Assembly (NCBI RefSeq): GCF_030013595.1
Contig: NZ_CP122768.1
DNA length: 64,000 nt
Reading direction: 5' to 3' (one strand)
DNA from: Escherichia coli
GTDB lineage: Bacteria > Pseudomonadota > Gammaproteobacteria > Enterobacterales > Enterobacteriaceae
The notes under the pieces: generated by a model
What the model saw: only the letters and a program-made list of their open reading frames with translations
Database searches by the model: none
Told to the model about the DNA's origin: nothing
Made by a program: the position numbers and the translations under genes
Shown: positions 1 to 64,000 of the stretch, one piece after another
Layout of the letters: every line of letters begins with the position of its first letter
How positions within the stretch are numbered: the first letter of the stretch is position 1

Positions 1-1
1 G

Positions 2-79
2 TCAAACGGGCGATATTACGAACCTGCGCCCGGGCGAAATTATGGTGTCGGCATGAATATTGCGTGGCGATTTGAGTAA
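2..79 (+). CDS. yncD: 3' end of TonB-dependent outer-membrane receptor (partial; start is upstream of the window)
   Basis: Open frame from the window edge ending ...GRNYGVGMNIAWRFE-TAA (77-79). Lies next to mcbR as in K-12. Hairpin at 87-110 follows. Confidence 0.6.
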   Translation, partial: SNGRYYEPAPGRNYGVGMNIAWRFE

Positions 80-114
80 TTACCTTGATGCCCGGTATTT
101 GCCGGGCATTTACT

Positions 115-780
115 TTAACGATTGTATTGCTGGTATAAAATAGCAATATTTTGTTGCATAATTTCAGCAAGACAATGTCTGCATCCCTCTTTGTCTTTTG
201 CTTTTAACGCGGCGAGTAATAGACGATAGTTTTCTATACGCTCCCGTAATTCCGCTGGATTAATCGCTTCATAGAGATAATGTAAACCAGGTCCCATCCT
301 GACCCACAGTTGCTCAATCATCTCACACAGGATGGGCATATTTGAACGATGATAAATTGCTAAGCGAAATAGCCTGTTCGCATTAATGATTTGTTCCATG
401 TCGCCCTTTTCTTGCGCCTGCTGTAATTTCTCGAGCAATTCCTCGAGTTCCGCCAGGTCTTGCGGGGTGAGGTTTTCAACAGCCAGAGTAACTGCCATTA
501 ATTCCAGCTCGTAGCGGATCCGATTGATTTCGTCTAATTGACGTTTCCCCACTTCCGGAACTGTAAATGCTTGCGCTGGTGCGACAGAAAGCGCATTCAC
601 CGAAACCAGACGTAATAATGCTTCACGCACAGGTGTAATACTCATACCTAATTGCTCCGCCAGATTTTTAGTAATCAGGCGTGCGCCAGGTTTTAGTGCG
701 CCAATACTAAGCTGATGTTTCAGGTCATTCTCAACCTGCAGAGTCAAACTGACATGTTTCATTATTTCCGTTCCAGGCAT
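115..780 (-). CDS. mcbR: GntR/FadR-family transcriptional regulator McbR (YncC)
   Basis: ORF 115-837. Start chosen at MPGTEIMKHVSLTLQV..., giving 221 aa, which matches my recall of K-12 McbR almost residue for residue. Confidence 0.9.
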   Translation of the reverse strand: MPGTEIMKHVSLTLQVENDLKHQLSIGALKPGARLITKNLAEQLGMSITPVREALLRLVSVNALSVAPAQAFTVPEVGKRQLDEINRIRYELELMAVTLAVENLTPQDLAELEELLEKLQQAQEKGDMEQIINANRLFRLAIYHRSNMPILCEMIEQLWVRMGPGLHYLYEAINPAELRERIENYRLLLAALKAKDKEGCRHCLAEIMQQNIAILYQQYNR

Positions 781-977
781 TTTAATTCCTTCGCGTGTTT
801 TCTGTCCAACCCTGCCTGCATGGCAGAAGGAGTTCACCTGGGGTATTAAAGTGAATAATCATAAACCACTCACCTTTGTTGTTATTAGCAGCAGAACAAT
901 GACGTGGTTAGTTAATTAAAGCTGAAAATAAGCTTTTTGCCTGGATTTTTATGGCGGCTTACGCCGCCGTCGTATCT

Positions 978-2015
978 TTAATCATCACCCGCCACGCGGA
1001 TCACCACTTTGCCGAAGTTTTTACCCTTCAGCAGGCCGATAAATGTCTGTGGCGCATTCTCTAAACCGTCAGTAATTTCTTCGCGGTAGTGGATTTTATC
1101 CTCTTTCACCCATTGCCCCATCTCCTTCTGAAACTCATGGATGCGGTGACCATAATCCTGAGCGATAATAAATCCTTGCAAGCGAATACGTTTTTTCAGC
1201 ACCGTAGCCATCAGCAGAGGTAAACGATCCGGACCGGGTGGTAGCTCTGTAGCGTTATAGCTGCTCACTAAGCCGCAGACGGGAATGCGCGCAGATGTAT
1301 TAAGTAAAGGTAGCACTGCATCAAATACCTTACCGCCCACGTTTTCATAATAGATATCAACGCCTTTTGGGCACGCTTTCGCCAGTTGTTCGGCAAAATC
1401 ATCCGCATGGTGATCAAGGCATACATCGAAGCCTAAAACCTCGGTAGCATGGCGGCATTTTTCCGCGCCACCGGCTATCCCCACCACCCTGCAACCTTTA
1501 AGTTTGCCGATTTGACCCACCGTCGCCCCCACTGGTCCTGTCGCCGCAGCTACCACCAGCGTTTCGCCCTCTTTGGGCTGACCGATATCCAGCAGCCCCA
1601 TATAAGGGGTAAAGCCTGGCATCCCCAGCACACCCAGCGACCACGATGGATTTTGCGGATGATCGCCAAGTTTCACCAAATCATCACCACTGGATATGTC
1701 ATAGTCCTGCCATCCACTGTAGCCCAGCACCCAGTCGCCAGGCTGGTAATCAGGATGATTCGACTCCACGACACGGCTCACCGTACCGCCGACCATCACG
1801 CCGCCAATATCAACCGGCGGTGAATAAGATGGCTCATCGCTCATACGTCCACGCATATACGGGTCCAGGGACAAATAAACTGTGCGCAGTAACACCTGTC
1901 CTTCACTCGGTGTGGCGACATCATCTTCTTCAAGACGAAAGTTCTCCGGAACCGGCGCGCCATGCGGACGCGAGGCCAGAACCCAACGTCGATTACGCTG
2001 CTTTTGTTGCCCCAT
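978..2015 (-). CDS. curA: NADPH-dependent curcumin/dihydrocurcumin reductase (zinc-independent MDR family)
   Basis: ORF 978-2108. Start at MGQQKQRNRRWVLASRP gives 345 aa as in K-12 CurA (YncB). Nucleotide-binding motif AAATGPVG is present. Confidence 0.9.
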   Translation of the reverse strand: MGQQKQRNRRWVLASRPHGAPVPENFRLEEDDVATPSEGQVLLRTVYLSLDPYMRGRMSDEPSYSPPVDIGGVMVGGTVSRVVESNHPDYQPGDWVLGYSGWQDYDISSGDDLVKLGDHPQNPSWSLGVLGMPGFTPYMGLLDIGQPKEGETLVVAAATGPVGATVGQIGKLKGCRVVGIAGGAEKCRHATEVLGFDVCLDHHADDFAEQLAKACPKGVDIYYENVGGKVFDAVLPLLNTSARIPVCGLVSSYNATELPPGPDRLPLLMATVLKKRIRLQGFIIAQDYGHRIHEFQKEMGQWVKEDKIHYREEITDGLENAPQTFIGLLKGKNFGKVVIRVAGDD

Positions 2016-2195
2016 AATGCTCTCCTGTGCTTTTGGCATGAATCCATCAATAGTAGCAGGCTCGCAGGAATGGTTTTGTTTGCAGCCGTCACATCCCCTC
2101 TGCAACACGCAATAATTTCATCGAGGAATCCGTTGCTTCGGGCTGTTTTCGATAGTATTGATAACGTCATCATCATTATTTAATCGAGGCCAAAC

Positions 2196-2711
2196 ATGTC
2201 CATCCGTTTTGCCCGCAAAGCCGACTGTGCTGCCATTGCGGAAATTTATAACCACGCCGTGTTGTATACGGCGGCTATCTGGAATGACCAAACGGTGGAT
2301 GCAGATAACCGCATTGCCTGGTTCGAAGCGCGGACTTTAGCTGGTTATCCGGTGCTGGTGAGTGAACAAGATGGCGTAGTGACGGGATATGCCTCGTTTG
2401 GCGACTGGCGTAGTTTCGATGGTTTTCGCCATACCGTGGAACATTCGGTTTATGTCCATCCCGATCATCAGGGCAAAGGTCTGGGGCGTAAATTGTTAAG
2501 CCGATTGATTGATGAAGCGCGGGATTGCGGGAAGCATGTCATGGTCGCCGGGATCGAATCGCAAAACCAGGCTTCGCTGCATCTCCACCAGTCGCTGGGA
2601 TTTGTCGTCACCGCGCAAATGCCGCAGGTAGGCACTAAATTTGGGCGCTGGCTGGATCTGACATTTATGCAGTTGCAACTCGACGAACGCAGTGAACCGG
2701 ACGCAATCTGA
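2196..2711 (+). CDS. mnaT: GNAT L-amino-acid N-acyltransferase (methionine sulfoximine/sulfone acetyltransferase)
   Basis: 171-aa ORF MSIRFARKADCAAIAEIYNH..., matching K-12 YncA/MnaT. Divergent from curA. Confidence 0.9.
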   Translation: MSIRFARKADCAAIAEIYNHAVLYTAAIWNDQTVDADNRIAWFEARTLAGYPVLVSEQDGVVTGYASFGDWRSFDGFRHTVEHSVYVHPDHQGKGLGRKLLSRLIDEARDCGKHVMVAGIESQNQASLHLHQSLGFVVTAQMPQVGTKFGRWLDLTFMQLQLDERSEPDAI

Positions 2712-3160
2712 TGAATCAGTCGCTTACCCTTGCCTTTTTGATTGCCGCCGGGATTGGTCTGGTAGTCCAAAACACGCTGATGGTGCGCATCACTCAGATC
2801 TCCTCAACCATTCTCATCGCCATGTTGCTGAACTCTTTGGTAGGAATTGTGCTGTTCGTTTCTATTTTATGGTTTAAACAAGGCATGGCGGGGTTTGGCG
2901 AACTGGTGTCCAGCGTGCGCTGGTGGACACTTATACCTGGCTTGCTGGGATCGTTTTTTGTCTTCGCCAGTATCAGCGGATATCAGAATGTGGGAGCGGC
3001 GACAACTATTGCGGTACTGGTCGCCAGCCAGCTGATTGGCGGTCTGGTGCTGGATATCTTCCGCAGCCATGGCGTACCACTACGGGCGTTGATCGGCCCA
3101 ATTTGTGGCGCAATTTTACTTGTGGTTGGTGCCTGGCTGGTGGCCAGGCGCACATTTTAA
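2711..3160 (+). CDS. ydcZ: Inner-membrane protein, DUF606 family
   Basis: 149-aa polytopic hydrophobic ORF. Its ATG overlaps the mnaT stop (ATGA). Matches K-12 YdcZ. Confidence 0.9.
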   Translation: MNQSLTLAFLIAAGIGLVVQNTLMVRITQISSTILIAMLLNSLVGIVLFVSILWFKQGMAGFGELVSSVRWWTLIPGLLGSFFVFASISGYQNVGAATTIAVLVASQLIGGLVLDIFRSHGVPLRALIGPICGAILLVVGAWLVARRTF

Positions 3161-3394
3161 TCAGAGGATGGTGCCACCTTTGGTTAACTGTTCGTGGCGC
3201 GCTTCCATATCTTCTTTATGCTTGCGACCGTGATGGGCGATCGCTGTGCGCAGACGCTGCTGCTGGGTGTAGCGATCTTCCCGACTTAACTCCGCGTCAT
3301 CGCTCAGGGCGATTAATAATTCGTTCATATGGGCAATGACGCTCTCTTCAATCGCGGCATCCACGCGCGCGATGACTTCATCCAGATGCGACAT
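3161..3394 (-). CDS. ydcY: Small conserved protein YdcY (DUF2526)
   Basis: 77-aa ORF MSHLDEVIARVDAAIEESV..., matching K-12 YdcY. Confidence 0.9.
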   Translation of the reverse strand: MSHLDEVIARVDAAIEESVIAHMNELLIALSDDAELSREDRYTQQQRLRTAIAHHGRKHKEDMEARHEQLTKGGTIL

Positions 3395-3479
3395 ACTTTC
3401 TCCTTAGCCACTTGTGAAATTTATCGATTCATCCAAATGATATAAGTCTGCGTGGTGCCGTCAAGCCAGTGAGTAAGAT

Positions 3480-3653
3480 TTAAAACAGTGAAAACAACAG
3501 CGCCACCGGGAAACTCATCGGCCATGTTGCCCCCACCAGAAAGGCGCTTAAGAAACGGATGCGTTTCTTATCGTGAGAAAGAAACCAGGTGATAAGAAAT
3601 GCGATTGCTGCCATAACCGCATAAAAAACAAGCATGTGTTGATAGAGAGACAT
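3480..3653 (-). CDS. ortT: Orphan membrane toxin OrtT (YdcX), 57 aa
   Basis: Internal start MSLYQHMLVFYAVMAAIAFLITWFL... within ORF 3480-3728 gives the 57-aa K-12 protein. Confidence 0.85.
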   Translation of the reverse strand: MSLYQHMLVFYAVMAAIAFLITWFLSHDKKRIRFLSAFLVGATWPMSFPVALLFSLF

Positions 3654-3846
3654 GTACGGGCGTCCAGCCAGATGAATAAAACGCGCGCAAATATGCGTCA
3701 TTTTTTGATGTGCATCAAGTTTTTTCACCAGTTTGAGAAAAAATCATCAACAGCAACTTGCCCTTATCCATCTTCAGAATAAGTATTATTGCGGATTTTC
3801 TTAACCCGTACTATACACATAGGGGCAATGATAAAAGGTGGCAAAA

Positions 3847-3942
3847 ATGAATGTTTCCAGTAGAACCGTAGTACTGATAAATGTCTTTGCTGCTGTTGGT
3901 TTGTTTACTCTTATCTCTATGAGATTTGGCTGGTTTATTTGA
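3847..3942 (+). CDS. yncL: Small membrane protein YncL, 31 aa
   Basis: Hand translation gives MNVSSRTVVLINVFAAVGLFTLISMRFGWFI-TGA. It is too short for the ORF track and matches my recall of K-12 YncL. Confidence 0.8.
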   Translation: MNVSSRTVVLINVFAAVGLFTLISMRFGWFI

Positions 3943-4343
3943 TGTAGTGATTTTGCACGCAGCACGTACTGTCAGAGAAATCAGTGCTCTGACAGTACGC
4001 AAGATCATCTCATACTCTCCAGGTTTACAACATTATCCTTAATATTTACTTCTTTTTCCTGACATCTACATTGAAATAAGTAGAAAACATCCCCCTCCTG
4101 TCGTCTATACAGACAGCTTACTGATTCAAAGGGAACCTTGTTTTCACATTTTTCTATCATCAATACTTTAGACGCGCGGGAGTCTATAAATGCTTTATAC
4201 TTTCAGGGAATAAAGTAAATATAAAAAGATGGCGTAAAGTATATGCATGGCAGGATGATTGCAACCTCCTTGATGACGCTGTCCCATTGAAATTGCAAAC
4301 CCCGCACTGGTTATCTTGCCCATTTATCATGCAGAACAGATAA

Positions 4344-5153
4344 TTATAGGTCTCTAAATATCTCAGAAAGATTGAATTTTTTATAGTCCATCTCTTGAAT
4401 ATTTCCATTTGATATCAATCGATTCATCTCTTCAACAAAATAATTTATATCATCACATTTGTTATTATCCGGAAGATCTGAGTAATTATAATTCCACCAC
4501 TTTATTCTCAACAATTCATCAATAACATTTGAATCAAATCTAAATCTGATTATTTTTGCTGGAACTCCTGCAACTATGGCATATGGGGGCACATCTTTGG
4601 TAACAACGGAATTGGCAGCAATAACAGCACCATCACCTATTGCGATGCCACCTTTCAGTACAACATCATTTCCTATCCAGACATCATTTCCTATAATCGG
4701 ATTTTCAGGTTTGGTAATGAATGGTTTCAATGTCCAGCTACGTTCAAACTCACTCTTAGCAAACTTATCAAATTCACCGTTATAAGTCATCATGTGAGTA
4801 GTAAAACGATTCAAAGGATGATTTCCACCCATTATTTTTACATTTGATGCAATACTACAAAATCGACCTATATGTATATTCCCTGTAAAATGACAGGTCG
4901 GGAATGAAAAAGCGCCGACACTGGAGAAATTTTTTACAGGCATTGTTGAATATTCTTCAGCAATAACATTATCTTCAATTGTTATCTTGTCACCTTTTGA
5001 GAAAAGAAATAAATTTCTTTCTTTATACGACTTCTTCCCCTTATGATTTAAAAAGATTTTATTATCCATACAAAACTCAAAGTGTTTTTTCGCCCACCTG
5101 AAGGTAAGGGTTTTATTTTTATCTTCCGTGAATTTATACAATTGAACTTTCAT
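4344..5153 (-). CDS. Hexapeptide-repeat xenobiotic acetyltransferase (XAT/Vat-like)
   Basis: 269 aa. Contains GNDVWIGNDVVLKGGIAIGDGAVIAANSVVTKDVPPYAIVAGVPAKIIRFRF followed by LLRIKWWNY, the left-handed beta-helix and C-terminal motif typical of Vat(D)/CatB-class enzymes. The gene is very AT-rich and absent from this position in K-12. Confidence 0.8.
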   Translation of the reverse strand: MKVQLYKFTEDKNKTLTFRWAKKHFEFCMDNKIFLNHKGKKSYKERNLFLFSKGDKITIEDNVIAEEYSTMPVKNFSSVGAFSFPTCHFTGNIHIGRFCSIASNVKIMGGNHPLNRFTTHMMTYNGEFDKFAKSEFERSWTLKPFITKPENPIIGNDVWIGNDVVLKGGIAIGDGAVIAANSVVTKDVPPYAIVAGVPAKIIRFRFDSNVIDELLRIKWWNYNYSDLPDNNKCDDINYFVEEMNRLISNGNIQEMDYKKFNLSEIFRDL

Positions 5154-5375
5154 TGTTAATACTTCTACTTATAAATTATTAGGTTAATAACGATACTCTA
5201 AAGCCTTATGCGAATCAACTATGACAGGATGAAAAATCACCAACATACATTTAGATCATAATAACTGCCTAATTTTTCCGCTAGTTATTAATGTAATCAT
5301 TCTGATACTTAATCACCATTACACTCAGAACCTAAAACGATAGTGGCCGCCCTATAACAGCCACTAACATTTAAC

Positions 5376-6800
5376 TTAATGTTTAACCATGACGTGGCGG
5401 ACGACGGTGTAATCCTCCAGCCCATAAAGTGACATATCCTTGCCGTAACCAGAAAGTTTCTGCCCACCGTGCGGCATTTCACTTACCAGCATGAAATGGG
5501 TATTGACCCAGGTACAACCATATTGTAGCCGTGCGCTGACGCGATGCGCCCTGCCCACATCTTTCGTCCATACCGAAGATGCAAGTCCGTACTGGCTGTC
5601 ATTCGCCCAGTTCACCATCTGTTCTTCGTTGTCGAAGAGCGTAACACTCACTACTGGACCAAATACCTCTTTTTGCACGATGGCATCATCCTGTAATGCG
5701 CCAGCCAGCAGCGTCGGCGCATAGTAATAGCCATTACCCTTGCGCTTTTCACCGCCAGTGATCACTTTGATGTGCCCTGTCGCTTTCGCCTCTTCTACCG
5801 CCTTGCTGACGCGTTCGAGATGCGCCAGCGAACTTAAAGGTCCAAGCTCCGTAGAGTCGTCATCCGGCGCACCCGATTTTAACGTTGCCACTGCAGCACC
5901 AAGTTTTTCCACCAGCGTATCGTAAATGCCTTTTTGCGCATAGATCCGACAAGCCGCTGTACAATCCTGTCCGGCATTGTAATAGCCAAAAGTACGTACA
6001 CCTTCGACCACCGCTTCAATATCCGCATCATCAAAAACTATCACTGGCGCTTTGCCACCAAGTTCCATATGAGTACGCTTTATGGACGGCGCGGTATGGC
6101 TGATGATGTGTTCCCCAGTGGCGATAGAGCCCGTCAGCGACACCATCCGCACTTTGGGATGACCGGTCAGCGGATCGCCCACCGTTTTGCCTCTGCCAAA
6201 CAGTACATTAATCACGCCAGCCGGGAAGATATCTTTCGCCAGCTCTGCCAACTTCAACGCTGTCAGCGGGGTAATTTCTGATGGTTTAAGCACTACGCAG
6301 TTCCCTGCCGCCAGCGCCGGAGCCAGTTTCCACGCAGCCATCATCAGCGGATAATTCCACGGTGCGATAGAAGCCACGACCCCCAACGGATCGCGACGGA
6401 TCATCGAAGTATGACCTTCAAGATATTCACCTGCCGCCAGACCATTCAGGCAGCGAGCTGCTCCGGCGAAAAAGCGAAAGACATCGACAATCGCCGGGAT
6501 TTCATCATTGAACGCACTATGCAGCGGTTTGCCACAGTTACGGGACTCCAGTTCGGCTAAAACCTGACCATTTTCTTCGATAACATCAGCCAGTTTCAGC
6601 AGGCATTCCGCACGCGCTTTCGGCGTGGTTTGCCCCCATTCGGCAAATGCTGCATCTGCCGCGCGAACAGCAGCATCCACCTGTTCTGCGGATGCCTCGG
6701 CAATCTCTAGTAAAACGTCCCCCGTTGCCGGATTATAGACAGGCTGTTTTTCCCCTTCGCCGCTAACCAGTTCTCCGTTAATCAGTAACTTATGTTGCAT
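5376..6800 (-). CDS. patD: Gamma-aminobutyraldehyde dehydrogenase
   Basis: 474-aa aldehyde dehydrogenase ([27 protein letters not shown]...) matching K-12 PatD/YdcW. Terminator hairpin at 5341-5368. Confidence 0.95.
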
Positions 6801-6821
6801 AGCATATTCCTGTATCAGTGG

Positions 6822-7616
6822 TTATTGACCATTGTCGCCTTCGCGGGTTAGCCACCAGGCCCCCAGGATCGGCAAGGTTGTTACCAACATAACCAGCAGT
6901 GCCACCACGTTAGTTACCGGTACATCACGCGGTCGCCCAAGCTGATTGAGCAACCACAACGGTAACGTTCGTTCATGACCTGCCGTAAAGGTCGTCACGA
7001 TGATTTCATCGAACGACAAGGCAAACGCCAGCATTCCTCCTGCCAGTAACGCCGAACTGAGATTCGGCAACACTACGTAGCGGAAGGTTTGCCAGCCATT
7101 GGCCCCAAGATCCATTGACGCCTCAACCAGACTCCACGAGGTGCGGCGAAAACGGGCGATGACATTGTTAAACACCACAACTACACAAAAAGTCGCATGA
7201 CCGACCACGATGGTGAAAAATCCCGGCTCCAGATTGATGGTTTTAAAGGCGGTTAACAACGCCAGACCAGTGACAATGCCCGGCAGCGCAATGGGCAGCA
7301 GCAGTAACAGCGAAATGGCGTTTTTGCCGAAAAAGTCTCGTCGCCACAGCGCGGCAGCGGCCAGCGTCCCTAACACCAGCGCCATTAATGTCGCCAGCGC
7401 CGCCACTTTAAGTGACAGTGTCACGGCATCAAGAATATCACTACGCTGTGCTGCCACGCTAAACCAGCGCAGCGTCAGGCCCTGCGGTGGAAAACTAAAC
7501 GCCGCACCTTCAGTGTTGAACGCATAGGCGGCGATTATCAGGATGGGAAAATGTAGGAAAACAACGCCGCCCCAGGCCGCCAGTTTGAGGAAAAACGGTG
7601 CGCGTTCAGAGTGCAT
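6822..7616 (-). CDS. ydcV: ABC transporter permease
   Basis: 264-aa polytopic ORF, last permease of the ydcSTUV operon. Overlaps ydcU by 11 nt. Confidence 0.9.
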
Positions 7617-8547
7617 CGAACGCTCCCAGACGTTTCACGAACGCCAGGTACAGTGCGATAAGAACAATCGGCACCAGGGTGAATGCCGCCGCCATCGGCA
7701 TATTGCCAATCGCCCCCTGCTGGGAATAAACCATATTGCCGATAAAATATCCTGGCGGGCCAACCAGCTGCGGGACGATAAAATCGCCCAGTGTGAGTGA
7801 GAAGGTAAAGATAGAGCCAGCGGCAATACCAGGGATCGCCAGCGGCAGCACCACATAGCGAAAGGTTTGTCGTGGACGTGCGCCGAGATCAGCTGACGCC
7901 TGCAACAATGACGGCGGCAAACGCTCAAGCGCCGCCTGCACGGGCAGGATCATGAACGGCAGCCAGATATAGAGAAACACCAGAAAGCGCCCCAGCCCGG
8001 AAGTTGACAGCGTATTGCCGCCCACCGCAGGTAATGTAAGGAACGCAGTCAGCAGTGGTTCCAGCCCAAGATGTTGTAAAAACCACTGAGCCACGCCATC
8101 TTTTGCCAGCAATAACGTCCAGGCATAGGCTTTAACAATGTAGCTCGCCCACATCGGCAACATTACCGCAATATAAAAAAACGCTTTCATTTTCCCGCTG
8201 GTATAGCGCGCCATATACCACGCCATTGGAAAAGCCAGAATGGCGCTGGCGATAGTGACTGCCACAGCCATAGTCAGCGTGCGGAGAATGATGTCGTAAT
8301 TCGCCGGATTAAACAGCGCACGGATATTCGCCAGCGTCAGTTCCGGCGTTACCGACATGGTGAAATCGTCAAAGGTATAAAATCCCTGCCATAACAGTGT
8401 CAGCAGCGAGCCGAAATAGACAATGCCAAACCACATTAGCGGGCCAAGCAGCAGTAAAAACAGCCCCAGCCCCGGATTACGCCAGAAGAAACCGGACACC
8501 TTACCCAGACCTGGACGTGAAGGTGATTGCAATACATTCATCGCCAT
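7606..8547 (-). CDS. ydcU: ABC transporter permease
   Basis: 313-aa polytopic ORF, matching K-12 YdcU. Confidence 0.9.
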
Positions 8548-9561
8548 TCACCTCTCCTCAACCAGCGGCACCATCACATCACGCGACCAGGAAACCATCA
8601 CCTGTTGTCCGGGCGTGAGCGTGGCAGGCAGTTCTTCGCCTGTCATATTGGCCTGACTCACAAGCAGTTTTTCACCGCCGTTCAATTTCAGTTCAAAACG
8701 TGTTGCCGCGCCCTGATATTGCACCGCCTGGATCGTGCCATTGGCCTGCAGTTCACCAGGGGTGTTGAGGCGGATATGTTCCGGTCGCAGGGCGAAGCTT
8801 CCCGTCATGCCACAAAGTTTCTCTGCCATCAGTCCATCAAAAACATTCGATGTACCAACGAACCCGGCAACAAACGGCGTGCGCGGGCGCATATAGAGAT
8901 CGCGCGGGGAATCGACCTGCTCAATGCGTCCATTATTGAAAACCGCAACACGATCAGACATCGATAACGCTTCGCCCTGATCGTGGGTAACGAAGATAAA
9001 AGTGATACCGAGAGACTGTTGCAGCTTTTTTAGTTCCAGTTGCATCTGCTCACGCAATTTGAGATCCAGTGCGCCGAGCGGTTCATCCAACAGCAATACG
9101 CGCGGTTCATTCACCAGTGCTCTGGCGATGGCGACTCGCTGGCGCTGACCACCAGAAAGTTGTGACGGTTTGCGTTGCTGAACAAAACCCAGCGCCACTT
9201 TCTCCAGCGCCTCTTGCGCCATCGCATGCCGCTGTTTTTTATTCACGCCTTTGACCATCAGACCATAGGCGACGTTGTCAAGAATCGACATATGCGGAAA
9301 TAGTGCGTAGTCCTGGAAGACAGTATTCACGTCCCGCTCCCACGGTGGCAGATTGCTGGCGGGTTTACCAAAGATAGAGATAGCCCCGCCGGAAAGCTGT
9401 TCGAAGCCAGCAATCAGGCGCAGGCAGGTGGTTTTGCCGGAGCCGGACGGCCCCAGCATAGAGAAGAACTCACCATCTTTTATCGCAATACTGACGCCAT
9501 CTACTGCGCGAACGTCACCGTACAACCGCGAGACGTTGTCAAACTCCACTGCGTACGTCAT
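8548..9561 (-). CDS. ydcT: ABC transporter ATP-binding protein
   Basis: 337 aa. Walker A GPSGSGKT, signature LSGGQRQR, Walker B LLLDEP. Confidence 0.9.
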   Translation of the reverse strand: MTYAVEFDNVSRLYGDVRAVDGVSIAIKDGEFFSMLGPSGSGKTTCLRLIAGFEQLSGGAISIFGKPASNLPPWERDVNTVFQDYALFPHMSILDNVAYGLMVKGVNKKQRHAMAQEALEKVALGFVQQRKPSQLSGGQRQRVAIARALVNEPRVLLLDEPLGALDLKLREQMQLELKKLQQSLGITFIFVTHDQGEALSMSDRVAVFNNGRIEQVDSPRDLYMRPRTPFVAGFVGTSNVFDGLMAEKLCGMTGSFALRPEHIRLNTPGELQANGTIQAVQYQGAATRFELKLNGGEKLLVSQANMTGEELPATLTPGQQVMVSWSRDVMVPLVEER

Positions 9562-9578
9562 AAAACACCCCAGCGAAG

Positions 9579-10724
9579 TTAGCGACCGCCCATAATGGCA
9601 ATGTAATCCTGCGTCCAGCGACTGTAGGGAACAAACTTGCCCCCTTCTGCTATAGGCGTTTTCCAGAAGGCGATTTTATCGAAATAGTTAAAACCGTTGG
9701 TTTCACAACCTTTTTCGCCTAATAACGGACTGGCTTTACACCCTTCCGGCACTACCGGTAACGAGCCAAACCAGGCCGCCACATCGCCCTGCACTTTTGG
9801 CGTTAATGACCAGTTCATCCATTTGTAGGCGCAAACCGGATGTTTCGCTTCACTATGTAGCATGGTGGTGTCAGCCCAACCGGTAACGCCCTCTTTCGGG
9901 AATACGGTCGCGACAGGCTGGCCTTCGGCTTTCAGGGCGTTGGCCTGATAGGGCCATGCACTGGAAGCAACCACACCCTCGTTTTTGAAATCGCTCATTT
10001 GCACGGTAGTGTCATGCCAGTAGCGATGGATCAAACTATGTTGATCGCGCAGCACTTTCAGCACCGCCTGGTACTGTTCTTCGGTGAGTTGATACGGATC
10101 GCTGATGCCCAACTGCGGCTGAGTGGCTTTAACGAACAACGCAGCGTCCGCAATGTAGATAGGGCCATCATAAGCCTGGACGCGGCCTTTATTGCTCTTG
10201 CCGTCCGGCAGATTCTGCTCAACAAAAACCACTTGCCAGCTATCCGGCGGCGTCGGGAAGGTTTTAGTGTTGTACATCAGCAGGTTCGGCCCCCATTGGT
10301 AAGGTGTGCCGTAAACTTTGCCGCCAACGTTAAACCAGTCGCCTTTAACCACGCGCGGATCGAGCGCTTTCCAGTTGGGAATCAAGGCAGTATTAATCGG
10401 CTGCACGCGTTTGCCCATAATCAAACGCAGCGAGGCATCGCCAGATGCCGTAACCAGATCGTAACCCCCTTTGGTCATCAGACTGACCATTTCATCGGAA
10501 GTCGCGGCGGTTTTCACATTCACCGCGCAGCCTGTCTCTTTTTCGAATTGCGTTACCCAGTCGTATTGTTTATCAGTTTGTCCGCGTTCGATGTATCCCG
10601 GCCAGGCGATAATATCCAGTCGCCCTTCCGGTTTATCTAAATTGGTAGGCGGTTCGGCGGCGTGAGCGGTCATTATTGTCATGGTGAGCGCACACAGGCT
10701 GCTGCGGGCAAATGTCTTGCTCAT
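9579..10724 (-). CDS. ydcS: Periplasmic substrate-binding protein of the YdcSTUV transporter
   Basis: 381 aa with a signal peptide (MSKTFARSSLCALTMTIMTAHA). Matches K-12 YdcS. Confidence 0.9.
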   Translation of the reverse strand: MSKTFARSSLCALTMTIMTAHAAEPPTNLDKPEGRLDIIAWPGYIERGQTDKQYDWVTQFEKETGCAVNVKTAATSDEMVSLMTKGGYDLVTASGDASLRLIMGKRVQPINTALIPNWKALDPRVVKGDWFNVGGKVYGTPYQWGPNLLMYNTKTFPTPPDSWQVVFVEQNLPDGKSNKGRVQAYDGPIYIADAALFVKATQPQLGISDPYQLTEEQYQAVLKVLRDQHSLIHRYWHDTTVQMSDFKNEGVVASSAWPYQANALKAEGQPVATVFPKEGVTGWADTTMLHSEAKHPVCAYKWMNWSLTPKVQGDVAAWFGSLPVVPEGCKASPLLGEKGCETNGFNYFDKIAFWKTPIAEGGKFVPYSRWTQDYIAIMGGR

Positions 10725-10968
10725 AAGGTCTTACTCCTGTCGTAATTAATTGTTCAGCCGCCGTGCCGTAAAAATATCTCCTTGTTTAACCATAGACGGC
10801 GGCTTGCAGGCACACCTTCGCCCCTGAGAAAATTTAATCAGGTTGTGAGCTACCGTGCATTATGCCGTCTGTAAGGTTATCTTCTGGAGTATAGACAAGG
10901 AGTTAGGAAATATGACTGCTATTCGAAATTCATATTACTTAACCTGAGAGGAATTAAATTAAACGCTA

Positions 10969-12375
10969 TTACAGCCGTTCTTGAATAAGTTTGCCTAATT
11001 GTTTAACCGCCTGTTCTTCACGTTCTCCCCACTGCCACGCGGTATTAAAACGGAAAAAACGTGACCAGTTTTCACCGGTAGAAAACATTTTACCCGGCGC
11101 AATACTGATATGATGCGCCAGTGCCGCCAGGCTTAATTCGCCCGCATCTAACGGTTCGGGAAGCTCCAGCCAGAGAAAATAACCGCTGTCATTATGATGA
11201 ATTTTCACTTCCGCAGGCAGATAACGCAGCAGTGCTTGCCAGGCACGTTGTTTACGTTCCGCAAGCTGGCGACGCAGGCGACGAAGATGGGCGTCGTATC
11301 GGCGCGTGGAAAGGTAATCCACCAGAGCAAGCTGCATCGGTGAGCTGGTGGAAAGCGTACTCATCAACTGCAAGCGTTGAATTTTACGTGCATGTTTTCC
11401 GGCGGCGACCCAACCAATACGAAAACCAGGCACCAGACATTTCGAAAACGAAGAGCAATGCAAAACACCATCGTGGTGATCCCACGCTTTCGCAGGCAGC
11501 GGTTTTTCCCGTCCAAAATAAAGTTCGCTGTAAACGTCATCTTCAATCAGCGTTACGTTGTACTGATTGAGCAACGCTACCAGCCGCGCTTTTTTCTGCG
11601 GCGTTAAGGTAAATCCGAGTGGATTCTGGCTATTAGTCATCAGCCAGCACGCTTTCACTGGATACTCCTGCAACGCCAGTTCCAGCGCCTTGAGATCAAT
11701 CCCTTCTTTAACGTCCGTCGCCACCGATAACGCCTTCAGCCGTAACCGCTCCAGCGCCTGCAACGCGCCGTAGAAACAAGGATTCTCTACTATCACCCAA
11801 TCGCCCGGTTCAGTGACCGCTTGTAAACTGAGGTTTAATGCCTCTAACGCCCCGGCGGTAATGACAATTTCATCAGGAGAAATAGTGATGCCCTGTAAGG
11901 CATAGCGACGAGCAATAGCCTGACGCAGTTCTGCGTTTCCTGGCGGTAAGTTTTCAATCACGCTCATCGCCGTGGCGGTTTTGCTTACCTGCGCCAGCGA
12001 GCGGTTTAGTTGTTGGAGGGGGAAAAGTCGCGGGTCGGGAAAGGCCGAGGCAAACGGAACTACCGACGGATCGCGACTGGCCTGCAACATATCAAAAATA
12101 TAGGTGTTGATATCGACTGCTTCATCTCGAGTGACAGGAATGACTGGCGCTTTCGGCATTTTTATTGCCTGTGGCGCAACGTAATAACCCGACTGCGGTC
12201 GAGCGATAATATGTCCCTGACTTTCGAGCAACTGATAGGCATGGCTGACAGTCATAAAGCTCATGCCAGAAAGCGCCACCTGGTCACGCAACGAAGGCAA
12301 ACGATCGCCAGGTTGCCAGATACCCGACGCAATCTGCTCGCGTAATTGTTCTGCAAGCTGCTGGTATTTTTTCAT
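10969..12375 (-). CDS. ydcR: MocR-type regulator (GntR wHTH fused to aminotransferase-like domain)
   Basis: 468 aa, with an N-terminal GntR HTH and a class-I aminotransferase fold. Matches K-12 YdcR. Confidence 0.9.
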   Translation of the reverse strand: MKKYQQLAEQLREQIASGIWQPGDRLPSLRDQVALSGMSFMTVSHAYQLLESQGHIIARPQSGYYVAPQAIKMPKAPVIPVTRDEAVDINTYIFDMLQASRDPSVVPFASAFPDPRLFPLQQLNRSLAQVSKTATAMSVIENLPPGNAELRQAIARRYALQGITISPDEIVITAGALEALNLSLQAVTEPGDWVIVENPCFYGALQALERLRLKALSVATDVKEGIDLKALELALQEYPVKACWLMTNSQNPLGFTLTPQKKARLVALLNQYNVTLIEDDVYSELYFGREKPLPAKAWDHHDGVLHCSSFSKCLVPGFRIGWVAAGKHARKIQRLQLMSTLSTSSPMQLALVDYLSTRRYDAHLRRLRRQLAERKQRAWQALLRYLPAEVKIHHNDSGYFLWLELPEPLDAGELSLAALAHHISIAPGKMFSTGENWSRFFRFNTAWQWGEREEQAVKQLGKLIQERL

Positions 12376-12453
12376 TATCGAATCGTAATTATGTGCAGAT
12401 GATTCGGCAGTCTATATCAGTTGTTAAAAATGACAACTTTTCGTTAACTGTAA

Positions 12454-12567
<114 letters not shown>

Positions 12568-12609
12568 CCCTAATATAATGCCCCCACAATAACACGAGGG
12601 GGTACAACA

Positions 12610-12996
12610 ATGTTCAATATCATGATTCGTAAATTTGGCGAGATGACTTTCGAGAAAGCTGGTGTTGCTCGTACCGAAGAAGAAGCAATGGCCTTAGTTC
12701 TGGTAGCACTGAGATCATCACCTGAGATTATCGACGCTGAATATGTAGCTGCTGAGGGTGAGATTAAAGAGATTAAAGCGGTGGCTAAGGAATTAGGTGT
12801 TAAAGGTTTCCGTAAGCTGAGATTGAATCGTGAGACTTATGTAATTGGACAGCAAGGACAATACCTAGATGAGAATACCGTGATTGTTCTACTGAATAAG
12901 ATTACCCGCTACGGTTGGAAGATTGAGCAATATAAAACGTGTTTCGAATTATACGAAAAAGGTTTGCTGGATACTCTGACCATCGTTCGCGCTTAA
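12610..12996 (+). CDS. Hypothetical prophage protein, 128 aa (first gene inside attL)
   Basis: ORF with SD GAGGGGG 7 nt upstream. No motif recognised. Followed by terminator 13011-13037. Confidence 0.6.
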   Translation: MFNIMIRKFGEMTFEKAGVARTEEEAMALVLVALRSSPEIIDAEYVAAEGEIKEIKAVAKELGVKGFRKLRLNRETYVIGQQGQYLDENTVIVLLNKITRYGWKIEQYKTCFELYEKGLLDTLTIVRA

Positions 12997-13010
12997 TTAA
13001 TTTCTAATTT

Positions 13011-13037
13011 GGTGGGTGTAATTCCCACCGCTTTTTA
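13011..13037 (+). terminator. Rho-independent terminator
   Basis: GGTGGG-tgtaatt-CCCACC followed by GCTTTTT. Confidence 0.7.
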
Positions 13038-13053
13038 AACTGGAGAATCAAAC

Positions 13054-13134
13054 ATGTTAGCTTTTATCTCATTCGTGGGAGGTAGTCTCACAACTATGAT
13101 TAGTCTTTCTTATCTTGTCGTTAGTATGGGGTGA
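13054..13134 (+). CDS. Possible 26-aa hydrophobic peptide
   Basis: Hand translation gives MLAFISFVGGSLTTMISLSYLVVSMG. GGAG lies 8 nt upstream. Below the ORF-track cutoff. Confidence 0.4.
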   Translation: MLAFISFVGGSLTTMISLSYLVVSMG

Positions 13135-13137
13135 GCA

Positions 13138-13263
13138 ATGAAACAATTTCATGATGGCATTTCATCTAAGACATTCAAGAAAGAATATAGCGGATTGTGT
13201 ATTAACTGGATTGATTTGATTGGTGCGGTTGTGTTTGGTCTGGTAATTAGCATCAATTTTTAA
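13138..13263 (+). CDS. Possible 41-aa peptide with C-terminal transmembrane helix
   Basis: MKQFHDGISSKTFKKEYSGLCINWIDLIGAVVFGLVISINF. Starts 3 nt after the previous stop, with a GGGGTGAG SD-like sequence. Confidence 0.45.
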   Translation: MKQFHDGISSKTFKKEYSGLCINWIDLIGAVVFGLVISINF

Positions 13264-13304
13264 CGATATAAATATATCGTAATTCATTCAAAGAGGATTC
13301 AATT

Positions 13305-13646
13305 ATGAAAAAGACTATCTACGCAATTATTGTTTCTGTGTGTGTTGGTGGCATCGGTGGATTTGTTTGTGGGTATGACTATTCCGATACTCAACATCAA
13401 GAGACTATCCGGTCAAATAAGGCCGAGATTAAGGATCTGAATCAGGAGATTAGCCAGTTAGAAAATGCTCTCTCACTCAAAGACAGTGAATATAGCGAGG
13501 TTTATGCAGATAAACAAAAATATTGGAAAGAGAAAGATAATCTCGTTGTTTACGGGATGAAATTGTGTAAGAGCATGAAGGACGAGCGCAGTTGTTTAAT
13601 GGAACTTGCCCTTAAAGGTAACGTGACCATCGACTTCAAAGACTAA
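13305..13646 (+). CDS. Membrane-anchored coiled-coil protein, 113 aa
   Basis: N-terminal hydrophobic helix MKKTIYAIIVSVCVGGIGGFVCG followed by a heptad-like region. SD AAGAGGA. Confidence 0.6.
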   Translation: MKKTIYAIIVSVCVGGIGGFVCGYDYSDTQHQETIRSNKAEIKDLNQEISQLENALSLKDSEYSEVYADKQKYWKEKDNLVVYGMKLCKSMKDERSCLMELALKGNVTIDFKD

Positions 13647-13675
13647 TTAATTCAAATAACAAAGAGGATTCTATT

Positions 13676-13921
13676 ATGAAAAAGATTATCGCTGGTATCG
13701 TTCTTGCTCTGGGTTTGGTTGGTGCTGCAAATGCCGAACAATATGTACAGGGTGATAGTGTCAAGCGTGCTGCCGTTGCACCTTCTTTAAATCAACTGTG
13801 TACTGAATTAGCACAGGTTGCCGGAGTTGGTGACGATGACGACTTTATTACTGCGTGTGTGTGGAGTCATATCGAGGATATTAATAAACGTGATGCAAAA
13901 CTAACTGGAAAGAAATATTAA
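13676..13921 (+). CDS. Small secreted (periplasmic) protein, 81 aa
   Basis: Type-I signal peptide MKKIIAGIVLALGLVGAANA/EQ. SD AAGAGGA identical to the preceding gene. Confidence 0.6.
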   Translation: MKKIIAGIVLALGLVGAANAEQYVQGDSVKRAAVAPSLNQLCTELAQVAGVGDDDDFITACVWSHIEDINKRDAKLTGKKY

Positions 13922-13937
13922 TGACTTACTAACCAAT

Positions 13938-13977
13938 GCCCCTATCGTTATAATACACGGTAGGGGCGTTTTTGTTT
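13938..13977 (+). terminator. Strong hairpin plus T-run immediately upstream of the integrase gene (a TATAAT hexamer sits in the loop)
   Basis: GCCCCTATCG-ttataataca-CGGTAGGGGC followed by GTTTTTGTTT. Confidence 0.6.
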
Positions 13978-13986
13978 GGAAATGGT

Positions 13987-15666
13987 ATGAAAACTAAACT
14001 ATATTCGTATATTCGCTTCTCGTCTATGCGTCAGAATGATGGTTCGAGTTATGAACGGCAAATCAGGATGGCGAGAGAGGTTGCGGCAAAGTATGACCTT
14101 GAACTGGTAAATGATTATCAGGATCTGGGTGTATCTGCGTTTAAGGGTGCTAACTCTAAAACAGGGGCGCTATCTCGTTTCCTTGATGCAATTGGTAGAT
14201 CCGTTCCTGTTGGTAGCTGGCTATTCATTGAAAACTTGGACCGCTTATCCCGTGCCGATATTGTCAGTGCGCAGGAGTTATTCCTTTCAATCATCCGTAG
14301 GGGAATAACCATTGTTACTGGCATGGATAACAAGATCTACTCGCTGGATACTGTTACCGCTAATCCGATGGACCTGATGTTCTCCATCCTTCTATTCATC
14401 CGTGGTAATGAGGAAAGTCAGACTAAGCGCAATCGTACTAACTCAAGCGCATTGATTAAGATTAAAGCTCATCAAGAAAATCCCCAGAATCCGGCAGTGG
14501 CAATCGAGGAAGTTGGAAAGAATATGTGGTGGACTGATACCACATCTGGTTATGTGCTTCCTCATCCGGTCTTCTTCCCTATTGTTCAGGAAGTTGTGGA
14601 ATTACGCAGGAATGGACGGTCAACCGCCGAGATACTGGATCACCTTAACGCGACATACACACCACCACCAGCCGCAAGTCACAAGAGGCATTCAAACTGG
14701 TCACGGGCAATGATTGAAAGGTTGTTCCATACCCGCGCTTTGATTGGTATCAAGGAAATCTCTGTAGATGGCGTTAAGTATGAGTTAAAGGATTATTATC
14801 CTCGTGTGCTAGATGACGCTGAGTTTTATCACCTTAAGAAAAGCATTGGTGTTAGAGCATGTAACTATGGAGACAAGGAAGAAGTTAAACCGATCCCCCT
14901 GCTTAGTGGTGTTAATCTGCTGAAATGTGATCATTGCGGTTCCGCTATGGTTAAGGTGAAAGGAACAAACAGACGGCCTAACCAATATCGTTATTCATGC
15001 GATGCAATGCGCTCTAGTCGTATTGAATGTGTGCATACAAACTGGAGTTTTCGCGGCGACCAATTAGAGAAAGCTGTATTGCAATTGCTGGCTGATAAAA
15101 TCTGGATTGCTGAAGATAAGGCTAATCCGGTTCCGGCTTTGAAAGTACAGATTGATGAAATATCACGCAAGATTGATAACCTGATTGCCCTTTCTGCTAT
15201 GACAGGAGCAACGAAGGAGCTAGCCGATCAGATTACTACCCTCAATAGCGAGCGTGAAACACTCTACAATCAGATCAAGATGGCAGAAGAGGAAATGTAT
15301 TCTGTGGACTCTCAAGGCTGGGAGAAGCTCGCAGAATTTGATTTAGAAGATGTTTACAACGAGGATCGCATTAAGGTCCGGTTTAAGATTAAGCAAGCTC
15401 TAAAACGGATCGGGTGTAGCAGGATTGACAAGTACAAAAACTTGTTTGTACTGGAATACATCGATGGCAAGACCCAGAGAGTTGTAATAGAAAATTCAAG
15501 AGGACCGAGGAAAGGCCGGATCTTCGTTGATTTGAAGACTATCAATGATAGGCAGATTCTGGAGAGTAACGGGCTTGTTCTGCATCCATGTTTAGACATG
15601 CTGACAGATAAGAACTGGAAACCAGAAGAGGAAATACCAGGTCCATTACAGGAATTTGGAATTTAA
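13987..15666 (+). CDS. Large serine recombinase (phage integrase)
   Basis: N-terminal resolvase domain with catalytic-Ser context YSYIRFSSMRQ. Also a recombinase domain, a Cys-rich zinc ribbon (CDHCGS...YSCDAMRSSRIECVH) and a coiled coil. ATG at 13987 is preferred over the TTG at 13972. Confidence 0.85.
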   Translation: MKTKLYSYIRFSSMRQNDGSSYERQIRMAREVAAKYDLELVNDYQDLGVSAFKGANSKTGALSRFLDAIGRSVPVGSWLFIENLDRLSRADIVSAQELFLSIIRRGITIVTGMDNKIYSLDTVTANPMDLMFSILLFIRGNEESQTKRNRTNSSALIKIKAHQENPQNPAVAIEEVGKNMWWTDTTSGYVLPHPVFFPIVQEVVELRRNGRSTAEILDHLNATYTPPPAASHKRHSNWSRAMIERLFHTRALIGIKEISVDGVKYELKDYYPRVLDDAEFYHLKKSIGVRACNYGDKEEVKPIPLLSGVNLLKCDHCGSAMVKVKGTNRRPNQYRYSCDAMRSSRIECVHTNWSFRGDQLEKAVLQLLADKIWIAEDKANPVPALKVQIDEISRKIDNLIALSAMTGATKELADQITTLNSERETLYNQIKMAEEEMYSVDSQGWEKLAEFDLEDVYNEDRIKVRFKIKQALKRIGCSRIDKYKNLFVLEYIDGKTQRVVIENSRGPRKGRIFVDLKTINDRQILESNGLVLHPCLDMLTDKNWKPEEEIPGPLQEFGI

Positions 15667-15704
15667 GCGGCCTAAATCGACGTATAACGAGCTAAAACAG
15701 TTAA

Positions 15705-15727
15705 GGGGTACAGATGTACCCCTTTTT
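15705..15727 (+). terminator. Rho-independent terminator after integrase
   Basis: GGGGTAC-agat-GTACCCC followed by TTTTT. Confidence 0.7.
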
Positions 15728-16245
15728 AATTTAATTGCGTTAGGCAGCGTAAGCAAGTTTCATAGTAGTTTCCTCTAAAATAATAAGTTCACTACTATTT
15801 ATCAGAGAAAATTGTCTTACTATTGCATTCTCTATCTGGATGTGGGTATAGGCGGGATTGAATACGGCAAAACTGAAACATTCCACTACTGCAATAAATC
15901 ACTAAACAATATAAAGAATATTGCAAGTGTGGAGTGGAACTAATGCAAGATATTAAAATTCATTTTCAAGATTACAGTTTCGTTAAGGTTGATTGCTCTC
16001 CTTCTATCGGAATGGAATTAAGAGATTATTTCTCGTTTGAGGTTGAAGGGGCTAGGTTTAGCCCCCGTTACAAGTATTCTGGCTGGGATGGACGAATAAG
16101 ACTGTTTACGCATGAAAACACCCTACCAATTGGACTATTAAAAACGTTGGGTGTCTTCGTTAAAAATATGGGCTATTCAGTCTGGATTGACCCCAGATTG
16201 CTTGAGAAGGAAGATGTAACCAAAGACGCGATTAATGAATGGATT

Positions 16246-16254
16246 GATTCCTTA
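16246..16254. repeat. IS1 target-site duplication, left copy (GATTCCTTA)
   Basis: Identical 9-mer at 17023-17031, directly abutting both IS1 ends. Confidence 0.9.
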
Positions 16255-16309
16255 GGTGATGCTGCCAACTTACTGATTTAGTGTATGATGGTGTTTTTGA
16301 GGTGCTCCA

Positions 16310-16585
16310 GTGGCTTCTGTTTCTATCAGCTGTCCCTCCTGTTCAGCTACTGACGGGGTGGTGCGTAACGGCAAAAGCACCGCCGGACATCAGCGCTATC
16401 TCTGCTCTCACTGCCGTAAAACATGGCAACTACAGTTCACTTACGCCGCCTCTCAGCCCGGTACGCACCAGAAAATCATTGATATGGCCATGAATGGCGT
16501 CGGATGTCGCGCCAGTGCACGCATTATTGGCGTTGGCCTCAACACGATTTTCCGCCACTTAAAAAACTCAGGCCGCAGTCGGTAA
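16310..16585 (+). CDS. insA: IS1 InsA
   Basis: 91 aa, [39 protein letters not shown]... Confidence 0.95.
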
Positions 16586-17007
16586 CCTCGCGCATACAAC
16601 CGGGCAGTGATGTGATTGTCTGCGCTGAAATGGACGAACAGTGGGGCTACGTCGGTGCTAAATCACGTCAGCGCTGGCTGTTTTACGCGTATGACAGGAT
16701 GCGGAGGACGGTTGTGGCGCACGTCTTCGGTGAACGCACTCTGGCCACACTGGAGCGTCTTCTGAGCCTGCTGTCGGCCTTTGAGGTCGTGGTATGGATG
16801 ACGGATGGCTGGCCGCTGTATGAATCACGCCTGAAGGGAAAGCTGCACGTTATCAGCAAGCGTTATACTCAGCGCATTGAGCGGCATAACCTGAATCTGA
16901 GACAACATCTGGCAAGGCTGGGACGGAAGTCACTGTCGTTCTCAAAATCGGTGGAGCTGCATGACAAGGTCATCGGGCATTATCTGAACATAAAACACTA
17001 TCAGTAA
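16504..17007 (+). CDS. insB: IS1 InsB' frame (expressed as an InsAB' transposase by -1 frameshift)
   Basis: 167-aa ORF in the -1 frame relative to insA, overlapping it at AAAAAAC. Confidence 0.9.
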
Positions 17008-17022
17008 GTTGGAGTCATTACC

Positions 17023-17031
17023 GATTCCTTA
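17023..17031. repeat. IS1 target-site duplication, right copy (GATTCCTTA)
   Basis: See 16246-16254. Confidence 0.9.
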
Positions 17032-18215
17032 GAAGTGTATTCCGGTAGCAATAAAATCAATCCTTATTGGTATCAAAGGGAGGCAGTCTTTCAGGGTATC
17101 CACAATCGCCGTAGAATGCTGGTTCTTCCTACCAGTGCCGGAAAGTCATTGATTGCTTGTATGCTGTCTCGTTGGTACTTAGAGAACTACACCGGAAAAG
17201 TGTTAATCATTGTTCCGACTACATCGCTAGTGGTTCAAATGAGGGATGATTTCATCGATTATAGGCTATTCCCTTATGAAGCAATTCATACAATGATGAG
17301 TGGTAGCGGGAAACATCCGGGAGACAGGTTAATCACGGTTAGTACCTGGCAATCAGCTTGCAAGATGCCTCCTGAATGGTTCCGACAATATGGAATGTTG
17401 ATAGTTGATGAATCGCATAAGGCTAGTGCCAAAAATATTACCAATATCATCAATGGAATGAATCATTGCCAATTTAAGATCGGCATGACTGGTTCCCCGA
17501 AAGAATCAAAGTGCCATTTAATGCAGTATGTCGGGCTTTTCGGTGATATTTCTAAGATCGTGAGTATTGACCGCCTGATGGAAGAAGGGCAGGTGACAAA
17601 ACTGAAAATTAACTGTCTTTTCCTTCGTTATACAGATGAGGAATGTAGCGCGGTTAAGGGGCGAGAATATGCGGAAGAGATCAAGTATATTACGTCTAAC
17701 CCACGACGAAATAAGTTTGCTTGTAATTTGGCGCTAAAACTAGCTAAGAAGGGCGAAAACGTATTCCTGATGTTCCGCAATACTAAGCACGGAAAACTTA
17801 TGTATGATGCGTTACAGAAGGTACACGACAAGGTTTATTATATTGACGGTGGAGTTAAGACAGAAGAACGTGATGAATTTAAGAAAATGGCGGAGGGTGA
17901 CACCGGGATCATTTGCGTTGCATCCTATGGTGTGTTCTCTACTGGTGTTTCAATTAAGAATTTGCATCATGTTATTTTCGGTCATCCAGTGAAGGAATCA
18001 ACTATCGTTCGTCAGAGTATCGGTCGTGCATTGCGTAAACATGGTTCTAAGGATATTGCAACGGTCTGGGATCTTATAGATCATCTGTGTATATTCGGTC
18101 GTAACGGAAAAGTCAAGCATAAAAATTATGCGGTAAAACATGCACTTGAGAGAATCCGCTATTATCTAACCGACAAGTTCAGCTATGCAACTAAAACAAT
18201 TGCTATATAACAAAA

Positions 18216-18237
18216 AAGCGCCCACTAGAGGCGCTTT
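18216..18237. terminator. Bidirectional terminator between the convergent helicase and lysis genes
   Basis: AAAAAAGCGCC-cactagag-GGCGCTTT. Confidence 0.6.
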
Positions 18238-18241
18238 AATT

Positions 18242-18595
18242 TTATCCATTCCATCGTGATTTTTTCGATCTGGAATCGATATGCGTAAAGGTTTTATATT
18301 TGCCTAAGCCGTATTGAGTAGGATATTTCCCATCAAGATAAGCATGGACAATATCAGGGGAGACACCCTTGATCACAATGTCAGCCGCACGGCCTCGAAC
18401 GTGATAGCTGTTGGTTGCACCGCCTACATTCTTGTTATGAGTCGGGCAACGGTTGCCACTGTTAATAATCACTGGTTTACCGAAGTGCTCTCGTACATCC
18501 TCAAGAATTACCAGTAATTCAGCGTCGATTGTATCATAATCACATTTTCCGCATTTACATTTAAATTCCTTGCGAGAAAAATGCTTACTTAACAT
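18242..18595 (-). CDS. Endolysin, peptidase M15 (zinc D-Ala-D-Ala/L-Ala-D-Glu peptidase-like)
   Basis: 117 aa. SYHVRGRAAD and FTHID match the H-x6-D...H zinc triad of the M15A family. Last gene of the late operon. Confidence 0.7.
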   Translation of the reverse strand: MLSKHFSRKEFKCKCGKCDYDTIDAELLVILEDVREHFGKPVIINSGNRCPTHNKNVGGATNSYHVRGRAADIVIKGVSPDIVHAYLDGKYPTQYGLGKYKTFTHIDSRSKKSRWNG

Positions 18596-18604
18596 ATTAC
18601 CCCC

Positions 18605-18952
18605 TTAGATCATTTCGAAGATATAACCAATAAAGCGCATACCCTTGATATAATAAGGAGCAGTGCCTACACACACCGCGCGTGCATCGCCCAGACAGTT
18701 AAAGCTATAAGGATTAACTACATCGACTTCTTGCCCTACACGAAAACGATATTTAGGACGTTTAGCCAATGTAGCGACACAAAACACGGTCCCTTTTTCA
18801 TGATCGCGGATACATTCTTTATATTGTTTATGTTTAACTCTCTTCGCCTCAAAATCATGTGTCATGGATTCTGGGCTAATGCCATTGATAAAAATACCGG
18901 AAAGCTGGTCGACCGGATAAGTAGGAAATTCAGTAAAAATATTTTTAGCCAT
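18605..18952 (-). CDS. Hypothetical phage protein, 115 aa
   Basis: ORF with an SD. No motif recognised. Confidence 0.5.
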   Translation of the reverse strand: MAKNIFTEFPTYPVDQLSGIFINGISPESMTHDFEAKRVKHKQYKECIRDHEKGTVFCVATLAKRPKYRFRVGQEVDVVNPYSFNCLGDARAVCVGTAPYYIKGMRFIGYIFEMI

Positions 18953-18990
18953 GTTATACCCCCATAAGATTCTATGAGGGTATTTATTGA

Positions 18991-19674
18991 TTAAACGTAT
19001 TTCATGCGCGATTTAATGTGCTTATTGATGTTTTCAAGCATCATTGCTTCGTTGCTTTCCCACGATCCTAGCGTCGAATAACGAGTAGAAATTTTATCCG
19101 ACTTAACGGCAACAATTCGCTTACTCTGTTTCTGTATGCGTTTCTCTAAGCGACGTTTTGCCACCGCCGATCCATTCTTAGCGCGTTTGGTTCGGGATTT
19201 CTTAGGCTTGTACTTCTTCATGATAAAAGTCCCTTCCTGGTTCTCTACCTTGATGAAGTTGCCATTTTCGATGTTACGCATCATCTTACCGCCTTTGATG
19301 GCCTTAATGTTCCCGTGGGCGTCTAAGACCTTACCGTTGGCAATTGGCACTAGCTTATTGATTTTGCCACCATCGAAATAGTGTTTCAGATAGTCATCCT
19401 GACTGCCGATCTTCTTGTCCTTATCCCTTGCGCCCTTGATGAAGATTTGGTGTCTCGTCCCTGAACGGTTCTTGTAGTTGGTATTACCTACAGCTTGTTG
19501 AGTCCAGCGAGTAGGTCTATCAACATTCTTGTTAATCTTCTTCTGGAGTGCTCTGGAAGCAAAGATCGCCCCTTCCCCTATCGCCTTTTCGAATGTATCG
19601 GTTGCTTTATCAGACCATTGGCGTAACGCTTTCTTAGTCCTTAGAGCGTTTCGTTTATTGGTACTGGTTGCCAT
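18991..19674 (-). CDS. Hypothetical basic phage protein, 227 aa (possibly virion-associated)
   Basis: Lys/Arg-rich ORF. The N-terminal region loosely resembles HK97 gp10-type tail-completion proteins. Function is uncertain. Confidence 0.5.
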   Translation of the reverse strand: MATSTNKRNALRTKKALRQWSDKATDTFEKAIGEGAIFASRALQKKINKNVDRPTRWTQQAVGNTNYKNRSGTRHQIFIKGARDKDKKIGSQDDYLKHYFDGGKINKLVPIANGKVLDAHGNIKAIKGGKMMRNIENGNFIKVENQEGTFIMKKYKPKKSRTKRAKNGSAVAKRRLEKRIQKQSKRIVAVKSDKISTRYSTLGSWESNEAMMLENINKHIKSRMKYV

Positions 19675-19675
19675 G

Positions 19676-19846
19676 TTAGCCCCCTAATAACGAAAAGACC
19701 CCCGCCAGTGTCCTTAGCAATTGTTCATCCACGGTCATAGCCGGGAGTTCAAGCCCAAAGGACGTTAGCAGAGGTCTAATTGCTACGTTATAAGTGAGGG
19801 CGACAATCAAGAGATAACCAAAATATTTCTTAAGTTTATTCTTCAT
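19676..19846 (-). CDS. Small membrane protein, 56 aa (holin or lysis-accessory candidate)
   Basis: MKNKLKKYFGYLLIVALTYNVAIRPLL... The ATG at 19846 has an AAGGGG SD. The longer track ORF start was rejected. Confidence 0.5.
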   Translation of the reverse strand: MKNKLKKYFGYLLIVALTYNVAIRPLLTSFGLELPAMTVDEQLLRTLAGVFSLLGG

Positions 19847-19865
19847 ATATTCACCCCTTTTATTA

Positions 19866-20144
19866 TTATTTTTGTCTGAGTAAATCGATAACTTGGTCAA
19901 ATTTAGCGTCCATCGCAACCACTTTCTTTTCTATACCGTGAAGGGTTTGTTCCATGCGATAAACTCTCTCGGCGATCTGGTCGTGGTTATTCTGCATTGT
20001 TTCAAACTTCTGATTAAACAATGCATCATTGGACTCTAATTTCGACAATCTATTTTCTGTGGCTAATTGATTTCGGTGAAGTCTCCATAATCCACCACAA
20101 ATTAAGGCGATAACACCGATACCGCCATATATAATTTCAGTCAT
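19866..20144 (-). CDS. N-terminally membrane-anchored coiled-coil protein, 92 aa (holin or i-spanin candidate)
   Basis: TM helix IIYGGIGVIALICGGLW followed by a coiled coil. Lies between the tail and lysis genes. Confidence 0.5.
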   Translation of the reverse strand: MTEIIYGGIGVIALICGGLWRLHRNQLATENRLSKLESNDALFNQKFETMQNNHDQIAERVYRMEQTLHGIEKKVVAMDAKFDQVIDLLRQK

Positions 20145-20249
20145 TACGCCCCCGATATTTTTATATAGTTTAATGGCAAAATTATTTAGATAAAAATAAT
20201 CCCGCCTAACTCAAAAGAATTAAGCGGGATTTATTATTAAAATTAAATT

Positions 20250-23200
20250 TTAAGAAACAGTAATACCGGTAGTTGCTTTTTTAGTTACCATTACCGTTAA
20301 ATCACTGATCCATGTGCTAGGCGTCCAGTTGTTGATTGCGCTTGATTGCACTTCAAAGGTCAAGGTCACAGCACCCTTACCCGCTGGCATATCAATAACA
20401 CCTGAGTAAAGACCAGTATTACCGCCATACGCCCTATTATACAACTCTGACCCATTCTTACGAACAATCAGGCGACAGGTGTCGTAATAGGTATTATTGT
20501 TCGACCCTTCACGCGCTCGCAATCCACCAAAACTAACAGCCGGAATAACGATTTGACGATCGAACTTGTGATCATCTTCAACGCGAACAGTGACCGTACC
20601 TTGTGGATAGCCAGCATAACCATTATCAACGTTAACATCACGATGCGGGAACTTACGTCCAATCACCTTAACGAAATCACCCTTAACCTGAGTAGCTTCA
20701 AGCATACCCTTAATAACACAGCTAGAGTTAATCGTGACGTTGTTCAGAGTACCAGAATCGGCAGTGATATTACCTTTAACGGTTGCATTCATGAACGTAG
20801 CGGACCCGTTCTTGTTGATATGCCATCCGGTAGATCCGTTCCAGTCGGAAGACTGGATATAGTTACCAATTTTAGCGTTATCAATTGCGCCATTTACAAT
20901 CTTGGCGTTGGTGATCGCGCCGTCTTGGATTTTCGCTGAATTGATCGCAGCATTGCCAATTTTAGCCGTGGTGATACTAGCATCAGTAATCTGTGCTGAT
21001 CCGATTGAGGCATTACGAATCATGGCACTGTCGAGATAAACCTTGTTACCTTCGATACCAAACGGGCATACTTCCGATCCGTTCTGTGGAGCTACCGCGA
21101 TTTTATCAGCATTAAAGATGATTCTCGTCGGTTGCGCCGGATCGTTGGTTGCGCTCATGTGAATACCAGCCACGCGACCATCTGCATTAACTGCCAGATT
21201 ATATTTGCTGTTAATGGTTCCTTTCAAAGCATCGATTTTTACATCTGCTTCCTGATTCACGCCAGCAATCTTGCCATCCATTTCTACCCGAACTTGATCA
21301 ATCTTGCTTGCGCTTGCTGCCTCACTGGTAGCAATTGCTTGTTTCAGGGTAGTAGCAGATGCGCTGACTTCGGATTTAATATCGCCTTTCAGTTCAGCTT
21401 TAACCTGATCAATCTTAGTGGAGCTAGCTTGCTCGCTGGTAGCAATCAGACTCTTTAAGGTATTGGCTGAGGCTTGGACCGTCTGCCCTGTTTCGGTAGT
21501 GATTTGCTTATGCATTGCATCAATTTTAGCATCGGCATTAGCGCCAGCTTGAGCAATAGCATCCGCGATAGTTTCATCTAAGCGGTCTTGTAAACCAATC
21601 AGGTCTTCCAGTGCTTCTTTGTCCTGATCGTCCCAGCTAATTGTAGATCTCATTTGCATGAAATAAGGTTCAGACCAAACAGCATCATCCATACCGAAAA
21701 TATCGTAGTGAGCACCACGGATATAATAATCACCGTCAGCAATATCAAAGGAAGTATGGCTAACACTATTCGTGCTTACTGCCCTTGCATCGGAGAAAGT
21801 GTTATCGGTTGCATACTGGATGATTGACCCTGCATAATCATGTTCTACGTCATCTGCCCAGCTAACAAACACACTATTAAAGCCACCACGCGCACTAAAA
21901 CCTTTCATTGGCTTATGTTGTGGGTTGATAGCCACTAAACGCGCTGGGGCGCTCTCTGAGTTGTTATAGCCCTTAGCCGATACTTCTACCGTCAGTTGAC
22001 GCGAAAGGCCGTTAAACTGGTTCATATCAAGCGTATAAGTCCATGATTCAGGATCGCGGGTACGGTACTGAATAGACTTACCAGCCTTGTTAGTCACCTT
22101 GATAATGTATGCTTCAAACAGGTCACTAAACTTGTTAGTTTCACCGTTGATCTCAACATCTAATTGTTGCTGATTTTCCCATTCGATAATCAGATCATTA
22201 CCTTCGAAAGTTCCTGGCGTGCTACCCTGATTTTTGATTCGAATAACCGGAGTCGGCAATTCATAGGTAACAGTCGGATTCTGGTTAATCAGTTCTACCC
22301 ACTCGGAACGAGCAATAATACCGAAAGCACAAACTCGGTAATCATAAGAGCGATCTTTCGCCAGTGCATTGACACTGAAAATTTGCTGTGAAGTCTGTCC
22401 CAGCTTAATCCAGTTAGGCGATCCGCTTACACGGTAATCAATCTGGAAACCATAACGGTTAAAATCTTCCGGTGCATCCCATGTCAAAGTAACGTTTTTA
22501 CCGTAAATCGTCTCACCAGTTGCCTTAATCCTGAAATTAGTAGGCTTCTGTACTGTCATTGAATCCGGTAAACCACTTGGTCTATTGTCTGGAGTTGCCG
22601 CATAGTTCAGGTCAGTATAAACCTGAGAATTATATTCTGTGGCGGTGATAGTCATCATCCCAGCAATACCAGAATCAATCGAGCGATCAATTGCAGTAAT
22701 ACGCCATAAGGAATTATTCAGCTTCAATTCATCATAGGTTACGCTGATAACGTCCCAAACTTCGGCAGTGAATGCGTCAGTAGTCATAAAGCTGATAACC
22801 TGAGTGATACGAGATTTATTTCGCTCAATGCTCGCGAGTTTATCAATCTGATCTTTAGACTTAACAAAACGATATTCAATATCTTTAGCGATAATTCGAC
22901 CATCTTGACGAATAGTAGCATCGTTTTCAGCATCAGCCGGATAACGTAGCATTTGCTCTGAATAGTCAATTGATGGTTCTTGATACATCGCGTTAATGGT
23001 ATTGAAATAACCGTTAGTGCCACCTGTTTTCAGTGATACCTTACCCATCATGATATTGTCTTCATTGAAGGTATGCTTAACAATATCAGGAGCATCCAGT
23101 TTCAGCGTAATACGTCCAAAGGATTCGAACATCACCCCGCCGAAAGTCTGCATAAGATTAGTCAAGTTCTCTTTAAAGCTGGCGTTCGGATCACATGCAC

Positions 23201-24026
23201 CGTTTGAATGTAGATCCATCTGGCGTACTTGTTTACGTACTTTCAGGAATGAATCAACGTTAATGTTTTCAATTGGTACAGATAAGCCATATTTTTCATT
23301 TGTTAGGTAGTGGAAAATCTGGTCCACGCCGTTAGTGCTAGCCTCAATAGCATTAGTTTCAAGGTTACGAATCTTTAAGCCCATAACATCGACTGCTACC
23401 TGGCTATTTGGCTGGAGAATATCAACACCAGCAGCAAGAGATTTGTCATCACGACGTAACACAATACACATGGTTGCAATACCATTGCCTTTGTAGTTGT
23501 CGTTCCAGTCTGATCCTAAATGACGTTTTGCCAGTGACAAAGCGGTGTTAGGATTCTTACCCGTGCGAAACTCAACTTCTAAAACTTTCCGGTATTCTTC
23601 TTTAATGTTGCCTTTGTCCAGTACACCATCACGGATCGTCATGTTCTTACCAACAAGAACATTTTTGTTATCGATAAACAGTGCTTTGTAATGGTCGATT
23701 TCACCCTCGGCAATTGCGAAGATTTGCACTAACTTATTGTTTTCTTGCTTAGAAATTGCTTTGTAAACGCAGATTGCACCCGTGCGGGTAGTACCAAAAA
23801 GAACGGGTAATACTGTCTTCGGATCGTTTGATGTTCCTAGTGTCACCGCATTATCTGGGCTTTGTACTTTCGGTGTTTTTGGTGCGCCTACAGTGGAAGC
23901 GATCAAGGTCATTGCACCAGCAGCCATACCGATAGCGACTGCGGTCATAACCGAAAATGTTGCGGCTGCCGCCATCCCCGCCGAAGCACCAGCAATAACC
24001 GCGCCTACCAATACTTCAAATCCCAT
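20250..24026 (-). CDS. Central tail fibre / host-specificity protein (lambda J-like), 1258 aa
   Basis: Size and position after the K/L/M-like genes. N-terminal J-type region, FN3-like middle, and repeated I-T-x-A-K-I motifs near the C-terminus. Confidence 0.7.
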   Translation of the reverse strand: MGFEVLVGAVIAGASAGMAAAATFSVMTAVAIGMAAGAMTLIASTVGAPKTPKVQSPDNAVTLGTSNDPKTVLPVLFGTTRTGAICVYKAISKQENNKLVQIFAIAEGEIDHYKALFIDNKNVLVGKNMTIRDGVLDKGNIKEEYRKVLEVEFRTGKNPNTALSLAKRHLGSDWNDNYKGNGIATMCIVLRRDDKSLAAGVDILQPNSQVAVDVMGLKIRNLETNAIEASTNGVDQIFHYLTNEKYGLSVPIENINVDSFLKVRKQVRQMDLHSNGACDPNASFKENLTNLMQTFGGVMFESFGRITLKLDAPDIVKHTFNEDNIMMGKVSLKTGGTNGYFNTINAMYQEPSIDYSEQMLRYPADAENDATIRQDGRIIAKDIEYRFVKSKDQIDKLASIERNKSRITQVISFMTTDAFTAEVWDVISVTYDELKLNNSLWRITAIDRSIDSGIAGMMTITATEYNSQVYTDLNYAATPDNRPSGLPDSMTVQKPTNFRIKATGETIYGKNVTLTWDAPEDFNRYGFQIDYRVSGSPNWIKLGQTSQQIFSVNALAKDRSYDYRVCAFGIIARSEWVELINQNPTVTYELPTPVIRIKNQGSTPGTFEGNDLIIEWENQQQLDVEINGETNKFSDLFEAYIIKVTNKAGKSIQYRTRDPESWTYTLDMNQFNGLSRQLTVEVSAKGYNNSESAPARLVAINPQHKPMKGFSARGGFNSVFVSWADDVEHDYAGSIIQYATDNTFSDARAVSTNSVSHTSFDIADGDYYIRGAHYDIFGMDDAVWSEPYFMQMRSTISWDDQDKEALEDLIGLQDRLDETIADAIAQAGANADAKIDAMHKQITTETGQTVQASANTLKSLIATSEQASSTKIDQVKAELKGDIKSEVSASATTLKQAIATSEAASASKIDQVRVEMDGKIAGVNQEADVKIDALKGTINSKYNLAVNADGRVAGIHMSATNDPAQPTRIIFNADKIAVAPQNGSEVCPFGIEGNKVYLDSAMIRNASIGSAQITDASITTAKIGNAAINSAKIQDGAITNAKIVNGAIDNAKIGNYIQSSDWNGSTGWHINKNGSATFMNATVKGNITADSGTLNNVTINSSCVIKGMLEATQVKGDFVKVIGRKFPHRDVNVDNGYAGYPQGTVTVRVEDDHKFDRQIVIPAVSFGGLRAREGSNNNTYYDTCRLIVRKNGSELYNRAYGGNTGLYSGVIDMPAGKGAVTLTFEVQSSAINNWTPSTWISDLTVMVTKKATTGITVS

Positions 24027-24445
24027 TATTCACCCCCGAATCTATAAACTTGTTCATAGTCAATGTCTGAAACAGGAATGGTCATCCAGATACCATCTTC
24101 TTCAACGAGGCCATAACCGGAATAATGAGGAACTACGGAATAATAATTACGGTTTCCTAATTTGTGGGCTGTGACCAGTAAGTCGCCGTCCTGTAAATCA
24201 TCAGTGACTAATTTGAAATGTTTCTTAATTGGTTGAAGGATATTTGAATACCCGCTTAATTCTTTGCAGATTTTCAAACCTTCTTCTTTAGTTGAATATT
24301 TTTTATAAAGAGAATTATATAGGTCAGTACCAGCGAGAATATCGATGATCTTACATGCAATTAGATTGCAATCATTCTCACCCTGAACGAACTCCTGACC
24401 TATTAAAGAATTGATGTAATCGGTGATAAGCCTAGTTTTTAGCAT
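24026..24445 (-). CDS. Tail assembly protein, NlpC/P60-like (lambda K-like)
   Basis: Start at MLKTRL (GGAGG 7 nt upstream). Has a GENDCNLIACK catalytic-Cys-like context. Sits directly upstream of the J-like gene. Confidence 0.5.
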   Translation of the reverse strand: MLKTRLITDYINSLIGQEFVQGENDCNLIACKIIDILAGTDLYNSLYKKYSTKEEGLKICKELSGYSNILQPIKKHFKLVTDDLQDGDLLVTAHKLGNRNYYSVVPHYSGYGLVEEDGIWMTIPVSDIDYEQVYRFGGE

Positions 24446-24491
24446 GTTGAATACCTCCATGCTGTTATTTACTAGGCTTAGGGAGAAGGGA

Positions 24492-25145
24492 TTATTTCTT
24501 CGATGAATGCCACTTGCTTTCGCTATTCCACTTCCCGGCTCGGGAGAAGAATAGATCGTTCTCGTTTCCGGCATAGGAACGGTGGATACCATCGGAGGCA
24601 TGACTACGAGCGTTTTTATCTAGAACTTCCCAGATACTATTAAGCTGAAATTCTGATTCGTTTTTACACTCATCATCTTCATGTTCGATGTTAATCCCGA
24701 TGGAATCGACTACCCCACGGAAAACAGGGTAAGTAGTTTCAACCTTGCCCGTGTTGGGGTTAAGGAAAACCATCTCGATTTTCACATCAGATTTATCGAA
24801 TTGCTTGTTTCGAATTAGGGTAATGTATTCTTCGCGAACGTTAGAAACGGTTACGTTAATCCCGTTGTTGTTGATCTCCTTCTCTTCGGTATTCGATGAG
24901 ATTTGAAGAAAATCACCCGTTGCGAGATACGTAAATCCGTTATAGTCCAAATCGAAATACCCATCTGTAAGCCGTAGAACGTCCCCTGACGCTGTTATCA
25001 CTTCGATAATGTGAAACATCGATCCAGTGGAAAAAAGCTGCGGTAGCGTCAATCTAGACACGTTCTGACCTGTCTGGTCGTTGTAGACCTCGATGAAGTC
25101 CAGATTAGTGCATAGTTTGCTGAATGATTCTTGAATAGTTGCCAT
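24492..25145 (-). CDS. Minor tail protein (lambda L-like position)
   Basis: 217 aa. Called on gene order only (TMP, M-like, L-like, K-like, J-like). Confidence 0.4.
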   Translation of the reverse strand: MATIQESFSKLCTNLDFIEVYNDQTGQNVSRLTLPQLFSTGSMFHIIEVITASGDVLRLTDGYFDLDYNGFTYLATGDFLQISSNTEEKEINNNGINVTVSNVREEYITLIRNKQFDKSDVKIEMVFLNPNTGKVETTYPVFRGVVDSIGINIEHEDDECKNESEFQLNSIWEVLDKNARSHASDGIHRSYAGNENDLFFSRAGKWNSESKWHSSKK

Positions 25146-25705
25146 TATACATTCTCCACTAATTCAAATTTCATCTTGCCAATCTGGGCGATCTTCCAAT
25201 CGATATTTTCAGTTTTGAGAACAAATTCACCTTCTACGTTTTGATACTTGATCACCTCACCCGCCAGGACGTTTTGACGCAAGTTAGGGAAGAGTTTCAT
25301 TTCACCACCTGATTTCACGTCTTCGGTGATCGTGTAGATTTTCTTGTGGTTCTCAAACTGGATGATAGTTCCTGCTTTCAGTGTTCCGGTGAAGTTGGAG
25401 AGTCTCACCTTACGCCCACCGCGAGCAGTACCAGCAGCAGCCGTTACCATCTGGCGTACATCACCTGTATATTTTGAAAAGTAAGACAGTGGCACATTGA
25501 AAGGACGACCAAAAAGGTGACGTGCTACAAATTCTTTTACTTCGTTAATATCCTGAGCCATGTAATTCGCGGTAAATTCTGCTTCGTAAAAATGGATGCC
25601 AGTAAAGCGACGCTGGAACTTACCAGAAATAGATTGCGCCTTAAAGAAAGGCTGTTTTGATTTAAGAGTAAAATCTGTGATTTTAATATTCTTGGATTTG
25701 AACAT
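25145..25705 (-). CDS. Distal tail / minor tail protein (lambda M-like position)
   Basis: Start at MFKSKNIKITDF, preceded by GGGGGG that forms the 3' arm of hairpin 25711-25752. Confidence 0.4.
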   Translation of the reverse strand: MFKSKNIKITDFTLKSKQPFFKAQSISGKFQRRFTGIHFYEAEFTANYMAQDINEVKEFVARHLFGRPFNVPLSYFSKYTGDVRQMVTAAAGTARGGRKVRLSNFTGTLKAGTIIQFENHKKIYTITEDVKSGGEMKLFPNLRQNVLAGEVIKYQNVEGEFVLKTENIDWKIAQIGKMKFELVENV

Positions 25706-25756
25706 AGAAAAGCCCCCCATAGTTTTATGATTATTTATGACTATGGGGGCTTTTAA

Positions 25757-28111
25757 TTACATCTTACGGCGTTGTGCGTCTTCTACCGCCTGAGCAACTA
25801 ACTTAGCGTGACGTTTGATAGCATCCATGACCATCTTGTCTGAGCTATTAACGTTGCCGTTAATGTTCAAAGGCGCATTAACTTCAATCGGTTGAGAGTT
25901 GCCACCGCCTGATTTTTGAGCAGCAAGGAAGTCTTTCAAATCACCGTTAGTACGCTGATCAACTACTCGTTCACCCTTATCAAGCAACCATGTACCCTCA
26001 CGAGGGATGTTATCAATACCATCATGAGCCATACCGCTAACGTTAGTAGACTTGATGTTGGCGATGCTCCCCATGTTCTGAGAAACAGCCAATGCAGCAG
26101 CCGCGATTTTTTGACCTGTGGTTACGTTGGTCGGATCGTTCCATGCATCGGTAGCAGCCGTCCACATGTTCACCGTCGCTTGTCCAATAGAGAATGCTTT
26201 ATGAGCAGTGAAAGCCATCTGCATAGCTTTAGTGTTTTCCTGCCCGAAGAGAGTCATTGCAGCAGCAAAACCGCCATACATATCATCAGCTATTGACTGA
26301 CGAGCATCAGCATATTTCTTCTCAATTGCAGCCATTCGTTTTTGATGGTTTTCATTGAGTTTTTCTAATTCTTCCATCCGTTTAGCCGGATCGGTGATCC
26401 CATCAATCTTGATTTTACCGGTCTTATAATCTTGTTCCGCTTCCGATTTCTCTTTATCGATTGCATTAAATTTAGCAAACGGATCATTTGGATCTTGATA
26501 GTCTAAGCTATTGGTCAACTGATTGGTTTTAAAACCATCCATTCCATGCAAAGAATCTTCAATCTGTGAATAACTTTGCTCGGTATCATTCACACGACGC
26601 ATATATTCTTCGTAGGAGATAGCTTTACCATCAAGTAACCGTTTATGGCTTTCTAACTCGTTGTCCCTGATTTGTTGCAAAACTGTTAAGGCATTCAAAG
26701 CATCAACCGGATCAGCACCCAGCATCATTTTATAGATGTTTTCTGCGTTCTGGTCTAACAGTTGCTGACGTTTAGCGGCTGCGTCTTGCTGTGAGATTAA
26801 GCCCAGATCTAAAGCAGTGTCCAAATCTTTCAAGCTGGCTTCTAACTGCTTGTTTTGAGAAGCAATAGACGCGGCTGTCTGTCCTTGCAATTTAACATCA
26901 AGAGCATTCAGTCGCTTGATTGCATCCTCGCGTGCTTTCTGTGCTTTTTCTGCGGCTTCCTTAGCCTTTTTAGCTGCCTCTTCCGCTTTCTTCTTGGCTT
27001 CTTCTTGTTCTTTTTTTGTTGGACCAGTGACGCCTCCACCTTGACCCGTTGGGGTAAATCCAGTATCCGATTTATTTCCAGTGATAGTAATTACCGGATC
27101 GCCGTTTTTATCACGGGTAACTCCTTCACTATCCACCCAACGATCAGGATAATTTGGTTTATTGTTGAAGCTGGCTTGTCCACCTGCTAGACCAGTAGAA
27201 CTATAACCATGCTTGTTAATAAAACCACCGTTAGCCATAGCCATATTCTGGCGAGCTTTTTCAAACCTTTCATTAAACGTCTTTAATGCGTTGAATAAAG
27301 CGGTCTTTTCCCAATCTTTATCAAACCAGTTGTATAACTTGTTCATCCCTTCAACAACTGGATTTAGCGCATTTGCTGCCATACCCTTTAAGTTATCGGT
27401 AAGGGTATCCATATTTTTAGAGAATTTATTATATTCTTCGGCTGTATCATTGGTGATTTTAACAGTTTGCTGATTAATGGCGTTTACAGCTTCCTGATAA
27501 GATCCGTATTTCTGCAATTCATCAGCCATATGACTTGAATCACTGGCTAACGATTCCATCATAAACTTAACATCAGCGATAGACGCACCAGCCTTGCGCA
27601 TATCATAGAAGACCTTGATTGCCGCTTTCATCCCGCCTTGTGGATCGTTCATAAACTCGGCATAATCTTTAATCTTCAAACCTACACTTTCTAGGTCGTC
27701 TTCAATACCGCCACCGTTACGCCATGCATCAGCCAGTTTATCTAAGGTGTCTTTGTTAATATCACCAAATTTCTCAACGGTTAAGCCAGTGCCAGAGAAT
27801 TGCTTCTCTAATTTCTGGAGTGTTTCGACGGTTAAACCAGTTGCTTTTGAAACTTCGCTGTATTCCTTTACATAATCACCGATGGCATTTGCAGCAGAGA
27901 CAGCACCAGCAGCCAGACCAACAAAACCACCAGCAGCCAAAGCAAGCGATCCACCAGTTCCGCGAAGGGTTCCACTTAAACTAGATAAACCACCAGACAA
28001 ATCAAGATTCATTGCCCTTTCTGAAAGGTTATCAAGCATGTCAATCGCTTGGTTGGTACTTCTCCTTAGACCGTCGTTATTCCCTTCTATTGTTACTATA
28101 TGTCTTGTCAT
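25757..28111 (-). CDS. Tape measure protein, 784 aa
   Basis: Long, Ala/Gly/Lys-rich and coiled-coil. Follows the G/T chaperone pair. Confidence 0.8.
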   Translation of the reverse strand: MTRHIVTIEGNNDGLRRSTNQAIDMLDNLSERAMNLDLSGGLSSLSGTLRGTGGSLALAAGGFVGLAAGAVSAANAIGDYVKEYSEVSKATGLTVETLQKLEKQFSGTGLTVEKFGDINKDTLDKLADAWRNGGGIEDDLESVGLKIKDYAEFMNDPQGGMKAAIKVFYDMRKAGASIADVKFMMESLASDSSHMADELQKYGSYQEAVNAINQQTVKITNDTAEEYNKFSKNMDTLTDNLKGMAANALNPVVEGMNKLYNWFDKDWEKTALFNALKTFNERFEKARQNMAMANGGFINKHGYSSTGLAGGQASFNNKPNYPDRWVDSEGVTRDKNGDPVITITGNKSDTGFTPTGQGGGVTGPTKKEQEEAKKKAEEAAKKAKEAAEKAQKAREDAIKRLNALDVKLQGQTAASIASQNKQLEASLKDLDTALDLGLISQQDAAAKRQQLLDQNAENIYKMMLGADPVDALNALTVLQQIRDNELESHKRLLDGKAISYEEYMRRVNDTEQSYSQIEDSLHGMDGFKTNQLTNSLDYQDPNDPFAKFNAIDKEKSEAEQDYKTGKIKIDGITDPAKRMEELEKLNENHQKRMAAIEKKYADARQSIADDMYGGFAAAMTLFGQENTKAMQMAFTAHKAFSIGQATVNMWTAATDAWNDPTNVTTGQKIAAAALAVSQNMGSIANIKSTNVSGMAHDGIDNIPREGTWLLDKGERVVDQRTNGDLKDFLAAQKSGGGNSQPIEVNAPLNINGNVNSSDKMVMDAIKRHAKLVAQAVEDAQRRKM

Positions 28112-28114
28112 AAA

Positions 28115-28465
28115 TTACCCCGTTTGTGCGCTTCTGAGTTTCTCAAGCAAAGATGGATCGAACATGTTCAGCATTGCCGCTTTACGTTCTTCTTCTTTCT
28201 TGCGTGCAATTTCTTCCAGTTCTTCTTTAGTTTTAAAGAGTTTTTCTTCTCTAATTAATTGGAATTGGCTAGGCTTGAGTTTGCGTGCAGTTTCGCGAGT
28301 CATTCCTTGTGACGTCATATACATGGAATATTGCAACATCGCATTCTGCATATCATGAAACGCGGGGCTTTGTGGTTCTAAGTAGGTGTCGAAAATGTAT
28401 AATTTCCAAAACAGAGTGATTGGCATATTATCCATTTCATCTTTACTAAGCCCCGATCGCATCAT
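28115..28465 (-). CDS. Tail assembly chaperone T-part (probably expressed as a G-T fusion by -1 frameshift)
   Basis: Its frame is -1 relative to 28495-28803 and stays open upstream across that ORF's stop codon. Confidence 0.55.
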   Translation of the reverse strand: MMRSGLSKDEMDNMPITLFWKLYIFDTYLEPQSPAFHDMQNAMLQYSMYMTSQGMTRETARKLKPSQFQLIREEKLFKTKEELEEIARKKEEERKAAMLNMFDPSLLEKLRSAQTG

Positions 28466-28494
28466 TTGCCGGAAATAGAAATTCAGAAGCGGGT

Positions 28495-28803
28495 TTACTT
28501 TACCTCGTTTTCAATTACTGCCGGATCTTGCATCAATGACGCTTGAGCAACCAAACCGATTAATTCACTACGGACGTTAGTATACAGTGCCTTAACTTGT
28601 TCCATAGATTCAAATACTGGTTTACCGTCTTCATCTTCAATACAACGAAGAATAGAACGTTCATCACGGTCTTCTTTATCAGTATTGAAAACATGTTCGT
28701 TAAATTCTTTTACTGACATAGGGCGAGCATAGAACGTGAATCCGCCGATGGTCAGAGATTCACGTTTCGGAGAAAGAGCTTTCAGCATTTCATTAATATT
28801 CAT
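28495..28803 (-). CDS. Tail assembly chaperone (lambda G-like)
   Basis: 102-aa acidic protein immediately upstream of the T frame and TMP. Confidence 0.6.
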   Translation of the reverse strand: MNINEMLKALSPKRESLTIGGFTFYARPMSVKEFNEHVFNTDKEDRDERSILRCIEDEDGKPVFESMEQVKALYTNVRSELIGLVAQASLMQDPAVIENEVK

Positions 28804-28845
28804 TCTTGTTTCCTCTTAAGTTAATTCGATATGTTTATTTAGAAT

Positions 28846-29352
28846 TTAAGAGATTTTCAAAGTCTGCTTAGTGCCAGTCTTCTTAATGTTGGTAAGGAAA
28901 GCAGCCGGAGGATTGCTTAACCAGTAATAATGAAAACCACTTTGCATACTGTTATAAGGAACAGTGACAGCAGCACCACCCAAATTAACGGTTATATTCC
29001 CCGCTCTACCGTTCTGGAGATATACAGCCATAGTAGGAGTACCACCATTGAATTGACCAACGATAACGCCAATCAGACGCCCTACGCCCACGTTTTCGGG
29101 GTTCTCCATAGATCCTTTACCGCGCATGTCAGTTACTGGATAGTTTGAAGCAGTTACACCCCAGTTATTACCCAATGAAGTAGACCACGCAGCAGTAGCT
29201 ACAACCGTATCCATACCACGACCACACATCGCGCTCATATTACCAGGTACACCAACTTTTAACGCTTGCATAGCCTCACGCATCCATCTCTTGCCAGTTA
29301 CAGAAACAGCCGATGATCCGACCCAGCCGGGCTTATTAACGACATTTGCCAT
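28846..29352 (-). CDS. Hypothetical tail-region protein, 168 aa
   Basis: ORF with a GGAG SD, located downstream of the terminator that follows the tail-tube gene. Confidence 0.5.
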   Translation of the reverse strand: MANVVNKPGWVGSSAVSVTGKRWMREAMQALKVGVPGNMSAMCGRGMDTVVATAAWSTSLGNNWGVTASNYPVTDMRGKGSMENPENVGVGRLIGVIVGQFNGGTPTMAVYLQNGRAGNITVNLGGAAVTVPYNSMQSGFHYYWLSNPPAAFLTNIKKTGTKQTLKIS

Positions 29353-29367
29353 TTTTATTACTCCAAT

Positions 29368-29395
29368 AAAAAAGCCCCACCATTAAGGCAGGGCT
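29368..29395 (-). terminator. Rho-independent terminator (module copy 1 of 3)
   Basis: Minus strand reads AGCCCTGCC-ttaat-GGTGGGGCT followed by TTTTTT. Confidence 0.75.
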
Positions 29396-29400
29396 TATAA

Positions 29401-29526
29401 TTAATCTTTAGCCTTGCGGCTTCGTTTAGCTGTGGCTTTCGCCGTAACAACCTCTAATTCTGGAATCACCACCGCTTCATGTTCCGGCTGTGGTTCCGGT
29501 TCTATTAAAGGAAGTTCTTCGTTAGT
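29401..29526 (-). other. In-frame 41-codon extension after the TGA of the tail-tube gene (candidate readthrough domain)
   Basis: Hand translation gives TNEELPLIEPEPQPEHEAVVIPELEVVTAKATAKRSRKAKD-TAA. It shares blocks with 35200-35286. Confidence 0.5.
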
Positions 29527-30003
29527 TCATCCGGCAGTATTGAAGATTTCCTGTTTCAGCGGTTTGCCGTCCACTGCAAAGGTAAACTCTTTAGTTACCA
29601 CTTCTTCATCGCCACCGTTCATAGCAACTTTAGAAATAAAGCCGTTGAAAGCGGTGCGAATACCAGTCTGTTTTCCGGCGTCAACATAATACTCTATTTT
29701 GATTTGTACTCTTGTGCCGTCTTCGGCAGCTTTGATCAATTTTTCGTGGACACTATCCCCGGGGATGTAATTCACCGTAAGAGTCAGATCAGGAACATTC
29801 AGTTTACCTACTAGTTTACGGTTATACTGAGAAGAGAAGGATTTAACTTCTACAGTACCGCGCTCGATACCAGTTTCAGGAAAACCAGCACACTCTTTAA
29901 TTTCTTCATAGCCCTCATGGTTGAGAGTGGTGTTAGTGGTATCGGCGTGATAGAACAGACTTACCAGACCACCAGTAAAAATATCTTTAAATTGCTGAGA
30001 CAT
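29527..30003 (-). CDS. Major tail tube protein, 158 aa
   Basis: Small and strongly codon-optimised. Lies upstream of the chaperones and TMP and is followed by a terminator. Paralogous to the N-terminal half of 33598-34431. Confidence 0.6.
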   Translation of the reverse strand: MSQQFKDIFTGGLVSLFYHADTTNTTLNHEGYEEIKECAGFPETGIERGTVEVKSFSSQYNRKLVGKLNVPDLTLTVNYIPGDSVHEKLIKAAEDGTRVQIKIEYYVDAGKQTGIRTAFNGFISKVAMNGGDEEVVTKEFTFAVDGKPLKQEIFNTAG

Positions 30004-30058
30004 AGAATTACCCCTTAATTAAATTGTTATTACGGGGGAACTAGTCCCCCGACTTTTA

Positions 30059-33000
30059 TTATTTAGTTGCTTTGAGTTCGGCAATTTCTTTCTGTAATGC
30101 TTCGATCTGGGCTTTATATTTGGCGTCCATTTCCTGAATAGCTTTAATAATCAAGGCATTAACAGCGGAGTTAGAAATAGTCTTAATTGCTTCTGGATTT
30201 TCTGGATCTTCGGTGGATTGAATACCTACTGCTTCCGGCAACACTTCTTCCAGATCCTGAGCAATAATACCTACTTCGCGTTTAATCACTGTGTCATCAG
30301 AAAGAGATTTAACTTTATCGTAGGTGTAGACTTTCAGGGAGTTTACTTTCTCTAATGCGCCGTCCTGTAATTCTTCCTTGTTGATTTTAAGGCGAGCATC
30401 AGAACGAATGTACACATCGTTAAAGCTACCGTTTCTGGATGCGCTTAAATCACCAGCCGCGTTAAAGTCAAACGTTGCATCGTGTACGTGCATACGCACC
30501 ATAGCATTTCCGATAGTACCGCTAGGAACATGTACACCCATTGCTGCGATATGATATTTACCTTGATGGGTTGCTTTCCATACGTTATGAGCGGAATCGG
30601 TTGATTGTTGACAGTCGACCTGAATACCAGAAGCACGATCACGCCAGCTAGTCCAACTACCACCAGCAACGCTACCACGAATAAGACCATTACCGCCACC
30701 GGATACAGTGCCCGTTTCAAGGTGAATCATCTTACCGCCGAATTTCCAGACTTCGGTTTGTTTCTCACCACGGAAGCGAATAACACCAGCGTCATCGCAA
30801 TACATCAAGCCCAACTCTAAACCGTTTGGATCTCTAAACCAGATGTGCTTATTGCCAGCGCGTTTAAACGTAATATCAGCACCAGTTGTTGTGATATTGC
30901 TAGCAACGTTTAGACTACCCGCCATAGAGAACAGAATAGGTCCAGTGCCACCCTGAGTACGTTCAGTATACCAGTGATAACTTGTAGCATCCTTACATTC
31001 AAAAACCTGTTTGCGTTGCTCGTTACCCCATGTATGGAGACTAAATTGCGAAGAAGAACCACGGTTAGCATCAAATGCAATTTCACCAGATTCTACACGT
31101 ACAAAGCCTCTAAAACGTGTTGTTATGTTACCAGTACCCATAGCACGTTCAGTGATAAAATGTGCGCCCTGACTGTCTTCAATCTGTAGGATGTTATCGC
31201 GACCGTTATTGCTATCGCCCCAATGGTTAAACCGGAAGTAATCGCGGGAATTTAATCGCCCAGCGTCGAAAGTCAAATGCCCTTTCTTAATGTAAACGTC
31301 ATTACTAAAGCGAGCGGCTTTGCTTGCACGTTCTAAGACTAATGCACCTTCGTTACCATCACCACCCAAAGTAACATTACCGCTACCAAGATGGTAAATG
31401 AACGGACGATAGCCGTTCCAACTACCAAGTTTATCATTTTCGGCAGTAGACAGAAGATATACGTTTTGACCATCATTACGCCAGAATGCACCATAATTAC
31501 CGTAGATCATGCGGTAAGCGTCGCTATTCATTGAGATGAATTGAGCGTTAGTATAAACTCGTTTTGTGTTACCGGTTGCAAGTTCGATCTGTCCGTCTAT
31601 GTGGTGACGAATAGAAGTACCACCTACATCACTATACCATTCAAAAACGTTAGTATCAGCATTACCATAACCGATCCACCCTTGACGGGTAATAGATCCA
31701 GTCCGATTATCTTGAAACGTAATATGGTTGGATTGACCAGCAGGACGCCGCAAGGTAATAACATTACTACCGCCACCCAACATCATTCGACCAGAAAGAA
31801 TATTACCTTTATGAGTCCCAGCAATAGAGCTACTAGATTCAACGGTTAGAATCTCCTGAGCATCTGTACTACCCGTGGCGAGTCGATAAGTAGAACCCTG
31901 AACCGTCTCATGCCAGATCATTTCATTATAGTTACTGCGGAATTTACGAATATATTTCCGACCAGTACCCCTATCATTACTCAAGTGAACAATATCATAA
32001 CTATTTTGTGTGTTATCGTCAAAACTCAACACACCTCGTTTGTTTTCGGTGTTGAAAAGAGTAATGATGCGCCCATCAATAACACCAACAGAAGGTTTAA
32101 TTAACGTGGCTTCCGGTGTATCGTGAACAGTCAGATTAACATAAACACTTTTACCAAATTCAACAATAACGTTATCAGTGTAACGCTGATATTTCACATA
32201 AATGTCATAGTTATCACCGGATGTATTGACGGCAAATACATCAAAATCTTTGACGGTATTTCGACGATATGCAACTACGTTAAGTCCTTTAGGTCTATCG
32301 TTACCACTACGGAGAAGAATTTCTACTACATCAACTTGGTCATATGCCGTAACGTTGTAACCATTACCACCATGAATACGGAAAAACACACTACGCCCGT
32401 TTTGTGGAATTGTTGCGGTTGCCAATTTGAAATATGCAGATACGTTTTCGCTAGAATTGGGAACAGACATAACGACGTTTTTAACAAACATCTTATCAAC
32501 TTCGGCTTTGGTGTATGCACCAATCTCGCCAGGAGTCGGCTTATCACCTTCGTGATACATCTTATAGCTAAAGTTCTTCTGTCCTTCTCTATCAAAACCA
32601 TAGGTTTCAACACGAGATCCACCAGACGCATAACGGAAAGTAAATCCGCGACCGTGAGCTTTACCGGCAGAGTGAGGAACGTTAAGAGTTAGATCCATGA
32701 GTCCATCTTGACCATTGGTACGGAAAGCACCAAAGTAGTTAAGATCTCTCGCTGTCTGGTCTTCCAAATAGTTAGCTGTTTTGGTTAACAGATACCCGCC
32801 ATGCTTAGTGTTGGTATTCTTCTTGATGTAAAGAGCATCGTTACTACCTTCAATACCATCAATTCGACGGTTAGCGGCTGCGATCGCTGAATCAGTATCA
32901 GTTTTGTTTTTGTCAACCTTTGCGTTAATAGCGGTATGGTTGCTATTCACCGTCCCTGTAAGGTTACTGATTTTAGTATCAACATCTTTCTTGTTGTCGG

Positions 33001-33520
33001 AAACGACCTTTTCAATCGCTGTTTTGTTAGCTGCAACCGTGCTAGTTAAGCTAGAAATTTTGTTATCTGCATCGGTTTTATTTGCAGTAACAGTTTTAGT
33101 CAAGTTGCTAACGTTGGTGTTAGTGGTATTAACTTTGTTGTTAATCGCGGTGTTATTGTCATTAACCGTCGTGGTTAAAGCTGCGATTTTATTGTCCGCA
33201 TCTCGTTTATTATTTGCTACAGTAGTTTCTATAGCTGATTTGTTAGATGCAACTGTCCCCGTAAGGTTATTGATCTTAGTATCAGCATCGGTTTTATTTG
33301 CCGCGATAGTCGCATCAGTAGTTTTCTTGTTATTGTCTACTTTTGTGTTTAAAGCATTATGACTTTCAGGAGAAACACTTACTTGAACTACTGCGTTATT
33401 TTTATCTTTGGTATAAATTACATGGTCTGCCATCTGAATAGCGATTTCACCGACCTGTAATTGTTCCGGCGTTGGCTTTTTACCAGCCGTCTGTGTGCGT
33501 TTAAATTGGATCGACTGCAT
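30059..33520 (-). CDS. Long side tail fibre with C-terminal intramolecular chaperone (peptidase S74-like) domain, 1153 aa
   Basis: Fibre-type N-terminus (MQSIQFKRTQTAGKKPTPEQLQVGEIA). About four 40-aa NKTDAD-x-KI-x-LT-x-TV repeats. The C-terminus (SDARLKINKEEL...VGIIAQDLEEVLPEAV...coiled coil) is typical of self-cleaving chaperone domains. Confidence 0.75.
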   Translation of the reverse strand: MQSIQFKRTQTAGKKPTPEQLQVGEIAIQMADHVIYTKDKNNAVVQVSVSPESHNALNTKVDNNKKTTDATIAANKTDADTKINNLTGTVASNKSAIETTVANNKRDADNKIAALTTTVNDNNTAINNKVNTTNTNVSNLTKTVTANKTDADNKISSLTSTVAANKTAIEKVVSDNKKDVDTKISNLTGTVNSNHTAINAKVDKNKTDTDSAIAAANRRIDGIEGSNDALYIKKNTNTKHGGYLLTKTANYLEDQTARDLNYFGAFRTNGQDGLMDLTLNVPHSAGKAHGRGFTFRYASGGSRVETYGFDREGQKNFSYKMYHEGDKPTPGEIGAYTKAEVDKMFVKNVVMSVPNSSENVSAYFKLATATIPQNGRSVFFRIHGGNGYNVTAYDQVDVVEILLRSGNDRPKGLNVVAYRRNTVKDFDVFAVNTSGDNYDIYVKYQRYTDNVIVEFGKSVYVNLTVHDTPEATLIKPSVGVIDGRIITLFNTENKRGVLSFDDNTQNSYDIVHLSNDRGTGRKYIRKFRSNYNEMIWHETVQGSTYRLATGSTDAQEILTVESSSSIAGTHKGNILSGRMMLGGGSNVITLRRPAGQSNHITFQDNRTGSITRQGWIGYGNADTNVFEWYSDVGGTSIRHHIDGQIELATGNTKRVYTNAQFISMNSDAYRMIYGNYGAFWRNDGQNVYLLSTAENDKLGSWNGYRPFIYHLGSGNVTLGGDGNEGALVLERASKAARFSNDVYIKKGHLTFDAGRLNSRDYFRFNHWGDSNNGRDNILQIEDSQGAHFITERAMGTGNITTRFRGFVRVESGEIAFDANRGSSSQFSLHTWGNEQRKQVFECKDATSYHWYTERTQGGTGPILFSMAGSLNVASNITTTGADITFKRAGNKHIWFRDPNGLELGLMYCDDAGVIRFRGEKQTEVWKFGGKMIHLETGTVSGGGNGLIRGSVAGGSWTSWRDRASGIQVDCQQSTDSAHNVWKATHQGKYHIAAMGVHVPSGTIGNAMVRMHVHDATFDFNAAGDLSASRNGSFNDVYIRSDARLKINKEELQDGALEKVNSLKVYTYDKVKSLSDDTVIKREVGIIAQDLEEVLPEAVGIQSTEDPENPEAIKTISNSAVNALIIKAIQEMDAKYKAQIEALQKEIAELKATK

Positions 33521-33597
33521 CGAATCACCTCACTATAAAACAGGAATAAGGGAGGCGTTAACCTCCCAACGTTCATGTTTTATTTAGGTACGCAATC

Positions 33598-34431
33598 TTA
33601 ATACTCACCGAAATCGATCCGGTCCGTCTTAGCCACTGCGCCAATTTCGGCTGGCGTAGGCTTCTCGTTTGTTGTATAGACTTTAATCCATTCCGATTTT
33701 CCGTTGTCCTGAATATTTCGTACCCGCAAACGTGGAGCACCGGAAGTATTACACGTTAATTGCCATGCGCCATGCTCATTAGCTTGAAGATGAATTAACG
33801 ATGTATCAGCACCATAAGGGTTAGTGCTAGCCGTTCCTTTGTAGGTTACAAAGCGGTTTCCTGTCAGAGATTCACTATCAATAGGTCCGGTGAATGGGCT
33901 AACGCCTGAGCCTACGCCAAAATCCCCTTGTCGGATGAGTTTTCCCTCGGTCGCTATACCCCTTGCTAGAATCCCGCCATCTGGTTCAAGTTTAAATTCC
34001 AGTGTTACAGCTTTGTTATCACTACCACGGGTTTTATGTGATGTGACGTAAGCATCGAATATACAAAAGTACCCTGTGTTAGCAGCACTATAGCCAGAGT
34101 TCACAACATAGAACATACGGAAGCGTAAAGGTGTTTTATCCTCTACCGCTTTCATCAACATTGCTTGATGTTCGTCATCCAGAACACGGTTTAACGTGAG
34201 TGTCGTCGGTTCCAGTCTACGATAACCAGCAAGTTTCCCCGTAGCGTCCTGATCGTACTCTTCCAGAGTTTCAATCTCTGTGGATTCTGTTAGCGTAGGG
34301 AATGCTGCGACGTTCTCAATAGAACTAAAGCTAGGATCGAAAAAGTCGACCTGATTGTCTAGCTGGTTAGAGATCGACACTTCAACATGCGATCCCGTAA
34401 AAATATCTAAGTTATCTTGTGTAATATTCAT
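33598..34431 (-). CDS. Tail-tube-like protein with C-terminal fibre-like domain, 277 aa
   Basis: The N-terminal 150 aa align by eye with the 158-aa tube protein (FP-T-xxE...LTLTxN...). The C-terminal EKPTPAEIGA motif is also present in the fibre (DKPTPGEIGA). Confidence 0.5.
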   Translation of the reverse strand: MNITQDNLDIFTGSHVEVSISNQLDNQVDFFDPSFSSIENVAAFPTLTESTEIETLEEYDQDATGKLAGYRRLEPTTLTLNRVLDDEHQAMLMKAVEDKTPLRFRMFYVVNSGYSAANTGYFCIFDAYVTSHKTRGSDNKAVTLEFKLEPDGGILARGIATEGKLIRQGDFGVGSGVSPFTGPIDSESLTGNRFVTYKGTASTNPYGADTSLIHLQANEHGAWQLTCNTSGAPRLRVRNIQDNGKSEWIKVYTTNEKPTPAEIGAVAKTDRIDFGEY

Positions 34432-34440
34432 TATTACCCC

Positions 34441-34863
34441 TTAAAAACGCGCTAGATAAGAAAATTTAAGGCTAAGTGTCCCAACGATACCCCCATCACT
34501 AGAATCATCGTCATAATCGGTATTAGAAGCTACTGGAGTGATATCTGAAATTGAGAAGCCCAAATCTTTAAAACGTGGGTTATCCGGCTGAATCTGGATT
34601 ATCTGGCAAATACCCTCATGAATTTTGGTTTCATGAATCTGAGAATACAATTGCATTTCGATAACGCATTCAGCTTGCATTGCATTACCGCCACGGACCC
34701 TATTGTAAGTCTCATTCATTCCGGTGATCCAACAAACCACGTCATCACTAAAGCCTTGCTGAGTTTGTTCTACGTTTAAAGCCAGACCTAAATCTTGTTC
34801 GATAATATCCTGCAAGGCGCGTTTGATTTTCAGTCTAGGCATATTATTAACGGTAGCGAGCAT
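34441..34863 (-). CDS. Head-tail/tail completion protein, about 140 aa
   Basis: Start at MLATVNNMPRL (AGGGGG SD). Called on position between the adaptor and tube genes. Confidence 0.35.
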   Translation of the reverse strand: MLATVNNMPRLKIKRALQDIIEQDLGLALNVEQTQQGFSDDVVCWITGMNETYNRVRGGNAMQAECVIEMQLYSQIHETKIHEGICQIIQIQPDNPRFKDLGFSISDITPVASNTDYDDDSSDGGIVGTLSLKFSYLARF

Positions 34864-35137
34864 GTGTACCCCCTGCCAGAGTGATAAAGCAATCAGTTGT
34901 ATTGTCACCATTGCGCTTAACGTATTGAACTTTGAAACGCTGATTTTCTACAGTGACAATATCACCCTGCTTTAAGTCTCCCTCACGACAAAATAGAAAT
35001 TCTGTCTCTGTCATTACCCCTGATTCGTCGGTAGTAGTAATTTCATGATAAGCACGAATTGATTTACCACCTTCCACCGAAAATACAGGAGCACTTCGGA
35101 ACATTCTTGATAATTGTGATTCTGATAATTTGAACAT
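34847..35137 (-). CDS. Head-tail adaptor-like protein, 96 aa
   Basis: Small protein directly after the capsid terminator. Called on position. Confidence 0.4.
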   Translation of the reverse strand: MFKLSESQLSRMFRSAPVFSVEGGKSIRAYHEITTTDESGVMTETEFLFCREGDLKQGDIVTVENQRFKVQYVKRNGDNTTDCFITLAGGTHARYR

Positions 35138-35167
35138 AGTTACCCCCTTTATGGAGTATTTACATAC

Positions 35168-35194
35168 AAAAAAGCCCCACCGTTAGGCAGGGCT
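35168..35194 (-). terminator. Rho-independent terminator (module copy 2 of 3)
   Basis: Minus strand reads AGCCCTGCC-taac-GGTGGGGCT followed by TTTTTT. Confidence 0.75.
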
Positions 35195-35199
35195 AATTA

Positions 35200-35286
35200 T
35201 TATTTTGCTTTCGGTGGACGTCCCACCTTTTTAGCTGTGGCTTTCGCCGTAACTACCGGAATTTCTTCCGGCAATTCTTCGTTATT
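35200..35286 (-). other. In-frame 28-codon extension after the TGA of the capsid gene (candidate readthrough domain)
   Basis: Hand translation gives NNEELPEEIPVVTAKATAKKVGRPPKAK-TAA. Confidence 0.5.
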
Positions 35287-37293
35287 TCACTCTTCGCCAA
35301 TTTTCAGAACTTTCAGAGCTTCCGGCTGTGCTACAACGTAGTCCAAATCTACAAAGATACGAGGCACTACCGCACCACGGTCACGGTATGTAGTTAGATC
35401 CATATCCAGTTCCAGACCGCCCCACTCACCGATGGTAATACCGGAGAAGTCACCCAGAACGATGTGGTCTGCCGGAATAACGCCAGAAGTAACTACTTCG
35501 TAACCAGCCAGTTTGCCGTTTTCGATGATATAACCGGAAACGCCGTTATCTTTCAGGGTAGATTCCAGTTCGGCAGCAGTTGCACCGCTCATTGCAAACT
35601 TGATCGCCTGAGCAGGAACGCCAGCGTCGGTCAGTGCTGCAATTTCTTTCAGGAAGTCTTTATAAGAGAAAGCAGCTTTCTTGGTAACGCGGCTAGCGTC
35701 TACCAGTTGCTTAACCAGACCAGCCGGACCACGAGCATTTTCTTTATCAGACAGAATCAGTTGTTCCAGTTTGATACGAACAGCTTTGTTAATGTGATCA
35801 GTGATCAGGGTAGCGATGCCCGGAACGGTTTTCAGCGACTGACGGCTGATCGGGTTGCCACCAGCAAAAGTTTTCGGAGACAGTTTCACGTTCGCAAATT
35901 CAGCTTTGCTTTCCGGTGCAGCACCGTTTTCATCAACGAAGCCGAAAGCGTCAACGCTGGAAGCGGTCATTTTTGGAATAGCGGTCGGGGAGTTCAAGCC
36001 ACTGTAAACAGTCACACCCAGACGACCCAGACACGAAGCAGGAAGCAGCATTTCGATGTAGGATTCAGTCATCAGTTTTTCGTCAGTGATAGCGGTCAGG
36101 TCGGCTTTGGTGTTACCAGCAGAAGCAGCACGCAGAGCAGCAGCCGGAACGAATACAGAGCCACCACGAGCAGCACGACCACGCTGCATAGTTGCAGTAG
36201 CAGCCATTGCGGAATATTCAGCTTCGTTAGCGCCGAGCACGTCGCCATCTACCAGGGAGCGGATTACGTTATTAAGATCGAAAGTTTTTTCCATGATTTG
36301 TTCCTTATTAATTTGTTCGTTATTACGTTGAGCATTGGTAATGTTATTTAGTGCCTTAGTGCGGAATGCTTCCGGCGTCATGTCTTTAATTGCCAATGCG
36401 CGTGCTAATTCAGAGTCATCAATATTTAGTTCGCGTGCAATTTCGCGAATTTCTAATTCGTCTTCTTCGGAACGTTCAGCCACTTCCTCGGTTTTTTCTT
36501 CTTCAACCGGAGCGGCTTCACGTTCTTCTTTTACTTCTTCTGTTTCCCGAACAGTTGAACTATCATCATCAACACTTTCAGGATGTTCAGCGTCTTTTCC
36601 GTCTTCGAGATTTTCATCTTCTTTATTCTCTTCAACTTGGCGCTCTTGAGTTTCTTCAACTTCCGGTTCTTTATTTTCTTCTACCGGAGTTTCTTCAACC
36701 TGAGCGGCTTCTTGTTCTTCTTTGATTTCTTCGATTTGTTCTTTAGTCATATCGCGTTTAGCCCCCAAATTAACTGTGATAGTATTTAGAGAGCGATTTA
36801 AACCGACCGTATCGTCTGCGGGCACCGACACCCATGAAATCTCGTGAGGAATCCATTTAGAAACAATGAGTTGCGATTTAGCGTAGTCGATGTGATATTC
36901 TTTAATGTCATAACCGACAGAAATTTTTTCCATCGTACCTTCAATGACTTTATTGCGAATATCATTAGCCAAAGTGCCATGCTTAGAGAATCTAACGGTC
37001 GCACGGCCTACGTTATCCGCATCGATTCGAGCGTTACAAACGACACCAATGTGATTATCGAAATTGTGATTGAACAGCAACGGAGCGTTATTATTCAGAC
37101 GAGACAGATCAACCGCTTCCGGTGTATGTACCAGAATTTCATCTAATACCACCATTTCTTGATTTTGCTCATCCCAAAATTGGCGCTGATAAGGCTGTGT
37201 ACTTGAGAAAGCAATTTCAAATTCGTATTGATCGTTATGCCCTTCATTAATAACTCCACCGTAACCGTTAAGATCGCGGCGAAATTTAAGCAT
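35287..37293 (-). CDS. Prohead protease - acidic scaffold-like linker - HK97-fold major capsid protein, single 668-aa ORF
   Basis: The N-terminal roughly 170 aa resemble HK97-family prohead serine proteases (LLFNHN..., ISVGY). Residues about 180-330 are Glu-rich and repetitive. The C-terminal roughly 335 aa are MCP-like and highly codon-optimised. Confidence 0.7.
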   Translation of the reverse strand: MLKFRRDLNGYGGVINEGHNDQYEFEIAFSSTQPYQRQFWDEQNQEMVVLDEILVHTPEAVDLSRLNNNAPLLFNHNFDNHIGVVCNARIDADNVGRATVRFSKHGTLANDIRNKVIEGTMEKISVGYDIKEYHIDYAKSQLIVSKWIPHEISWVSVPADDTVGLNRSLNTITVNLGAKRDMTKEQIEEIKEEQEAAQVEETPVEENKEPEVEETQERQVEENKEDENLEDGKDAEHPESVDDDSSTVRETEEVKEEREAAPVEEEKTEEVAERSEEDELEIREIARELNIDDSELARALAIKDMTPEAFRTKALNNITNAQRNNEQINKEQIMEKTFDLNNVIRSLVDGDVLGANEAEYSAMAATATMQRGRAARGGSVFVPAAALRAASAGNTKADLTAITDEKLMTESYIEMLLPASCLGRLGVTVYSGLNSPTAIPKMTASSVDAFGFVDENGAAPESKAEFANVKLSPKTFAGGNPISRQSLKTVPGIATLITDHINKAVRIKLEQLILSDKENARGPAGLVKQLVDASRVTKKAAFSYKDFLKEIAALTDAGVPAQAIKFAMSGATAAELESTLKDNGVSGYIIENGKLAGYEVVTSGVIPADHIVLGDFSGITIGEWGGLELDMDLTTYRDRGAVVPRIFVDLDYVVAQPEALKVLKIGEE

Positions 37294-37338
37294 TTAATCA
37301 CCTTTAATTAATTGGGGGCATTGCGCCCCCGTTGGTTA

Positions 37339-38850
37339 TTAGGGATCGGCTGGGGAATTTTTTTCTTCACCCTCGCCATCAACGATAATATTTAGTGCGC
37401 TCTTTTCGGCTTGAATCTCTGAGAATACTTTTTCAGGATCATCACCACGTTCAAGAATAACGGCAGTACGTGATTTAAGTCCTTTATCAATTAAAGCAAT
37501 CTCGGCGCTTACGTCTTTAAATGGATCGACGGATTCAAAACGAGGACGAATAATAGTAGTGTTGTCGATAATATGCGGAATTGCAGTAATACGAATCGGA
37601 ACAATACCACGCGCGGAATAATGGCGTAGATATGCTTCGAAAATTGGCAATACCACTGTTTCAATCAATTTGTTTTGCAGTGCTTTAACTCGTGTGCGCT
37701 GGGTTAATTCACCGAAACGTGCGGCTGAGTAGTTGATCTGGCTAGTATCACCAGTCAAGCCCTGTTTAAACACGCCTAAGCCCATTGATACGCTAGTAAA
37801 CATCGCATCATTGAAGCTGTTAAAGTCATCACCGCTTTGCGTCGCCTGGATGCTCTTGATCGTTGCCCCTTCCGGCAATTCCTGAATAGTACCCGGTGCA
37901 AAATCCTGTACTACTTCCGGCGCTTGATATTGTTCATCCTCTTCACCAGTATCAAAATCGTCACCAGAATCTTTCGGACGTTCGATAAAGCCCATAGAAC
38001 TAGCCGCAATACGTTTCTGGACGATCGCAGTTTCGCGGAATGCGTCTTGATGTGCGATATCCTTAATCACTGGCAGGAAATCAGTCACACCACGCAGGGA
38101 TTCAGACGCAAGTGGTTGATAATAATGGAATACTTGCGAAGCATCGACGCGATAGTTATCACCTGTGTAAGTCTGAGTCAGTAGGTTGATTTTACGAAAC
38201 CAATATGCAACAGGGCGCATTGTTTCTACGTCATACTCGATCCCCTGATAGATAGCACGTTCTTTGCTTATTTCACGGTTTAGCGACCAGTCGCACTTAT
38301 CAGCAGACAGGATGGAAACATTTAACTCATTGTTTTCTTTGGTTAAAACGATGAAGCACTCACCACCCATAACGCGCTCACGTTCAGCCATTACCAGCAG
38401 TTCACGGAAGTTAAAGCGACCGTTACGAGAGAAGCGTTTAGCGTTCTGCGCCCACTTCCAGAAAGCATTCTCGATCTGCTTATTCAGTGCGCTATCAAGT
38501 TTGCCATTTGATTTAACGATTGACGGCTTCGGATCTAGGCCAGTACCTACCACCATATCGGTGATGTATTGCGTGTAGCGACTGCCAACGGAAGTGTTTA
38601 AGGCCAGAGTACGACCCTGATCATAAAGGCGCTCACCGTTCGATTTGAGAGCCTTATTGAAGGTTCCTGTAATGGTGTCTTGTTGAAGTGATCCATCAAT
38701 ACGATCACCAACCAGTCCTAAACTACGAGTCGCCAGAGATTTCTGGTATCTTTCTATAGATTTGTCGATGAAAATTTTTGGTTGTTGCTGGCGGTGATTA
38801 GTTTTAACTGGAGTTTCTACCGCCTTTTTGCGTCGAAAAAGATTAAACAT
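37339..38850 (-). CDS. Portal protein (lambda gpB family)
   Basis: 503 aa, positioned between the terminase/W-like genes and the protease-capsid gene. Sequence character resembles lambda-family portals. Confidence 0.75.
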   Translation of the reverse strand: MFNLFRRKKAVETPVKTNHRQQQPKIFIDKSIERYQKSLATRSLGLVGDRIDGSLQQDTITGTFNKALKSNGERLYDQGRTLALNTSVGSRYTQYITDMVVGTGLDPKPSIVKSNGKLDSALNKQIENAFWKWAQNAKRFSRNGRFNFRELLVMAERERVMGGECFIVLTKENNELNVSILSADKCDWSLNREISKERAIYQGIEYDVETMRPVAYWFRKINLLTQTYTGDNYRVDASQVFHYYQPLASESLRGVTDFLPVIKDIAHQDAFRETAIVQKRIAASSMGFIERPKDSGDDFDTGEEDEQYQAPEVVQDFAPGTIQELPEGATIKSIQATQSGDDFNSFNDAMFTSVSMGLGVFKQGLTGDTSQINYSAARFGELTQRTRVKALQNKLIETVVLPIFEAYLRHYSARGIVPIRITAIPHIIDNTTIIRPRFESVDPFKDVSAEIALIDKGLKSRTAVILERGDDPEKVFSEIQAEKSALNIIVDGEGEEKNSPADP

Positions 38851-38860
38851 GATTTACCCC

Positions 38861-39355
38861 TTATCGCGTAAGACGTAATTTGATATTTTTAATCGGACTA
38901 ATTCCCTGTTTACGTCGTTCGGCTTGAATTAATTTAGATAACTGACGTTCATAATCAGTCTTCAATTGCTGGAGAACACCCAATGACTCATAGGCGAAAG
39001 TATTCCCTTTCACGGTCATTTGAGATAATGCGGCTTCGTCCCCAGATAGCCTGGCGAAAATAACTTGCTCGATTACAGAAATCGTTTCGCGCAGATGTTC
39101 TTTTTTGGATTGTTTGGCGAATACTGGCAAAACAGTTAATTCCTGCATTGATACCAGTTCTTCATCAAGAGTAATAACAATGGTCATCTTCCCTTCTGGA
39201 AAGTCTAACGTTTTAATCTCGTGATTTTCCGGTGCATCATCGACCTGATAGACAATGCCTTTGCTATTACCTACCTGAATTGTTACACCCTCTTCATTCG
39301 CAAGCGTGACTTTTTCGCCTTTACGAATTACTAAGGGAATTAGTTCTAAACTCAT
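38861..39355 (-). CDS. Head-tail joining protein, gpW-like C-terminal half with extra N-terminal domain
   Basis: 164 aa, between terminase and portal as lambda W is. The C-terminal helix-rich segment is gpW-like. Confidence 0.45.
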   Translation of the reverse strand: MSLELIPLVIRKGEKVTLANEEGVTIQVGNSKGIVYQVDDAPENHEIKTLDFPEGKMTIVITLDEELVSMQELTVLPVFAKQSKKEHLRETISVIEQVIFARLSGDEAALSQMTVKGNTFAYESLGVLQQLKTDYERQLSKLIQAERRKQGISPIKNIKLRLTR

Positions 39356-39427
39356 AATTACCCCTTATTTAATTGTTATTGGATTAACAATATTTAGGAG
39401 TAAGCCGCCCCGAAGGACGGCGAGTTA

Positions 39428-41332
39428 TTAGAACGATGTTACCCAGCTACGGCCTCTATTTGGGCGTCTGACGATGTTTTGACGTTGTGGTCGTGTGATT
39501 GGCTTAGTTTCTTCGATTTGCTCGTCAGATTGCGATTTAGGAGCTTCTACAGGTTCTTCTGGTTCACGGTTCAAACTATCTTTGATGGCTTCGAGTTTTT
39601 CCCATGACATTTTATTGAGTACATGACGAGAAGCAGCATAGGAATAAGCCAGGCAGTCCAACGCTTCGTTTCGTGTTTGTCCAACTTTTACCCAACGTGT
39701 GGTATTACCCTGCCGTTTCAACTGTTCAGAAAGCAATTGCTCGCAATAGTCATCAGGAACGTCACCAATCTGGAAGACAGTGTGAGGATCGCCATCTCTC
39801 AAGTTCCGGTTAATCATTTCACGGATCATCGTTTTAAGGTTGTTTACGCCCAGAATTTTAAGGGTAAAACCACCCGTTCTTGTGTCTTTTACCGGAAGGA
39901 TTGGTGCATCAACATTGCTTGCGCCTTTAATGGCGGTTAGATTTTGCCACCGACTACAGAATCGATAGATCACGTTTGTAGCTCGTCCGTTCGATGAGTC
40001 CACGAAAGCAGATAACATCGGGATTCGTTCACCGGATCGGGTATAGAATTTAGCTTTCAGGAAGTTGTAAAGCTGGTTATATGCTGGTGATTCGTGGCGT
40101 TCGCAGTTCACATCATAGAATGATCGGTGATCAACTACGCATAGCCCTTTACGAGAAATACCCAGCAAGGTAGATTCCAGACGGTCTTTTTGCTGGTCAA
40201 CTCCACCTACCAGAGCCAGTACATCATCAGGAATATTGTCTAGGCTAATATCAGTTTTCAGCGTTTCTAATTCGTCGGCTGTGCGGTCTTCGTTAAGATC
40301 ATCGAAGGTTTCACCGAGGACTGTATTGTAGAACGTTGCCAGGGACATATTCGCGTAGCTATCAGCAAAGTCCACCACACACGCACGGATAGAACTAAAC
40401 GGAGACATAAGGCGGTTAGCATGAAAACCGATTACTTCCGCGTTTGGTTCGGTGGCGACCCATTCTCCCTGTCCAACAGCACGTAGGCGATCACCCTCGG
40501 TCCAATCGGTTTCACATTCAGGGCAACGGTAAACGGCTGTATCTGGGTTGGGTAATGATTTACCGTTAATCGTATGCCAATCGAAATGTACGTTACTCCA
40601 TTCCATTACGTGCTTGTGTCCGCAATGCTGGCAAACGACATGATATTTTCTCTTATCCGAGAGTTCCCATTGTTGGTTAATCGCCCCATCACGAGCGGTT
40701 GGAGTGGAAGCAATTACGATCCTTGCATCTTCCCCGAAAGTGGTTGCGCGTTGTTCCGCTAGTTGGATCGGGTTCCCTTCGTCTGACTCATCAGCCGCAT
40801 CAACTTCATCAAGAATAATCAAAGGGAGTGTTTTACCGCGAAGATGTGACGGACTATTCAACGACATGAAATACATAAACGATCCGTTACGAAGCTGAAT
40901 AATCGATGAGTTGTTAACGGCATTGCGATCTGATTTGTCGGTGATCATCGCCTTTAATTCTGGTGTTGCCTCTAATACTGGCTTCACCTTACCAGCGATC
41001 CAAGAATTTAGTTCTCTAACGTTACTTTGCAACACCCCAATATTAGTAGGGTTACTCGCGATCCGATGGAAGATAATTCCGTTAAGAATCATGGTCTTAC
41101 CCAACTGTGCCGAACATTTAAACACAATTTTTCTACGGTCTTCGGTGATCGCGTCCATCATTCCACGTTGGAAGGGATGCAATTTAATTAGCGATCCGGC
41201 TTTAACACCATCGGTTGCAACTACATTAGCCTCTACCCATTCGCTAGGTTTCATCGTTTTAGGTGGGCGAATTGCCGCAGAGATATTTTTAAGAATCTTT
41301 TTTAATTTTGCCTTGTTCGAAATCAGTTTCAT
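39428..41332 (-). CDS. Terminase large subunit (lambda GpA family)
   Basis: 634 aa. Walker-A-like CSAQLGKT, DEVD Walker B and CxxC...CxxC (CQHCGH...CPECE), as in GpA-type terminases. Confidence 0.85.
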   Translation of the reverse strand: MKLISNKAKLKKILKNISAAIRPPKTMKPSEWVEANVVATDGVKAGSLIKLHPFQRGMMDAITEDRRKIVFKCSAQLGKTMILNGIIFHRIASNPTNIGVLQSNVRELNSWIAGKVKPVLEATPELKAMITDKSDRNAVNNSSIIQLRNGSFMYFMSLNSPSHLRGKTLPLIILDEVDAADESDEGNPIQLAEQRATTFGEDARIVIASTPTARDGAINQQWELSDKRKYHVVCQHCGHKHVMEWSNVHFDWHTINGKSLPNPDTAVYRCPECETDWTEGDRLRAVGQGEWVATEPNAEVIGFHANRLMSPFSSIRACVVDFADSYANMSLATFYNTVLGETFDDLNEDRTADELETLKTDISLDNIPDDVLALVGGVDQQKDRLESTLLGISRKGLCVVDHRSFYDVNCERHESPAYNQLYNFLKAKFYTRSGERIPMLSAFVDSSNGRATNVIYRFCSRWQNLTAIKGASNVDAPILPVKDTRTGGFTLKILGVNNLKTMIREMINRNLRDGDPHTVFQIGDVPDDYCEQLLSEQLKRQGNTTRWVKVGQTRNEALDCLAYSYAASRHVLNKMSWEKLEAIKDSLNREPEEPVEAPKSQSDEQIEETKPITRPQRQNIVRRPNRGRSWVTSF

Positions 41333-41423
41333 GTAATTACCCTCATTACGAAATATGAAGGTATTTATTAAATTGTTGATATTTTGATAAATATGGGTAT
41401 TAAGGCAGAGTTCTTTATGTCGG

Positions 41424-41453
41424 TTGACGATGGAGAACTTTTTCCGATAAAAT
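41424..41453 (+). promoter_or_regulatory. Sigma70-type promoter for the 41499 gene
   Basis: TTGACG, 18-bp spacer, TAAAAT. Confidence 0.5.
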
Positions 41454-41498
41454 GTAAGTCCTCTAAATAAAGGTGAACATTCACTTTAATTTGGAGAA

Positions 41499-41732
41499 AT
41501 GACTATGACTACTAAAGCTACTCGCGGTCGCCCTGCCCGTTATACTCGTGAACAGATGGCTGATATTGCCTACGCTTACTATACAGCGGATCGCGGGAAG
41601 GAAGCGAAAGAACAGATTCTTAGTGAACATGGGATTTCAGTAGCCCAATTCTATAAGAATATGAAGAAGTTAGACATTAAATTCTATGTTCAGATCGATG
41701 ACGGTCAGATCGTAGAAGCAACAGGTTTTTGA
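41499..41732 (+). CDS. Small DNA-binding protein (N-terminal RGRP AT-hook-like plus HTH), 75-77 aa
   Basis: MTMTTKATRGRPARYTREQM...GISVAQFYKNMKKLDIKF. Paralogue of 45446-45628. The true start may be the ATG at 41505. Confidence 0.6.
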   Translation: MTMTTKATRGRPARYTREQMADIAYAYYTADRGKEAKEQILSEHGISVAQFYKNMKKLDIKFYVQIDDGQIVEATGF

Positions 41733-41740
41733 TTCTCTTT

Positions 41741-41765
41741 GCCACTCTTCGGAGTGGCTTTTTTG
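41741..41765 (+). terminator. Rho-independent terminator (UUCG loop)
   Basis: GCCACTC-ttcg-GAGTGGC followed by TTTTTTG. Confidence 0.8.
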
Positions 41766-41793
41766 TATCTAAGTTATTGATTTTCTCGAACTT

Positions 41794-41836
41794 CACAATT
41801 TGTGGGAGTCGGGAAACATCCACAATTTGTGGGAGT
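41794..41836. repeat. Two direct copies of CACAATTTGTGGGAGT (27-bp period) between convergent terminators
   Basis: Copies at 41794-41809 and 41821-41836 are identical over 16 bp. Each contains the near-palindrome CACAATTTGTG. Confidence 0.8.
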
Positions 41837-41844
41837 TGGATAGT

Positions 41845-41871
41845 AAAAAGCCCCACCATTACGGCAGGGCT
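41845..41871 (-). terminator. Rho-independent terminator (module copy 3 of 3)
   Basis: Minus strand reads AGCCCTGCC-gtaat-GGTGGGGCT followed by TTTTT. Confidence 0.75.
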
Positions 41872-41876
41872 TCTAA

Positions 41877-42428
41877 TCAGATTCCGAAGATGTCACATAG
41901 GTCGGCTGTGTGGCGTTCTTGTTTTGAATAGTAAATCCGTTCAGCTTCATATAACGTGATAGAATCATCATTAACGACGGTTTCAAACTCCCCTTCTATT
42001 ACCCTTTCTGTGTGCGCTTTACTGCGTAATTCGGCCTCTTCCATGCGATATAAGCCAATACAGATACTACCATATACACCATATTTTTTCTCGTCGAGAT
42101 GGCGACGACCTTTGCGTTGTTCGAACGGAAGATCGTAAGCGGTTATCTTTTTGCGGCGAACTCGATCATATCCACTCTCTTTGGCATCAATCATCATACT
42201 AATCAACATCCCACATTTAACAAGGGATTCAAGGCACTGACGAATAGAATTAGTTCTTGATTGTTTTAATTCTGGGTTAGGATCGTAATATGGATTATCT
42301 ATCCATGATTCATGAATAAGGAAATGTACGTCATCAGCCGTTAAAGGCCAACCACCAACACTTTCAACATCGGTCTTAGTACAATCAAACAGATCCAGAA
42401 TGAATTTCTTTTTGTGCGTCATTTTCAT
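41877..42428 (-). CDS. Hypothetical protein, 183 aa (possible winged-helix DNA-binding protein)
   Basis: ORF. The SIRQCLESLVKCGMLIS segment looks like a wHTH recognition region. No firm assignment. Confidence 0.45.
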   Translation of the reverse strand: MKMTHKKKFILDLFDCTKTDVESVGGWPLTADDVHFLIHESWIDNPYYDPNPELKQSRTNSIRQCLESLVKCGMLISMMIDAKESGYDRVRRKKITAYDLPFEQRKGRRHLDEKKYGVYGSICIGLYRMEEAELRSKAHTERVIEGEFETVVNDDSITLYEAERIYYSKQERHTADLCDIFGI

Positions 42429-42523
42429 AATGTTCTATCCTCAAAATACTTAAAAAGTACCATGCCGATTTTCGCGGCATGGTCAAAAAATCACCATACA
42501 CCCAATGGGCGTTTGGTTAAAAA

Positions 42524-43363
42524 TTAGATACCAAAGACAGCAAGTGATCCGGCGTTCTTACGAATCAATGCGGCGGTATTATTAACGATTGCACGAGCAT
42601 TGTTAGGCTGCGGTAATTTCAAAGTTGCTATCGTCTCTTCCTCAATCAAGCCCAATTCAACCAGCACTGGTAAACAGTCAGTTGTGAACTCAAGCTGACC
42701 ATGTGCTGATTGTCGGGCATACATGTAAGCAGGAGGAAGAACATCATAGCCACAAGGCTTACCAGAAGCATCCAGACGGCGCTCAATGTGTTTAGCCTCA
42801 CACAATCCCTTAAGAATACGTTGTACCTTCGTAGAGCCTCGTTTTTCGCCCAATAAGCGGGTTAAGCTGTGCCCGTCAATGGCACGGCGAACATGAAGAT
42901 CAATTAATTGTTCTTTTTCTTCCGCTAAAGTCAGAGCCTTACGAATCCAATCAACTTCGGTCATCTTGCTTGCGTCTGGGAAAGCGTTATTCTTTAATTC
43001 TTCATTTTCTTTCTTCAAACGCTGCCATTCATCAACCAGCATTGCGGTATAAACCGGATCGGTCTGTGCGATAACAATGTAGCTATCACGTTCAGTCAGA
43101 AGATAAACTTCAATTGGTTTGCCTTTACGGCCTAAACGGTCAGTTTTTGACCAAAACGCCACTGGCGGTTTGGTTACAATTTGAGCTTCAACCAGACGAT
43201 CAACCGTTCTCATAATATCGGTGTGACGGTTTTCACGCCCCATTAGTTCAGCAATACGCCAGGTAGAAATTGATAATTCTTTCTCTACAGAGTCATTTGC
43301 AGCAGTCAGGTCAACAGAAGAAGCAGTTTTAACAGCAGTATTCATAGTAGTAACAGTATTCAT
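42524..43363 (-). CDS. Rha-family phage regulatory protein with C-terminal extra domain, 279 aa
   Basis: The region ISTWRIAELMGRENRHTDIMRTVDRL...IEVYLLTERDSYIVIAQ resembles the Phage_pRha domain. Confidence 0.55.
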   Translation of the reverse strand: MNTVTTMNTAVKTASSVDLTAANDSVEKELSISTWRIAELMGRENRHTDIMRTVDRLVEAQIVTKPPVAFWSKTDRLGRKGKPIEVYLLTERDSYIVIAQTDPVYTAMLVDEWQRLKKENEELKNNAFPDASKMTEVDWIRKALTLAEEKEQLIDLHVRRAIDGHSLTRLLGEKRGSTKVQRILKGLCEAKHIERRLDASGKPCGYDVLPPAYMYARQSAHGQLEFTTDCLPVLVELGLIEEETIATLKLPQPNNARAIVNNTAALIRKNAGSLAVFGI

Positions 43364-43451
43364 AGTAGTAATTCCCCTTTCGGTTTAGTGATATTGATCC
43401 TCCTAGTTCCGGCATCACCACCGGAACATTTTTATTTATGATAGAAATTTA

Positions 43452-43784
43452 TTACCAATCGATTTCTACTTGGTCTTCTTCATAATAAGGAATCGCATAT
43501 TCATAACGCCAATTTTCGATGATTTCACGTTCTTCATTAGTAAGAAGGTGATTGTTAACTGGAGTCGCATTGTGATTACCAGCTTCGAATTGCTCGCGAA
43601 CTTCCAGCATTGCATGAATACCAGTTAAGGACATCAGATCAAACGGAACATGCATACTACGGGAGATTGTTTCACGGGATACGCCCCAATCATTTTCTAC
43701 ATGGCTAGGGGTTACAGAAACGGTTTTGCCGGAGATTTTAACAGTCCAGTCATACAGGGATTTAGTGATGGTAAATTCTTTCAT
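43452..43784 (-). CDS. Hypothetical protein, 110 aa
   Basis: ORF with an AAAGAGGA SD. Confidence 0.5.
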   Translation of the reverse strand: MKEFTITKSLYDWTVKISGKTVSVTPSHVENDWGVSRETISRSMHVPFDLMSLTGIHAMLEVREQFEAGNHNATPVNNHLLTNEEREIIENWRYEYAIPYYEEDQVEIDW

Positions 43785-43807
43785 GTTACATCCTCTTTAC
43801 AAATCTA

Positions 43808-43901
43808 GGTCAAATAGGTTCAAAGTTGTCAAGTGCGATAATCATAAAAAAGTTTGAAGATATTGTCAAATACCACTTGACAAGACACCAAAGGGTTGAC
43901 C
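43808..43901. promoter_or_regulatory. Dyad-symmetric operator/promoter region built from TTGACAA/TTGTCAA and GGTCAA/TTGACC half-sites
   Basis: GGTCAA-N12-TTGTCAAG (43808-43833) is mirrored by CTTGACAA-N12-TTGACC (43876-43901). In addition, TTGTCAA-N7-TTGACAA forms a palindrome at 43863-43883. Confidence 0.55.
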
Positions 43902-43905
43902 TAAC

Positions 43906-44094
43906 TTACAGCATATCTAAGCCTTCATCGTAACCGTAGAAGCCATTCTGAGAAGAGAAGCAGATTGGTGCGTAGTCGTCGTCATCTTCGTCTTGTTCAT
44001 CTTGTTCTGGGGCTTCCTGAGCGGTTTCTTTGCCGTAGTTAAACATGGCTTCATCCAGTTCATAGTGGAAATCCTCTAAAAGAAAGTGAATCAA
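43906..44094 (-). CDS. Small very acidic protein (up to 62 aa; start uncertain)
   Basis: ORF ending ...EQDEQDEDDDDYAPICFSSQNGFYGYDEGLDML. It has a TTG start in the track, or an internal ATG at 44046. Confidence 0.4.
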   Translation of the reverse strand: MIHFLLEDFHYELDEAMFNYGKETAQEAPEQDEQDEDDDDYAPICFSSQNGFYGYDEGLDML

Positions 44095-44741
44095 TCTAAT
44101 ATTATTTATAAAGAGAAAATTCTTGTTATTATGAAAGGAGTGATCTGGTAGAGTCCAAAACTGGTCTGTACTTGAAAGGTGATTGGATTCAGTCGGGCAA
44201 AGCCCTCCTTCATGTTTTGATTAAATCATCATCAAAACGAAGAAGTATCTTTAGAATATAAGATCTTTCTTTTGGAGAAATAATAATCAGGAAGCAATTT
44301 GGCAACCGAAGGTTGCAATCCCGAAGGGATAACCAATACCTTTCTAGAAAGTGATTGTTACTCACTTCGTTCGTTTACTAGAATCAGTTATCATCTGGTA
44401 TTAAATCCCTTTCTAAGAAAATCCTTTCAAAAGTGATTCTCGATGCCACGCAGTGGCGTCGCAGACGTTTGGGAGTGAGCGAAGCGAGCGAGCAAACTAG
44501 TTAATTCCTTCTAAGACCATCTAGTATCATCTAGTTTAAATTAGTTGTTACTAGAAGCAATTGGTTGGCGCTTCGCGCAGTCGGGCTAAAGCCCTCCTAA
44601 TTATCTTTTTGGTTATTTGTTGTTTTTAGTTTTACACATGAGCGTAGCGAATGTGTTATATAATATCTATGCACGCCCAATCCCCCGCTTTTTCCCCTCA
44701 CTAAGTTAATGTTTTATAAAGAGTTTTTCTCACCAATCCTT

Positions 44742-44930
44742 TTCGGGGGCAAATTTCAGGGGCAAAAATTAGATTTTCAGGGGCAAAAATAGTGGGTTTC
44801 AGGGGCAAAAATGAGGGGCAAAATCACTGTTTCCCAGAATTTCAGGGGCAAAAATAGTGGGTTTCAGGGGCAAAAATGGGATGTGGAATCTAGGGGATTT
44901 TGGTTCAGGGGCAAAATTCAGGGGCAATTT
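44742..44930 (+). repeat. Iteron array: 9 direct copies of TTCAGGGGCAAAA (7 with a perfect TTCAGGGGCAA core)
   Basis: Copies start at 44742, 44755, 44776, 44798, 44811, 44841, 44863, 44904 and 44917. A 38-bp block at 44776-44813 is repeated exactly at 44841-44878. Confidence 0.9.
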
Positions 44931-44968
44931 TCATAGTGTAGGGCTAGTGTAGGTTTGAAAATCCTTTG

Positions 44969-44997
44969 TTGACACTGTGTAGGATCGGTGGTATACT
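44969..44997 (+). promoter_or_regulatory. Near-consensus sigma70 promoter P1
   Basis: TTGACA (44969-44974), 17-bp spacer, TATACT (44992-44997). A GTGTAGG box lies in the spacer. Confidence 0.65.
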
Positions 44998-45025
44998 TGA
45001 AAATTCGAGATAAATATGTTATAAT
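44997..45025 (+). promoter_or_regulatory. Near-consensus extended -10 promoter P2
   Basis: TTGAAA (44997-45002), 17-bp spacer with TG at 45017-45018, TATAAT (45020-45025). Confidence 0.65.
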
Positions 45026-45029
45026 ATTT

Positions 45030-45409
45030 GTATTGAAAGTGAAAATTTACCGATTTTCCTTCCTATTGTTATCACCGTGTTAAATTGTTATATGTCTGTG
45101 AAGATTTGGATCTGAGAGAAAATCTTGTAACAAATCTTTACAATTCATAGCTCAATTAATGCTCACCGCTTTAGCAAAAAGTGCTATGCCTTTTTCTAAA
45201 TTGATTGAATATACATCAATTTGGTTAAATCGTGTTCTTCGCTTTAGCAATTCGTGCTGTGGTTTAACACATTTAACACGTCTGATAACATCTGAATAAC
45301 ATTTTAACATATCTCTGTTATAAATACATATATAAGAGATAAATGTGAGGGGTTGAAAAATAAAATACAATCCCATATAAATAATAGTGAGCGGTTAACG
45401 CTCTTTTTT
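45030..45409 (+). ncRNA. Putative roughly 380-nt untranslated leader / regulatory RNA ending at a terminator
   Basis: No RBS-preceded ORF lies between the P1/P2 promoters and the terminator at 45389-45409. Contains two CGCTTTAGCA-N5-TGCT hairpin repeats. Confidence 0.3.
45389..45409 (+). terminator. Rho-independent terminator upstream of the 45446 gene
   Basis: GAGCG-gttaa-CGCTC followed by TTTTTT. Confidence 0.75.
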
Positions 45410-45445
45410 AAGAAATCATTAATCCACATTGTAGGAGGATTCGAG

Positions 45446-45628
45446 ATGGCACGACCTGTTAAGTTCACTCGCGAAATCATCTTAGAAATGGCTAAACGCT
45501 ACTTTGAGTTAACGCCGGGTGTGAGAATTGAAGAGTGGTTTAAAAATGAGGGCATCGATAAATCAACCTTTCATAAACTGCTAAAACGATATGACATTAA
45601 AGTGAAGATTGAAGCTACCGTTTGGTAA
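45446..45628 (+). CDS. Small HTH protein, 60 aa (paralogue of 41499-41732)
   Basis: MARPVKFTREIILEMAKRYF...GIDKSTFHKLLKRYDIKVKIE. AGGAGG SD 7 nt upstream. The longer track ORF start was rejected. Confidence 0.65.
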   Translation: MARPVKFTREIILEMAKRYFELTPGVRIEEWFKNEGIDKSTFHKLLKRYDIKVKIEATVW

Positions 45629-45742
45629 TCAACTTTGACTGAGAATTATATGATGGCTTTAAAAAAGAAAAAGCCTCCTTTGCTGCAACAAGGGAGGCTT
45701 GAAATGAACAATTAAAACTAACTTTCCATAGGAGTATTTATA

Positions 45743-46684
45743 ATGTTATTTTCCGCTAACTTTTTCACTAACGAAGTAACCAACGCTAAAGCAGTTATCA
45801 AATTTGGCACCGAAGCAAACAAGAAGATTCAGCCGAAAGTTGTTGCTCATGTTTCCTTTGCGCAGCAGAAATCCGCTTTCGCTGGCTTTAAAGCACATCG
45901 TGAAGCACTGATCGCGGCTGGCTTTGGTGTTGACGGTAAACTGCCTAACGGCATTCGTAAAGCAATCGACCGCGTTAAACCAGTTAAAGACGTTGCAGTA
46001 GACCACATCGTTACTTTTACCGTTAAGAACTCTTCTGAACTGTTCCACCTGGTTATTGCTGGTGATACTGCTATCGTTTCCGCTCCTAACATGGATTTTC
46101 AGGATACCGCTGATTGCCAGATCACCTTCGGTCGTCGTAAAGAAGTTACCGGAAAAGCTAAACTGAACTTCACTAAATCCGGCAATCCTTACTTTGCTGT
46201 ATTCTTTAACAGCCACGCTACCGAAAAAGAAGTTGTAGAACTGGTTGCTTATGAAGGTGAAGAGAAAGAACGTATTGAATCTTGCGAAGCATTTCTGGAA
46301 CTGGAAGCACAGGTGAATGCTGTTTCTCCGGTTGTTGAAGATCGCTTTGCTGCACTGGAAGCACAGATCGCAGAACTGAAAGCTGCACTGGAAGAAAAAG
46401 ACCAGATTATCGAAGCACAGAAAGCTGAGATTGAAGAACTGAAAGCTAAAGAAGTTGCTCCGGTGGCAGTAGTTGAAAACGCGGCTGATGAGGCCGCAAA
46501 TGATGAAGTAGAAGTGAAAATCGATGTGATGCGTGATCCGATGGCTGCACTGCAATTACTTCGTTCTTTTAAGGGCAAATCTCATTTTTCTAGTGATGTA
46601 GAAGATGAGGAAGAAGAACAGAAACGCAATGCTGCAATGCTTCATGATGAAATGTACGGTACTAACTTTTCTTACTGCCAATAA
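45743..46684 (+). CDS. Highly codon-optimised protein of unknown function with central coiled coil and acidic tail, 313 aa
   Basis: AGGAG SD. Codon usage of the highly expressed type, which generates long shadow ORFs on the opposite strand. Flanked by hairpins at 45673-45699 and 46690-46707. Confidence 0.7.
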   Translation: MLFSANFFTNEVTNAKAVIKFGTEANKKIQPKVVAHVSFAQQKSAFAGFKAHREALIAAGFGVDGKLPNGIRKAIDRVKPVKDVAVDHIVTFTVKNSSELFHLVIAGDTAIVSAPNMDFQDTADCQITFGRRKEVTGKAKLNFTKSGNPYFAVFFNSHATEKEVVELVAYEGEEKERIESCEAFLELEAQVNAVSPVVEDRFAALEAQIAELKAALEEKDQIIEAQKAEIEELKAKEVAPVAVVENAADEAANDEVEVKIDVMRDPMAALQLLRSFKGKSHFSSDVEDEEEEQKRNAAMLHDEMYGTNFSYCQ

Positions 46685-46779
46685 AAAAAGGGACTCCGAA
46701 GAGTCCCTAGTAAGTTTAGGTTAGGTTTGCACAACAAAGATGAGGTTATAATGAATATAATGCTACATTATTCTTTAAA

Positions 46780-46811
46780 GCCAGAAAAATAACCGCCCCC
46801 TTCGGGGCGGG
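46780..46811 (-). terminator. Rho-independent terminator for the 47903-46969 operon
   Basis: Minus strand reads CCGCCCC-gaag-GGGGCGG followed by TTATTTTTC. Confidence 0.7.
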
Positions 46812-46968
46812 AGGATTAATACTCAATCTATACTTGTTATGTTTTTATGTTGTATAGTCACTGACTATGAAAACACTGTACTGAATGTGTTTTATGGCTT
46901 TTAATCGGGAACTCTCTTTCGAAAATTCCCTGTTAAAACCACATAAGGAGAAAAGGCAGATTACAATA

Positions 46969-47253
46969 TTATTTAGTCTGTTTGAAAACGAACGTTAAAA
47001 ATTCGATTAAGCAATATACCCAAAGTACGGTCAGCATCAAATGCATAGCAATAGTTGGATGGAAGTTAAAAAGTGTCATACTAACTAGGCCAACAATATA
47101 AGAAATTCCTTCGACAATTAACGCAAGGCTAGCAAATGCAACAAACGCACCTAAGAATAATTCGCCTCGTTCTTTCGGTTCGGTTCCGAGTTTATAAGCA
47201 GAGATAGCAGCCAGAATAGTAATGATGACAGCATAGGTAATAAAAGTAGCCAT
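46969..47253 (-). CDS. Small polytopic membrane protein, 94 aa
   Basis: Three predicted hydrophobic helices. AAGAGGA SD. Confidence 0.6.
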   Translation of the reverse strand: MATFITYAVIITILAAISAYKLGTEPKERGELFLGAFVAFASLALIVEGISYIVGLVSMTLFNFHPTIAMHLMLTVLWVYCLIEFLTFVFKQTK

Positions 47254-47345
47254 AGTTTTATATCCTCTTAAAAGTTAAGCGGGGGATGTTCTCCCCCGTA
47301 GACGTTGACCATCAACATCTTTCATACATTTATTTATAACGCGTT

Positions 47346-47903
47346 TTAAGACACATCAAATTCATCGTCTTCTTCTGGTTCTTGTTCTTCCGGTTCATCC
47401 ATTAATGGTAATTCTTCTTCCTCGTCTTCTCCCAAATCTGCATTTTCGAACAAGTCCCCTACTTCATTTAAACGACGCTCGATGATCTCCCTTAGCTTAT
47501 TCTTTAATGTTTTCTGGTCATTGGCAGATTCGAGAATTTCTAGGGCATCGATCGTACAAATCTGCAAAATAGTCTGCTTCACTTTCCCGCAATATTCCGC
47601 TAGTTGCTGTTCTACATAACCGACAGGAATCAGGAGGTTCATTTTTTCCTGATTCTCTCGTTCGGCTGCATCTGCCATTGCTCTTTCTCTGCGGAGACGT
47701 TCTTGATCAATCGCTTCTTTGATTGAAGTTTGTTTAAGTGGGTTAATTACGTTCTTTAGCACCCAATCGCAACCTTCCTTTGCCGGAACACGCCTCTTAT
47801 TGGTATTGTAAGGTAGTCCCCTTTCTAACCATCGCTTACCGCCACCATTCAATGTATAGCCATATAAACGGGAAATTTCTGTAAGGGTTAATTCTTCTTT
47901 CAT
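47346..47903 (-). CDS. Nu1-like terminase small subunit candidate (N-terminal wHTH, central coiled coil, acidic tail), 185 aa
   Basis: The N-terminus LTLTEISRLYGYTLNGGGKRWLERGLP and the ERLRRERAMADAAERENQEKMNLLIPV segment resemble Nu1/TerS architecture. The gene is not adjacent to the large subunit. Confidence 0.45.
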   Translation of the reverse strand: MKEELTLTEISRLYGYTLNGGGKRWLERGLPYNTNKRRVPAKEGCDWVLKNVINPLKQTSIKEAIDQERLRRERAMADAAERENQEKMNLLIPVGYVEQQLAEYCGKVKQTILQICTIDALEILESANDQKTLKNKLREIIERRLNEVGDLFENADLGEDEEEELPLMDEPEEQEPEEDDEFDVS

Positions 47904-48350
47904 TGGTTATCCTCCATTAAATTTGCGTAATTTTATTTATTGGTTTTACGCAAAATCTAAGCGCCTAAATCGCATTCTAACGAAGGGAAAGATCCAGTAA
48001 TGGTAAGGGCTAGGAAGTGGGTTAATAGTCGCGTAGCGACCGCGCTAGGACTGCACTGATCACGTTTTAAAATCTCACACGCACATCAAAAACCGGGGTG
48101 CCGAAAACTCGCTTTATCTGACCCCGATCCAGAACCTAAATCATTTGTCAAGTCTTTCCGATTCAGTAAAGGGGAACATGCATCTAAGCTAGAGAAGCTC
48201 ATAAAGACTAAGTATGAATGCGGTGTTGTTAGTCGGGATGATATGCGAGACGGTTACACTGAAACGCTACCATTTGAAGCATTGCCGGAGATCATCACTA
48301 TCACCAACAAAATGATAAGCGAAAGCATCCTCGTAAGTAATTGATTCCTA

Positions 48351-48378
48351 AGCCCTGTCCTTGTGATGGGGCTTTTTT
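48351..48378 (+). terminator. Possible plus-strand terminator just inside attR
   Basis: AGCCCT...GGGGCT followed by TTTTTT. Confidence 0.45.
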
Positions 48379-48394
48379 ATTGGAAAAATTTTAG

Positions 48395-48724
48395 TTATTG
48401 GGGTTTACAACATTTAGGTTTGCCAATTCGTCTGGCTAACTCTTGCTGAGTGATTTCTGACTGTAAAAAAGCATTTAACAGCAATACCTTAGAGGCGACA
48501 CTCAAAGGCACTTCAATAAAGTGATCGTGACTATTTAATGGCGAAGGTAACGGGATAAGCTCGTTATCTTCAAAATAAAAATCAAATGCGGTCAGTAAAG
48601 CATCTTTTGCCGCTTCCATCGCTTCAGCAACTGTTTCGCCCTGGGTCAACGCTTCAGGGATATCCACAAAAGAAACCATATAACCGCCTTCCGGCGCGGG
48701 TGTAAGAGTGACGGGATAACGCAT
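48395..48724 (-). pseudogene. hicB: 5' part of hicB fused to 5 phage-derived codons (HicB residues 1-104 plus CCKPQ-stop)
   Basis: MRYPVTLTPAPEGGYMVSFVDIPEAL...ELARRIGKPK, then CCKPQ and TAA at 48395-48397. The HTH recognition helix and C-terminus are missing. Confidence 0.85.
48413..48421. repeat. attR core TTTAGGTTT
   Basis: See attL. hicB sequence resumes at 48413. Confidence 0.85.
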
Positions 48725-48770
48725 AATTTCGACTGTCTCTCGCATGTCATTAACCTTTTTAATTGGCGAT

Positions 48771-48947
48771 TAACTCAAACCGAGTTGCTTCAGGATTGCT
48801 TTACGCAATGGTTCTTTAATCTCATCGCAGGGGTGACGCGGCATGACACTGCGCCTCCCGTGAAACCTGAGTTTTAAATGGTTGCTGCCATTCGCTACAT
48901 CGACGCCCTGAGATTCGAGCCAACGTCTGAACTCGCTTTGTTTCACA
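48771..48947 (-). CDS. hicA: Type II toxin HicA (mRNA interferase), 58 aa, GTG start
   Basis: Hand translation gives (M)KQSEFRRWLESQGVDVANGSNHLKLRFHGRRSVMPRHPCDEIKEPLRKAILKQLGLS. Below the ORF-track cutoff. Confidence 0.85.
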
Positions 48948-49167
48948 TCGCCTCCCTGCCGCTGAGTATATCAACAAAGTAAACATTAGTGTTTACCTCC
49001 GTGTGTAATTTGCTCGAAAATAGCACTAAATCGCCGCAACGGCAGAATGCAATGCAAAATCAGGAAGGAAGATTCCAGAATTTCTTTGCGCTAATTTGCA
49101 AAACTGAATAATAACCTCAAGAAACTATCGGCATCATAGCGGCAAAAGGTGAGAAAAAGGTGGCGGG

Positions 49168-49398
49168 ATGTTTACGAAGGCGTTATCGGTTGTCTTATTA
49201 ACGTGTGCGCTGTTCTCAGGACAACTCATGGCAGGGCACAAAGGACATGAATTTATGTGGGTAAAGAATGTGGATCATCAGCTACGTCATGAAGCGGACA
49301 GCGATGAATTGCGTGCCGTGGCGGAAGAGTCGGCGGAAGGTTTGCGCGAGCATTTTTACTGGCAAAAATCGCGCAAACCAGAAGCGGGACAACGTTGA
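49168..49398 (+). CDS. yncJ: Small secreted protein YncJ
   Basis: 76 aa, MFTKALSVVLLTCALFSGQLMA..., matching K-12 YncJ. Confidence 0.9.
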   Translation: MFTKALSVVLLTCALFSGQLMAGHKGHEFMWVKNVDHQLRHEADSDELRAVAEESAEGLREHFYWQKSRKPEAGQR

Positions 49399-49408
49399 GT
49401 CATTTATT

Positions 49409-49438
49409 GCCGGATGCGGCGTGACGCCTTACCCGGCC
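49409..49438. repeat. REP (repetitive extragenic palindrome) element
   Basis: GCCGGATGCGGCGTGACGCCTTACCCGGCC matches the E. coli REP consensus. Confidence 0.8.
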
Positions 49439-49489
49439 AACAATATCATGCAGATTCAATAAGTTGTGAGTAACCAGAAAACTGGCGTT

Positions 49490-51451
49490 TTACCCTTTTC
49501 GCTTCGGCAATGTTTTCAGCAGCTCATCCGGACTTACGGAGGCGACAACACTTCCCGGTAACGGCATTTTCAGAATGTGATTTTTAATTTTGCCGATGAC
49601 GTGCATCTCGCATGGGCGGCAATCAAACTTTAGCGTTAATACTTCATCGCCGTTAACCAGTTGCATTGGCGTCGCCTTCCAGCTTTTGATATTGCCTTTC
49701 GCCTGTTTCGGGCACAGATTGAAGGCAAAGCGCAGACAATGCTTAGTGATCATCACCGGGACTTCGCCCTTCTCTTCATGTGCCTCATACGCCGCGTCAA
49801 TCAGCTGCACACCGTAGCGATGATAAAATTCACGCGCTTTCTGGTTGTATACGTTCGCGAGGAAACTCAGATGCGTTTGCGGATAAACCGGCGCAGGATC
49901 AGCAACCGGTTTACGGCTGCCCCGCTGGTAACCGGCAAGACGTGCAGCATCCAGCATGTCGGCGGCTTCACGGCGGAACTGGTTTAACAGACTGTTTGGT
50001 ACAAACAGCGCACCCGGCAAATTAATTTGCACATCGCGGGCGTAATAGATGGTTTGCCCCAGTTTTGCCAGACCATCCTTTAGATTGTTCATTGCTTTTT
50101 CGGCGTTATTGGCTTCGTCGAACTGCCCGTCCAGCGTATGCATGATGCTGACACCCTCTTCACTGGTGAGGGTCAGAATCAGTTGTTCCTGCCAGCCGCC
50201 CAGTTCAATGTCTACCGCCACCCGACGTTCGCTGGATGTTTTGGTCAGTGCCTGCTGCCAGTTATGATCAAGATTACGGTTTAGTGGGTGATGCGGGCGA
50301 ATTTTGTGCAACTCTGCTGGCATTTCATTGGGCCAGACGCGGTACTGATTTTCTCCGGTTTTCTCGACCGTATTGGCACGAAAGCCGACGACTTCACGTT
50401 TAATCATCACGTTCAGGCCATCGCCATTTGCCAGTGGTTCGGAAACGGCAACATCGAGATGATCTTTCGCCACTTTCAATACTTCACCCACCGGCAGGCC
50501 GATAAATTTCGGCGAATCGAACGCGCCAATATCGCCTTTACGGGCATTCACAAAATAATCTGTGCTACCACGGTGGAAAGTCTTTTCCGTCGATGGAACA
50601 AAGAAATGTTCAGTACGACCTGATGAAGCACGCGTCAGATCGACACGTTCTTCAATAATGGCATCCAGCATCTGGCGATAATGGGCGGTGATATTCTTCA
50701 CGTAGCTCATATCTTTGTAACGCCCTTCAATCTTGAAGGAGCGTACGCCAGCATCAATCAGCGCGCCGAGGTTGGCAGTCTGATCGTTATCTTTCATCGA
50801 CAGCAGATGTTTTTCATAGGAAACCACCCGCCCCTGATCGTCTTTCAATGTGTATGGCAAACGGCACGCCTGCGAGCAATCGCCACGGTTGGCGCTACGC
50901 CCTGTTTGCGCATGAGAAATGTAGCACTGACCCGAATAGGCCACGCACAGTGCGCCATGAATAAAGAATTCAATGGTCGCGTCCGTGGCCTGGTGAATCG
51001 CGCGGATCTGCTCAAGATTCAGTTCTCGCGCCAGCACAATCTGCGTGAAGCCAACATCAGAGAGGAACTTCGCTTTTTCTACTGTACGAATGTCGCACTG
51101 CGTACTGGCGTGCAGTTCAATCGGCGGAATATCAAGTTCCAGAATCCCCATATCCTGAACAATCAGCGCATCGACGCCGGTCTGGTAGAGGTCAGTAATC
51201 AGCCGTTGCGCGGGTTCCAGCTCATCATCATGCAAAATTGTGTTAAGCGTGACGAAAATTTTTGCACCATAACGATGGGCAAACGGCACCAGCTCGGCAA
51301 TATCTTTCAGGCTATTACTGGCATTATGACGGGCACCAAAACCAGGGCCGCCGATATAAACAGCATCGGCACCGTGCAAAATAGCTTCGCGGGCAATGGC
51401 GGCATCGCGTGCCGGACTTAACAGTTCAAGACGATGAGAAGATACAGTCAC
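49490..51451 (-). CDS. rlhA: U32-family protein RlhA/YdcP (23S rRNA C2501 hydroxylation)
   Basis: Matches K-12 YdcP. The GTG start at 51451 gives 653 aa. The track ORF extends to 51493. Confidence 0.85.
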   Translation of the reverse strand: MTVSSHRLELLSPARDAAIAREAILHGADAVYIGGPGFGARHNASNSLKDIAELVPFAHRYGAKIFVTLNTILHDDELEPAQRLITDLYQTGVDALIVQDMGILELDIPPIELHASTQCDIRTVEKAKFLSDVGFTQIVLARELNLEQIRAIHQATDATIEFFIHGALCVAYSGQCYISHAQTGRSANRGDCSQACRLPYTLKDDQGRVVSYEKHLLSMKDNDQTANLGALIDAGVRSFKIEGRYKDMSYVKNITAHYRQMLDAIIEERVDLTRASSGRTEHFFVPSTEKTFHRGSTDYFVNARKGDIGAFDSPKFIGLPVGEVLKVAKDHLDVAVSEPLANGDGLNVMIKREVVGFRANTVEKTGENQYRVWPNEMPAELHKIRPHHPLNRNLDHNWQQALTKTSSERRVAVDIELGGWQEQLILTLTSEEGVSIMHTLDGQFDEANNAEKAMNNLKDGLAKLGQTIYYARDVQINLPGALFVPNSLLNQFRREAADMLDAARLAGYQRGSRKPVADPAPVYPQTHLSFLANVYNQKAREFYHRYGVQLIDAAYEAHEEKGEVPVMITKHCLRFAFNLCPKQAKGNIKSWKATPMQLVNGDEVLTLKFDCRPCEMHVIGKIKNHILKMPLPGSVVASVSPDELLKTLPKRKG

Positions 51452-51523
51452 TTTCTTATCCAGTAGCTGAAAAATGGCGGCTATTTTAGCCACAAGCGCG
51501 ACGTTGCGAAATAGTTTTCCCGC

Positions 51524-52060
51524 TTAACTGCGCGGGTAATGGATGAGGGAATGAAAATGTACGGTTTGCTCCCCTCCATTACGATAGACATGCGTGACGT
51601 CTGCAGCAAATCGAGCGCCTTCCCCACAATTAAGGCTCTGCCATTCACCATCAACGCACAGATCAAGTTGTCCATCAATGACGACGACATGTTCGATTAC
51701 CCCCTTCTCATGGGGCGTCGATTCGCTTATTGCACCGGGTGCCATCTGAATCGAGAAGTGTTCAAAGCAGAGTTGTGGATCATAAGGAAACAGCGAAGTG
51801 ATCACCATCGCCTGCCGTTGTGGATCATAAACTGAAGGCGTAGCGGACTGCGGCGGAGAAATAAATGTTGAAAATGGCACGTTCAACCCGGTGGCAATTT
51901 TCCATAATGTCGCGACCGTCGGGCTGGATTCATTACGCTCAATCTGCCCTAACATCGCTTTAGAAACGCCCGTCGCTTCTGCCAGTCGCGAAAGACTCCA
52001 GCCGCGCTGCTGACGTAGTTGTTTAAGTGTGGTGGATAAAAAGCGAGCGAGATTTTCCAT
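51524..52060 (-). CDS. sutR: XRE-HTH plus cupin regulator SutR (YdcN)
   Basis: 178 aa, MENLARFLSTTLKQLRQQRGWSLSRLAEATGVSKAMLGQIERNE... Confidence 0.9.
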   Translation of the reverse strand: MENLARFLSTTLKQLRQQRGWSLSRLAEATGVSKAMLGQIERNESSPTVATLWKIATGLNVPFSTFISPPQSATPSVYDPQRQAMVITSLFPYDPQLCFEHFSIQMAPGAISESTPHEKGVIEHVVVIDGQLDLCVDGEWQSLNCGEGARFAADVTHVYRNGGEQTVHFHSLIHYPRS

Positions 52061-52151
52061 GCGACTCCTCCGGCAAAACGGAAGTTTATCACTTGTGCGT
52101 TATAACGGACAAATGCTACGGTACCTGTACGTTATAACGCACGAGGTGACT

Positions 52152-53324
52152 ATGCGTCTGTTTTCTATTCCTCCACCCACGCTACTGGCGGGGTTTCTGG
52201 CGGTATTAATTGGCTACGCCAGTTCAGCGGCAATAATCTGGCAAGCAGCGATTGTCGCCGGAGCCACCACTGCACAAATCTCTGGCTGGATGACGGCGCT
52301 GGGGCTGGCAATGGGCGTCAGTACGCTGACTCTGACATTATGGTATCGCGTACCTGTTCTCACCGCATGGTCAACGCCTGGCGCGGCTTTGTTGGTCACC
52401 GGATTACAGGGACTAACACTTAACGAAGCCATCGGCGTTTTTATTGTCACCAACGCGTTAATAGTCCTCTGCGGCATAACGGGACTCTTTGCTCGTCTGA
52501 TGCGCATTATTCCGCACTCGCTTGCGGCGGCAATGCTTGCCGGGATTTTATTACGCTTTGGTTTACAGGCGTTTGCCAGTCTGGATGGTCAATCTACGTT
52601 GTGTGGAAGTATGTTGCTGGTATGGCTGGCAACCAAGGCCGTTGCGCCGCGCTATGCGGTAATTGCCGCGATGATTATTGGGGTCGTGATCGTTATCGCG
52701 CAAGGTGACGTTGTCACAACTGATGTTGTCTTTAAACCCGTTCTCCCCACTTATATTAGCCCTGATTTTTCGTTTGCTCACAGCCTGAGCGTTGCACTCC
52801 CCCTTTTTCTGGTGACGATGGCATCGCAAAACGCACCGGGTATCGCAGCAATGAAAGCCGCCGGATATTCAGCTCCTGTTTCGCCATTAATTGTATTTAC
52901 TGGATTGCTGGCACTGGTTTTTTCCCCTTTCGGCGTTTATTCCGTCGGTATTGCGGCAATCACCGCGGCTATTTGCCAAAGCCCGGAAGCGCATCCGGAT
53001 AAAGATCAACGTTGGCTGGCAGCTGCCGTTGCCGGCATTTTCTATTTGCTCGCAGGTTTGTTTGGTAGTGCCATTACCGGGATGATGGCTGCCCTGCCCG
53101 TAAGTTGGATCCAGATGCTGGCAGGTCTGGCGCTGTTAAGTACCATTGGCGGCAGTTTGTATCAGGCGCTGCATAATGAGCGTGAGCGAGACGCGGCGGT
53201 GGTGGCATTTCTGGTAACGGCAAGTGGATTGACGCTGGTCGGGATTGGTTCTGCGTTCTGGGGATTAATTGCCGGAGGCGTTTGTTACGTGGTGTTGAAT
53301 TTAATCGCTCACAGAAACCGATAA
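52152..53324 (+). CDS. ydcO: BenE-family inner-membrane transporter YdcO
   Basis: Start at MRLFSIPPPTLLAGFLAVLIGY. Polytopic. Confidence 0.85.
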   Translation: MRLFSIPPPTLLAGFLAVLIGYASSAAIIWQAAIVAGATTAQISGWMTALGLAMGVSTLTLTLWYRVPVLTAWSTPGAALLVTGLQGLTLNEAIGVFIVTNALIVLCGITGLFARLMRIIPHSLAAAMLAGILLRFGLQAFASLDGQSTLCGSMLLVWLATKAVAPRYAVIAAMIIGVVIVIAQGDVVTTDVVFKPVLPTYISPDFSFAHSLSVALPLFLVTMASQNAPGIAAMKAAGYSAPVSPLIVFTGLLALVFSPFGVYSVGIAAITAAICQSPEAHPDKDQRWLAAAVAGIFYLLAGLFGSAITGMMAALPVSWIQMLAGLALLSTIGGSLYQALHNERERDAAVVAFLVTASGLTLVGIGSAFWGLIAGGVCYVVLNLIAHRNR

Positions 53325-53358
53325 TAAAAAGCGCCATCTTACGATGGCGCGGCTGGAA

Positions 53359-54027
53359 TTACTTTTTGTTAACGTCAAACATAGTGGCATCGGTCGCCAT
53401 GTCATCAATAACTTGTTTAATATTTTCGAAAGCCATTGGCGTACTTTCGTTATTCAGGTCTTTACCTTCGCCCTGACGAACGACTTTGATAACCGGTTTA
53501 TTAGTCGCTGCATCAATCAGCTCACCTTCAAAATAGAGGCGAGTATCCATGGTACGGTGGCCCGTCGCCATTTGCGTCCCCGCGACCACTAATGCGACAG
53601 GAACCACTTCATAGAATTGCAGCCCTTCTTTGCTGGTATCAACACCGGTAATGGCCCCACGGAAAATCAGACTACGCGGCCCAGCGGTGGTAACCAGTGG
53701 TTTACGCTGCGCTATCGCTTCTTTCATTTCGGTGTTGGTATAGTTCAAAATTTTATCCAGAACTTTCTGCCCTACCTGGGTTGAAGGTTTCGGTACCGGA
53801 TAATAAGTGATTGGGTTCCAGACGATGCTGTCATATTTGCTTTGATCAAAACTCGGGTCTACCCAACGTAAAACAGGTTTACCTGTTGCTGAGGTTGTTT
53901 CTTTTAAATCAGAGTAATTGTTTAAAAAACCAGAATATTTATCTGGCTGGGTGATTTTAGAGGCACAACCAGACAGAGCCAACAAGCCGCATAAAGCTGC
54001 AACTTTCGCAAATGATGTGGTACGCAT
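53359..54027 (-). CDS. ydcL: Lipoprotein YdcL
   Basis: 222 aa with lipobox LALSGC. Confidence 0.9.
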   Translation of the reverse strand: MRTTSFAKVAALCGLLALSGCASKITQPDKYSGFLNNYSDLKETTSATGKPVLRWVDPSFDQSKYDSIVWNPITYYPVPKPSTQVGQKVLDKILNYTNTEMKEAIAQRKPLVTTAGPRSLIFRGAITGVDTSKEGLQFYEVVPVALVVAGTQMATGHRTMDTRLYFEGELIDAATNKPVIKVVRQGEGKDLNNESTPMAFENIKQVIDDMATDATMFDVNKK

Positions 54028-54329
54028 GAATAGTTTCCTGAGATGATTATATTACTTTCTAAGTTATAGCAAAAAGCGCCGCTTCGTGTTGTGGCAAAAA
54101 AAGTGTTGGTGAAAATAAATTTTTTAGCCCCTTTTCAGACGACATAGTCAATGCCGAAAAAGGGGCTAAGTCAATCATCAGTAGTTAAATTTCAGTAAGT
54201 TAAGCGGCTAAAAAACTTCGACTACTGTGATTAATTTCACATCCCTTCGATAAAAAATATGCTTACCGAAAAGAAGAACAGTAAACCATCTCAGCGTGGG
54301 GAATTTTCACGCGCTTTGTTCTTACCGGA

Positions 54330-54923
54330 TCATTTTTTACGTGCCAGCATCGTGGCGAAACGCAGTTTAATACGATTACCGTTGGCGTCGGTACGGTGCA
54401 GCTCGCCGACGTCTTCATTGTATTTCACCCTCTCCCAGCCTTCGTAATATCGACGTAATTCTCCCTCTTTGAATGCAAACGGGAAGCCGACGGTACATGG
54501 ATAATCAGCGGTATCCATCGCCGCCACAATCAGGTTGTAACCGCCAGGTTTAGTGCAACGTTGCATATTGGCAATCAGCCCTGGGATGGTTTTAGCCTCA
54601 AGGAACATCAGCACCACAGTCGAAATAATAAAATCGTACTGTCCATCAAATGTGAGGTTATTCAGATCAACGACCCGGGTGTGTAAATTATCCAGATTTT
54701 CAATGGACTTAATGCGCTCGACGTTGGCGATACTCATGGCATTTTTATCCCATGCGTCAACATCATAACCATTGGCTGCCAGGTAAAGACTGTTACGACC
54801 ATTGCCACAGCCCAGATCCAGCGTTTTGCCCGGTTTAACCACTTTCACCGCTTCCAGCACTTCAGAGTGTGTGCGGGTTAATTCATATTTATCAGTAAAA
54901 TAGTTTTCATCACGAATGATCAT
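54330..54923 (-). CDS. tehB: Tellurite methyltransferase TehB
   Basis: 197 aa with SAM-binding motif [11 protein letters not shown]. Confidence 0.95.
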
Positions 54924-55912
54924 TCTTTGTCCTCTGCTTTCATTAAAACGGCGCGCTCGGTTCTGACTAACAATTTTCCCTGCATCAGAAGCGCAAAAGT
55001 ACGGATGAGCAGTATTGCAATAATAAAATTGGTAAAGATAAACAGCGGCACCGCCAGCGTATGAAAAAATCCATTATCGCTGCCACTCCCCATATGCAAA
55101 CCGGTGGTTGCCAGTGCAGATACGCCGAACGAGAAACTCCAGAATGAAGCATTAAATGGCTGGGAGAGATACCATGGCATCAGACGTAGCATAAACAGCA
55201 GTTGCAGCAGCCCATAACCGAAAAGCATTTTCGCCAGCGTGTCACCCTCGCCGCCGTTGACGCTTAGCCAGGCACTACAGGCCACCAGCGCAGGAGCGAG
55301 CTGAATGCCGAGTGATGTCCGCAGTGCCGTGGGTAATTCTCCCGAACTGCGCAGACGCTGCAAGATCACCGGTTCAAGGCTTAGCCATGAGAAAACGCCT
55401 GCGCCTAAAAACACCAGACCGGCGTCGGTGTAGCCCAACGCACCACAGGCCATTGCGCTGATAAAGTTGTTGGCAACTGTCGGCAGATACAGTCCAGGCG
55501 TGGTAGCTTCTTCAGGGTGAGATCCGCGCCATAATCCCGCAGTTTGCCATGCGGCATAAGCCAGTTGCACCACGACACCAAAACTGAACAGGCACACCGC
55601 CAGTGGGCGAAACCACGGAACAAAACCAATCGCCACCAGCATCGTCGTTGCCGGAAACAAACTCACAAAACTGCTCAGCACTGGATGGCGCACTTCCGCC
55701 AGCACGCTATGCGGAAAGCGTATGAGTCGGGTAATAAATGCGCTAGTTAATAATCCCCAGATGATCATCGCCAGAATCACCAGCCCATCCCCTAACCAGT
55801 GGCTGACCTGCCAAACCTGGCTGGCATAGCGCCAGGCAAATCCCATCCCTATCGTCCCCAACACAATACCAAAGTAGCCTGCCGGCAAATTGAGCACTTT
55901 ATCGCTCTGCAT
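54920..55912 (-). CDS. tehA: Tellurite resistance / dicarboxylate-exporter family protein TehA
   Basis: Start at [20 protein letters not shown] gives 330 aa. Overlaps tehB by 4 nt. Confidence 0.9.
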
Positions 55913-56035
55913 CTTCTTACTCATTTTGTTTAATTTATAAAGTATATTTGAAATGCATTTTATGGAATTTTCTCGAGCATAGCCAGAGCCGCAGAATTTG
56001 CTACGGTTATAGTAAGTCACCTGTGGGAAAACGCT

Positions 56036-57016
56036 ATGCGCAAATATCGTCTAAGTGAAGAACAGCGAGCCTTTAGTTATCAGGAAGATGGCACTAAAAA
56101 AAGTGTGTTATTACGGCAGATTATCGCCATTAGCGATTTTAACGATGTGATAGCAGGAACCGCTGGCGGCTGGATCGATCGCGAAACGGTGTTAGCACAG
56201 GAAGGAAATTGCTGGATTTACGACCAGAATGCTATTGCGTTCGGCGGAGCGGTGATTTCCGGTAATACGCGTATCACCGGCACCAGCGTGCTGTGGGGAG
56301 AGGTTTACGCAACGGATAACGTCTGGATCGATAATAGTGAAATCAGCCAGGGTGCATATATAAGTGACAGCGTCACCATTCATGACTCATTAGTTTACGG
56401 GCAATGTAGAATATTTGGTCACGCCTTAATTGATCAACATTCTATGATCGTCGCCGCACAAGGCTTAACGCCCGACCATCAACTCCTGCTCCAAATTTAT
56501 GATCGCGCAAGGGTTAGCGCCTCGCGTATTGTCCACCAGGCACAAATTTATGGCGATGCCGTCGTCCGGTATGCTTTTATTGAACATCGCGCCGAAGTTT
56601 TTGATTTTGCCAGCGTTGAAGGTAATGAAGAGAACAACGTCTGGCTATGCGATTGCGCTAAAGTCTACGGTCACGCGCAGGTGAAAGCTGGCATAGAAGA
56701 AGATGCCATTCCGACGATTCATTACAGTTCGCAGGTGGCGGAATATGCCATTGTGGAAGGTAATTGTGTGTTAAAACATCATGTCTTGATTGGCGGAAAT
56801 GCCGTGGTATGTGGCGGACCGATTCTGCTCGACGAGCACGTTGTCATACAAGGTGAGAGCCGTATTACAGGTGCGGTGATAATTGAAAACCATGTGGAGT
56901 TAACCGACCACGCCGTCGTTGAAGCCTTTGATGGCGACACGGTTCATGTCCGTGGTCCAAAAGTCATTAACGGCGAGGAACGCATTACTCGAACGCCACT
57001 GGCAGGGTTATTGTGA
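56036..57016 (+). CDS. ydcK: Bacterial transferase hexapeptide-like protein YdcK
   Basis: 326 aa, matching K-12 YdcK. Confidence 0.9.
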
Positions 57017-57547
57017 ATCGATAATAAGCGCGTATAAGTTCACATCATCATAGGCATCATTCAGGAACTCAGCCTGTTTCAGGCAACCTTCAAGGATAAA
57101 ACCATTGCGCAAAGCGACCTGGTTGCTTTGCGCATTGTCCACCCGACATTTGATCACGAAGCGTCTAAGTTCACCAGACTGAGCGTAATGATGAATCAAT
57201 GCCTGCAGCGCCTGAGAAATGATCCCCTGCCCCTGATGAGATTCGTCCAGCCAGTAGCCGATTTCAGCGGTTTTATTCAGTGGTTCAATACGATTAAACG
57301 AGATAACGCCGATAAGTTCATCTTCTTTGAAAATCATGAACATTTTGGCATAGCCGCGTTGATGCAACATCACATTACCCTGCACCGTTTTTCGCGTGTC
57401 CTCTTCACTCTGAACAAACTGCGGCCAGTTTAGCGACTGCTGTAACCAGGTTTTATTTTTACAGATTAACTGATAAAGAGGTATGACATGACTTTCTGCA
57501 ACAGCATGTAATTCAAGTGATTCACTTACTTTTATCGTTTCAGTCAT
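57008..57547 (-). CDS. rimL: Ribosomal protein L7/L12 serine N-acetyltransferase
   Basis: Start at [16 protein letters not shown] gives 179 aa. GNAT fold. Confidence 0.9.
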
Positions 57548-57609
57548 CTTATCTCCAGTCAATCCATGCAGTTGTTAAAAAAGCCGCCTGGCTGGCGGCT
57601 TAGGAAAGT

Positions 57610-57834
57610 TTACACCTCTTTGACGCTCTCCTGCTGCAGGATTTTGAGCATCTCATCTTTTAACTGTAACTTTTGTTTTTTCATGCGGACCACTTCCGCA
57701 TTGTACCCTCGACCGTCGGAACCTTCCTTTCTGGCAATTTCATGATCAAGTTTATTGTGTTTATCGAACAAGGACATAAAGCGAGGATTTTCGTTTTTCA
57801 GACGGGATATTAAATCTCGGTATTCTGGAAACAT
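57610..57834 (-). CDS. ydcH: DUF465 protein YdcH
   Basis: MFPEYRDLISRLKNENPRFMSLFDKHNKLDHEI..., 74 aa. Confidence 0.85.
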   Translation of the reverse strand: MFPEYRDLISRLKNENPRFMSLFDKHNKLDHEIARKEGSDGRGYNAEVVRMKKQKLQLKDEMLKILQQESVKEV

Positions 57835-57973
57835 ACGCACTCCCTGTTAGTGGCTGACAAGGTGTATCTGAAATACACACTATCAGATTACTCATTTAAC
57901 TTAGGGAAAAATGCGAGCGGGATCGTGTTTAACCAGACGGCACCTCCCGAAGAAGGTGCCGAAGAAAAAACGA

Positions 57974-59629
57974 TTAACTCATCACGCGGTCGTCAACATA
58001 CTGACGTTTATCCGGCGCTGGCGGGAAATACTGATACAGCCATGTTTCACTGATAGCGTCGCCCTGACAACGCAGATACATCCGCATATCGACCGGATCA
58101 GTGGAGTCCGAAGTCGGATACCAGTCAAACTGAATACGATAACCATCAATGGGTTCAATATAGAGAATTTCGATTTGCTTCGCTTCCCCACTGGAAAGCG
58201 TAATCACCGGCTCAATGCCTTTTGGTGCGGCAGCTTTCAGATCACCACCAACGAAATCGACGGCAAAACGACGCGCCCATTTTTCGGGATAGTGTTCACC
58301 TGGCGCCCAACCTTCCGGGAAACCGCCCATGCCGGTACGCGTCGCCATAACGCGCGCTAATGGGCAATGAACAGGCGGTTGCGCACTCCAGTACAGACGA
58401 TACTGGAATGCAAACTCATCACCCGCTTTTACAGCTTTTTCTGGCTGCCAGAAGCAGACAATGTTATCCAGCGTTTCACCCGTAGTTGGGATTTCCATCA
58501 GGCCGATGGTGCCCTTACCCCACTTGTTACGCGGTTCCACCCACAGACTTGGGCGTTTGTTATACCAGCCCATAATGTCCTGATAATGAGAGAAATCACG
58601 ATCCAGTTGCAATAAACCAAACCCTTTCGGGTTGTTGTCGGTGTAAGCATTGAACTGCAATTTTTGCGGATTGCTCAGCGGACGGCAAATCCACTCGCCG
58701 TTGCCCCGCCACATGGACAGACGATCAGAGTCATGGATTTGCGGATGAATGGTGTCGCACATCCGACGTTCATTAGTACCGCAGCTGAACATGCTGGTCA
58801 TCGGCGCAATGCCCAGCTGTTTAATGTCTTTGCGCGCATACAGGTGATTTTCCACATCCATAATCACCTGACTTTTCTCACAATGGATAGTGAACTTATA
58901 GGCACCAGTAATGCTGGTGCTATCGAGCAACGCATAAACGGTAAAGGTGGTTGCCCCCGGTTTTACCGTATCAAACCAGAAGGCGGTAAAGTCGGGGAAC
59001 TCTTCTTTACTGTCGGTGTAAGTGTCGATCGCCAGGCCGCGAGCCGATAGACCGTATTGATATGTGTCGTCAACGGCGCGGAAATAACTCGCACCGAGGA
59101 ATGATACTACATCACGGCGCGCCAGTTCGGGGGCTTTAAACACGCGAAAACCGGCAAAACCGAGATCGCTTTGCCCTTCTAATTGTTTGGTATCAACACC
59201 CGCATCGTTGTATTTGAACAACTCCGGGCGAAAGTGAATTTCACGCGCCAGATGTGTTGCGGGATCAACAGAAAACATACGAACGCGGCGACGGAAACCC
59301 ATTCCCATATGGAAGAACTGAGCGTCCAGTTGACGGTTCTCAACGTTATGCCAGAGCGATTTTTCGGCGTCGTATTGAATACTGTTATAAGCCTGCGGCG
59401 TCATTGTCGCCAGAGTGTCAGGTAACGGACGCGGCGCACCACGCCACGCGGTTTGCGCTAAGTCGTGCGCCATTGACTGTAGAATGGAGAAGTCAAAACG
59501 CTGGGTTTGCCCGTCGGCAATATCAGAATCTGCCGCGAATGCCGCCTGAGAAAAAAGAGAAGCAATGCCGCTGGTACCGCACACGGCGGCCATAGCCATT
59601 GAACCTTTAATAAATCGTCTACGATCCAT
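57974..59629 (-). CDS. opgD: Osmoregulated periplasmic glucan biosynthesis protein D (Tat-exported)
   Basis: 551 aa with twin-arginine signal [16 protein letters not shown]. Confidence 0.95.
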
Positions 59630-59853
59630 ACCTGAAAGTGAGTCCTTCTGGTGTTGTGAATGGTCCCGCGCTGGTCGTTTTCAGCGGCAAGAAAGTGCTT
59701 ATTTATGACCGCTCACTCTAGACAATATTTATTAATAATCCAATTGTTGAACTCAGAGAATATGCATTAATCGGCAATTTTTTTATGTCGATGGGATGAG
59801 CCTGATTCGTTTGTAAAATCAGGCAAATTTTTGCAAAGGCGGATGGTCAGAAT

Positions 59854-61197
59854 TTAAAGCAAACCACAGCGACGTTTACTGCGATCTTCCGCTTCCTGAT
59901 AAAGCTGGAACTCATCCAAAACCGGGCAGCCCAACGCCTGCTCAAATGTTTCGCGACTGGCATTACCGTGACTGCGTGCCTGCGTTTCATTACCCAGATT
60001 TGACTGGAAGATCCCCGCCGCGCTAACGGGCAAGAAATCTTCATAGGTAATGGGTTGCGCCACTACCCAACCACGTTCAATTAAGGGCTGTGGATCGTCT
60101 CCGGGATGAATCGCCTGACGATGCGCCTCACCCGAAGGCGTCAGACGGTACCGGAACCATGCCAGCCCTTGCTGACGCATTAAAAACTCACTGTCAGGAA
60201 AAGCGCGGAAGGTTTCCTGTAAATGCATTTGGTGAGTGAGATTATCCTGCCCGGTTCCAGCGTTCCGCAGTAGATCATCATACAGTTGTCGTCCTTTCGG
60301 CGTTAATGCCACGCCACGCTGCTCTATTTCACCAAAGCGCGCGGTATGCGTGCCCTGTTTCTGCCCTGCAAACAACACCGTCTCTTCCAGTGCTTTAAAG
60401 CTGGTCTGGCGTAGTAAAATAGGTACCTCGCGGCGCGGCGGCCCTTCGATCAGAATTTTGGGTTCAATCCCGCATTCAGGCATCATCGACTGCACCCGGT
60501 CAATATCCAGCGTGCGTGGCGTCAGGTGGTTGATATGGCATCCAGGAAAACAGACCACATCAGCAATCAGCCGATGTTCGTTATGCAAGGCGCGATAGGT
60601 TACTTCATCCACCGTTGCTGACTGGTGCCAGCGAAACGTTTCCAGGGCTTCCTGCACAAACTCCTGTGCCTGTGTTTCGTTAAAACCGCCCCGCTGCTCA
60701 TATTCCTCTAACAGTTGTCGACAACGTGGGGTGAAGATATCGCGCTGACGCAGAATCTCCGCTGCTTTCTGGCGCAAAAATTCGTTCTCGATAAGCTCAA
60801 GGCGGAGTAATGAGGTAAAAATGCGGAAGGGATTACGCGCCAGAGAAGCATCATCAATGGGCCGAAATGCTGTGGAATGTACCGGCACTCCCGCCTGCGA
60901 GAGATCGTAATAGCTCACCGGGTACATCCCCATAATGGCAAACATCCGCCGAAGAGTAGCAAGCTCTTGTGCAGTCCCAACGCGAATCGCCCCATGACGT
61001 TCAACATTCAGTCGCGCCAGCTCGTCTGCATTTACCATTTTTTCGTGCAGTTGAGGATTGTTTTCCAGCACAGCCAGATTCACATCAGCTACCAGTTCCA
61101 GCAGCGTGCCGTACTGCGGAACTTCTTGCTGGTACATGGCTGACATTGCCTGCGAAAACTGTTCCCGAATCTCATCCGCCGTGATGCTGTTCGCCAT
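59854..61197 (-). CDS. ydcJ: DUF1338 family metalloenzyme YdcJ
   Basis: 447 aa, matching K-12 YdcJ. Confidence 0.9.
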   Translation of the reverse strand: MANSITADEIREQFSQAMSAMYQQEVPQYGTLLELVADVNLAVLENNPQLHEKMVNADELARLNVERHGAIRVGTAQELATLRRMFAIMGMYPVSYYDLSQAGVPVHSTAFRPIDDASLARNPFRIFTSLLRLELIENEFLRQKAAEILRQRDIFTPRCRQLLEEYEQRGGFNETQAQEFVQEALETFRWHQSATVDEVTYRALHNEHRLIADVVCFPGCHINHLTPRTLDIDRVQSMMPECGIEPKILIEGPPRREVPILLRQTSFKALEETVLFAGQKQGTHTARFGEIEQRGVALTPKGRQLYDDLLRNAGTGQDNLTHQMHLQETFRAFPDSEFLMRQQGLAWFRYRLTPSGEAHRQAIHPGDDPQPLIERGWVVAQPITYEDFLPVSAAGIFQSNLGNETQARSHGNASRETFEQALGCPVLDEFQLYQEAEDRSKRRCGLL

Positions 61198-61413
61198 AAT
61201 GTCTGCCTCCAGTGGTCAGTAATCTGGAGTGTAGGTAACCGCATTCACTCTGGCGGGAAGAATTTGCAAACTGTGATCTCGCCGCGAAAACATTAATATT
61301 ATCCATTTTGATGTAATACAATTGCTTTAATTGTTAATAATATTTTGCAATCAAGTTATCATAATCAAACAACTTCACTTGTCAGCGACACCGCTTCGTT
61401 TTTAACATCGCTT

Positions 61414-62337
61414 ATGGAAAAAAATAGTCTGTTTAGTCAGCGCATCCGTTTGCGCCACCTTCATACATTCGTAGCTGTCGCACAACAAGGAACTTTGGGG
61501 CGCGCGGCTGAAACCCTTAATTTGAGTCAACCTGCGCTCTCTAAGACATTGAATGAACTGGAGCAACTGACGGGCGCTCGCTTGTTTGAGCGTGGTCGTC
61601 AGGGGGCGCAACTTACCTTACCCGGCGAACAATTTTTAACGCATGCAGTCAGAGTTCTTGACGCCATCAACACTGCCGGACAGTCGCTTCATCGTAAAGA
61701 AGGTCTTAATAATGATGTCGTCAGGGTTGGTGCACTACCTACTGCGGCACTGGGGATATTACCTTCGGTTATAGGTCAGTTTCATCAGCAACAAAAAGAG
61801 ACGACCTTGCAAGTTGCGACAATGAGTAACCCTATGATTCTGGCGGGTTTGAAAACCGGGGAAATCGATATCGGCATTGGTCGGATGTCAGATCCTGAAC
61901 TGATGACCGGGCTTAATTACGAACTGCTGTTTCTTGAATCGCTGAAGCTGGTTGTCCGCCCTAATCATCCGCTACTTCAGGAGAACGTAACGCTAAGCCG
62001 GGTGCTGGAATGGCCGGTCGTTGTATCACCAGAAGGCACTGCGCCACGCCAGCATTCAGATGCATTAGTGCAGAGCCAGGGATGTAAAATTCCTTCGGGT
62101 TGTATCGAAACGCTGTCTGCTTCGCTATCTCGTCAACTTACGGTTGAATACGATTACGTGTGGTTTGTCCCTTCTGGCGCTGTAAAAGACGACCTGCGTC
62201 AAGCCACGCTGGTGGCCCTGCCTGTTCCTGGACATGGTGCAGGCGAACCGATTGGAATACTGACCCGCGTAGATGCAACGTTCTCTTCTGGTTGCCAGTT
62301 GATGATTAACGCTATTCGAAAATCAATGCCGTTCTGA
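61414..62337 (+). CDS. ydcI: LysR-family transcriptional regulator YdcI
   Basis: Start at MEKNSLFSQRIRLRHLHTFVAVAQQGTLGRAAE gives 307 aa. Confidence 0.9.
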   Translation: MEKNSLFSQRIRLRHLHTFVAVAQQGTLGRAAETLNLSQPALSKTLNELEQLTGARLFERGRQGAQLTLPGEQFLTHAVRVLDAINTAGQSLHRKEGLNNDVVRVGALPTAALGILPSVIGQFHQQQKETTLQVATMSNPMILAGLKTGEIDIGIGRMSDPELMTGLNYELLFLESLKLVVRPNHPLLQENVTLSRVLEWPVVVSPEGTAPRQHSDALVQSQGCKIPSGCIETLSASLSRQLTVEYDYVWFVPSGAVKDDLRQATLVALPVPGHGAGEPIGILTRVDATFSSGCQLMINAIRKSMPF

Positions 62338-62374
62338 AAGGTGAAGGGATCTGTCGATCCCTCCTTTAACATTT

Positions 62375-64000
62375 TCACACCGTAGCGAAACTAACTGGTT
62401 TACCAACTCCGCGAGGTTCTGCCGACACAGAATGTTTGTTCAGACGGAATACGTCCACCGCCTCAGTTAATCGTGCAGCCTGTTCTTCAAGGGACACCGC
62501 CGCCGCTGAGGCCTCTTCTACCAGAGAAGCATTCTGTTGCGTCACCTTATCCATTTCAGAAATCGCCTGGCTAACCTGAGTTATGCCTCTACTTTGTTCA
62601 TCCGAGGCGGCGGCGATTTCCTGCATGATATGTGTGACACTCGCGACGGCATCAACAATAGTGCTCATGGTTTTCCCTGCCGTTGCCACCTCATCCGACC
62701 CCAGGTCAATTAACCTGACTGATTCACTGATCAAGCCTTCAATCTCTTTCGCCGCCTGAGCGCTGCGGCTTGCGAGTGTCCGTACTTCGCTGGCGACAAC
62801 GGCAAATCCACGCCCTTGCTCACCCGCTCGCGCGGCTTCAACGGCAGCATTCAGTGCCAGAATATTCGTCTGGAAAGCAATACTGTTGATGACGGCGGTG
62901 ATCTCAGAAATTTTCTTCGAACTCGTGGAGATAGCGCCCATCGTTTTTACTACACCGGAAACCGTCTGCCCGCCATCGCTGGCTTTAATAGAAGCCTCTT
63001 GCGCCAGTTTGCTGGCATGATGCGCGTTATCCGCATTCTGTTTCACCGTCGCAGTAAGTTGCTCCATGCTGGCGGCAGTTTGTTCGATAGCCGCCGCTTG
63101 TTCTTCGGTGCGAGATGACAGGTCCGCATTGCCAGCTGAAATTTCGCTGGTGCCACGATAAATCTCTTCCGCACCCTGTCGAACAGTCCCTACTGTCATC
63201 CCCAGTGAATGCTGCATTTGCTGTAAATGACGACTTAAGCGACCGATTTCATTACGACCCGCCGGTTCATCATTCATCGTCAGATCGCCACTGGCGATTT
63301 TTTCAATCCGTTGTGCGGCATGTTGCAGTGGACGAATGACGATCCGACGTAGCACTATAAATGTTATCAGCGTCATGACCAGGGCAAGCACAAACGCGCC
63401 AATCATGAACATCCCACCCAGGCGGGTGCGCTGATGGGCCAGTTCCGCCAGTTGGTTGGCTCTGGCGCTACGTATCTTAACGGCTTTGCTCAAAATATCG
63501 GTATAAGCATTATCCAGCGGTCGGATCTGCTCACTTTCATGATTGATAATCGCTTCAAACATGCCATTTTTGGCATATTTCAACATCGGTTGCATACCCG
63601 TGATATAAGCCTGGAAGCGTTGATTTAATTCAGTGTCGAGGGCTTCATCAGCAGGTGTTTTCACCGACCGATTCTGATAAGCACGATAACCTTGCTGCGA
63701 CTGTTTAATCTCCGATTCGGCTTGCGCAATATTTCGCTTCATTGCTTCCAATTCCGCAATACGACTCGCAGCACCGGCCTGAATCATATTGATCCGGGCT
63801 GAACGCAAAAAATCTGAACTGTTCGCTAACCCGGTCCGAATCTCAATCTCCGCAGTAACATCCCGCTGATCGCGATCGGCCTGCCAAAGGAAATAGCCGG
63901 CCAGGGCTGAACTTAATGCGAATAGAACTAAGATACCGCCAAGAATGCAGGCAAATAACGGAACCAGCCTGATGTGATGCAAAAAACCTAATCGCTGTGA
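62375..64000 (-). CDS. trg: Methyl-accepting chemotaxis protein III (ribose/galactose sensor), N-terminus cut by the window edge
   Basis: The frame is open to the window end (...[22 protein letters not shown]). Contains HAMP and the highly conserved MCP signalling domain. Confidence 0.9.

Follow-up and report, generated by a model that had tools for sequence, protein, structure and literature searches.

The window analysed here, a stretch of 64,000 nucleotides from the Escherichia coli contig NZ_CP122768.1, carries the antitoxin gene hicB in two widely separated pieces. This raises the question of what lies between them, how it came to be there and what the split means for the adjoining toxin gene hicA. 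A first-pass annotation made from the letters alone had proposed a 35.85-kb prophage within hicB with precise ends, bounded by a short repeat. The repeat, the 9-mer TTTAGGTTT, occurs exactly twice in the window (12559-12567 and 48413-48421), with a spacing of 35,854 bp. By itself it is weak evidence, because at least two copies were also found in 16 of 100 shuffled sequences. The rebuilt flanks are decisive: joining the sequence up to 12567 to that from 48422 onwards gives a single minus-strand ORF, MRYPVTL...ARRIGKPKQEITRLFNLHH...SLVMV, whose product matches the HicB of E. coli K-12 (PDB 6HPB chain B) with 100% identity across 138 aa. The rebuilt protein shows an HicB_lk_antitox domain at residues 3-67 and an HTH_3 domain at residues 88-134. 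Judged by the HicA_toxin and HicB domain matches and by the identity to 6HPB_B, the target locus is a HicAB type II toxin-antitoxin system.

The intact allele is also the common one. A 131-bp probe spanning the rebuilt junction matched without a break in 5281 of 5426 complete E. coli genomes (∼97%), whereas a longer 609-bp probe detected an empty site in 4218 genomes; this shortfall stems from the divergent hicB-ydcR spacer and does not reflect occupancy. A related prophage occupies the same hicB position in about 30-40 E. coli genomes, and the same junctions were found in ∼30-34. Lysogens account for ∼0.6% of the genomes, some of them with remnants only, and an arm of ∼80 bp of phage sequence at attR is conserved in ∼34 genomes. 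The GC content is 39-44% within the element compared to 47-52% in the flanks. The element measures 35,854 bp, or ∼35.08 kb if an IS1 copy and its target duplication are subtracted.

The smaller piece of hicB, left at attL, lies at 12454..12567 on the minus strand and, according to the joined-flank translation and the identity to 6HPB_B, runs from codon 102, with a host-derived third base, to codon 138 and the stop. In lysogens it is annotated as 'hicB, missing N-terminus', and PGAP already labels both halves as pseudogene fragments. The larger piece, hicB' (48395..48724, minus strand, 109 aa), comprises residues 1-101 of HicB and then a hybrid codon 102, after which the phage encodes the tail PKCCKPQ up to the stop. 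The interrupted copy therefore ends in ...GKPKCCKPQ* as the first-pass annotation had noted, and no genome was found in which hicB ends at ...CCKPQ without an adjoining phage arm.

We then compared the junctions of lysogens with empty sites. Junction alignment and the symmetry of attP place attL (host left and phage right half-site) at 12543..12592 and attR (phage left and host right half-site) at 48372..48445. There are two attP variants among the lysogens, and their comparison with empty sites narrowed the exchange to the TT dinucleotide that ends the 9-mer (positions 8-9). In attR the base at position 7 tracks the phage variant (T or G), in attL the base that follows position 9 does so too (C or G), and a sister O55:H7 strain with an empty site shows the host bases. 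From these natural variants, that is on comparative rather than biochemical grounds, we infer that the crossover is confined to the central TT, predicted to lie at 12566-12567 in attL and at 48420-48421 in attR. Symmetry in attP is also best when centred on the TT: of 24 arm positions, 12 are complementary, with inner dyad arms TTAGG/CCTAA and outer arms GTTATTG/CAATAAC. Dyad symmetry around the TT is slight in attB, where this centre is not among the five best. The repeat seen earlier is present at both junctions, but its functional core appears to be just the two TT bases; on this comparison the rest of the 9-mer is a similarity between attP and attB that is peculiar to this phage variant. 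In the proposed reaction the integrase would recombine attP ...GTTATTGGGGTTTACAACATTTAGGT-TT-CCCTAATATAATGCCCCCACAATAAC... with the hicB attB ...CTCCTGTTTAGGT-TT-GCCAATTCGTCTGG..., and the staggered cut at the central TT would hit codon 102, which belongs to the turn of the HicB helix-turn-helix.

The enzyme is encoded at 13987..15666 on the plus strand (559 aa); the gene starts 1420 bp from attL, in agreement with the 1.4 kb given before. The Pfam domains Resolvase (PF00239, E 1e-14), Recombinase (PF07508) and Zn_ribbon_recom (PF13408) are present. The protein has the YIRFSS motif. Across 25 homologues, R10 is invariant and S12 nearly so, and C314, C317, C338 and C348, the four Cys of the zinc ribbon, are invariant. 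A phmmer search of the PDB with the integrase sequence alone gave no match; a profile of the 25 sequences was needed, and it matched the A118, phiC31 and TP901-1 integrases. The AF2 model aligned over its full length to cryo-EM complexes of large serine recombinases (LSRs) with att DNA (E 1e-15) and shows paired helices at 382-406 and 410-437 after the zinc ribbon (coiled coil); its fold also matches the catalytic domains of TP901-1 and gamma-delta. On its catalytic, recombinase and zinc-ribbon/coiled-coil features the 559-aa protein is a large serine recombinase. We rejected a tyrosine integrase, as none was found among the Pfam-scanned ORFs (a few small ORFs lay outside the scan) or in the PGAP annotation of the relatives. 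The claim that this is the only recombinase holds for integrases, but the IS1 transposase, which is not an integrase, also lies inside the element. Our search for a recombination directionality factor gave no candidate, the small ORFs beside int having no informative family match. The available part of the supplementary data of an LSR survey (PMC10083194) holds no match to the integrase or its att sites.

Most characterised large serine integrases come from Gram-positive phages. Among these, Listeria A118 and phi10403S in comK offer a close parallel in arrangement: they too are temperate siphoviruses with a serine integrase and an intragenic site, and the ORF is rebuilt on excision. The A118 (LI) integrase (PDB 4KIS) was matched by our profile in its recombinase and zinc-ribbon domains (E 9e-14) and also in fold, with ∼13-15% identity over the fold alignment. 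The present case differs in its Gram-negative enterobacterial host and in its antitoxin target gene, and no excision regulation was seen. Bacillus SPbeta (SprA/SprB, spsM) and skin (sigK) likewise split a host gene that is restored exactly. Their excision requires a directionality factor and is developmentally programmed, whereas no sign of such control was seen here and hicB, though split, probably retains its core function. The parallel that the first-pass annotation drew to skin, SPbeta and the comK prophage is a resemblance only; none of the present results points to regulated excision. The phiC31 and Bxb1 integrases share the domain architecture, a 2-bp central crossover and att sites of ∼40-50 bp, and att complexes of phiC31 and other serine integrases were among the fold matches (E 1e-14 to 1e-15); however, the sequences are very distant and the att sites unrelated. 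The closest integrases among isolated phages are of the YbcK type from lambdoid E. coli phages (e.g. Perceval) and gp53 of Burkholderia phage Bcep176, but they are only ∼30% identical and belong to different phage backbones.

The remaining genes describe the phage itself. Next to attL lies a gene for a 128-aa protein of unassigned function (12610..12996, plus strand; phrog_14908), which is conserved beside attL and int in relatives and adjoins int in the related prophages L003-L005. An endolysin candidate (18242..18595, Peptidase_M15_3) opens a series of minus-strand genes: a GpJ-like tail tip protein of 1258 aa (20250..24026; Phage_Tail_Tip, Ig_GpJ_C), a distal tail module (24026..28803) with DUF6950, a hub-like protein (phiJL001 Gp84_N) and tail assembly chaperones, and a segment at 28846..33520 with a gp38-like adhesin, the tail tube and a side tail fibre of 1153 aa (Gp38_N, Phage_TTP_11, Gp34_trimer, Peptidase_S74). 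In the distal tail module a 784-aa ORF with no family match is a tape measure candidate by length and position. The side tail fibre has T4-like gp34/gp37 segments with ∼80% nucleotide identity to gp37 of Phi1/RB49-like phages. The head and packaging module (35287..41332, minus strand) encodes a fused prohead protease-major capsid protein (668 aa), a lambda-family portal and a gpA-type large terminase. A Rha-like regulator (42524..43363, minus strand) is indicated by a weak Phage_pRha match and by the annotation 'Rha family' in the relative L001. An ORF-poor stretch at 44742..44930 holds an iteron-like array of direct copies of TTCAGGGGCAAAAAT, ∼10 as counted by eye. Rfam at gathering thresholds gave no match across 12000-49500, and a 91-nt tRNA-Gln reported by ARAGORN at 34586-34676 was rejected as a likely false positive inside an ORF. 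As far as can be read from its genes, the element is a siphovirus-type prophage whose packaging, head, tail and lysis modules are complete within precise boundaries; a satellite or island was rejected as the full virion gene set is present.

The same fused prohead protease-HK97 capsid protein occurs in the capsid module of the RcCronus/phiHAP-1/VP882 type (∼30% identity), with Escherichia phage DCP80 as the best match (43%), and the tail hub has domains of the phiJL001 type. None of the RcCronus, phiHAP-1, VP882 and DCP80 genomes is related at the nucleotide level, and when the left 23.4 kb of the element served as query, coverage by any record in the phage collection was ∼10% at most. The element is a prophage integrated in hicB by its own large serine integrase, which bears out the first-pass annotation and is an ordinary kind of event; the phage lineage is undescribed and hicB is a previously unreported target gene. 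An antitoxin gene as attB had been called unusual. This is plausible in that our literature search found no report of hicB as attB, but an intragenic attB is otherwise the norm among serine-integrase elements (PMC10083194). Related phages with 69-73% identical integrases are integrated in codB and ycdX. Because these target genes are unrelated, intragenic targeting looks like a habit of this phage family and not like biology specific to hicB.

What remains of the antitoxin bears directly on the toxin gene. The hicA gene (48770..48946, minus strand; PF07927) is intact in the window, and the same protein accession occurs in lysogens and non-lysogens. The hicB' product keeps the HicB_lk_antitox domain and lacks HTH_3. 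Its ORF was intact at 109 aa in all 11 lysogens compared, across the two attP variants. The hicA gene was intact in nine of the 11, among them the 14-kb remnant PSJ-07, in which annotation shows no integrase, and the other two share an identical 22-bp deletion. Since hicB' was intact in every one of these lysogens and hicA in nine, the disruption of hicB appears to be tolerated; the deletion in the two others may indicate that HicB' does not suffice in every case. The N-terminal domain of HicB does not need the DNA-binding domain to neutralise HicA, the commonest HicB classes have no DNA-binding domain, and promoter P2, which is under HicB repression, yields a transcript for HicB only and not for HicA (PMC10865869; PMC11594946). 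HicB' retains the HicA-neutralising partial-RNase-H domain and lacks the recognition helix and the dimerisation strand. It would then still neutralise HicA, while the loss of operator binding would derepress P2, and a lysogen with intact hicA should be viable. Excision by the integrase and a directionality factor would regenerate exact wild-type hicB. We are quite confident in this reading as a whole, in which a temperate siphovirus-type phage integrated in hicB via its own integrase. The boundaries, the empty site, the integrase family, the crossover position taken from natural variants and the intactness of hicB' and hicA come from the present analysis; the activity of HicB', the derepression of P2 and the capacity for excision are inferred.

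The most serious alternative is that the prophage integrated as described but has since lost its lytic cycle or excision, so that hicB is permanently split. A UvsW-like helicase gene is broken by IS1: its 5' part (15943..16254, plus strand; PF21241 UvsW_N) is identical at 104 of 104 residues to the intact 496-aa gene product of L003 and its 3' part (17032..18210, plus strand; ResIII, Helicase_C) at 387 of 391 to residues 106-496 of the same helicase. The IS1 copy, read from the sequence, spans 768 bp (16255..17022, plus strand) with an InsB-like ORF at 16504-17007 and has the 9-bp sequence GATTCCTTA on either side as its target duplication (16246-16254 and 17023-17031). Near the other end, 47923-48345 has no long ORF where one relative has a GIY-YIG nuclease gene, so the right end of the element may hold a decayed copy of it. 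Clear remnants occupy the same hicB site in EC7072022BGR (∼5.5 kb) and PSJ-07 (∼14 kb, three IS elements). Scans of IMG/VR did not find the predicted attP junction, and the 66 matches in a metagenome scan were all due to chance, none having attP flanks by BLAST; such absence does not imply inactivity. This copy could thus be impaired. However, the integrase has its full length and shares 99% identity with those of relatives, the structural, packaging and lysis ORFs are all intact and both hicB halves are undamaged. The helicase is probably dispensable, because the accessory region around it varies and two relatives, L001 and L006, do without it. We therefore consider a permanently grounded prophage possible but somewhat unlikely.

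A second alternative holds that hicB is targeted for a benefit: integration would leave an antitoxin that lacks the DNA-binding domain and is no longer regulated, and would so disarm or re-tune an abortive-infection defence based on HicA. A role in anti-phage defence has been proposed for HicA systems (PMC10865869), the cut takes away only the regulatory and dimerisation domain, and hicB' has the same length despite the two attP variants. Against this, the LSR targets in a survey were not enriched for sites within or close to defence genes (PMC10083194). The conservation of the site in 97% of the genomes suffices to explain the choice of attB. To our knowledge no anti-phage role of the E. coli chromosomal hicAB has been demonstrated. 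Adaptive targeting is thus improbable. We think it similarly doubtful that integration makes a self-regulated, possibly defensive HicAB system constitutively buffered, with an altered response to superinfection or stress that is reversed on excision; if true, this would be a prophage-operated switch on a toxin-antitoxin system. Least probable of all, and hardly to be expected, is a conditional lysis-free excision that restores HicB and thereby governs the autoregulation of hicAB, in the manner of the comK, spsM and sigK elements: the intragenic attB, the exact reconstitution of the ORF at the sequence level and the directional serine integrase are hallmarks common to those elements, but nothing here shows regulation of hicB by excision, HicB' probably retains the essential neutralisation so that restoration gains little, the relatives sit in unrelated genes and lysogens are rare.

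The locus provides an E. coli-native serine integrase with predicted attP, attB and crossover dinucleotide; as an orthogonal enzyme with an evolutionary history in E. coli, it might prove useful as a tool. The element further adds an undescribed lineage of temperate enterobacterial phages whose integrases have diverged onto hicB, codB and ycdX. For HicAB itself the locus amounts to a natural experiment, with dozens of strains that combine an intact toxin gene with an antitoxin lacking its DNA-binding domain, and these lysogens fit the published view that neutralisation and autoregulation by HicB are separable.

The insertion was first examined at its two junctions. The first-pass annotation had placed a 9-mer once at each junction and the prophage inside hicB, and both statements were borne out. 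We found TTTAGGTTT at positions 12559-12567 and 48413-48421 and nowhere else in the window. At least two copies of this 9-mer were also present in 16 of 100 shuffles, so that the repeat by itself is not significant, and it is the flanks rather than the repeat that settle the insertion of the prophage in hicB. Joining the flanks with a single copy of the repeat gave a minus-strand ORF (...ELARRIGKPKQEITRLFNLHH...SLVMV) with 100% identity to E. coli HicB (PDB 6HPB chain B) over 138 residues. The comparison with intact hicB genomes that the annotation had proposed gave the same picture: with a 131-bp probe spanning the rebuilt junction the empty site was uninterrupted in 5281 of 5426 complete E. 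coli genomes. An earlier 609-bp probe was contiguous in 4218 genomes only, because the hicB-ydcR spacer is polymorphic. The attL junction was found in 30 genomes and the attR junction with ~80 bp of conserved phage arm in about 34, and for genomes sharing the junctions the PGAP annotation reports two hicB pseudogene halves flanking the prophage. The opposing reading is that hicB naturally ends at ...CCKPQ without a phage; no genome had such a gene end without the adjoining phage arm.

The 9-bp repeat had also been taken as the att core. It is present at both ends, but natural variants narrow the exchange to the TT at its positions 8-9. Two forms of attP occur among lysogens, one of the window type (...ACAACATTTAGGT-TT-CCCTAATAT...) and one of the type in the lysogen DEC5A (...GACTACATTCGGG-TT-GCCTAATATC...). 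The base at position 7 of the 9-mer in attR is that of the respective phage variant (T or G), and so is the base just past position 9 in attL (C or G); in a sister O55:H7 strain with an empty site, the bases flanking the TT on either side are those of the host. Taken together, these comparative data argue that crossover is confined to the TT, which would lie at 12566-12567 and 48420-48421. Such an exchange would match the prediction from the 2-bp staggered cut of a serine recombinase. In the reconstructed attP the same TT is the centre of the best dyad symmetry, with inner arms TTAGG/CCTAA and outer arms GTTATTG/CAATAAC; the symmetry of attB is weak.

The large serine recombinase (13987-15666, 559 aa) contains Resolvase, Recombinase and Zn_ribbon_recom domains, and its family profile matches the A118, phiC31 and TP901-1 integrases. 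Among 25 aligned homologues, R10 and four cysteines of the zinc ribbon do not vary, and S12 hardly does. The AlphaFold model (mean pLDDT 77) shows a catalytic domain, a long E helix, a recombinase domain and a zinc ribbon with a coiled-coil pair, and its alignment with cryo-EM structures of serine integrases bound to att DNA runs over the full length (E about 1e-15). The hallmarks of large serine recombinases that we tested were all present. Homologues at least 92% identical come from E. coli and Shigella and those 60-74% identical from Salmonella, E. fergusonii and Edwardsiella; their sole name is 'recombinase family protein'. Beside the integrase (13305-13921) are two small ORFs of 113 aa and 81 aa, the latter kept next to int in sister phages. 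Judged from their N-terminal sequences both appear to have a signal peptide or membrane anchor, and they may be lysogenic-conversion genes.

The GC content is 39-44% within the element compared to 47-52% outside, and the element has the genes of a complete siphovirus-type prophage. We identified a gpA-type large terminase, a lambda-family portal, a prohead protease-HK97 capsid fusion, a head-tail connector, a tail tube protein, tail assembly chaperones, hub proteins, a GpJ-like tip protein (1258 aa), an M15 endolysin and a Rha-like regulator. A 784-aa ORF without a family match is a tape measure candidate by size and position. ARAGORN reported a 91-nt tRNA-Gln at 34586-34676, which lies inside a head-tail ORF and is probably a false positive. 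Judged by sequence comparison, the element has no close relative among isolated phages: nucleotide matches to these were restricted to the tail fibre (~80% to gp37 of Phi1/RB49-like phages), and the best protein matches were 43% for the capsid and 30% for the integrase. The capsid-portal module is present in 48 of the 5426 complete genomes. The side fibre region of this temperate siphovirus (28846-33520) combines T4-like gp34/gp37 segments, including a Gp34 trimerisation domain, with a gp38-like adhesin, which suggests that modules were exchanged with virulent T-even-like phages. In the ORF-poor stretch 44100-45700, TTCAGGGGCAAAAAT is repeated in direct orientation several times (by eye about ten), forming an iteron-like array at 44742-44930. 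The array had no Rfam match; it could serve as an origin, as a partition site or for the binding of a regulator.

The copy in the window has an undamaged integrase and two undamaged hicB halves. Its UvsW-like helicase gene is interrupted by an IS1 of 768 bp (16255-17022; 16246-17031 with its 9-bp target duplication GATTCCTTA); one relative has this gene intact (496 aa, 99-100% identical to the split copy). The gene is probably accessory, since other relatives do not have it. There is no long ORF at 47923-48345, where a related prophage (L009) has a GIY-YIG nuclease gene, and this stretch may be a decayed homing-endonuclease gene; in DEC5A a NUMOD3-domain gene is inserted between tail genes. 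Searches of virome and metagenome collections did not recover the attP form. At the hicB site, L007 (NZ_OY856299) and L008 (NZ_AP027619) have decayed remnants of the prophage. One spans about 5.5 kb; the other, of about 14 kb, contains IS1, IS903B and IS421 and lacks an annotated integrase. The split of hicB is probably permanent in these strains. For strain C325 (NZ_CP124819.1) attL and attR are ~205 kb apart on opposite strands, which suggests an inversion of the chromosome, one endpoint of which lies within the prophage.

Sister phages share the backbone of the hicB prophage and have integrases 69-73% identical to its own, with other target genes. In the codB clade (L003-L005, contigs from public assemblies, junction near 4946-4989; integrase cluster named for E. 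fergusonii) a truncated permease adjoins codA, and in the ycdX clade of Salmonella (L002, 4332-4712) a 3' ycdX fragment is left beside ycdY. Insertion within genes is thus customary in this enterobacterial, uncharacterised phage lineage, and it is typical of serine-integrase elements generally (PMC10083194). We also observed that integrase divergence tracks the change of target gene. Mechanistically the hicB prophage is of the same kind as the A118/comK, SPbeta/spsM, phiC31 and Bxb1 systems. We keep it apart from the 'active lysogeny' switches, whose excision is regulated, because nothing points to regulated excision here. Our literature search returned no report of hicB, or of any chromosomal E. 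coli antitoxin gene, as attB.

The crossover TT falls in codon 102 of hicB, in the turn ahead of the recognition helix of the HTH (Pfam HTH_3, residues 88-134). In the HicB' of a lysogen (109 aa), residues 1-101 are followed by a hybrid codon and by a tail that the phage encodes (PKCCKPQ in the window, PNVVNPK in the other attP variant); HicB' retains the HicB_lk_antitox domain. Published work shows that the N-terminal domain of HicB can neutralise HicA without help from the DNA-binding domain, and such a domain is missing from the most common HicB classes; in E. coli HicB the HTH serves dimerisation and repression of promoter P2, whose transcript yields HicB and not HicA (PMC10865869; PMC11594946). 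From the retained domain and this published picture we infer that HicB' would still neutralise HicA and that P2 would be derepressed in the lysogen, giving more antitoxin. Consistent with such neutralisation, hicB' was intact in all 11 lysogens examined and hicA in 9, one of them the 14-kb remnant. The other two (L007 and L009), which differ in attP variant, have an identical 22-bp hicA deletion between TGCG direct repeats, which may be recurrent or may have been inherited within a lineage. The disruption of hicB would gain in interest only if it were relevant to defence or stress physiology.

Follow-up and report, generated by a model that had tools for sequence, protein, structure and literature searches.

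Why would the major capsid gene and the major tail tube gene of one Escherichia coli prophage each end in UGA followed by A, with a stop-free stretch in the same frame behind it, and could these stretches be translated? The question arises from a 64,000-nucleotide piece of E. coli DNA (the window; Table 1). On its minus strand, the tube ORF ends in ...FNTAG and the capsid ORF in ...KIGEE, each followed by TGA. Behind the tube stop lies TNEELPLIEPEPQPEHEAVVIPELEVVTAKATAKRSRKAKD, which runs from an acidic Pro-rich linker through VVTAKATAK to RSRKAKD; behind the capsid stop lies NNEELPEEIPVVTAKATAKKVGRPPKAK, then TAA TAA, in the order NNEELPEEIP, VVTAKATAK, and KVGRPPKAK. The initial annotation had described the open codons behind the tube stop, the similar arrangement on the capsid gene, and the A that follows both stops, and we confirm that this layout is real. 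No other late structural gene in the window is closed by TGA, the rest all having TAA, and PGAP annotates none of the extensions. We posit that UGA-A readthrough probably provides a minority of capsid and tube subunits with the same linker and Lys-rich tip, a proposal drawn from sequence comparisons.

Table 1. Coordinates of the capsid and tube modules in the 64-kb window.
Feature	Position	Strand	Basis or remark
Tail tube gene (158 aa)	29530..30003	-	ORF; homologous to lambda gpV N-domain
Candidate leaky stop of tube gene: TGA, then A (29526)	29527..29529	-	TGA-A kept in 38/38 extension-bearing tube loci
Putative tube readthrough extension, 41 codons	29404..29526	-	Open in frame with tube ORF
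24-nt core, tube copy, encodes VTAKATAK	29425..29448	-	Comparison with capsid copy
TAA closing tube extension (TAA TTA TAA), 5 nt before terminator stem	29401..29403	-	
Intrinsic terminator 3' of tube extension, 10-bp stem and T-run	29366..29396	-	Terminator-like-site ranking
Prohead protease-scaffold-major capsid fusion gene (668 aa)	35290..37293	-	ORF
Candidate leaky stop of capsid gene: TGA, then A (35286)	35287..35289	-	TGA-A kept in 44/44 extension-bearing capsid loci
11-bp hairpin AAUUGCCGGAA-GAAA-UUCCGGUAGUU, begins 10 nt after capsid UGA	35251..35276	-	
Putative capsid readthrough extension, 28 codons here, 28-45 in relatives	35203..35286	-	
24-nt core, capsid copy	35230..35253	-	
Hairpin GGUGG-GACGU-CCACC within basic-tail codons of capsid extension	35213..35227	-	
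Tandem strong stops TAA TAA closing capsid extension	35197..35202	-	
Intrinsic terminator 3' of capsid extension	35167..35194	-	Second-ranked terminator-like site, minus strand

What are the two proteins? The tube protein has weak Pfam matches to Phage_TTP_11/12 and belongs to PHROG 158, major tail protein (E=7e-22). The best Foldseek matches of its AF2 model are the lambda tail tube structures 8k36_A, 7t2e_A, and 7t4f_A (E about 1e-6), and the predicted fold is comparable to the lambda gpV N-domain, as in a lambda-like tail tube. The capsid ORF matches the Pfam families Peptidase_S78 and Phage_capsid, PHROG 617, and the major capsid protein of PDB 8gta (E=4e-24). A putative extension therefore lies behind the genes of two major proteins, that of the capsid and that of the tail. 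The tube extension, which passes from an acidic Pro-rich linker to a basic tip, is predicted to be disordered, with pLDDT below 50 at residues 159-165 and 172-198. An Ig-like or FN3 decoration domain of some 80 to 100 aa was not seen in the extensions, which span 28 to 45 aa with no Pfam domain and mostly with pLDDT below 50. In relatives, the long-variant capsid extension gives an AT_hook (PF02178) match on ...KKVGRPPKAK that scores 13.1 bits against a cut-off of 17.4 (E=0.09), and the GRP core of the AT-hook is absent from other tail variants.

Openness of an extension in one genome alone is not significant; the significance lies in the comparative data. Among about 100 related loci, there are 82 extension-bearing copies (44 capsid and 38 tube), which comprise 45 distinct DNA variants (26 capsid and 19 tube). 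All 82 copies keep TGA-A, that is, a weak stop in a context prone to readthrough. A frame-0 stop occurs in none of the 45 variants, and frames +1 and +2 are closed in every one by 1 to 7 stops. Tube extensions range from 36 to 41 codons over the 19 variants. Based on naive nucleotide alignments, the gaps are 48, 27, 3, 3, and 3 nt in the capsid extension and 18, 6, and 3 nt in the tube extension, such that 8/8 indel classes are multiples of 3 (P about 1.5e-4). The capsid extension is closed by TAATAA at 40/44 loci, by TGATAA at 3/44, and by TAATAATAA at 1/44. The module also sits at this junction in a capsid type of just 38% identity, and homologues without the extension end in TAA-T (17 tube homologues and 5/8 capsid homologues). 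In total, the sequence layout and its evolutionary conservation are established.

The initial annotation had named one arrangement that would speak against readthrough, namely a motif that is kept while the surrounding region is out of frame or filled with stops. We looked for it in IMG/VR by a scan that started from the 24-nt motif shared by the two extensions; in 52/52 stretches, the core follows a capsid or tube ORF ending in TGA-A and keeps its frame, and none is out of frame or interrupted by a stop. Neither the protein pattern nor the 24-nt motif returned anything from GTDB species-representative genomes, and blastn of the tube region against INPHARED phages gave no match. The nearest deposited phage record by protein search is DCP80, at 43-45% identity, and no cultured close relative is available.

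Can the same peptide reach these proteins in other ways? In two relatives, VVTAK is fused directly to the main ORF: a capsid protein ends in ...GVVTAK-TAA (L138), and a tube protein ends in ...EAVVTAKP-TAA (L058). Both use synonymous alternative codons, and neither has the hairpin. Relatives also have RKAK and SKAK tails joined straight onto capsid or tube proteins, with no recoding. A 198-aa "fused" tube protein (P0001) was considered as a natural sense-codon variant and rejected, as its DNA has TGA, which the gene caller had read as Trp. An independent small protein from an internal start was likewise rejected, as no in-frame ATG, GTG, or TTG codon is retained across the variants. BLASTP alignments stop at the tube domain and do not align the C-terminal tails of Edwardsiella and Proteus with the extension, so any kinship between those tails and the extension is conjectural. 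The stem-loop of a candidate -1 frameshift in the capsid gene of Edwardsiella folds no better than shuffled sequence (z=-1.55). We tentatively envisage a portable programmed-readthrough cassette on capsid and tube genes, the basic motif of which would be delivered by direct fusion (L138 and L058), by UGA readthrough (the E. coli lineage), and possibly by a -1 frameshift at G_GUA_AAG (Edwardsiella); it may, though we hold this short of probable, be the first case on record in which a tailed dsDNA phage makes functional use of stop-codon readthrough in its structural genes.

Directly fused tails of this kind also make a longer single-ORF ancestor plausible. Are the extensions, then, decaying remnants of longer capsid and tube proteins that were cut by a nonsense mutation? 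We regard this as very unlikely, given that the 45 variants have accumulated about 96 substitution states and 8 indel classes since they diverged and yet contain no frameshift or stop, that neither TAA nor TAG has ever taken the place of TGA, be it in the two genes or in the two capsid lineages of 38% identity, and that the extension is always closed by strong or tandem stops. Programmed or leaky UGA readthrough, as put forward in the initial annotation, is the reading that these comparisons favor: the in-frame indels (8/8), the closed alternative frames, the exclusivity of TGA-A, the homologues ending in TAA-T, and the fused VVTAK all point toward it.

At the level of substitutions, the coding signal is weak (pN/pS of 0.4 to 0.8). 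Frame 0 has the lowest pN/pS of the three frames in 3/4 partitions (for example, 0.31 for the tube linker and 0.54 for the capsid core plus tail). For the tube extension as a whole, pN/pS is 0.41 in frame 0 versus 0.91 and 1.37 in the other frames. For the capsid extension with variants pooled, it is about 0.78 in all three frames, with no frame discrimination, and a modest frame-0 signal appears only within same-length classes. That no substitution has created a stop is only a mildly unlikely outcome (P = 0.07 and 0.20). No K/R position changes to a non-basic residue in the listed tail variants, as judged by eye, and the pattern of acidic linker and basic tip is held across tails of very different DNA. 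We take the downstream ORF to be conserved as coding in the same frame, with weak to moderate support from pN/pS.

The nucleotides themselves are also conserved. The core, GTTACGGCGAAAGCCACAGCTAAA, is the same at 24/24 nt in the tube and capsid copies, and it occurs in the window at these two places only (0 expected by chance); part of the similarity between the two extensions is thus a copied DNA block. The initial annotation had taken synonymous codon differences between the extensions as a sign of protein-level conservation rather than of copied DNA. Those differences are real (CTT CCT versus TTG CCG, and GTT versus GTA), but the core is identical in the two copies and nearly nucleotide-invariant among variants, and its rare changes are mostly non-synonymous. 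The tube copy contains a GGC-GAAA-GCC mini-hairpin (29434-29443). The whole capsid extension folds with z=-5.3; values are about -4.6 for capsid extensions and average about -2.5 for tube extensions, and the range is -3.2 to -6.4 across 26/26 capsid variants. The 11-bp capsid hairpin shows one compensatory change, from U-A to C-G (L037), and in another relative (L021) GGCGG/CCGCC retains the pairing of the basic-tail hairpin in alignments judged by eye. Compensatory pair changes number three in total, RNAalifold detects little covariation, with 0 or 1 compensatory pair in each alignment, and Rfam gave nothing meaningful either in local searches (E<=10) or in the whole window at gathering thresholds. 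The unusual RNA structure and the terminator that lies 5 nt farther on had both been missed in the initial annotation.

Such nucleotide-level or RNA-structure constraint on the extension region could be its main function. Could the module instead go untranslated, as a structured cassette of 3' UTR and terminator or as an sRNA derived from the 3' UTR with the core as its seed, having been duplicated so as to follow the two late genes of highest expression, with openness of the frame being incidental? The identity of the two core copies, the mostly non-synonymous nature of the rare core changes, the folding scores of capsid and tube extensions, and the three compensatory changes would all be expected of such an element. 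The absence of an Rfam family and the sparse covariation would not, and incidental openness fits poorly with indel classes that all stay in frame, with a frame 0 that is free of stops in all 45 variants while the other frames are always closed, with TGA-A being exclusive to these genes against TAA elsewhere and in extension-less homologues, or with the VVTAK in the main ORF of relatives, which has synonymous codons and no hairpin. On balance, we consider this explanation unlikely.

A further possibility is raised by the terminators. The tube-extension terminator is the top-ranked terminator-like site on the minus strand between 28 and 38 kb, and in both genes the stop of the extension lies 5 nt before the stem of one of the region's two strongest terminators. 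What if the mini-ORF is translated and the peptide is irrelevant? A ribosome at the UAA would block the terminator hairpin, as in pyrBI-like anti-termination, and readthrough would set the level of transcription into the low-copy genes downstream of capsid and tube. Besides the position of the stops, this idea could account for a module that includes the terminator in both genes and for an ORF that is kept open though the amino acids of the capsid extension are barely constrained; the genes that follow run in the same direction, and the stretch from the terminator to those genes contains no promoter-like site. An irrelevant peptide would nonetheless leave unexplained the frame-specific purifying selection in the tube extension, the acidic-linker and basic-tip pattern kept despite very different tail DNA, and the VVTAK, RKAK, and SKAK tails that relatives fuse directly to capsid or tube proteins with no recoding, and a weaker terminator would be a simpler way to the same outcome. 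We judge anti-termination to be improbable.

How would the UGA be decoded? The extension lies in frame 0, rather than in the +1 or -1 frame at a slippery site, as frameshifting would have it. In E. coli, UGA followed by A is especially prone to misreading by tRNA-Trp, and UAA-U is the strongest stop (PMC5289835); the effect of a 3' A on this misreading is credited to Engelberg-Kulka 1981 in the passage of PMC5289835 that cites it. Trp is mainly inserted upon TGA readthrough in E. coli (PMC11126739). Dedicated machinery, whether selenocysteine insertion, a phage opal suppressor tRNA, or an alternative genetic code, could be suggested by the hairpin that, in many variants, starts some 10 nt past the UGA; we consider it exceedingly improbable. 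The sequence just after the UGA varies by indels of 18 to 48 nt, no SECIS or other Rfam match was found, and an ORF scan listed no further long late gene that would have to carry a TGA within its frame. ARAGORN made a single call in the 64-kb window, a 91-nt tRNA-Gln on the opposite strand that has no Rfam support, and no suppressor tRNA, so that the marks of neither selenocysteine nor stop reassignment are present.

We therefore return to readthrough by an ordinary tRNA. In this model, a lineage of temperate siphophages of E. coli would carry a portable 3' module behind both its capsid gene and its tube gene: a weak UGA-A stop comes first, the mini-ORF follows in the same frame with no stop inside it, strong or tandem UAA stops close it, and an intrinsic terminator completes the unit. 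The UGA would halt the majority of ribosomes, and a small fraction would decode it, most probably by tRNA-Trp, and add 28 to 45 codons, yielding sub-stoichiometric extended subunits with the predicted junctions ...IGEE-W-NNEELPEEIPVVTAK (capsid) and NTAG-W-TNEELPLIEPEPQPE... (tube). RF2 is generally fully active in natural E. coli isolates, unlike in K-12, and the basal rate of UGA readthrough could therefore lie well under 1%. The strong RNA structure may protect a mostly ribosome-free stretch and may tune readthrough. The extended tip, VVTAKATAK plus a Lys/Arg-rich basic tail, would sit on the disordered acidic Pro-rich spacer, and we speculate that it forms a sparse cationic "whisker" that binds weakly to an anionic ligand (the cell surface, polysaccharide, or DNA, the choice being a guess). 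Translation and its level, incorporation into virions, orientation, and ligand are all what we infer from the layout and its conservation.

Where would the whisker point? The tube protein matches the tube domain of lambda gpV, and the extension starts where the outward-facing C-domain of gpV starts; since the Ig domain of gpV follows the tube domain at this same point, the tube extension would project outside the tail. The gpV C-domain is constitutive and folded, whereas the appendage here, placed behind a stop, would be optional and is short and predicted to be disordered. By analogy with T7 10B, the capsid extension may lie outside the head, an orientation that is argued from T7 because a literature look-up for PDB 8GTA returned nothing.

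Virion proteins made in two versions are well known, by frameshifting in tailed phages and by readthrough in RNA phages. The capsid and major tail proteins of Listeria phages PSA, A118, and A500 and of Lactobacillus phage A2 are C-terminally extended by programmed frameshifting (PMC5009743). As there, a siphophage capsid and tube would both be extended by recoding, with two products per gene and the longer one predicted to be the minority. Those phages, in contrast, shift frame by +1 or -1 at slippery or proline sites, and their extensions are folded, Ig-like, and different between head and tail; the extension described here follows UGA in frame 0, is 28 to 45 residues long and predicted to be disordered, and shares its core and tip between the two genes. 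C-terminally extended minority forms also arise by frameshifting in T7/T3 10A/10B (-1), on the capsid, and in SPP1 gp17.1/gp17.1*, on the tube (PMC5009743, PMC8718954). Their extensions are surface-exposed and dispensable in the laboratory, and that of T7 is not Ig-like either; a minority of subunits is likewise predicted to be extended here, though by proposed readthrough rather than frameshifting and in two genes rather than one per phage. A leaky UGA that ends a coat gene of an E. coli phage and yields a minor extended structural protein, as predicted here, recalls Qbeta. In that ssRNA phage, the coat UGA is read by tRNA-Trp to give A1, with a folded extension of roughly 200 residues on a single gene. 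Here, by contrast, the phage is a temperate dsDNA siphophage, two genes are involved, and the tail is short and predicted to be disordered, with a terminator after each extension. Our literature search found no report of conserved UGA readthrough that serves both head and tail of a dsDNA coliphage.

If confirmed, the module would represent a new recoding class in tailed-phage biology and a natural, tunable E. coli system in which to study UGA-A readthrough and downstream RNA structure. It would also mean that annotation pipelines systematically miss such products, and it would offer a minimal natural scaffold for low-copy display on capsid and tail. If the proposal is true, head and tail display the same sparse cationic whisker, which raises a directly testable question: what does this sparse cationic tip bind on behalf of the virion?

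A strong evolutionary signature in the gene sequences supports the proposal, made in the initial annotation, that readthrough of UGA would extend both the capsid and the tail-tube proteins. The coordinates and frames reported there for the tube TGA, its open extension, and the like layout on the capsid gene were confirmed (see the table). In both genes the base after the TGA is A, and both extensions open with xNEELP and finish in VVTAKATAK and a basic tail. Within the late region (~18 to 43 kb of the window), TGA ends the capsid and tube genes only; the other long ORFs all end in TAA. A closely similar intrinsic terminator lies 3' of each extension, 5 nt from extension stop to terminator stem in both genes, and these two are the top terminator-like sites on the minus strand between 28 and 38 kb. 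The extensions share a 24-nt core, GTTACGGCGAAAGCCACAGCTAAA, with no third occurrence in the window. The synonymous codon differences quoted earlier between the two extensions are real; the core, however, is identical in the capsid and tube copies, and to that extent the resemblance reflects copied DNA. As a separate observation, TAA stops of the late structural ORFs (18000-43000) often stand in a TAA-T context.

Features of the two gene ends, neighboring genes, and predicted hairpins
Feature	Position in window	Strand	Description
Tail tube ORF	30003..29530	minus	158 aa; C-terminus ...FNTAG, then TGA
Tube extension	ends at TAA 29403-29401	minus	41 open codons in the frame of the tube ORF
Prohead protease-scaffold-capsid ORF	37293..35290	minus	668 aa; C-terminus ...KIGEE, then TGA
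Capsid extension	3' of capsid TGA	minus	28 open codons, then TAA TAA
Tube paralogue	33598-34431	minus	277-aa ORF
gp38 adhesin N-domain gene	28846-29352	minus	T-even type (PF21721)
Hairpin, short capsid form			11-bp stem, GAAA loop
Hairpin, long capsid form			CCCCC/GGGGG
Mini-hairpin inside core			GGC-GAAA-GCC
Hairpin, capsid tail			GGUGG/CCACC
Hairpin, tube tail			AGCC-GCAA-GGCU

The reading frame is preserved across relatives. Gene ends were compared among 13 E. coli loci, approximately 40 IMG/VR loci, and loci from Salmonella and Edwardsiella. Every extension-bearing copy ends in TGA-A (capsid, 44/44; tube, 38/38), and among 26 distinct DNA variants of the capsid extension and 19 of the tube extension, frame 0 is never interrupted and frames +1 and +2 are closed in every variant by 1 to 7 stops each. 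Extension length ranges from 28 to 45 codons (capsid) and from 36 to 41 codons (tube), and all eight gap classes in a codon-blind MAFFT alignment (48, 27, 3, 3, and 3 nt; 18, 6, and 3 nt) are divisible by three, with a chance probability of ~1.5e-4. The stops that close the extension are strong or tandem in all copies (TAATAA, TGATAA, or TAA TTA TAA), and homologues without an extension (17 tube genes and 5 of 8 capsid genes) end in TAA-T with the terminator directly 3'. The same extension follows TGA-A on capsids only 38% identical to that of the window (loci L005 and L032-L034), which makes the cassette a module not tied to one gene lineage. A gene-blind scan of IMG/VR with the core returned 52 stretches, with every copy in frame behind a TGA-A-ending ORF of capsid or tube size; none of the 52 retained the core out of frame or interrupted, and on this point, raised in the initial annotation, the readthrough idea holds. 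Some carrier prophages are damaged, by IS2 in the fibre gene (L011, 5691-6919) or ISKpn26 in a head-completion gene (L013, 1346-2326), with the TGA-A extensions still intact.

Relatives in which the motif is fused directly make the best case that conservation would act on the peptide rather than the RNA. An IMG/VR capsid of 39% identity (L138) ends ...KTGVVTAK-TAA, and a tube protein of 48% identity (L058) ends ...EAVVTAKP-TAA TAA; the codons used there (GTT GTT ACC GCT AAA and GTA GTT ACT GCT AAA) are synonymous with, but not identical to, those of the E. coli core (GTA/GTT GTT ACG GCG AAA), and the GGCGAAAGCC hairpin is absent from both relatives. Further relatives have capsids ending in ...GETRKAK, ...EASKAK, or ...EAKSKA and tube proteins ending in ...GSRK, ...GLRK, ...SARK, or ...AAKEK. 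Thus, a short basic C-terminal tip recurs on both proteins in many, not all, relatives, and in the E. coli lineage this putative tip sits behind UGA and an acidic spacer. In Edwardsiella-type prophages (L015, L016, L054, L110, and L111), the capsid gene ends ...TTG GTA AAG CAA GGG TGA T (L015, 2772-2856), with frame 0 closed 9 codons on and the -1 frame open from -28 to +62, reading ...ARVIPTGREEVSVKSGRKPKTDN*, a basic tail similar to the E. coli variant KRGRKPKE. G_GUA_AAG at this end resembles a -1 slippery site, the fold 3' of it is not significant (z=-1.55), and this end may represent the E. coli extension in a form reached by frameshifting. In Escherichia phage DCP80 (L059, PQ671644.1, 4700-4900), the capsid gene ends GAA AAG ACA GCA TAA, approximately 100 nt from the terminator, and the -1 frame is open through the stop, ending ...APVKKSKSASG*; this structural module is siphophage-like but stands in a record listed as a 141-kb Straboviridae genome, which may be a chimera.

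The substitution pattern is weaker evidence than the reading-frame comparison. The tube extension has a pooled pairwise pN/pS of 0.41 in frame 0, and its other two frames have 0.91 and 1.37; the capsid extension stands at ~0.78 in each of the three frames, and the values for the coding regions upstream are 0.12 (tube) and 0.24 (capsid). Within same-length classes only, frame 0 is lowest in 3/4 partitions (capsid linker, 0.72; capsid core plus tail, 0.54; tube linker, 0.31). By chance alone, seeing no substitution that creates a stop would be only slightly unlikely (P=0.07 and 0.20). Tails stay basic despite widely divergent DNA (KKVGRPPKAK, KKAGRPPKAKE, KKQRKTKE, KKERKTKAK, KRGRKPKE, KRSRKAKD, and KRGRKAKN), and by eye no non-basic replacement of a Lys/Arg position was seen among these variants. 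Together, these data fit a disordered linker that would be under loose, composition-type constraint. Could the extensions be what is left of longer genes now in decay? That reading is contradicted by how much in-frame change has built up since divergence.

The initial annotation missed the RNA structure of the extension. The extension RNA is far more stably folded than its dinucleotide-preserving shuffles, with z-scores of -5.3 for the capsid copy of the window, -4.2 for a long capsid variant, and -2.7 for the tube copy of the window; capsid variants fall below -3.2 in 26/26 (mean, -4.6) and tube variants below -2 in 13/19 (mean, -2.5), with the first paired base 5 to 11 nt past the UGA in most. 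Covariation is sparse, with three compensatory changes (L037, U-A to C-G; L008, C-G to A-U; L021, U-A to C-G), and no Rfam family matches. Is the region, then, an untranslated structured 3' UTR or small RNA, as the invariant core and these z-scores would favor? The frame evidence and the motif carried without recoding in relatives contradict that reading. The constant terminator spacing would likewise suit an ORF that merely carries the ribosome to the terminator for translation-coupled anti-termination, but the substitution pattern and the directly fused motif argue against it. These rivals, an RNA-stability role above all, can coexist with readthrough: the extension would be ribosome-free in most translation rounds and would have to act as a stable 3' UTR shielded from RNase and Rho, and the first hairpin may also stimulate readthrough.

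How would the UGA be decoded? Frameshifting is not required because the extension is in frame 0, and no conserved internal start codon was found in it. Selenocysteine insertion or a suppressor tRNA has no supporting feature: no SECIS was found, and ARAGORN and Rfam reveal no suppressor tRNA in the window. A 91-nt tRNA-Gln(UUG) called by ARAGORN opposite a late gene (34586-34676, plus strand) is probably a false positive; Rfam finds no tRNA in the window. Near-cognate decoding by tRNA-Trp would be the parsimonious route. In E. coli, a 3' A favors UGA decoding by tRNA-Trp and UAA-U is the strongest stop (PMC5289835), and TGA readthrough products carry mainly Trp at the stop (PMC11126739). TGA-A at the junction versus TAA(TAA) at the extension end would look like a designed leak. 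No extension is annotated by PGAP. A gene caller for metagenomes read the tube TGA of L014 (ENA metagenome contig k141_243218, 41-637) as a Trp codon; the full-length 198-aa protein deposited as a result, P0001, is an annotation artefact that matches the predicted readthrough sequence.

The element carrying both genes is a temperate siphophage. The tube protein matches PHROG 158 "major tail protein" (E=7e-22) and, weakly, lambda-like Pfam tube families; the closest structures to its AlphaFold model are those of the lambda gpV tube (8k36, 7t2e, and 7t4f; E ~1e-6), and the capsid gene is Peptidase_S78 plus Phage_capsid (Pfam). The gene order is portal, capsid, head-completion genes, tube paralogue, long fibre, tube, gp38-like adhesin, chaperones, tape measure, and tail tip. 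Among complete E. coli genomes, prophages carry the module in 21/5,426 (tube) and 53/5,426 (capsid), and IMG/VR contigs have it too; blastn against deposited phages gave no match, and the closest by protein search has 43-45% identity. The paralogue, between the head-completion genes and the 1153-aa fibre, is 28% identical to the tube protein over 158 aa (E=9e-14; PHROG 158) and has an additional C-terminal segment of ~120 aa similar to tail-fibre segments. This gives the phage two proteins with a tube fold, and the longer may form a special ring anchoring the side fibre. The gp38 gene, between the tube gene and the tail chaperones, is missing in some relatives (L011 and L012) and therefore marks a swappable host-range module directly 3' of the tube terminator.

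In the AlphaFold model of the 198-aa product, residues 159-165 and 172-198, most of the extension, are predicted to be disordered, and by structural match the extension starts where the Ig domain of lambda gpV starts. That domain faces outward, and C-terminal additions to the HK97-fold capsid protein are displayed outside in T7 10B. Based on these three points, we posit that sparse acidic stalks with cationic tips would point outward from head and tail. We speculate by analogy that they would serve weak adhesion, a role like that suggested for Ig/FN3 extensions in SPP1 gp17.1* and in other phages (PMC8718954, PMC5009743).

The closest biology is that of Listeria phages PSA, A118, and A500 and Lactobacillus phage A2, in which capsid and tail-protein extensions are paired, as proposed here; T3/T7 gene 10 and SPP1 gp17.1* are also related. 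In each of these cases the extension arises by frameshifting, and in most it is a folded Ig-like domain (PMC5009743, PMC8718954), whereas the present extension is short, predicted to be disordered, and common to head and tail in one cassette with a terminator. In mechanism, Qbeta A1 readthrough comes nearest, and no published report of such a paired capsid/tube readthrough arrangement was found in the literature searched. We propose that this phage would join the Qbeta mechanism to the paired-extension logic of PSA, A118, A500, and A2. The components are separately known; what would be new is Qbeta-type readthrough on paired capsid and tube genes.

Follow-up and report, generated by a model that had tools for sequence, protein, structure and literature searches.

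A candidate stop-codon readthrough cassette behind the major capsid and tail-tube genes of an Escherichia coli prophage lineage

The major capsid and tail-tube genes of a prophage in the analyzed E. coli sequence (64,000 nucleotides, hereafter the window) both end in TGA followed by A, and behind each of them the reading frame stays open up to a second stop codon located just before a terminator. We consider it probable that these regions represent two copies of a programmed stop-codon readthrough cassette. The proposal is based on sequence comparison, namely, the conserved TGA-A, the open frame 0, codon-sized insertions and deletions, the composition of the encoded peptide and a covarying RNA stem at a fixed spacing from the stop. 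A preliminary description of this DNA had already pointed to open in-frame extensions behind both stop codons and to rare extended subunits, and the comparison with relatives supports the view that both post-stop regions behave as conserved leaky-stop extensions.

The capsid gene (35290-37293, on the minus strand, as are all features described below) codes for a 668-residue fusion of prohead protease and major capsid protein (Pfam Phage_capsid, 1.3e-25, and Peptidase_S78, 1.1e-9; PHROG 617, major head protein, 7.6e-90). Its product ends in ...LKIGEE, followed by TGA at 35289-35287. Together with the A at position +4 this forms the putative leaky stop signal (35286-35289). Because the alignment with the solved homologue 8gta_A reaches to 5 residues before the end of 8gta_A, the TGA lies at the natural end of the capsid fold. 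The in-frame extension that follows has 28 codons (NNEELPEEIPVVTAKATAKKVGRPPKAK; 35203-35286) and consists of an acidic, proline-containing linker and a basic tip. It is closed by two tight stops in tandem, TAA TAA (35197-35202; the first at 35202-35200, the second at 35199-35197), which lie, respectively, 5 and 2 nt from the stem of an intrinsic terminator (35167-35194). The terminator has a 9-bp stem, AGCCCTGCC-TAAC-GGTGGGGCT, with the loop TAAC, and a T-run. The coordinates and the sequence of the capsid stop and extension in the preliminary description match the window exactly.

The tail-tube gene (29530-30003, 158 residues) was assigned by PHROG 158 (major tail protein, 6.7e-22), with the lambda-like TTP families of Pfam just under the cut-off. 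Its sister element (29401-29529) is made up of TGA-A (TGA at 29529-29527), an extension of 41 codons (TNEELPLIEPEPQPEHEAVVIPELEVVTAKATAKRSRKAKD) and TAA, with a back-up in-frame TAA two codons further on (29395-29397). The terminator behind it (29367-29396) is of the same type as that of the capsid gene. In a scan of 29000-42500 on the minus strand, the G+C-rich hairpins at 35194-35173 and 29396-29372, each with a T-run after it, were both among the top three terminator-like sites. Fourteen of the 16 structural-operon ORFs picked in the window end in TAA, and only the capsid and tube genes end in TGA. RefSeq annotates nothing in either extension region.

The probability that both regions are open by accident had previously been estimated at about 0.04. 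The arithmetic is right, but the figure is weak evidence alone: among the ORFs of a rough gene set made from this window, 29% have 28 or more open codons behind their stop and 17% have 41 or more. The significance comes not from the single sequence but from its relatives, as TGA followed by A and an open frame 0 are present in 61 of 61 distinct sequence contexts. These contexts come from E. coli-group prophages and represent two capsid alleles and one tail-tube allele; all belong to one mosaic prophage lineage of E. coli and Shigella, so that they are not independent instances.

The stop signal is invariant in both genes (38/38 capsid and 23/23 tube contexts). Past the TGA the frame is open for 28-45 codons in the capsid gene and 36-41 codons in the tube gene and then closes with a TAA or TGA shortly ahead of the terminator. 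In the 48 unique extensions there is not a single stop among 1923 frame-0 codons, compared with 103 and 188 stops in the other two frames (~1900 codons each), and all the length differences (48, 27, 15, 6 and 3 nt) are multiples of three. Each of the 33 relatives found in IMG/VR through the capsid protein has TGA+A and an open frame of 28, 42, 43, 44 or 45 codons. The second capsid allele, 37% identical to the first over the full length, also has TGA-A and a homologous extension (33, 42 or 44 codons). Sixteen loci with the same tube allele carry TGA-ACT and extensions of 36, 39 or 41 codons; a further 23 metagenomic instances follow the same pattern of TGA-A and an open frame. The second stop is TAA in 32 of 32 allele-1 contexts and either TGA-TAA or TAA-TAA in allele 2. 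Conservation of the extension in relatives thus holds for two genes and two capsid alleles. The homologues available for modelling are 94-100% identical, which would make a structural model shallow and uninformative about the direction of the tail. A frameshift origin was ruled out, as the extension lies in frame 0 directly past the TGA and the +1 and +2 frames are closed.

Other relatives lack the extension. Twelve loci with tube allele B (58-60% identical) have TAA as the stop and no extension. The same is true of all six distant capsid homologues, which have a hairpin within about 10-25 nt of the TAA stop. No version fused through a sense codon was present among the best 120 capsid homologues (665-670 residues). 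A megablast search of GenBank phages with the capsid region gave no match; the nearest capsid of an isolated phage is that of DCP80, which is 43% identical and has TAA as its stop. The extension profile, run against 5.8 billion protein clusters, retrieved a single match, a miscalled 33-residue ORF. Among genomes sampled at one per species, a protein-based scan found nothing and a DNA-pattern scan produced one chance match, inside a moaC-like gene of a Chlorobiales MAG.

The peptide encoded in frame 0 looks selected, judging by its composition. Aromatic residues make up 0.2% of it (7% in the other frames), Cys and Met are absent, 21% of the residues are acidic and 13% are Pro. The linker has a net charge of -4 to -9 and the tip of +5 to +6, and this acidic-then-basic layout recurs in extension variants that are not homologous. 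As estimated by pN/pS, the amino-acid constraint is weak and relaxed relative to the gene body (0.73 in the capsid and 0.43 in the tube extension versus 0.27 and 0.11, respectively, in the adjacent 100 codons). No Pfam domains were found in the extension.

Comparison of base pairing indicates that part of the sequence conservation in the extension is at the RNA level. In the capsid gene, an RNA stem-loop with an 11-bp stem and a GNRA loop (AAUUGCCGGAA-GAAA-UUCCGGUAGUU; 35251-35276) is predicted with pair probabilities of 0.9-1.0 and an MFE fold z of -4.8. It is separated from the TGA by a spacer (35277-35286) of 10 nt, a length common to all four sequence classes, with ...G-W-A-G nearly invariant. 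The long-range stem of the tube gene (AACUUCCUUUAAU ... AUUAGAGGUUGUU; 29446-29516) also starts 10 nt after the TGA. In a stem register derived after sight of the sequences, the 9 nt that begin 10 nt past the UGA pair in all four classes with the 9 nt that end at the GTT of a 24-nt block common to both extensions; 90.4% of the stem cells are paired across classes compared with 26-48% for slid partners, both partners vary in six of the nine pairs, and covariation scores 0.279 versus 0.120 in shuffles, with 0 of 500 shuffles reaching 0.279. At the variable stem positions, matched strands form 5-6 of 6 pairs and mismatched classes average 2.9. The short capsid class has a compensatory U-A to C-G change together with wobble changes. 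RNAalifold detected little covariation within the long capsid class or within the tube class, since these sequences are too similar, and the signal emerges only when classes are compared. Unbiased folding recovers the stem in 43 of 48 variants, in which the positions able to pair have probabilities of about 0.85-1.0; the stem is weak in the 39-codon class of the tube (6 bp, probability 0.25-0.64) and in variant L081. The fold z-scores of the region are -4.8, -5.4, -3.4 and -1.9.

The 24-nt block (35230-35253), which the preliminary description had reported as identical in the capsid and tube extensions, is indeed an exact match. It occurs exactly twice in the window (the second copy is at 29425-29448), with 0 copies expected by chance. 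The block contains a mini hairpin (GGCGAAAGCC; 35239-35248) of the form GGC-GAAA-GCC, and its GTT is the 3' end of the stem. Most substitutions in it alter the amino acid yet keep the pairing. Because the GTT closes the covarying stem, the tetraloop hairpin is formed within the block and most substitutions preserve pairing, we consider the identity of the block better explained by RNA structure. Inspection by eye for antiterminator pairing revealed no convincing complementarity between the block and the terminator arms. The NEELP motif was said to be kept at the peptide level, and its codons agree with that (AAC GAA GAA TTG CCG and AAC GAA GAA CTT CCT); the region encoding it comprises the spacer and the 5' strand of the long-range stem. 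Another small hairpin, GGTGG-GACGT-CCACC (35213-35227), falls in the basic tip at the codons for VGRPP. It shows one compensatory U-A to C-G change (GTG..CCA to GCG..CCG) and is missing in variants of the QRKTKE type.

It could be argued that translation of the region, and not the peptide, is what counts. Ribosomes reading past the UGA would advance to the TAA, 5 nt short of the terminator stem, and block the hairpin, and the readthrough fraction would set transcription into the downstream head-completion or tail-assembly genes. Such a role would account for the second stop being always ~5 nt from the terminator stem and accompanied by an in-frame back-up stop, for the terminator type common to both cassettes, and for a variable, low-complexity peptide under relaxed constraint. 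However, translation alone requires neither the avoidance of aromatic residues, Cys and Met nor the acidic-linker/basic-tip layout, and distant homologues manage with TAA and a hairpin. Furthermore, recoding in other phages extends precisely this pair of genes, capsid and tail (PMC5009743), and the terminator would be bypassed anyway if the late operon used antitermination. We therefore regard this explanation as unlikely.

Even less probable, in our view, is an untranslated structured 3' UTR (a stabiliser, a processing site or a small RNA seeded by the 24-nt block) in which the open frame is incidental. The strong folding and the covarying stems would be expected of such an element, as would a block kept at the nucleotide level between two paralogous sites despite the amino acid changes. 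Yet it leaves unexplained the complete lack of stops in frame 0, the restriction of indels to whole codons, the unvarying TGA-A of the first stop and the TAA with a back-up at the second. It also does not explain why the frame is kept across the swap to the 37%-identical capsid gene. In addition, no Rfam family matched, and RNA structure and coding can coexist.

A separate small gene with an internal in-frame TTG or GTG start is very improbable. One gene caller did predict a 33-residue protein, P0121 (MGEENLIP...GRPPKAK), from an in-frame TTG in a metagenomic phage. However, this TTG is replaced by TCG or TTA in some variants and is not preceded by a Shine-Dalgarno-like sequence; frame and sequence are conserved from the first codon past the TGA, and the RefSeq annotation is blank here. 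A separate small ORF was therefore rejected, having neither a conserved start codon nor a ribosome-binding site. Finally, a chance open frame (lengths of this order not being rare in a single sequence), a recent nonsense mutation in a longer gene and selenocysteine insertion are hardly credible, the first two in view of 61 distinct contexts in two genes and two capsid alleles and of a capsid fold that ends at the TGA, and the last because nothing resembling SECIS was matched, the hairpins carry GAAA and not a SelB-binding loop, and the sequence after the TGA differs between classes. Across the entire window no Rfam family, SECIS included, matched at gathering score.

In the readthrough model, most ribosomes would terminate at the UGA and release the normal capsid or tube protein. 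In a minority, the UGA would be decoded, most likely through insertion of Trp by near-cognate Trp-tRNA(Trp) in competition with RF2; these ribosomes would add 28-45 (capsid) or 36-41 (tube) codons before reaching the tight TAA and its back-up stop in front of the terminator. The predicted junctions are ...LKIGEE-W-NNEELPEEIPVVTAK in the capsid protein and ...IFNTAG-W-TNEELPLIEPEPQPEHEAVVIPELEVVTAK in the tube protein, where the extension would begin as ...NTAG-W-TNEELP.... Termination at UGA is more efficient in natural E. coli strains than in K-12, and the basal leak may therefore be well under 1%. By analogy with the extended 3' stem-loops of alphaviruses and furoviruses, the stem starting 10 nt after the UGA probably raises readthrough, which in this model would occur at a useful level. 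In E. coli, tRNA-Trp misreads UGA most readily when the next base is A (PMC5289835), and the level of UGA readthrough is set by the competition between Trp-tRNA and RF2 (PMC10570021). A phage-encoded opal suppressor tRNA was not found; ARAGORN made a single call, a 91-nt 'tRNA-Gln' that lies antisense to a CDS and has no Rfam tRNA match.

The product would be a minor form of the capsid or tube protein in which a flexible linker, acidic and rich in proline, leads to a basic tip. A few extended subunits would be incorporated alongside the normal ones into head and tail, so that each particle probably has a small number of subunits with a flexible charged tail, the stop codon keeping their dose low. 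As in T7 10B and lambda gpV, their C-termini may face outward. The tips would probably make weak electrostatic contacts to anionic surfaces (LPS, capsule, mucus) or, alternatively, assembly contacts. More tentatively, we propose that the whole may be an instance of structure-stimulated UGA readthrough in a bacterial virus. An alphavirus-like stem-loop 10 nt past UGA-A, on both the capsid and the tube gene, would place a shared acidic-linker/basic-tip tail on a few subunits, with the dose dependent on the competition between tRNA-Trp and RF2 and hence on host physiology.

One of the closest known systems is the A1 protein of phage Qbeta, produced by readthrough of the coat-gene UGA at about 5% (PMC7026636). 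There, too, the host is E. coli, and the leaky UGA that ends the coat gene has A at +4 and is read by normal tRNA-Trp (PMC5289835). In both cases the product is a low-copy, C-terminally extended minor structural subunit, although here it is predicted. The Qbeta extension starts with Thr and has a Pro-rich linker, as here. In contrast, Qbeta belongs to the small ssRNA leviviruses and adds a folded domain of ~196 residues, whereas the present case involves a tailed dsDNA prophage, low-complexity extensions of 28-45 residues, two genes and a covarying stem 10 nt downstream.

Among tailed phages, programmed frameshifting supplies Listeria phages PSA, A118 and A500 with elongated versions of two structural proteins, the capsid protein Cps and the tail shaft protein Tsh (PMC5009743). 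As proposed here, the major capsid and major tail genes are involved, and each mRNA gives a normal and an extended product by recoding at or near the stop. Unlike here, where frame 0 is retained, their ribosomes shift into the +1 or -1 frame at slippery codons for proline or lysine, and the hosts are Gram-positive. The 10A/10B proteins of T7 and T3 and the Ig-like C-terminal domains of phage tail tube and capsid proteins likewise place a minor, C-terminally extended capsid subunit beside the major form (PMC5009743). They differ in arising by a -1 frameshift or in-frame fusion and in that many of these extensions are folded Ig-like domains. Such extensions are accessories exposed on the surface: T7 display makes use of the C-terminus of 10B, and the C-terminal domain of lambda gpV faces outward.

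The RNA structure resembles the UGA stimulators of alphaviruses, furoviruses, tobraviruses and Drosophila kelch, which have a spacer of 7-9 nt, a stem of 10-14 bp and a long loop (PMC3159437). Shared features are a stop, a short spacer, a stem of 9-14 bp with its strands set apart by a lengthy loop of low conservation, two islands of nucleotide conservation and compensatory changes. However, those stimulators act on eukaryotic ribosomes, mostly at UGA-C, whereas here the ribosome is bacterial, the context is UGA-A and stimulation is predicted. The 10-nt spacer is also 1-3 nt longer than in documented stimulators.

Long forms of tailed-phage capsid and tail proteins produced by recoding are known only via frameshifting, and stop-codon readthrough in phages essentially from the RNA phage Qbeta; our search of the full-text literature found no description of readthrough in capsid or tail genes of tailed phages. 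If the readthrough model is correct, tailed DNA phages also use leaky stops, and the bacterial ribosome can be steered by a downstream stem-loop of the eukaryotic-virus kind. E. coli would then offer a simple, genetically tractable system for structure-stimulated readthrough, and genome annotation, blank in RefSeq for both regions, would systematically miss such products. Since the level of UGA readthrough in E. coli differs between growth states and from cell to cell (PMC10570021), particle composition could depend on host physiology. In practical terms, the extensions would provide a natural low-copy display site on head and tail.

The basic tip had been likened to an AT-hook, a reading that did not hold up. 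The variants with GRPP score 14.2-14.7 bits against a cut-off of 17.4 bits for Pfam AT_hook (PF02178), and the core of the tip is V/A-G-R-P-P, not the R-G-R-P of AT-hooks. Most variants carry QRKTKE, ERKTKAK, RSRKAKD or RGRKAKN in place of GRPP and have no AT_hook match, and neither does the tube extension. An A-rich run ahead of the terminator may explain in part why the tip is rich in Lys. The conserved feature of the tip is generic basic charge only.

The capsid gene of the window (35290-37293, minus strand) encodes a 668-residue fusion of a prohead protease and an HK97-type major capsid protein (Pfam Peptidase_S78 and Phage_capsid; PHROG 617). It ends with ...LKIGEE and a TGA codon (35289-35287), after which the same frame stays open for 28 codons (NNEELPEEIPVVTAKATAKKVGRPPKAK; 35286-35203) up to a tandem TAA TAA (35202-35197). 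A strong intrinsic terminator (35194-35167) starts 2 bases past the second TAA and 5 past the first. Since the alignment with a solved homologue (8gta_A) reaches within 5 residues of the homologue's own C-terminus, the TGA lies at the usual end of the capsid fold. The tail tube gene (158 residues, PHROG 158; 29530-30003, minus strand) also stops at TGA (29529-29527), followed by a 41-codon in-frame extension to TAA, a back-up TAA in the same frame two codons further on, and a terminator near-identical to that of the capsid gene. Only these two genes use TGA; the other 14 of the 16 ORFs picked in the structural operon end with TAA. RefSeq carries no annotation at either extension region. A 24-nt block, GTTACGGCGAAAGCCACAGCTAAA, occurs at just two sites in the window, one in each extension. 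The preliminary description of the capsid TGA, its extension and the shared block is correct in every detail (coordinates, sequence and both block sites). Taken alone, the observation is weak, because open runs of 28 or 41 codons past a stop are common.

The prophage is present in 54 of 5426 complete E. coli genomes, and we found no close relative among isolated phages. A capsid-protein search of IMG/VR returned 33 relatives carrying the same capsid type (allele 1; 89-97% identical). All 33 have TGA followed by A, with frame 0 open for 28, 42, 43, 44 or 45 codons before a TAA. A second capsid type (allele 2), found by using the block as a query against IMG/VR and metagenomes, is only 37% identical over the full length, and also has TGA-A and a homologous extension of 33, 42 or 44 codons. 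The window's tail tube allele (16 loci) always reads TGA-ACT with 36, 39 or 41 open codons. An alternative tail tube allele (58-60% identical) in 12 loci (L004, L007, L008, L015, L016, L018, L024, L025 and L028-L031; about 17750-18820) ends with TAA and has neither extension nor block, while the same genomes keep the capsid TGA extension; this amounts to a natural control. Overall, we compiled 61 distinct contexts with 48 unique extension sequences, all from a single mosaic prophage lineage. In every context the first stop reads TGA and is followed by A (+4), length differences are without exception multiples of three, and frame 0 contains no stops compared with 103 and 188 in the other two frames (~1900 codons each). 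No relative has a sense codon in place of the TGA, and the 120 top-ranked capsid homologues have lengths of 665-670 residues. Six distant protease-capsid genes (DCP80, Alux-21, Bas97, Arya, MQ-4 and VP882) all end with TAA, with a hairpin 10-25 nt downstream. A profile of the extension peptide matched a single entry among 5.8 billion protein clusters, a miscalled ORF of 33 residues.

Folding is far stronger for the extension RNAs than for shuffled versions of them (z = -4.8, -5.4, -3.4 and -1.9). Short-class capsid RNAs have an 11-bp hairpin, capped by a GAAA loop, that begins 10 nt past the UGA; among its variants are a double change from U-A to C-G and single changes that wobble pairing tolerates. 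In all classes compared, 9 nt starting exactly 10 nt past the UGA pair with 9 nt ending at the GTT that opens the block (AAUUGCCGG/CCGGUAGUU, AACCWUCUG/CAGACGGUU, AACAACCCC/GAGGUUGUU and AACUUCCUU/GAAGAAGUU); this spacing may partly reflect common ancestry of the first four codons. At the variable positions 5-6 of 6 pairs form between matched strands, against a mean of 2.9 when strands are taken from different classes. When 38 distinct sequences are aligned on anchors, 90.4% of stem cells are paired, against 26-48% if the partners are slid 1-3 nt out of register; both sides have changed at 6 of 9 pairs, and the covariation score is 0.279 versus 0.120 for shuffled data (0 of 500 shuffles as high). 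The register was picked after looking at the sequences; the slid-partner and cross-class controls agree with it, as does unbiased partition-function folding of each extension, which gives a stem probability of ~0.85-1.0 in 43 of 48 variants. The stem is weak in the 39-codon tube class and in one allele 2 locus (L081). The remainder of the block forms a GGC-GAAA-GCC mini hairpin. Because the stem ends at the block GTT, and block substitutions, although mostly amino-acid-changing, keep pairing or lie in loops, the block identity is best explained as mainly an RNA feature. Likewise, the NEELP segment, previously thought to be conserved only as peptide, coincides with the spacer and the 5' strand of the stem.

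The frame-0 peptide is 0.2% aromatic (7% in other frames), lacks Cys and Met, with Asp+Glu making up 21% and Pro 13%. In every class, even in those that are not homologous, it has two parts: an acidic linker with a net charge of -4 to -9 leads into a basic tip of +5 to +6. A basic tip is the sole property conserved among tip variants. The suggested AT-hook is not supported: GRPP variants score 14.2-14.7 bits against the Pfam AT_hook cut-off of 17.4, and QRKTKE, ERKTKAK, RSRKAKD and RGRKAKN variants give no match to this family. Translation of the region may instead serve to control the adjacent terminator, a reading that fits both the constant geometry (the second stop is always ~5 nt from the terminator stem) and the relaxed amino-acid constraint (pN/pS of 0.73 and 0.43 in the extensions versus 0.27 and 0.11 in the gene bodies). 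The selected composition does not fit it, and together with the recurring acidic/basic layout favours a function of the peptide itself over mere translation. The RNA conservation would also be expected if the region were a structured 3' UTR that is never translated, or a small RNA, but neither can account for the openness of frame 0, for indels that come in whole codons or for the pattern of stop codons. An independent small ORF would require a start codon, which is not conserved. The 61 conserved contexts and the Rfam search rule out chance, selenocysteine insertion and a suppressor tRNA; Rfam has neither a SECIS nor a tRNA match in the window, so a 91-nt ARAGORN tRNA-Gln call antisense to a structural gene (34586-34676, plus strand) is probably a false positive.

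We infer programmed UGA readthrough at the capsid and tail tube stops, based on the leaky context, tRNA competition and a phage precedent. UGA followed by A is described in PMC5289835 (citing Engelberg-Kulka 1981) as the context likeliest to be misread by normal tRNA-Trp in E. coli, the readthrough level is the outcome of competition between Trp-tRNA(Trp) and RF2 (PMC10570021), and Qbeta makes ~5% A1 protein in precisely this way, via a leaky UGA (PMC7026636). Some ribosomes would decode the UGA, probably boosted by the RNA stem, so that a minority of the subunits of both capsid and tube would carry a C-terminal tail, the stop codon keeping their copy number low. Going by the analogues T7 10B and lambda gpV, both C-termini should face outwards. 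Our best guess for the tail, and the least secure step, is that it either sticks weakly to anionic surfaces through electrostatics or provides a contact for assembly. The cassette is well supported by comparative genomics, its protein product is putative, and the readthrough level, inserted residue, virion incorporation and function of tailed subunits are inferred.

The element would be of the same mechanistic type as Qbeta A1. Listeria phages PSA, A118 and A500 likewise extend both capsid and tail-shaft proteins, and the C-terminally extended T7/T3 10B follows a comparable biological logic; however, these use frameshifting (PMC5009743), whereas the window's element, when examined for a frameshift, has none. 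Readthrough stimulators described by Firth et al. in alphaviruses, furoviruses and Drosophila kelch (PMC3159437) resemble it in the stop codon, short spacer, ~10-bp stem and long variable loop, but their spacers are 7-9 nt rather than 10 nt. Full-text literature searches for stop-codon readthrough in tailed-phage capsid or tail genes turned up no account of it.

Several further features were observed. The allele 2 basic tip KRGRKPKE (L042, L081, L096 and L108) is closer to the tube tip KRGRKAKN than to allele 1 tips, which suggests that the two cassettes have exchanged sequence through the shared block. The last 20 nt of allele 2 genes (L042, L063, L068 and L081) read ...CAG AAA AAA GNN GAN TGA, placing six or seven A in a row just ahead of the TGA; a ribosome slipping by -1 on this run would meet a stop within a few codons and so would not reach the extension. 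Within the basic tip, a hairpin GGTGG-GACGT-CCACC (35213-35227) shows one compensatory change among relatives and on the plus strand resembles a terminator followed by TTTTT. A third terminator of the same type, AGCCCTGCC-GTAAT-GGTGGGGCT (41845-41880, minus strand), follows a gene (41877-42428) whose TGA-T stop lies 6 nt ahead of the stem, with no extension. The 141-kb record of Escherichia phage DCP80 (PQ671644.1) is filed as Straboviridae/Gaprivervirus, yet opens (1-16765) with lambda-type terminase, portal and protease-capsid genes; it may be a chimera or wrongly classified. A basic tail is also present in MSLGAEALDAAPVKKSKSASG, a tiny ORF 3' of the DCP80 capsid gene. In the siphovirus-like prophage of the window, the tail tube gene is flanked by a gp38-like adhesin gene (28846-29352, minus strand) and a gene for a gp37-like T4-type long tail fibre distal subunit (30059-33520, minus strand; 80-83% nucleotide identity to Phi1/RB49-group phages), which are myovirus receptor-binding genes mosaicked into a lambda-like tail module. 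Upstream of the fibre gene lies a second tail tube paralogue of 277 residues (33598-34431, minus strand), with an N-terminal tail-tube-like domain (PHROG 158, 8.3e-10) and a fibre-like C-terminal part of ~120 residues.

Follow-up and report, generated by a model that had tools for sequence, protein, structure and literature searches.

A conserved array of C-GNA-G triloop hairpins beside the iterons of an Escherichia coli siphovirus prophage may be part of a replication origin

We report that a non-coding segment of an E. coli prophage (positions 44100–44740 of the window, i.e., of the whole 64-kb stretch of DNA analyzed here) is conserved, modular control DNA made of two modules and that it carries small hairpins with G-N-A triloops whose strand is fixed at each position. 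Its right module is exchanged between relatives together with an adjacent array of iterons and with the N-terminal domain of a protein encoded downstream. We tentatively read the segment as a cis-acting part, working at the DNA level, of an iteron-type replication origin, in which the hairpins would serve as initiation signals.

Results

The window is a piece of E. coli chromosome (contig NZ_CP122768.1) containing a prophage roughly 35 kb long. At its left end, the prophage has a serine recombinase gene (13972–15666) and a UvsW-like helicase gene interrupted by IS1. Rightward of this end are found an M15 endolysin gene, siphovirus tail genes, which include those for a tape-measure protein as well as T4-like long tail fiber and adhesin genes, and then head genes; the large terminase subunit gene is at 39428–41332, and a small-terminase-like gene (47346–47903) adjoins the host gene hicB. 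The phage is an uncharacterized E. coli siphovirus that integrates by means of a serine recombinase. We found no literature on this prophage, and the nearest large terminase subunit in the phage collection shares 44% identity with its own. The family is present in 55–57 of 5,426 complete E. coli genomes (about 1%), each time in the chromosome, and comparison of the prophage with plasmids gave no match. No relatives of the 155-aa protein that flanks the segment were detected outside E. coli among the GTDB species representatives. For comparison, about 45 related loci were gathered from IMG/VR, RefSeq, and metagenomes, the last of which contained only types A and B of the region, as defined below. 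The early region of the family consists of ORFans throughout, and a PADLOC scan for defense systems gave no noteworthy matches. The segment lies between the leftward and the rightward early transcription units, with the following landmarks:

43906–44094, minus strand: remnant of the 155-aa gene (an intact 468-bp CDS in relatives), left border of the non-coding region
44969–45025, plus strand: two overlapping strong sigma-70-like promoters (11/12 matches each, with TG), directed rightward, away from the segment
45743–46684, plus strand: 313-aa ORFan, candidate iteron-binding protein, with an N-terminal domain that differs between iteron types

In the window, a stretch of 302 bp is missing from the 155-aa gene at about 44062, as indicated by BLAST (relatives have 302 extra bases between window positions 44058 and 44065). 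The segment is bordered by a weak leftward promoter region on one side and the strong rightward promoters on the other. The cumulative GC skew reaches its minimum at 43–44.5 kb, a position that is confounded by its coincidence with the gene-strand switch.

The first-pass annotation of this DNA had described the segment as having no ORF over about 35 codons. This limit did not hold, as two longer ORFs are present:

44210–44365, minus strand: 51-aa ORF with a GTG start
44299–44436, plus strand: 45-aa ORF with a TTG start

The 35-, 45-, and 51-aa ORFs were all rejected as genes since they are broken in relatives by 1-nt, 41-nt, and 60-nt indels. In RefSeq relatives, no CDS is annotated in the segment (the gap from the start of the 155-aa gene to the small HTH gene being about 1.38 kb), and the segment is ORF-free in the 55–57 related E. 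coli prophages, including those with intact neighboring genes. No strong promoter was found inside 44100–44740, the best sites reaching only 9/12 consensus matches; weak promoter-like sites are present on the plus strand at 44105 and 44355. An intrinsic terminator (GC stem plus U-tract) was also absent from this interval, the nearest one being at 45389–45403. ARAGORN detected no tRNA or tRNA-like genes in the segment, and Rfam covariance models gave nothing above noise, even at E ≤ 10, in 43000–46000, in the type B and C loci, and in the phage RB49 spacer described below. RNAfold z-scores ranged from −2 to −3.4 on both strands over 44100–44660. No compensatory covariation was detected in the alignable copies, the alifold covariation terms being positive (i.e., giving no support); because the hairpins do not vary where the copies align, alignment-based covariation is uninformative here.

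All the hairpins and repeats that had been reported in the segment were recovered. They had been labeled as being of the tetraloop type, yet the loops consist of three bases (GAA, GCA, or GTA) closed by a C-G pair. Hence the hairpins, repeats, and CTAG sites are real, whereas the loop class, the ORF limit, and some details had to be corrected. We also considered cUUCGg tetraloops on the minus strand, but on inspection the stems pair only in the triloop register. The structures are as follows:

44190–44209, minus strand: H0, GGGC-AAA-GCCC with tandem G.A mismatches; in relatives GGGC-TAAA-GCCC or GGC-TTC-GCC (C-GAA-G on the minus strand)
44214–44238: inverted repeat GTTTTGAT-N9-ATCAAAAC, 8-bp stem
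44302–44316, plus strand: P1, hairpin 1, GCAACC-GAA-GGTTGC, C-GAA-G triloop
44318–44330, plus strand: P1, hairpin 2, ATCCC-GAA-GGGAT, C-GAA-G triloop
44442–44460, plus strand: P2, hairpin 1, GATGCCAC-GCA-GTGGCGTC, first feature of the type-specific module
44457–44467, plus strand: P2, hairpin 2, CGTC-GCA-GACG, a sixth hairpin, missed in the first-pass annotation
44479–44485, plus strand: minimal hairpin GCGAAGC inside GTGAGCGAAGCGAGCGAGC, a motif also present in type B
44568–44578, minus strand (that of the GNA-type loop): P3, hairpin 1, GCGC-TTC-GCGC
44578–44598, minus strand (that of the GNA-type loop): P3, hairpin 2, GGGC-TAAA-GCCC (GGGC-TAC-GCCC in most relatives)
44634–44656, plus strand: inverted repeat ACACAT-N11-ATGTGT, enclosing the minimal hairpin GCGTAGC (44642–44648)

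Hairpins were counted on both strands, with a perfect stem of at least 4 bp. The whole 64-kb window contains 12 of the C-GNA-G type, and five of these are located in 44100–44700, as against 0.11 expected (Poisson P ~1e-7). They represent 5/8 of the triloop hairpins in the segment versus 7/228 elsewhere in the window (Fisher 7e-6). The same enrichment was observed in the type-B-specific module (3 C-GNA-G hairpins versus 0.035 expected), and a hand count across the versions of the region indicated G-N-A loops in about 13 of 16 distinct hairpins (binomial 7e-10). Changes in the loop bases preserve the GNA pattern: GAA is replaced by GCA at P1 in one diverged copy (L043), GCA by GTA at P2, and GAA by GTA at P3.

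The strand that bears the GNA loop is constant at each position across types A, B, and RB49, and opposite strands are used at different positions, the plus strand at 44302–44330 and 44442–44467 and the minus strand at 44568–44598. Hairpin H3 reaches 8 bp on the plus strand only, by virtue of a T.G pair. At three positions (P1, P2, and P3) the hairpin structure is retained while the sequence changes between versions, and hairpins reappear at equal positions in versions that cannot be aligned. P1, which comes just after the 75-nt element described below, hardly varies among types A, B, and C, and both of its hairpins (H1 and H2) contain the heptamer CCGAAGG; besides the loop change in L043, its replacements are GACGCTC-CCT-GAGCGTC plus TGC-GAA-GCA in type D and other hairpins in RB49. 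P2 is on the plus strand in all types, with GCCAC-GCA and CGTC-GCA in type A, ACGCC-GTA in type B, and GCGCCC-CGCA in types C and D. P3 precedes an A+T-rich stretch and consists, in types A and B, of two tandem hairpins with GNA on the minus strand, those of type B being GCGC-TAC-GCGC and ACGGC-TAC-GCCGT. The 8-bp hairpin at 44214–44238 was not retained as a conserved structure, since it is lost in the diverged copies L043, L048, and L050; alifold pairs the ends of the 75-nt element in its place, without covariation support.

We considered the possibility that the segment acts as RNA, i.e., as one or several small RNAs or as a structured leader with transcript-stabilizing or protein-binding hairpins, the RB49 copy being then a horizontally shared RNA gene. 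This would agree with the fold z-scores, with the weak plus-strand sites at 44105 and 44355, with the exchange of hairpins for other hairpins at equal positions, and with the location of the RB49 region on the sense strand, upstream of a DprA-like gene. Yet a single transcript leaves unexplained the alternation of GNA polarity between strands, and G-N-A triloops closed by C-G are a stability motif of DNA, not of RNA (PMC13037366). The results with Rfam and alifold, the paucity of transcription signals inside the segment, the fact that the RB49 spacer is downstream of a strong terminator and has no plus-strand sigma-70 match, and the tolerance of indels of 10, 41, 60, and 210 nt also count against this explanation, which we hold to be unlikely.

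The segment and its right border also contain several types of repeats, in addition to a 20-mer, CAGTCGGGC(T)AAAGCCCTCCT, present at 44190 and 44578, which, like the 75-nt element, is confined to this locus within the window:

44082, 44133, 44174, 44347, and 44430, with a further copy at 45035, plus strand: GAAAG(G)TGAT direct repeats, at indel and module junctions
44340–44351: 12-bp palindrome CTTTCTAGAAAG, at which a repeat unit of about 60 nt is inserted in some relatives
44497–44555: CTAG-rich stretch, with (C/T)TA(G/A) at a 10-bp phase (44511, 44521, 44531, 44541, 44551)
44600–44638: stretch of 80% A+T, ending in a single DnaA-box-like 9-mer, TTTTACACA (44630–44638)
44689–44700, minus strand: single inverted partial iteron, TGAGGGGAAAAA
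44742–44929, plus strand: nine direct iterons, TTCAGGGGCAAAA (type A), outside the interval covered by the first-pass annotation

The motif AAAGG?TGA[TA] has 12 plus-strand copies in the 64 kb, five of which are found within 44083–45036, where all copies are on the plus strand. Six CTAG sites (44344, 44378, 44497, 44521, 44531, and 44551) had been reported as an excess; their number is correct, but the excess is only moderate, with 1.1 (prophage rate) to 2.6 (Markov) expected. The CTAG-rich stretch includes a 36-bp near-palindrome (44520–44555), and the copy number of its 10-bp CTAG/TTAG unit differs among relatives. The 9-mer TTTTACACA is conserved in type A relatives, and by our estimate chance alone would give about 0.1 such matches. 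An IHF consensus was not detected near the iterons. The TTCAGGGGCAAAA iterons are all on the plus strand and occur nowhere else in the prophage. The local order is iterons, inverted iteron, A+T-rich stretch with TTTTACACA, minus-strand hairpins, phased CTAG, and plus-strand hairpins. Two type-B-like repeats, at 44935–44955, adjoin the rightward promoter.

Among the relatives that resemble the window, 1–11 columns per 50 are variable in 44200–44350 and 44400–44900, versus 17–44 in the adjacent promoter/leader and small HTH gene (44900–45700). The block 44214–44345 is nearly invariant in most versions. This low variability and the recurrence of hairpins in non-alignable versions leave the idea that the segment is a decayed remnant of former genes unsupported. 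The present copy of the prophage is indeed degenerating, with a 302-bp deletion in the adjacent 155-aa gene and a UvsW-like gene split by IS1, but the segment is ORF-free in all relatives, intact neighbors or not, it is more conserved than its flanks, and its structured features recur in non-homologous versions. Decay is accordingly very improbable.

Two modules could be distinguished. The left module (about 44186–44436), common to most relatives, contains the 75-nt element and two hairpins, and the right module (44437–44740) is exchanged en bloc together with the iterons and the N-terminal domain of the downstream protein. Rightward of 44436, the loci fall into non-alignable types, the boundary of types A, B, and C being after the repeat copy at 44430. 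The iterons are TTCAGGGGCAAAA in type A (that of the window), TAGTGTAGGTTT in type B, and ACGGGGA in types C and D. The three iteron types pair with three N-terminal domains of the downstream protein (313, 341, and 337 aa, respectively), and one hybrid (L010, L017), which combines type A iterons with a type B promoter region, still encodes the type A protein, binding itself being predicted. The HTH protein and the small terminase subunit are independent of the iteron type. Since 44437–44740, the iterons, and the downstream protein are inherited together, and the hybrid agrees with this, they appear to form one specificity unit.

A coiled-coil plus acidic architecture is retained in the downstream proteins of all three types, and a C-terminal motif is common to A and B. 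The relatives of the 313-aa protein are annotated only as 'hypothetical' (11 representatives in 1.8 billion), and its AlphaFold2 model (pLDDT 59) gave no fold match. No primase or Rep homologue was detected among the prophage proteins with Pfam, PHROGs, NCBIfam, and PADLOC.

These observations bear on the four options left by the first-pass annotation. Protein-binding or other cis-acting DNA fits best, because the right half, the iteron type, and the N-terminal domain of the protein encoded downstream are passed on together; a structured leader and small RNAs gained nothing. Packaging, which had been mentioned among the possible protein-binding functions, became unlikely, as types A and B have different iterons but much the same small terminase subunit.

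Protein-binding DNA might also serve other purposes, for example as operators of an early regulator or as a partition/centromere-like or packaging site, in which case proteins would bind to the GAAAGTGAT repeats, the phased CTAG, and the iterons, and the hairpins would be incidental. The enrichment of oriented repeats, the 10-bp phasing and variable copy number of the CTAG repeats, the type-B-like repeats beside the rightward promoter, and the co-variation of the iterons with a coiled-coil protein unlike known initiators would all find a place in such a scheme, but the hairpin statistics are too strong for incidental structures. Furthermore, the small terminase subunit varies independently of the region, plasmid partition is unlikely given that all 57 genomic copies are chromosomal, and no repressor-like partner was identified among the prophage proteins. 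We regard this alternative as quite unlikely.

The left module provided a link with another group of phages. Its 75-nt AT-rich element (44216–44292, plus strand), the ends of which are TGATTA(A)...TAATCA, is 80% identical to a spacer of RB49-like phages (Krischvirus), and in the viral collection it was found only in the prophage group and in RB49-like phages. The RB49 spacer (413 bp, between a strong terminator and the DprA-like gene) contains two tandem copies of the element, two tandem plus-strand hairpins (ACTCC-GTA and TCGC-GAA), and one minus-strand hairpin (TCCGC-GTA), and it has no iterons. Three C-GNA-G hairpins are thus present in the spacer, versus five, scattered, in 50 kb of RB49. 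Neither the 75-nt element nor the RB49 spacer was found to contain a promoter, whether by scanning or by eye. The RB49 locus and the prophage have no proteins in common, the flanking proteins being unrelated.

One might conceive of a portable DNA-level cassette, common to temperate siphoviruses and lytic T4-type phages, that consists of a C-GNA-G cluster in fixed strand order and the 75-nt AT-rich element, extrudes from supercoiled or unwound duplex, and recruits the host replication or recombination machinery. This generalization is doubtful; if true, it would define a class of phage cis element undescribed for double-stranded DNA tailed phages.

Several rearrangements end in the oriented GAAAG(G)TGAT repeats, among them the 41-nt indel, the 60-nt insertion, the type boundary, and a 210-nt deletion (44139–44348) in one relative, L045. 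The latter removes the whole left cassette, which is thus dispensable for persistence of the prophage. We therefore also considered that the segment is a hyperplastic junction without a function of its own, in which repeats and hairpins drive recombination and module exchange and conservation reflects recent spread. Such junctions are known from the PeSL cassettes of T4-type phages, which are defined by the combination of a consensus sigma-70 promoter with a terminator stem-loop (PMC2839356). There are at least 8 different rearrangement breakpoints within about 1.5 kb in some 45 relatives, several of them exactly in the GAAAG(G)TGAT repeats, a 75-nt piece is common to the unrelated RB49-like phages, GGGC...GCCC inverted repeats have been tied to T4 deletions (PMC2839356), and the prophage has T4-like tail-fiber and UvsW genes. 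Recombination as the sole function nevertheless seems improbable to us, as it would explain neither the G-N-A loops on the matching strand and position in independent sequence types nor the lower variation of the block compared with the adjacent gene. In addition, the segment is one locus without a consensus promoter or U-tract, whereas PeSLs combine promoter and terminator in many dispersed copies.

Discussion

The reading that we favor, though only as a tentative one, is that the right module, the nine iterons, and the protein encoded downstream are one functional unit, namely an iteron-type origin. The hairpins would arise upon unwinding of the duplex or be extruded under negative supercoiling between the divergent promoters, and they may mark SSB-free sites where priming or helicase loading begins on each strand. 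On general principles, divergent promoter regions should favor negative supercoiling and hairpin extrusion. The proposed scheme would parallel ssiA and ssiB beside the iterons of RSF1010 oriV and the primase origins of the G4 type. In this reading, the left module, with its 75-nt element and two hairpins, would be a portable cassette that RB49-like T4-type phages carry as well.

Several findings are consistent with an origin. C-GNA-G hairpins are enriched in the window and, independently, in the type B module and the RB49 spacer. The right module is swapped with the iterons, whose type goes hand in hand with that of the N-terminal domain of the protein encoded downstream, and an A+T-rich stretch with TTTTACACA is located between the hairpins and the iterons. 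The segment has no strong promoter, terminator, conserved ORF, or Rfam family, it is less variable than the neighboring promoter/leader and HTH gene, and the cumulative GC skew has its minimum here, with the confounding mentioned above. Other findings argue against it. There is no recognizable replication protein, and the coiled-coil ORFan might just as well act in regulation or partition. The RB49 spacer has hairpins and the element but no iterons. No requirement for such signals is known in T4-type replication. The match to a DnaA box is single, with about 0.1 expected by chance, and L045 persists without the left cassette. A simple two-sided scheme is also at odds with H0, whose favored strand is the minus strand and which lies to the left of the plus-strand clusters. 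A PriA (n')-type site was rejected as far as sequence similarity is concerned, since local alignment with the ori-proximal primosome-assembly region of pMB1/ColE1 scored 19, versus 18.6 ± 2.0 for shuffles, i.e., at chance level.

GNA and GNNA mini-hairpins are found in the primase origins of G4, St-1, and alpha3, in ssiA of RSF1010 (CCGAAGG), and in the hairpin promoters of N4, and at the primase origins they presumably keep SSB away and direct the host primase (reviewed in PMC13037366). Like the oriV of RSF1010 (IncQ), the prophage region combines direct iterons, an A+T-rich stretch, and stable hairpins on opposite strands (ssiA and ssiB in the plasmid), and it shares with ssiA, as described in PMC13037366, the heptamer found in H1 and H2. 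The segment has the stable hairpins with GNA/GNNA motifs of an ssi-type site, but the prophage encodes no homologues of RepA, RepB', or RepC, and no primase homologue that could take the place of the dedicated primase RepB'. It also differs from RSF1010 in having several hairpins per strand over about 400 bp and in being an integrated siphovirus prophage rather than a plasmid, and priming is a prediction. What it shares with the G4, St-1, and alpha3 origins is a group of clustered, stable hairpins that contain GNA/GNNA mini-hairpin motifs. Those phages, however, have single-stranded DNA and three specific hairpins, whereas the prophage genome is double-stranded and its hairpins are shorter and located on both strands.

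The resemblance to the promoters of the N4 virion RNA polymerase lies in a 5–7 bp stem with a 3-base loop (GGA or GAA in N4, where the hairpin extrudes from supercoiled DNA). Unlike N4, the prophage, a siphovirus, has no virion RNA polymerase gene, its large proteins being the tape-measure protein and tail fibers. The PeSL cassettes of RB49 and phi1 (PMC2839356, PMC4122927) are likewise short non-coding stem-loop cassettes at the junctions of shuffled modules, and one partner group, the RB49-like phages, is identical. The segment differs from them in that it lacks a consensus sigma-70 promoter and a terminator U-tract, its stems are not of the GGGG/CCCC type, and it occupies a single locus instead of forming a dispersed family. 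As in lambda O/ori, pSC101, and P1 oriR, there is a direct repeat array (nine TTCAGGGGCAAAA copies, 44742–44929) the type of which goes with the N-terminal domain of a neighboring protein that has a conserved C-terminal part, as well as an A+T-rich stretch with a DnaA-box-like 9-mer. In contrast to these systems, the prophage iterons are intergenic, the protein is a coiled-coil ORFan, and there are an extra 500 bp of hairpin-rich DNA.

GNA mini-hairpins have been familiar as chemical curiosities and from a few initiation sites. In the present case, a conserved array of GNA hairpins, the strand order of which is fixed, adjoins the iterons of a double-stranded DNA prophage, and such hairpins recur in a T4-type phage. 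If functional, the array would offer a tractable E. coli system, with natural deletion and swap variants, in which the role of hairpins in duplex genomes can be tested. Should its function be only recombinational, the idea of a 'shuffling cassette' would extend from T4-type to temperate phages. If the origin reading is true, the region would define the origin and the specificity determinant of a prophage family in which the early region consists entirely of ORFans.

Iteron types and their candidate partner protein

Among the E. coli prophages of this family there are three iteron types, and each goes with its own N-terminal domain, unrelated to the other two, of an acidic ORFan protein that contains a coiled coil. 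The loci compared were as follows.

Iterons and ORFan protein genes (L024 and L036, related loci, in their own coordinates)
44742-44929, window: iterons
45743-46684, window: ORFan protein gene
4862-5887, L024: ORFan protein counterpart of other iteron type
1337-2350, L036: ORFan protein counterpart of other iteron type

Iteron type and N-terminal domain thus look like a specificity pair, by analogy with lambda O and its iterons. The coiled-coil ORFan family is nearly without homologues (11 representatives in 1.8 billion). The window also has two copies of the type B repeat, TAGTGTAGG, at 44935-44955; they follow the type A iterons and precede the rightward promoter.

Rightward leader and neighboring genes

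Downstream of strong rightward promoters lies an untranslated leader of 400 nt (45025-45445). An intrinsic terminator, clearly recognizable at 45389-45403 and followed by a T-run, closes the leader immediately before a small HTH gene. The leader could act as an attenuator, or it could be a non-coding RNA in its own right. The protein encoded by this HTH gene (45446-45628) is paralogous to another small HTH protein (41499-41732), the two having in common an N-terminal motif of the RPxxFTRE type. In one relative, a 201-aa protein (L024, 690-1295) apparently comprises two HTH units of this type. A small-terminase-like gene (phrog_57, 47346-47903) is located at the extreme end of the prophage, adjoining hicB; the gene for the large terminase (39428-41332) is 6 kb away, with the early/control region between the two.

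ARAGORN made one tRNA call within, and antisense to, a 156-aa ORF.

34586-34676, + strand: tRNA-Gln call, 91 nt

The call is probably either spurious or due to an unusual tRNA.

State of the prophage copy

The UvsW-like helicase gene of the window prophage is interrupted by an IS1 transposase (16504-17007).

UvsW-like helicase gene (span 15934-18210)
15934-16281: UvsW_N domain
17035-18210: helicase domains

The prophage in the window is probably a defective copy. The 155-aa ORFan gene bordering the hairpin-rich segment carries a 302-bp frame-breaking deletion at about 44058-44065 (remnant 43906-44094), and is intact in relatives. Upstream of it stands an exact T4 late-promoter octamer, TATAAATA (44103-44110, - strand), one of 6 copies in the window; the octamer at this position is kept in relatives.

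Links to T4-type phages

Portions of the 413-bp spacer of the T4-like phage RB49, which shares a 75-nt element with the segment, have 3-4 matching places per Krischvirus genome (59 Krischvirus records). Furthermore, this siphovirus prophage carries T4-like long tail fibre distal subunit and adhesin genes (28846-29352 and 30059-33520), which is further evidence for exchange with T-even-type phages.
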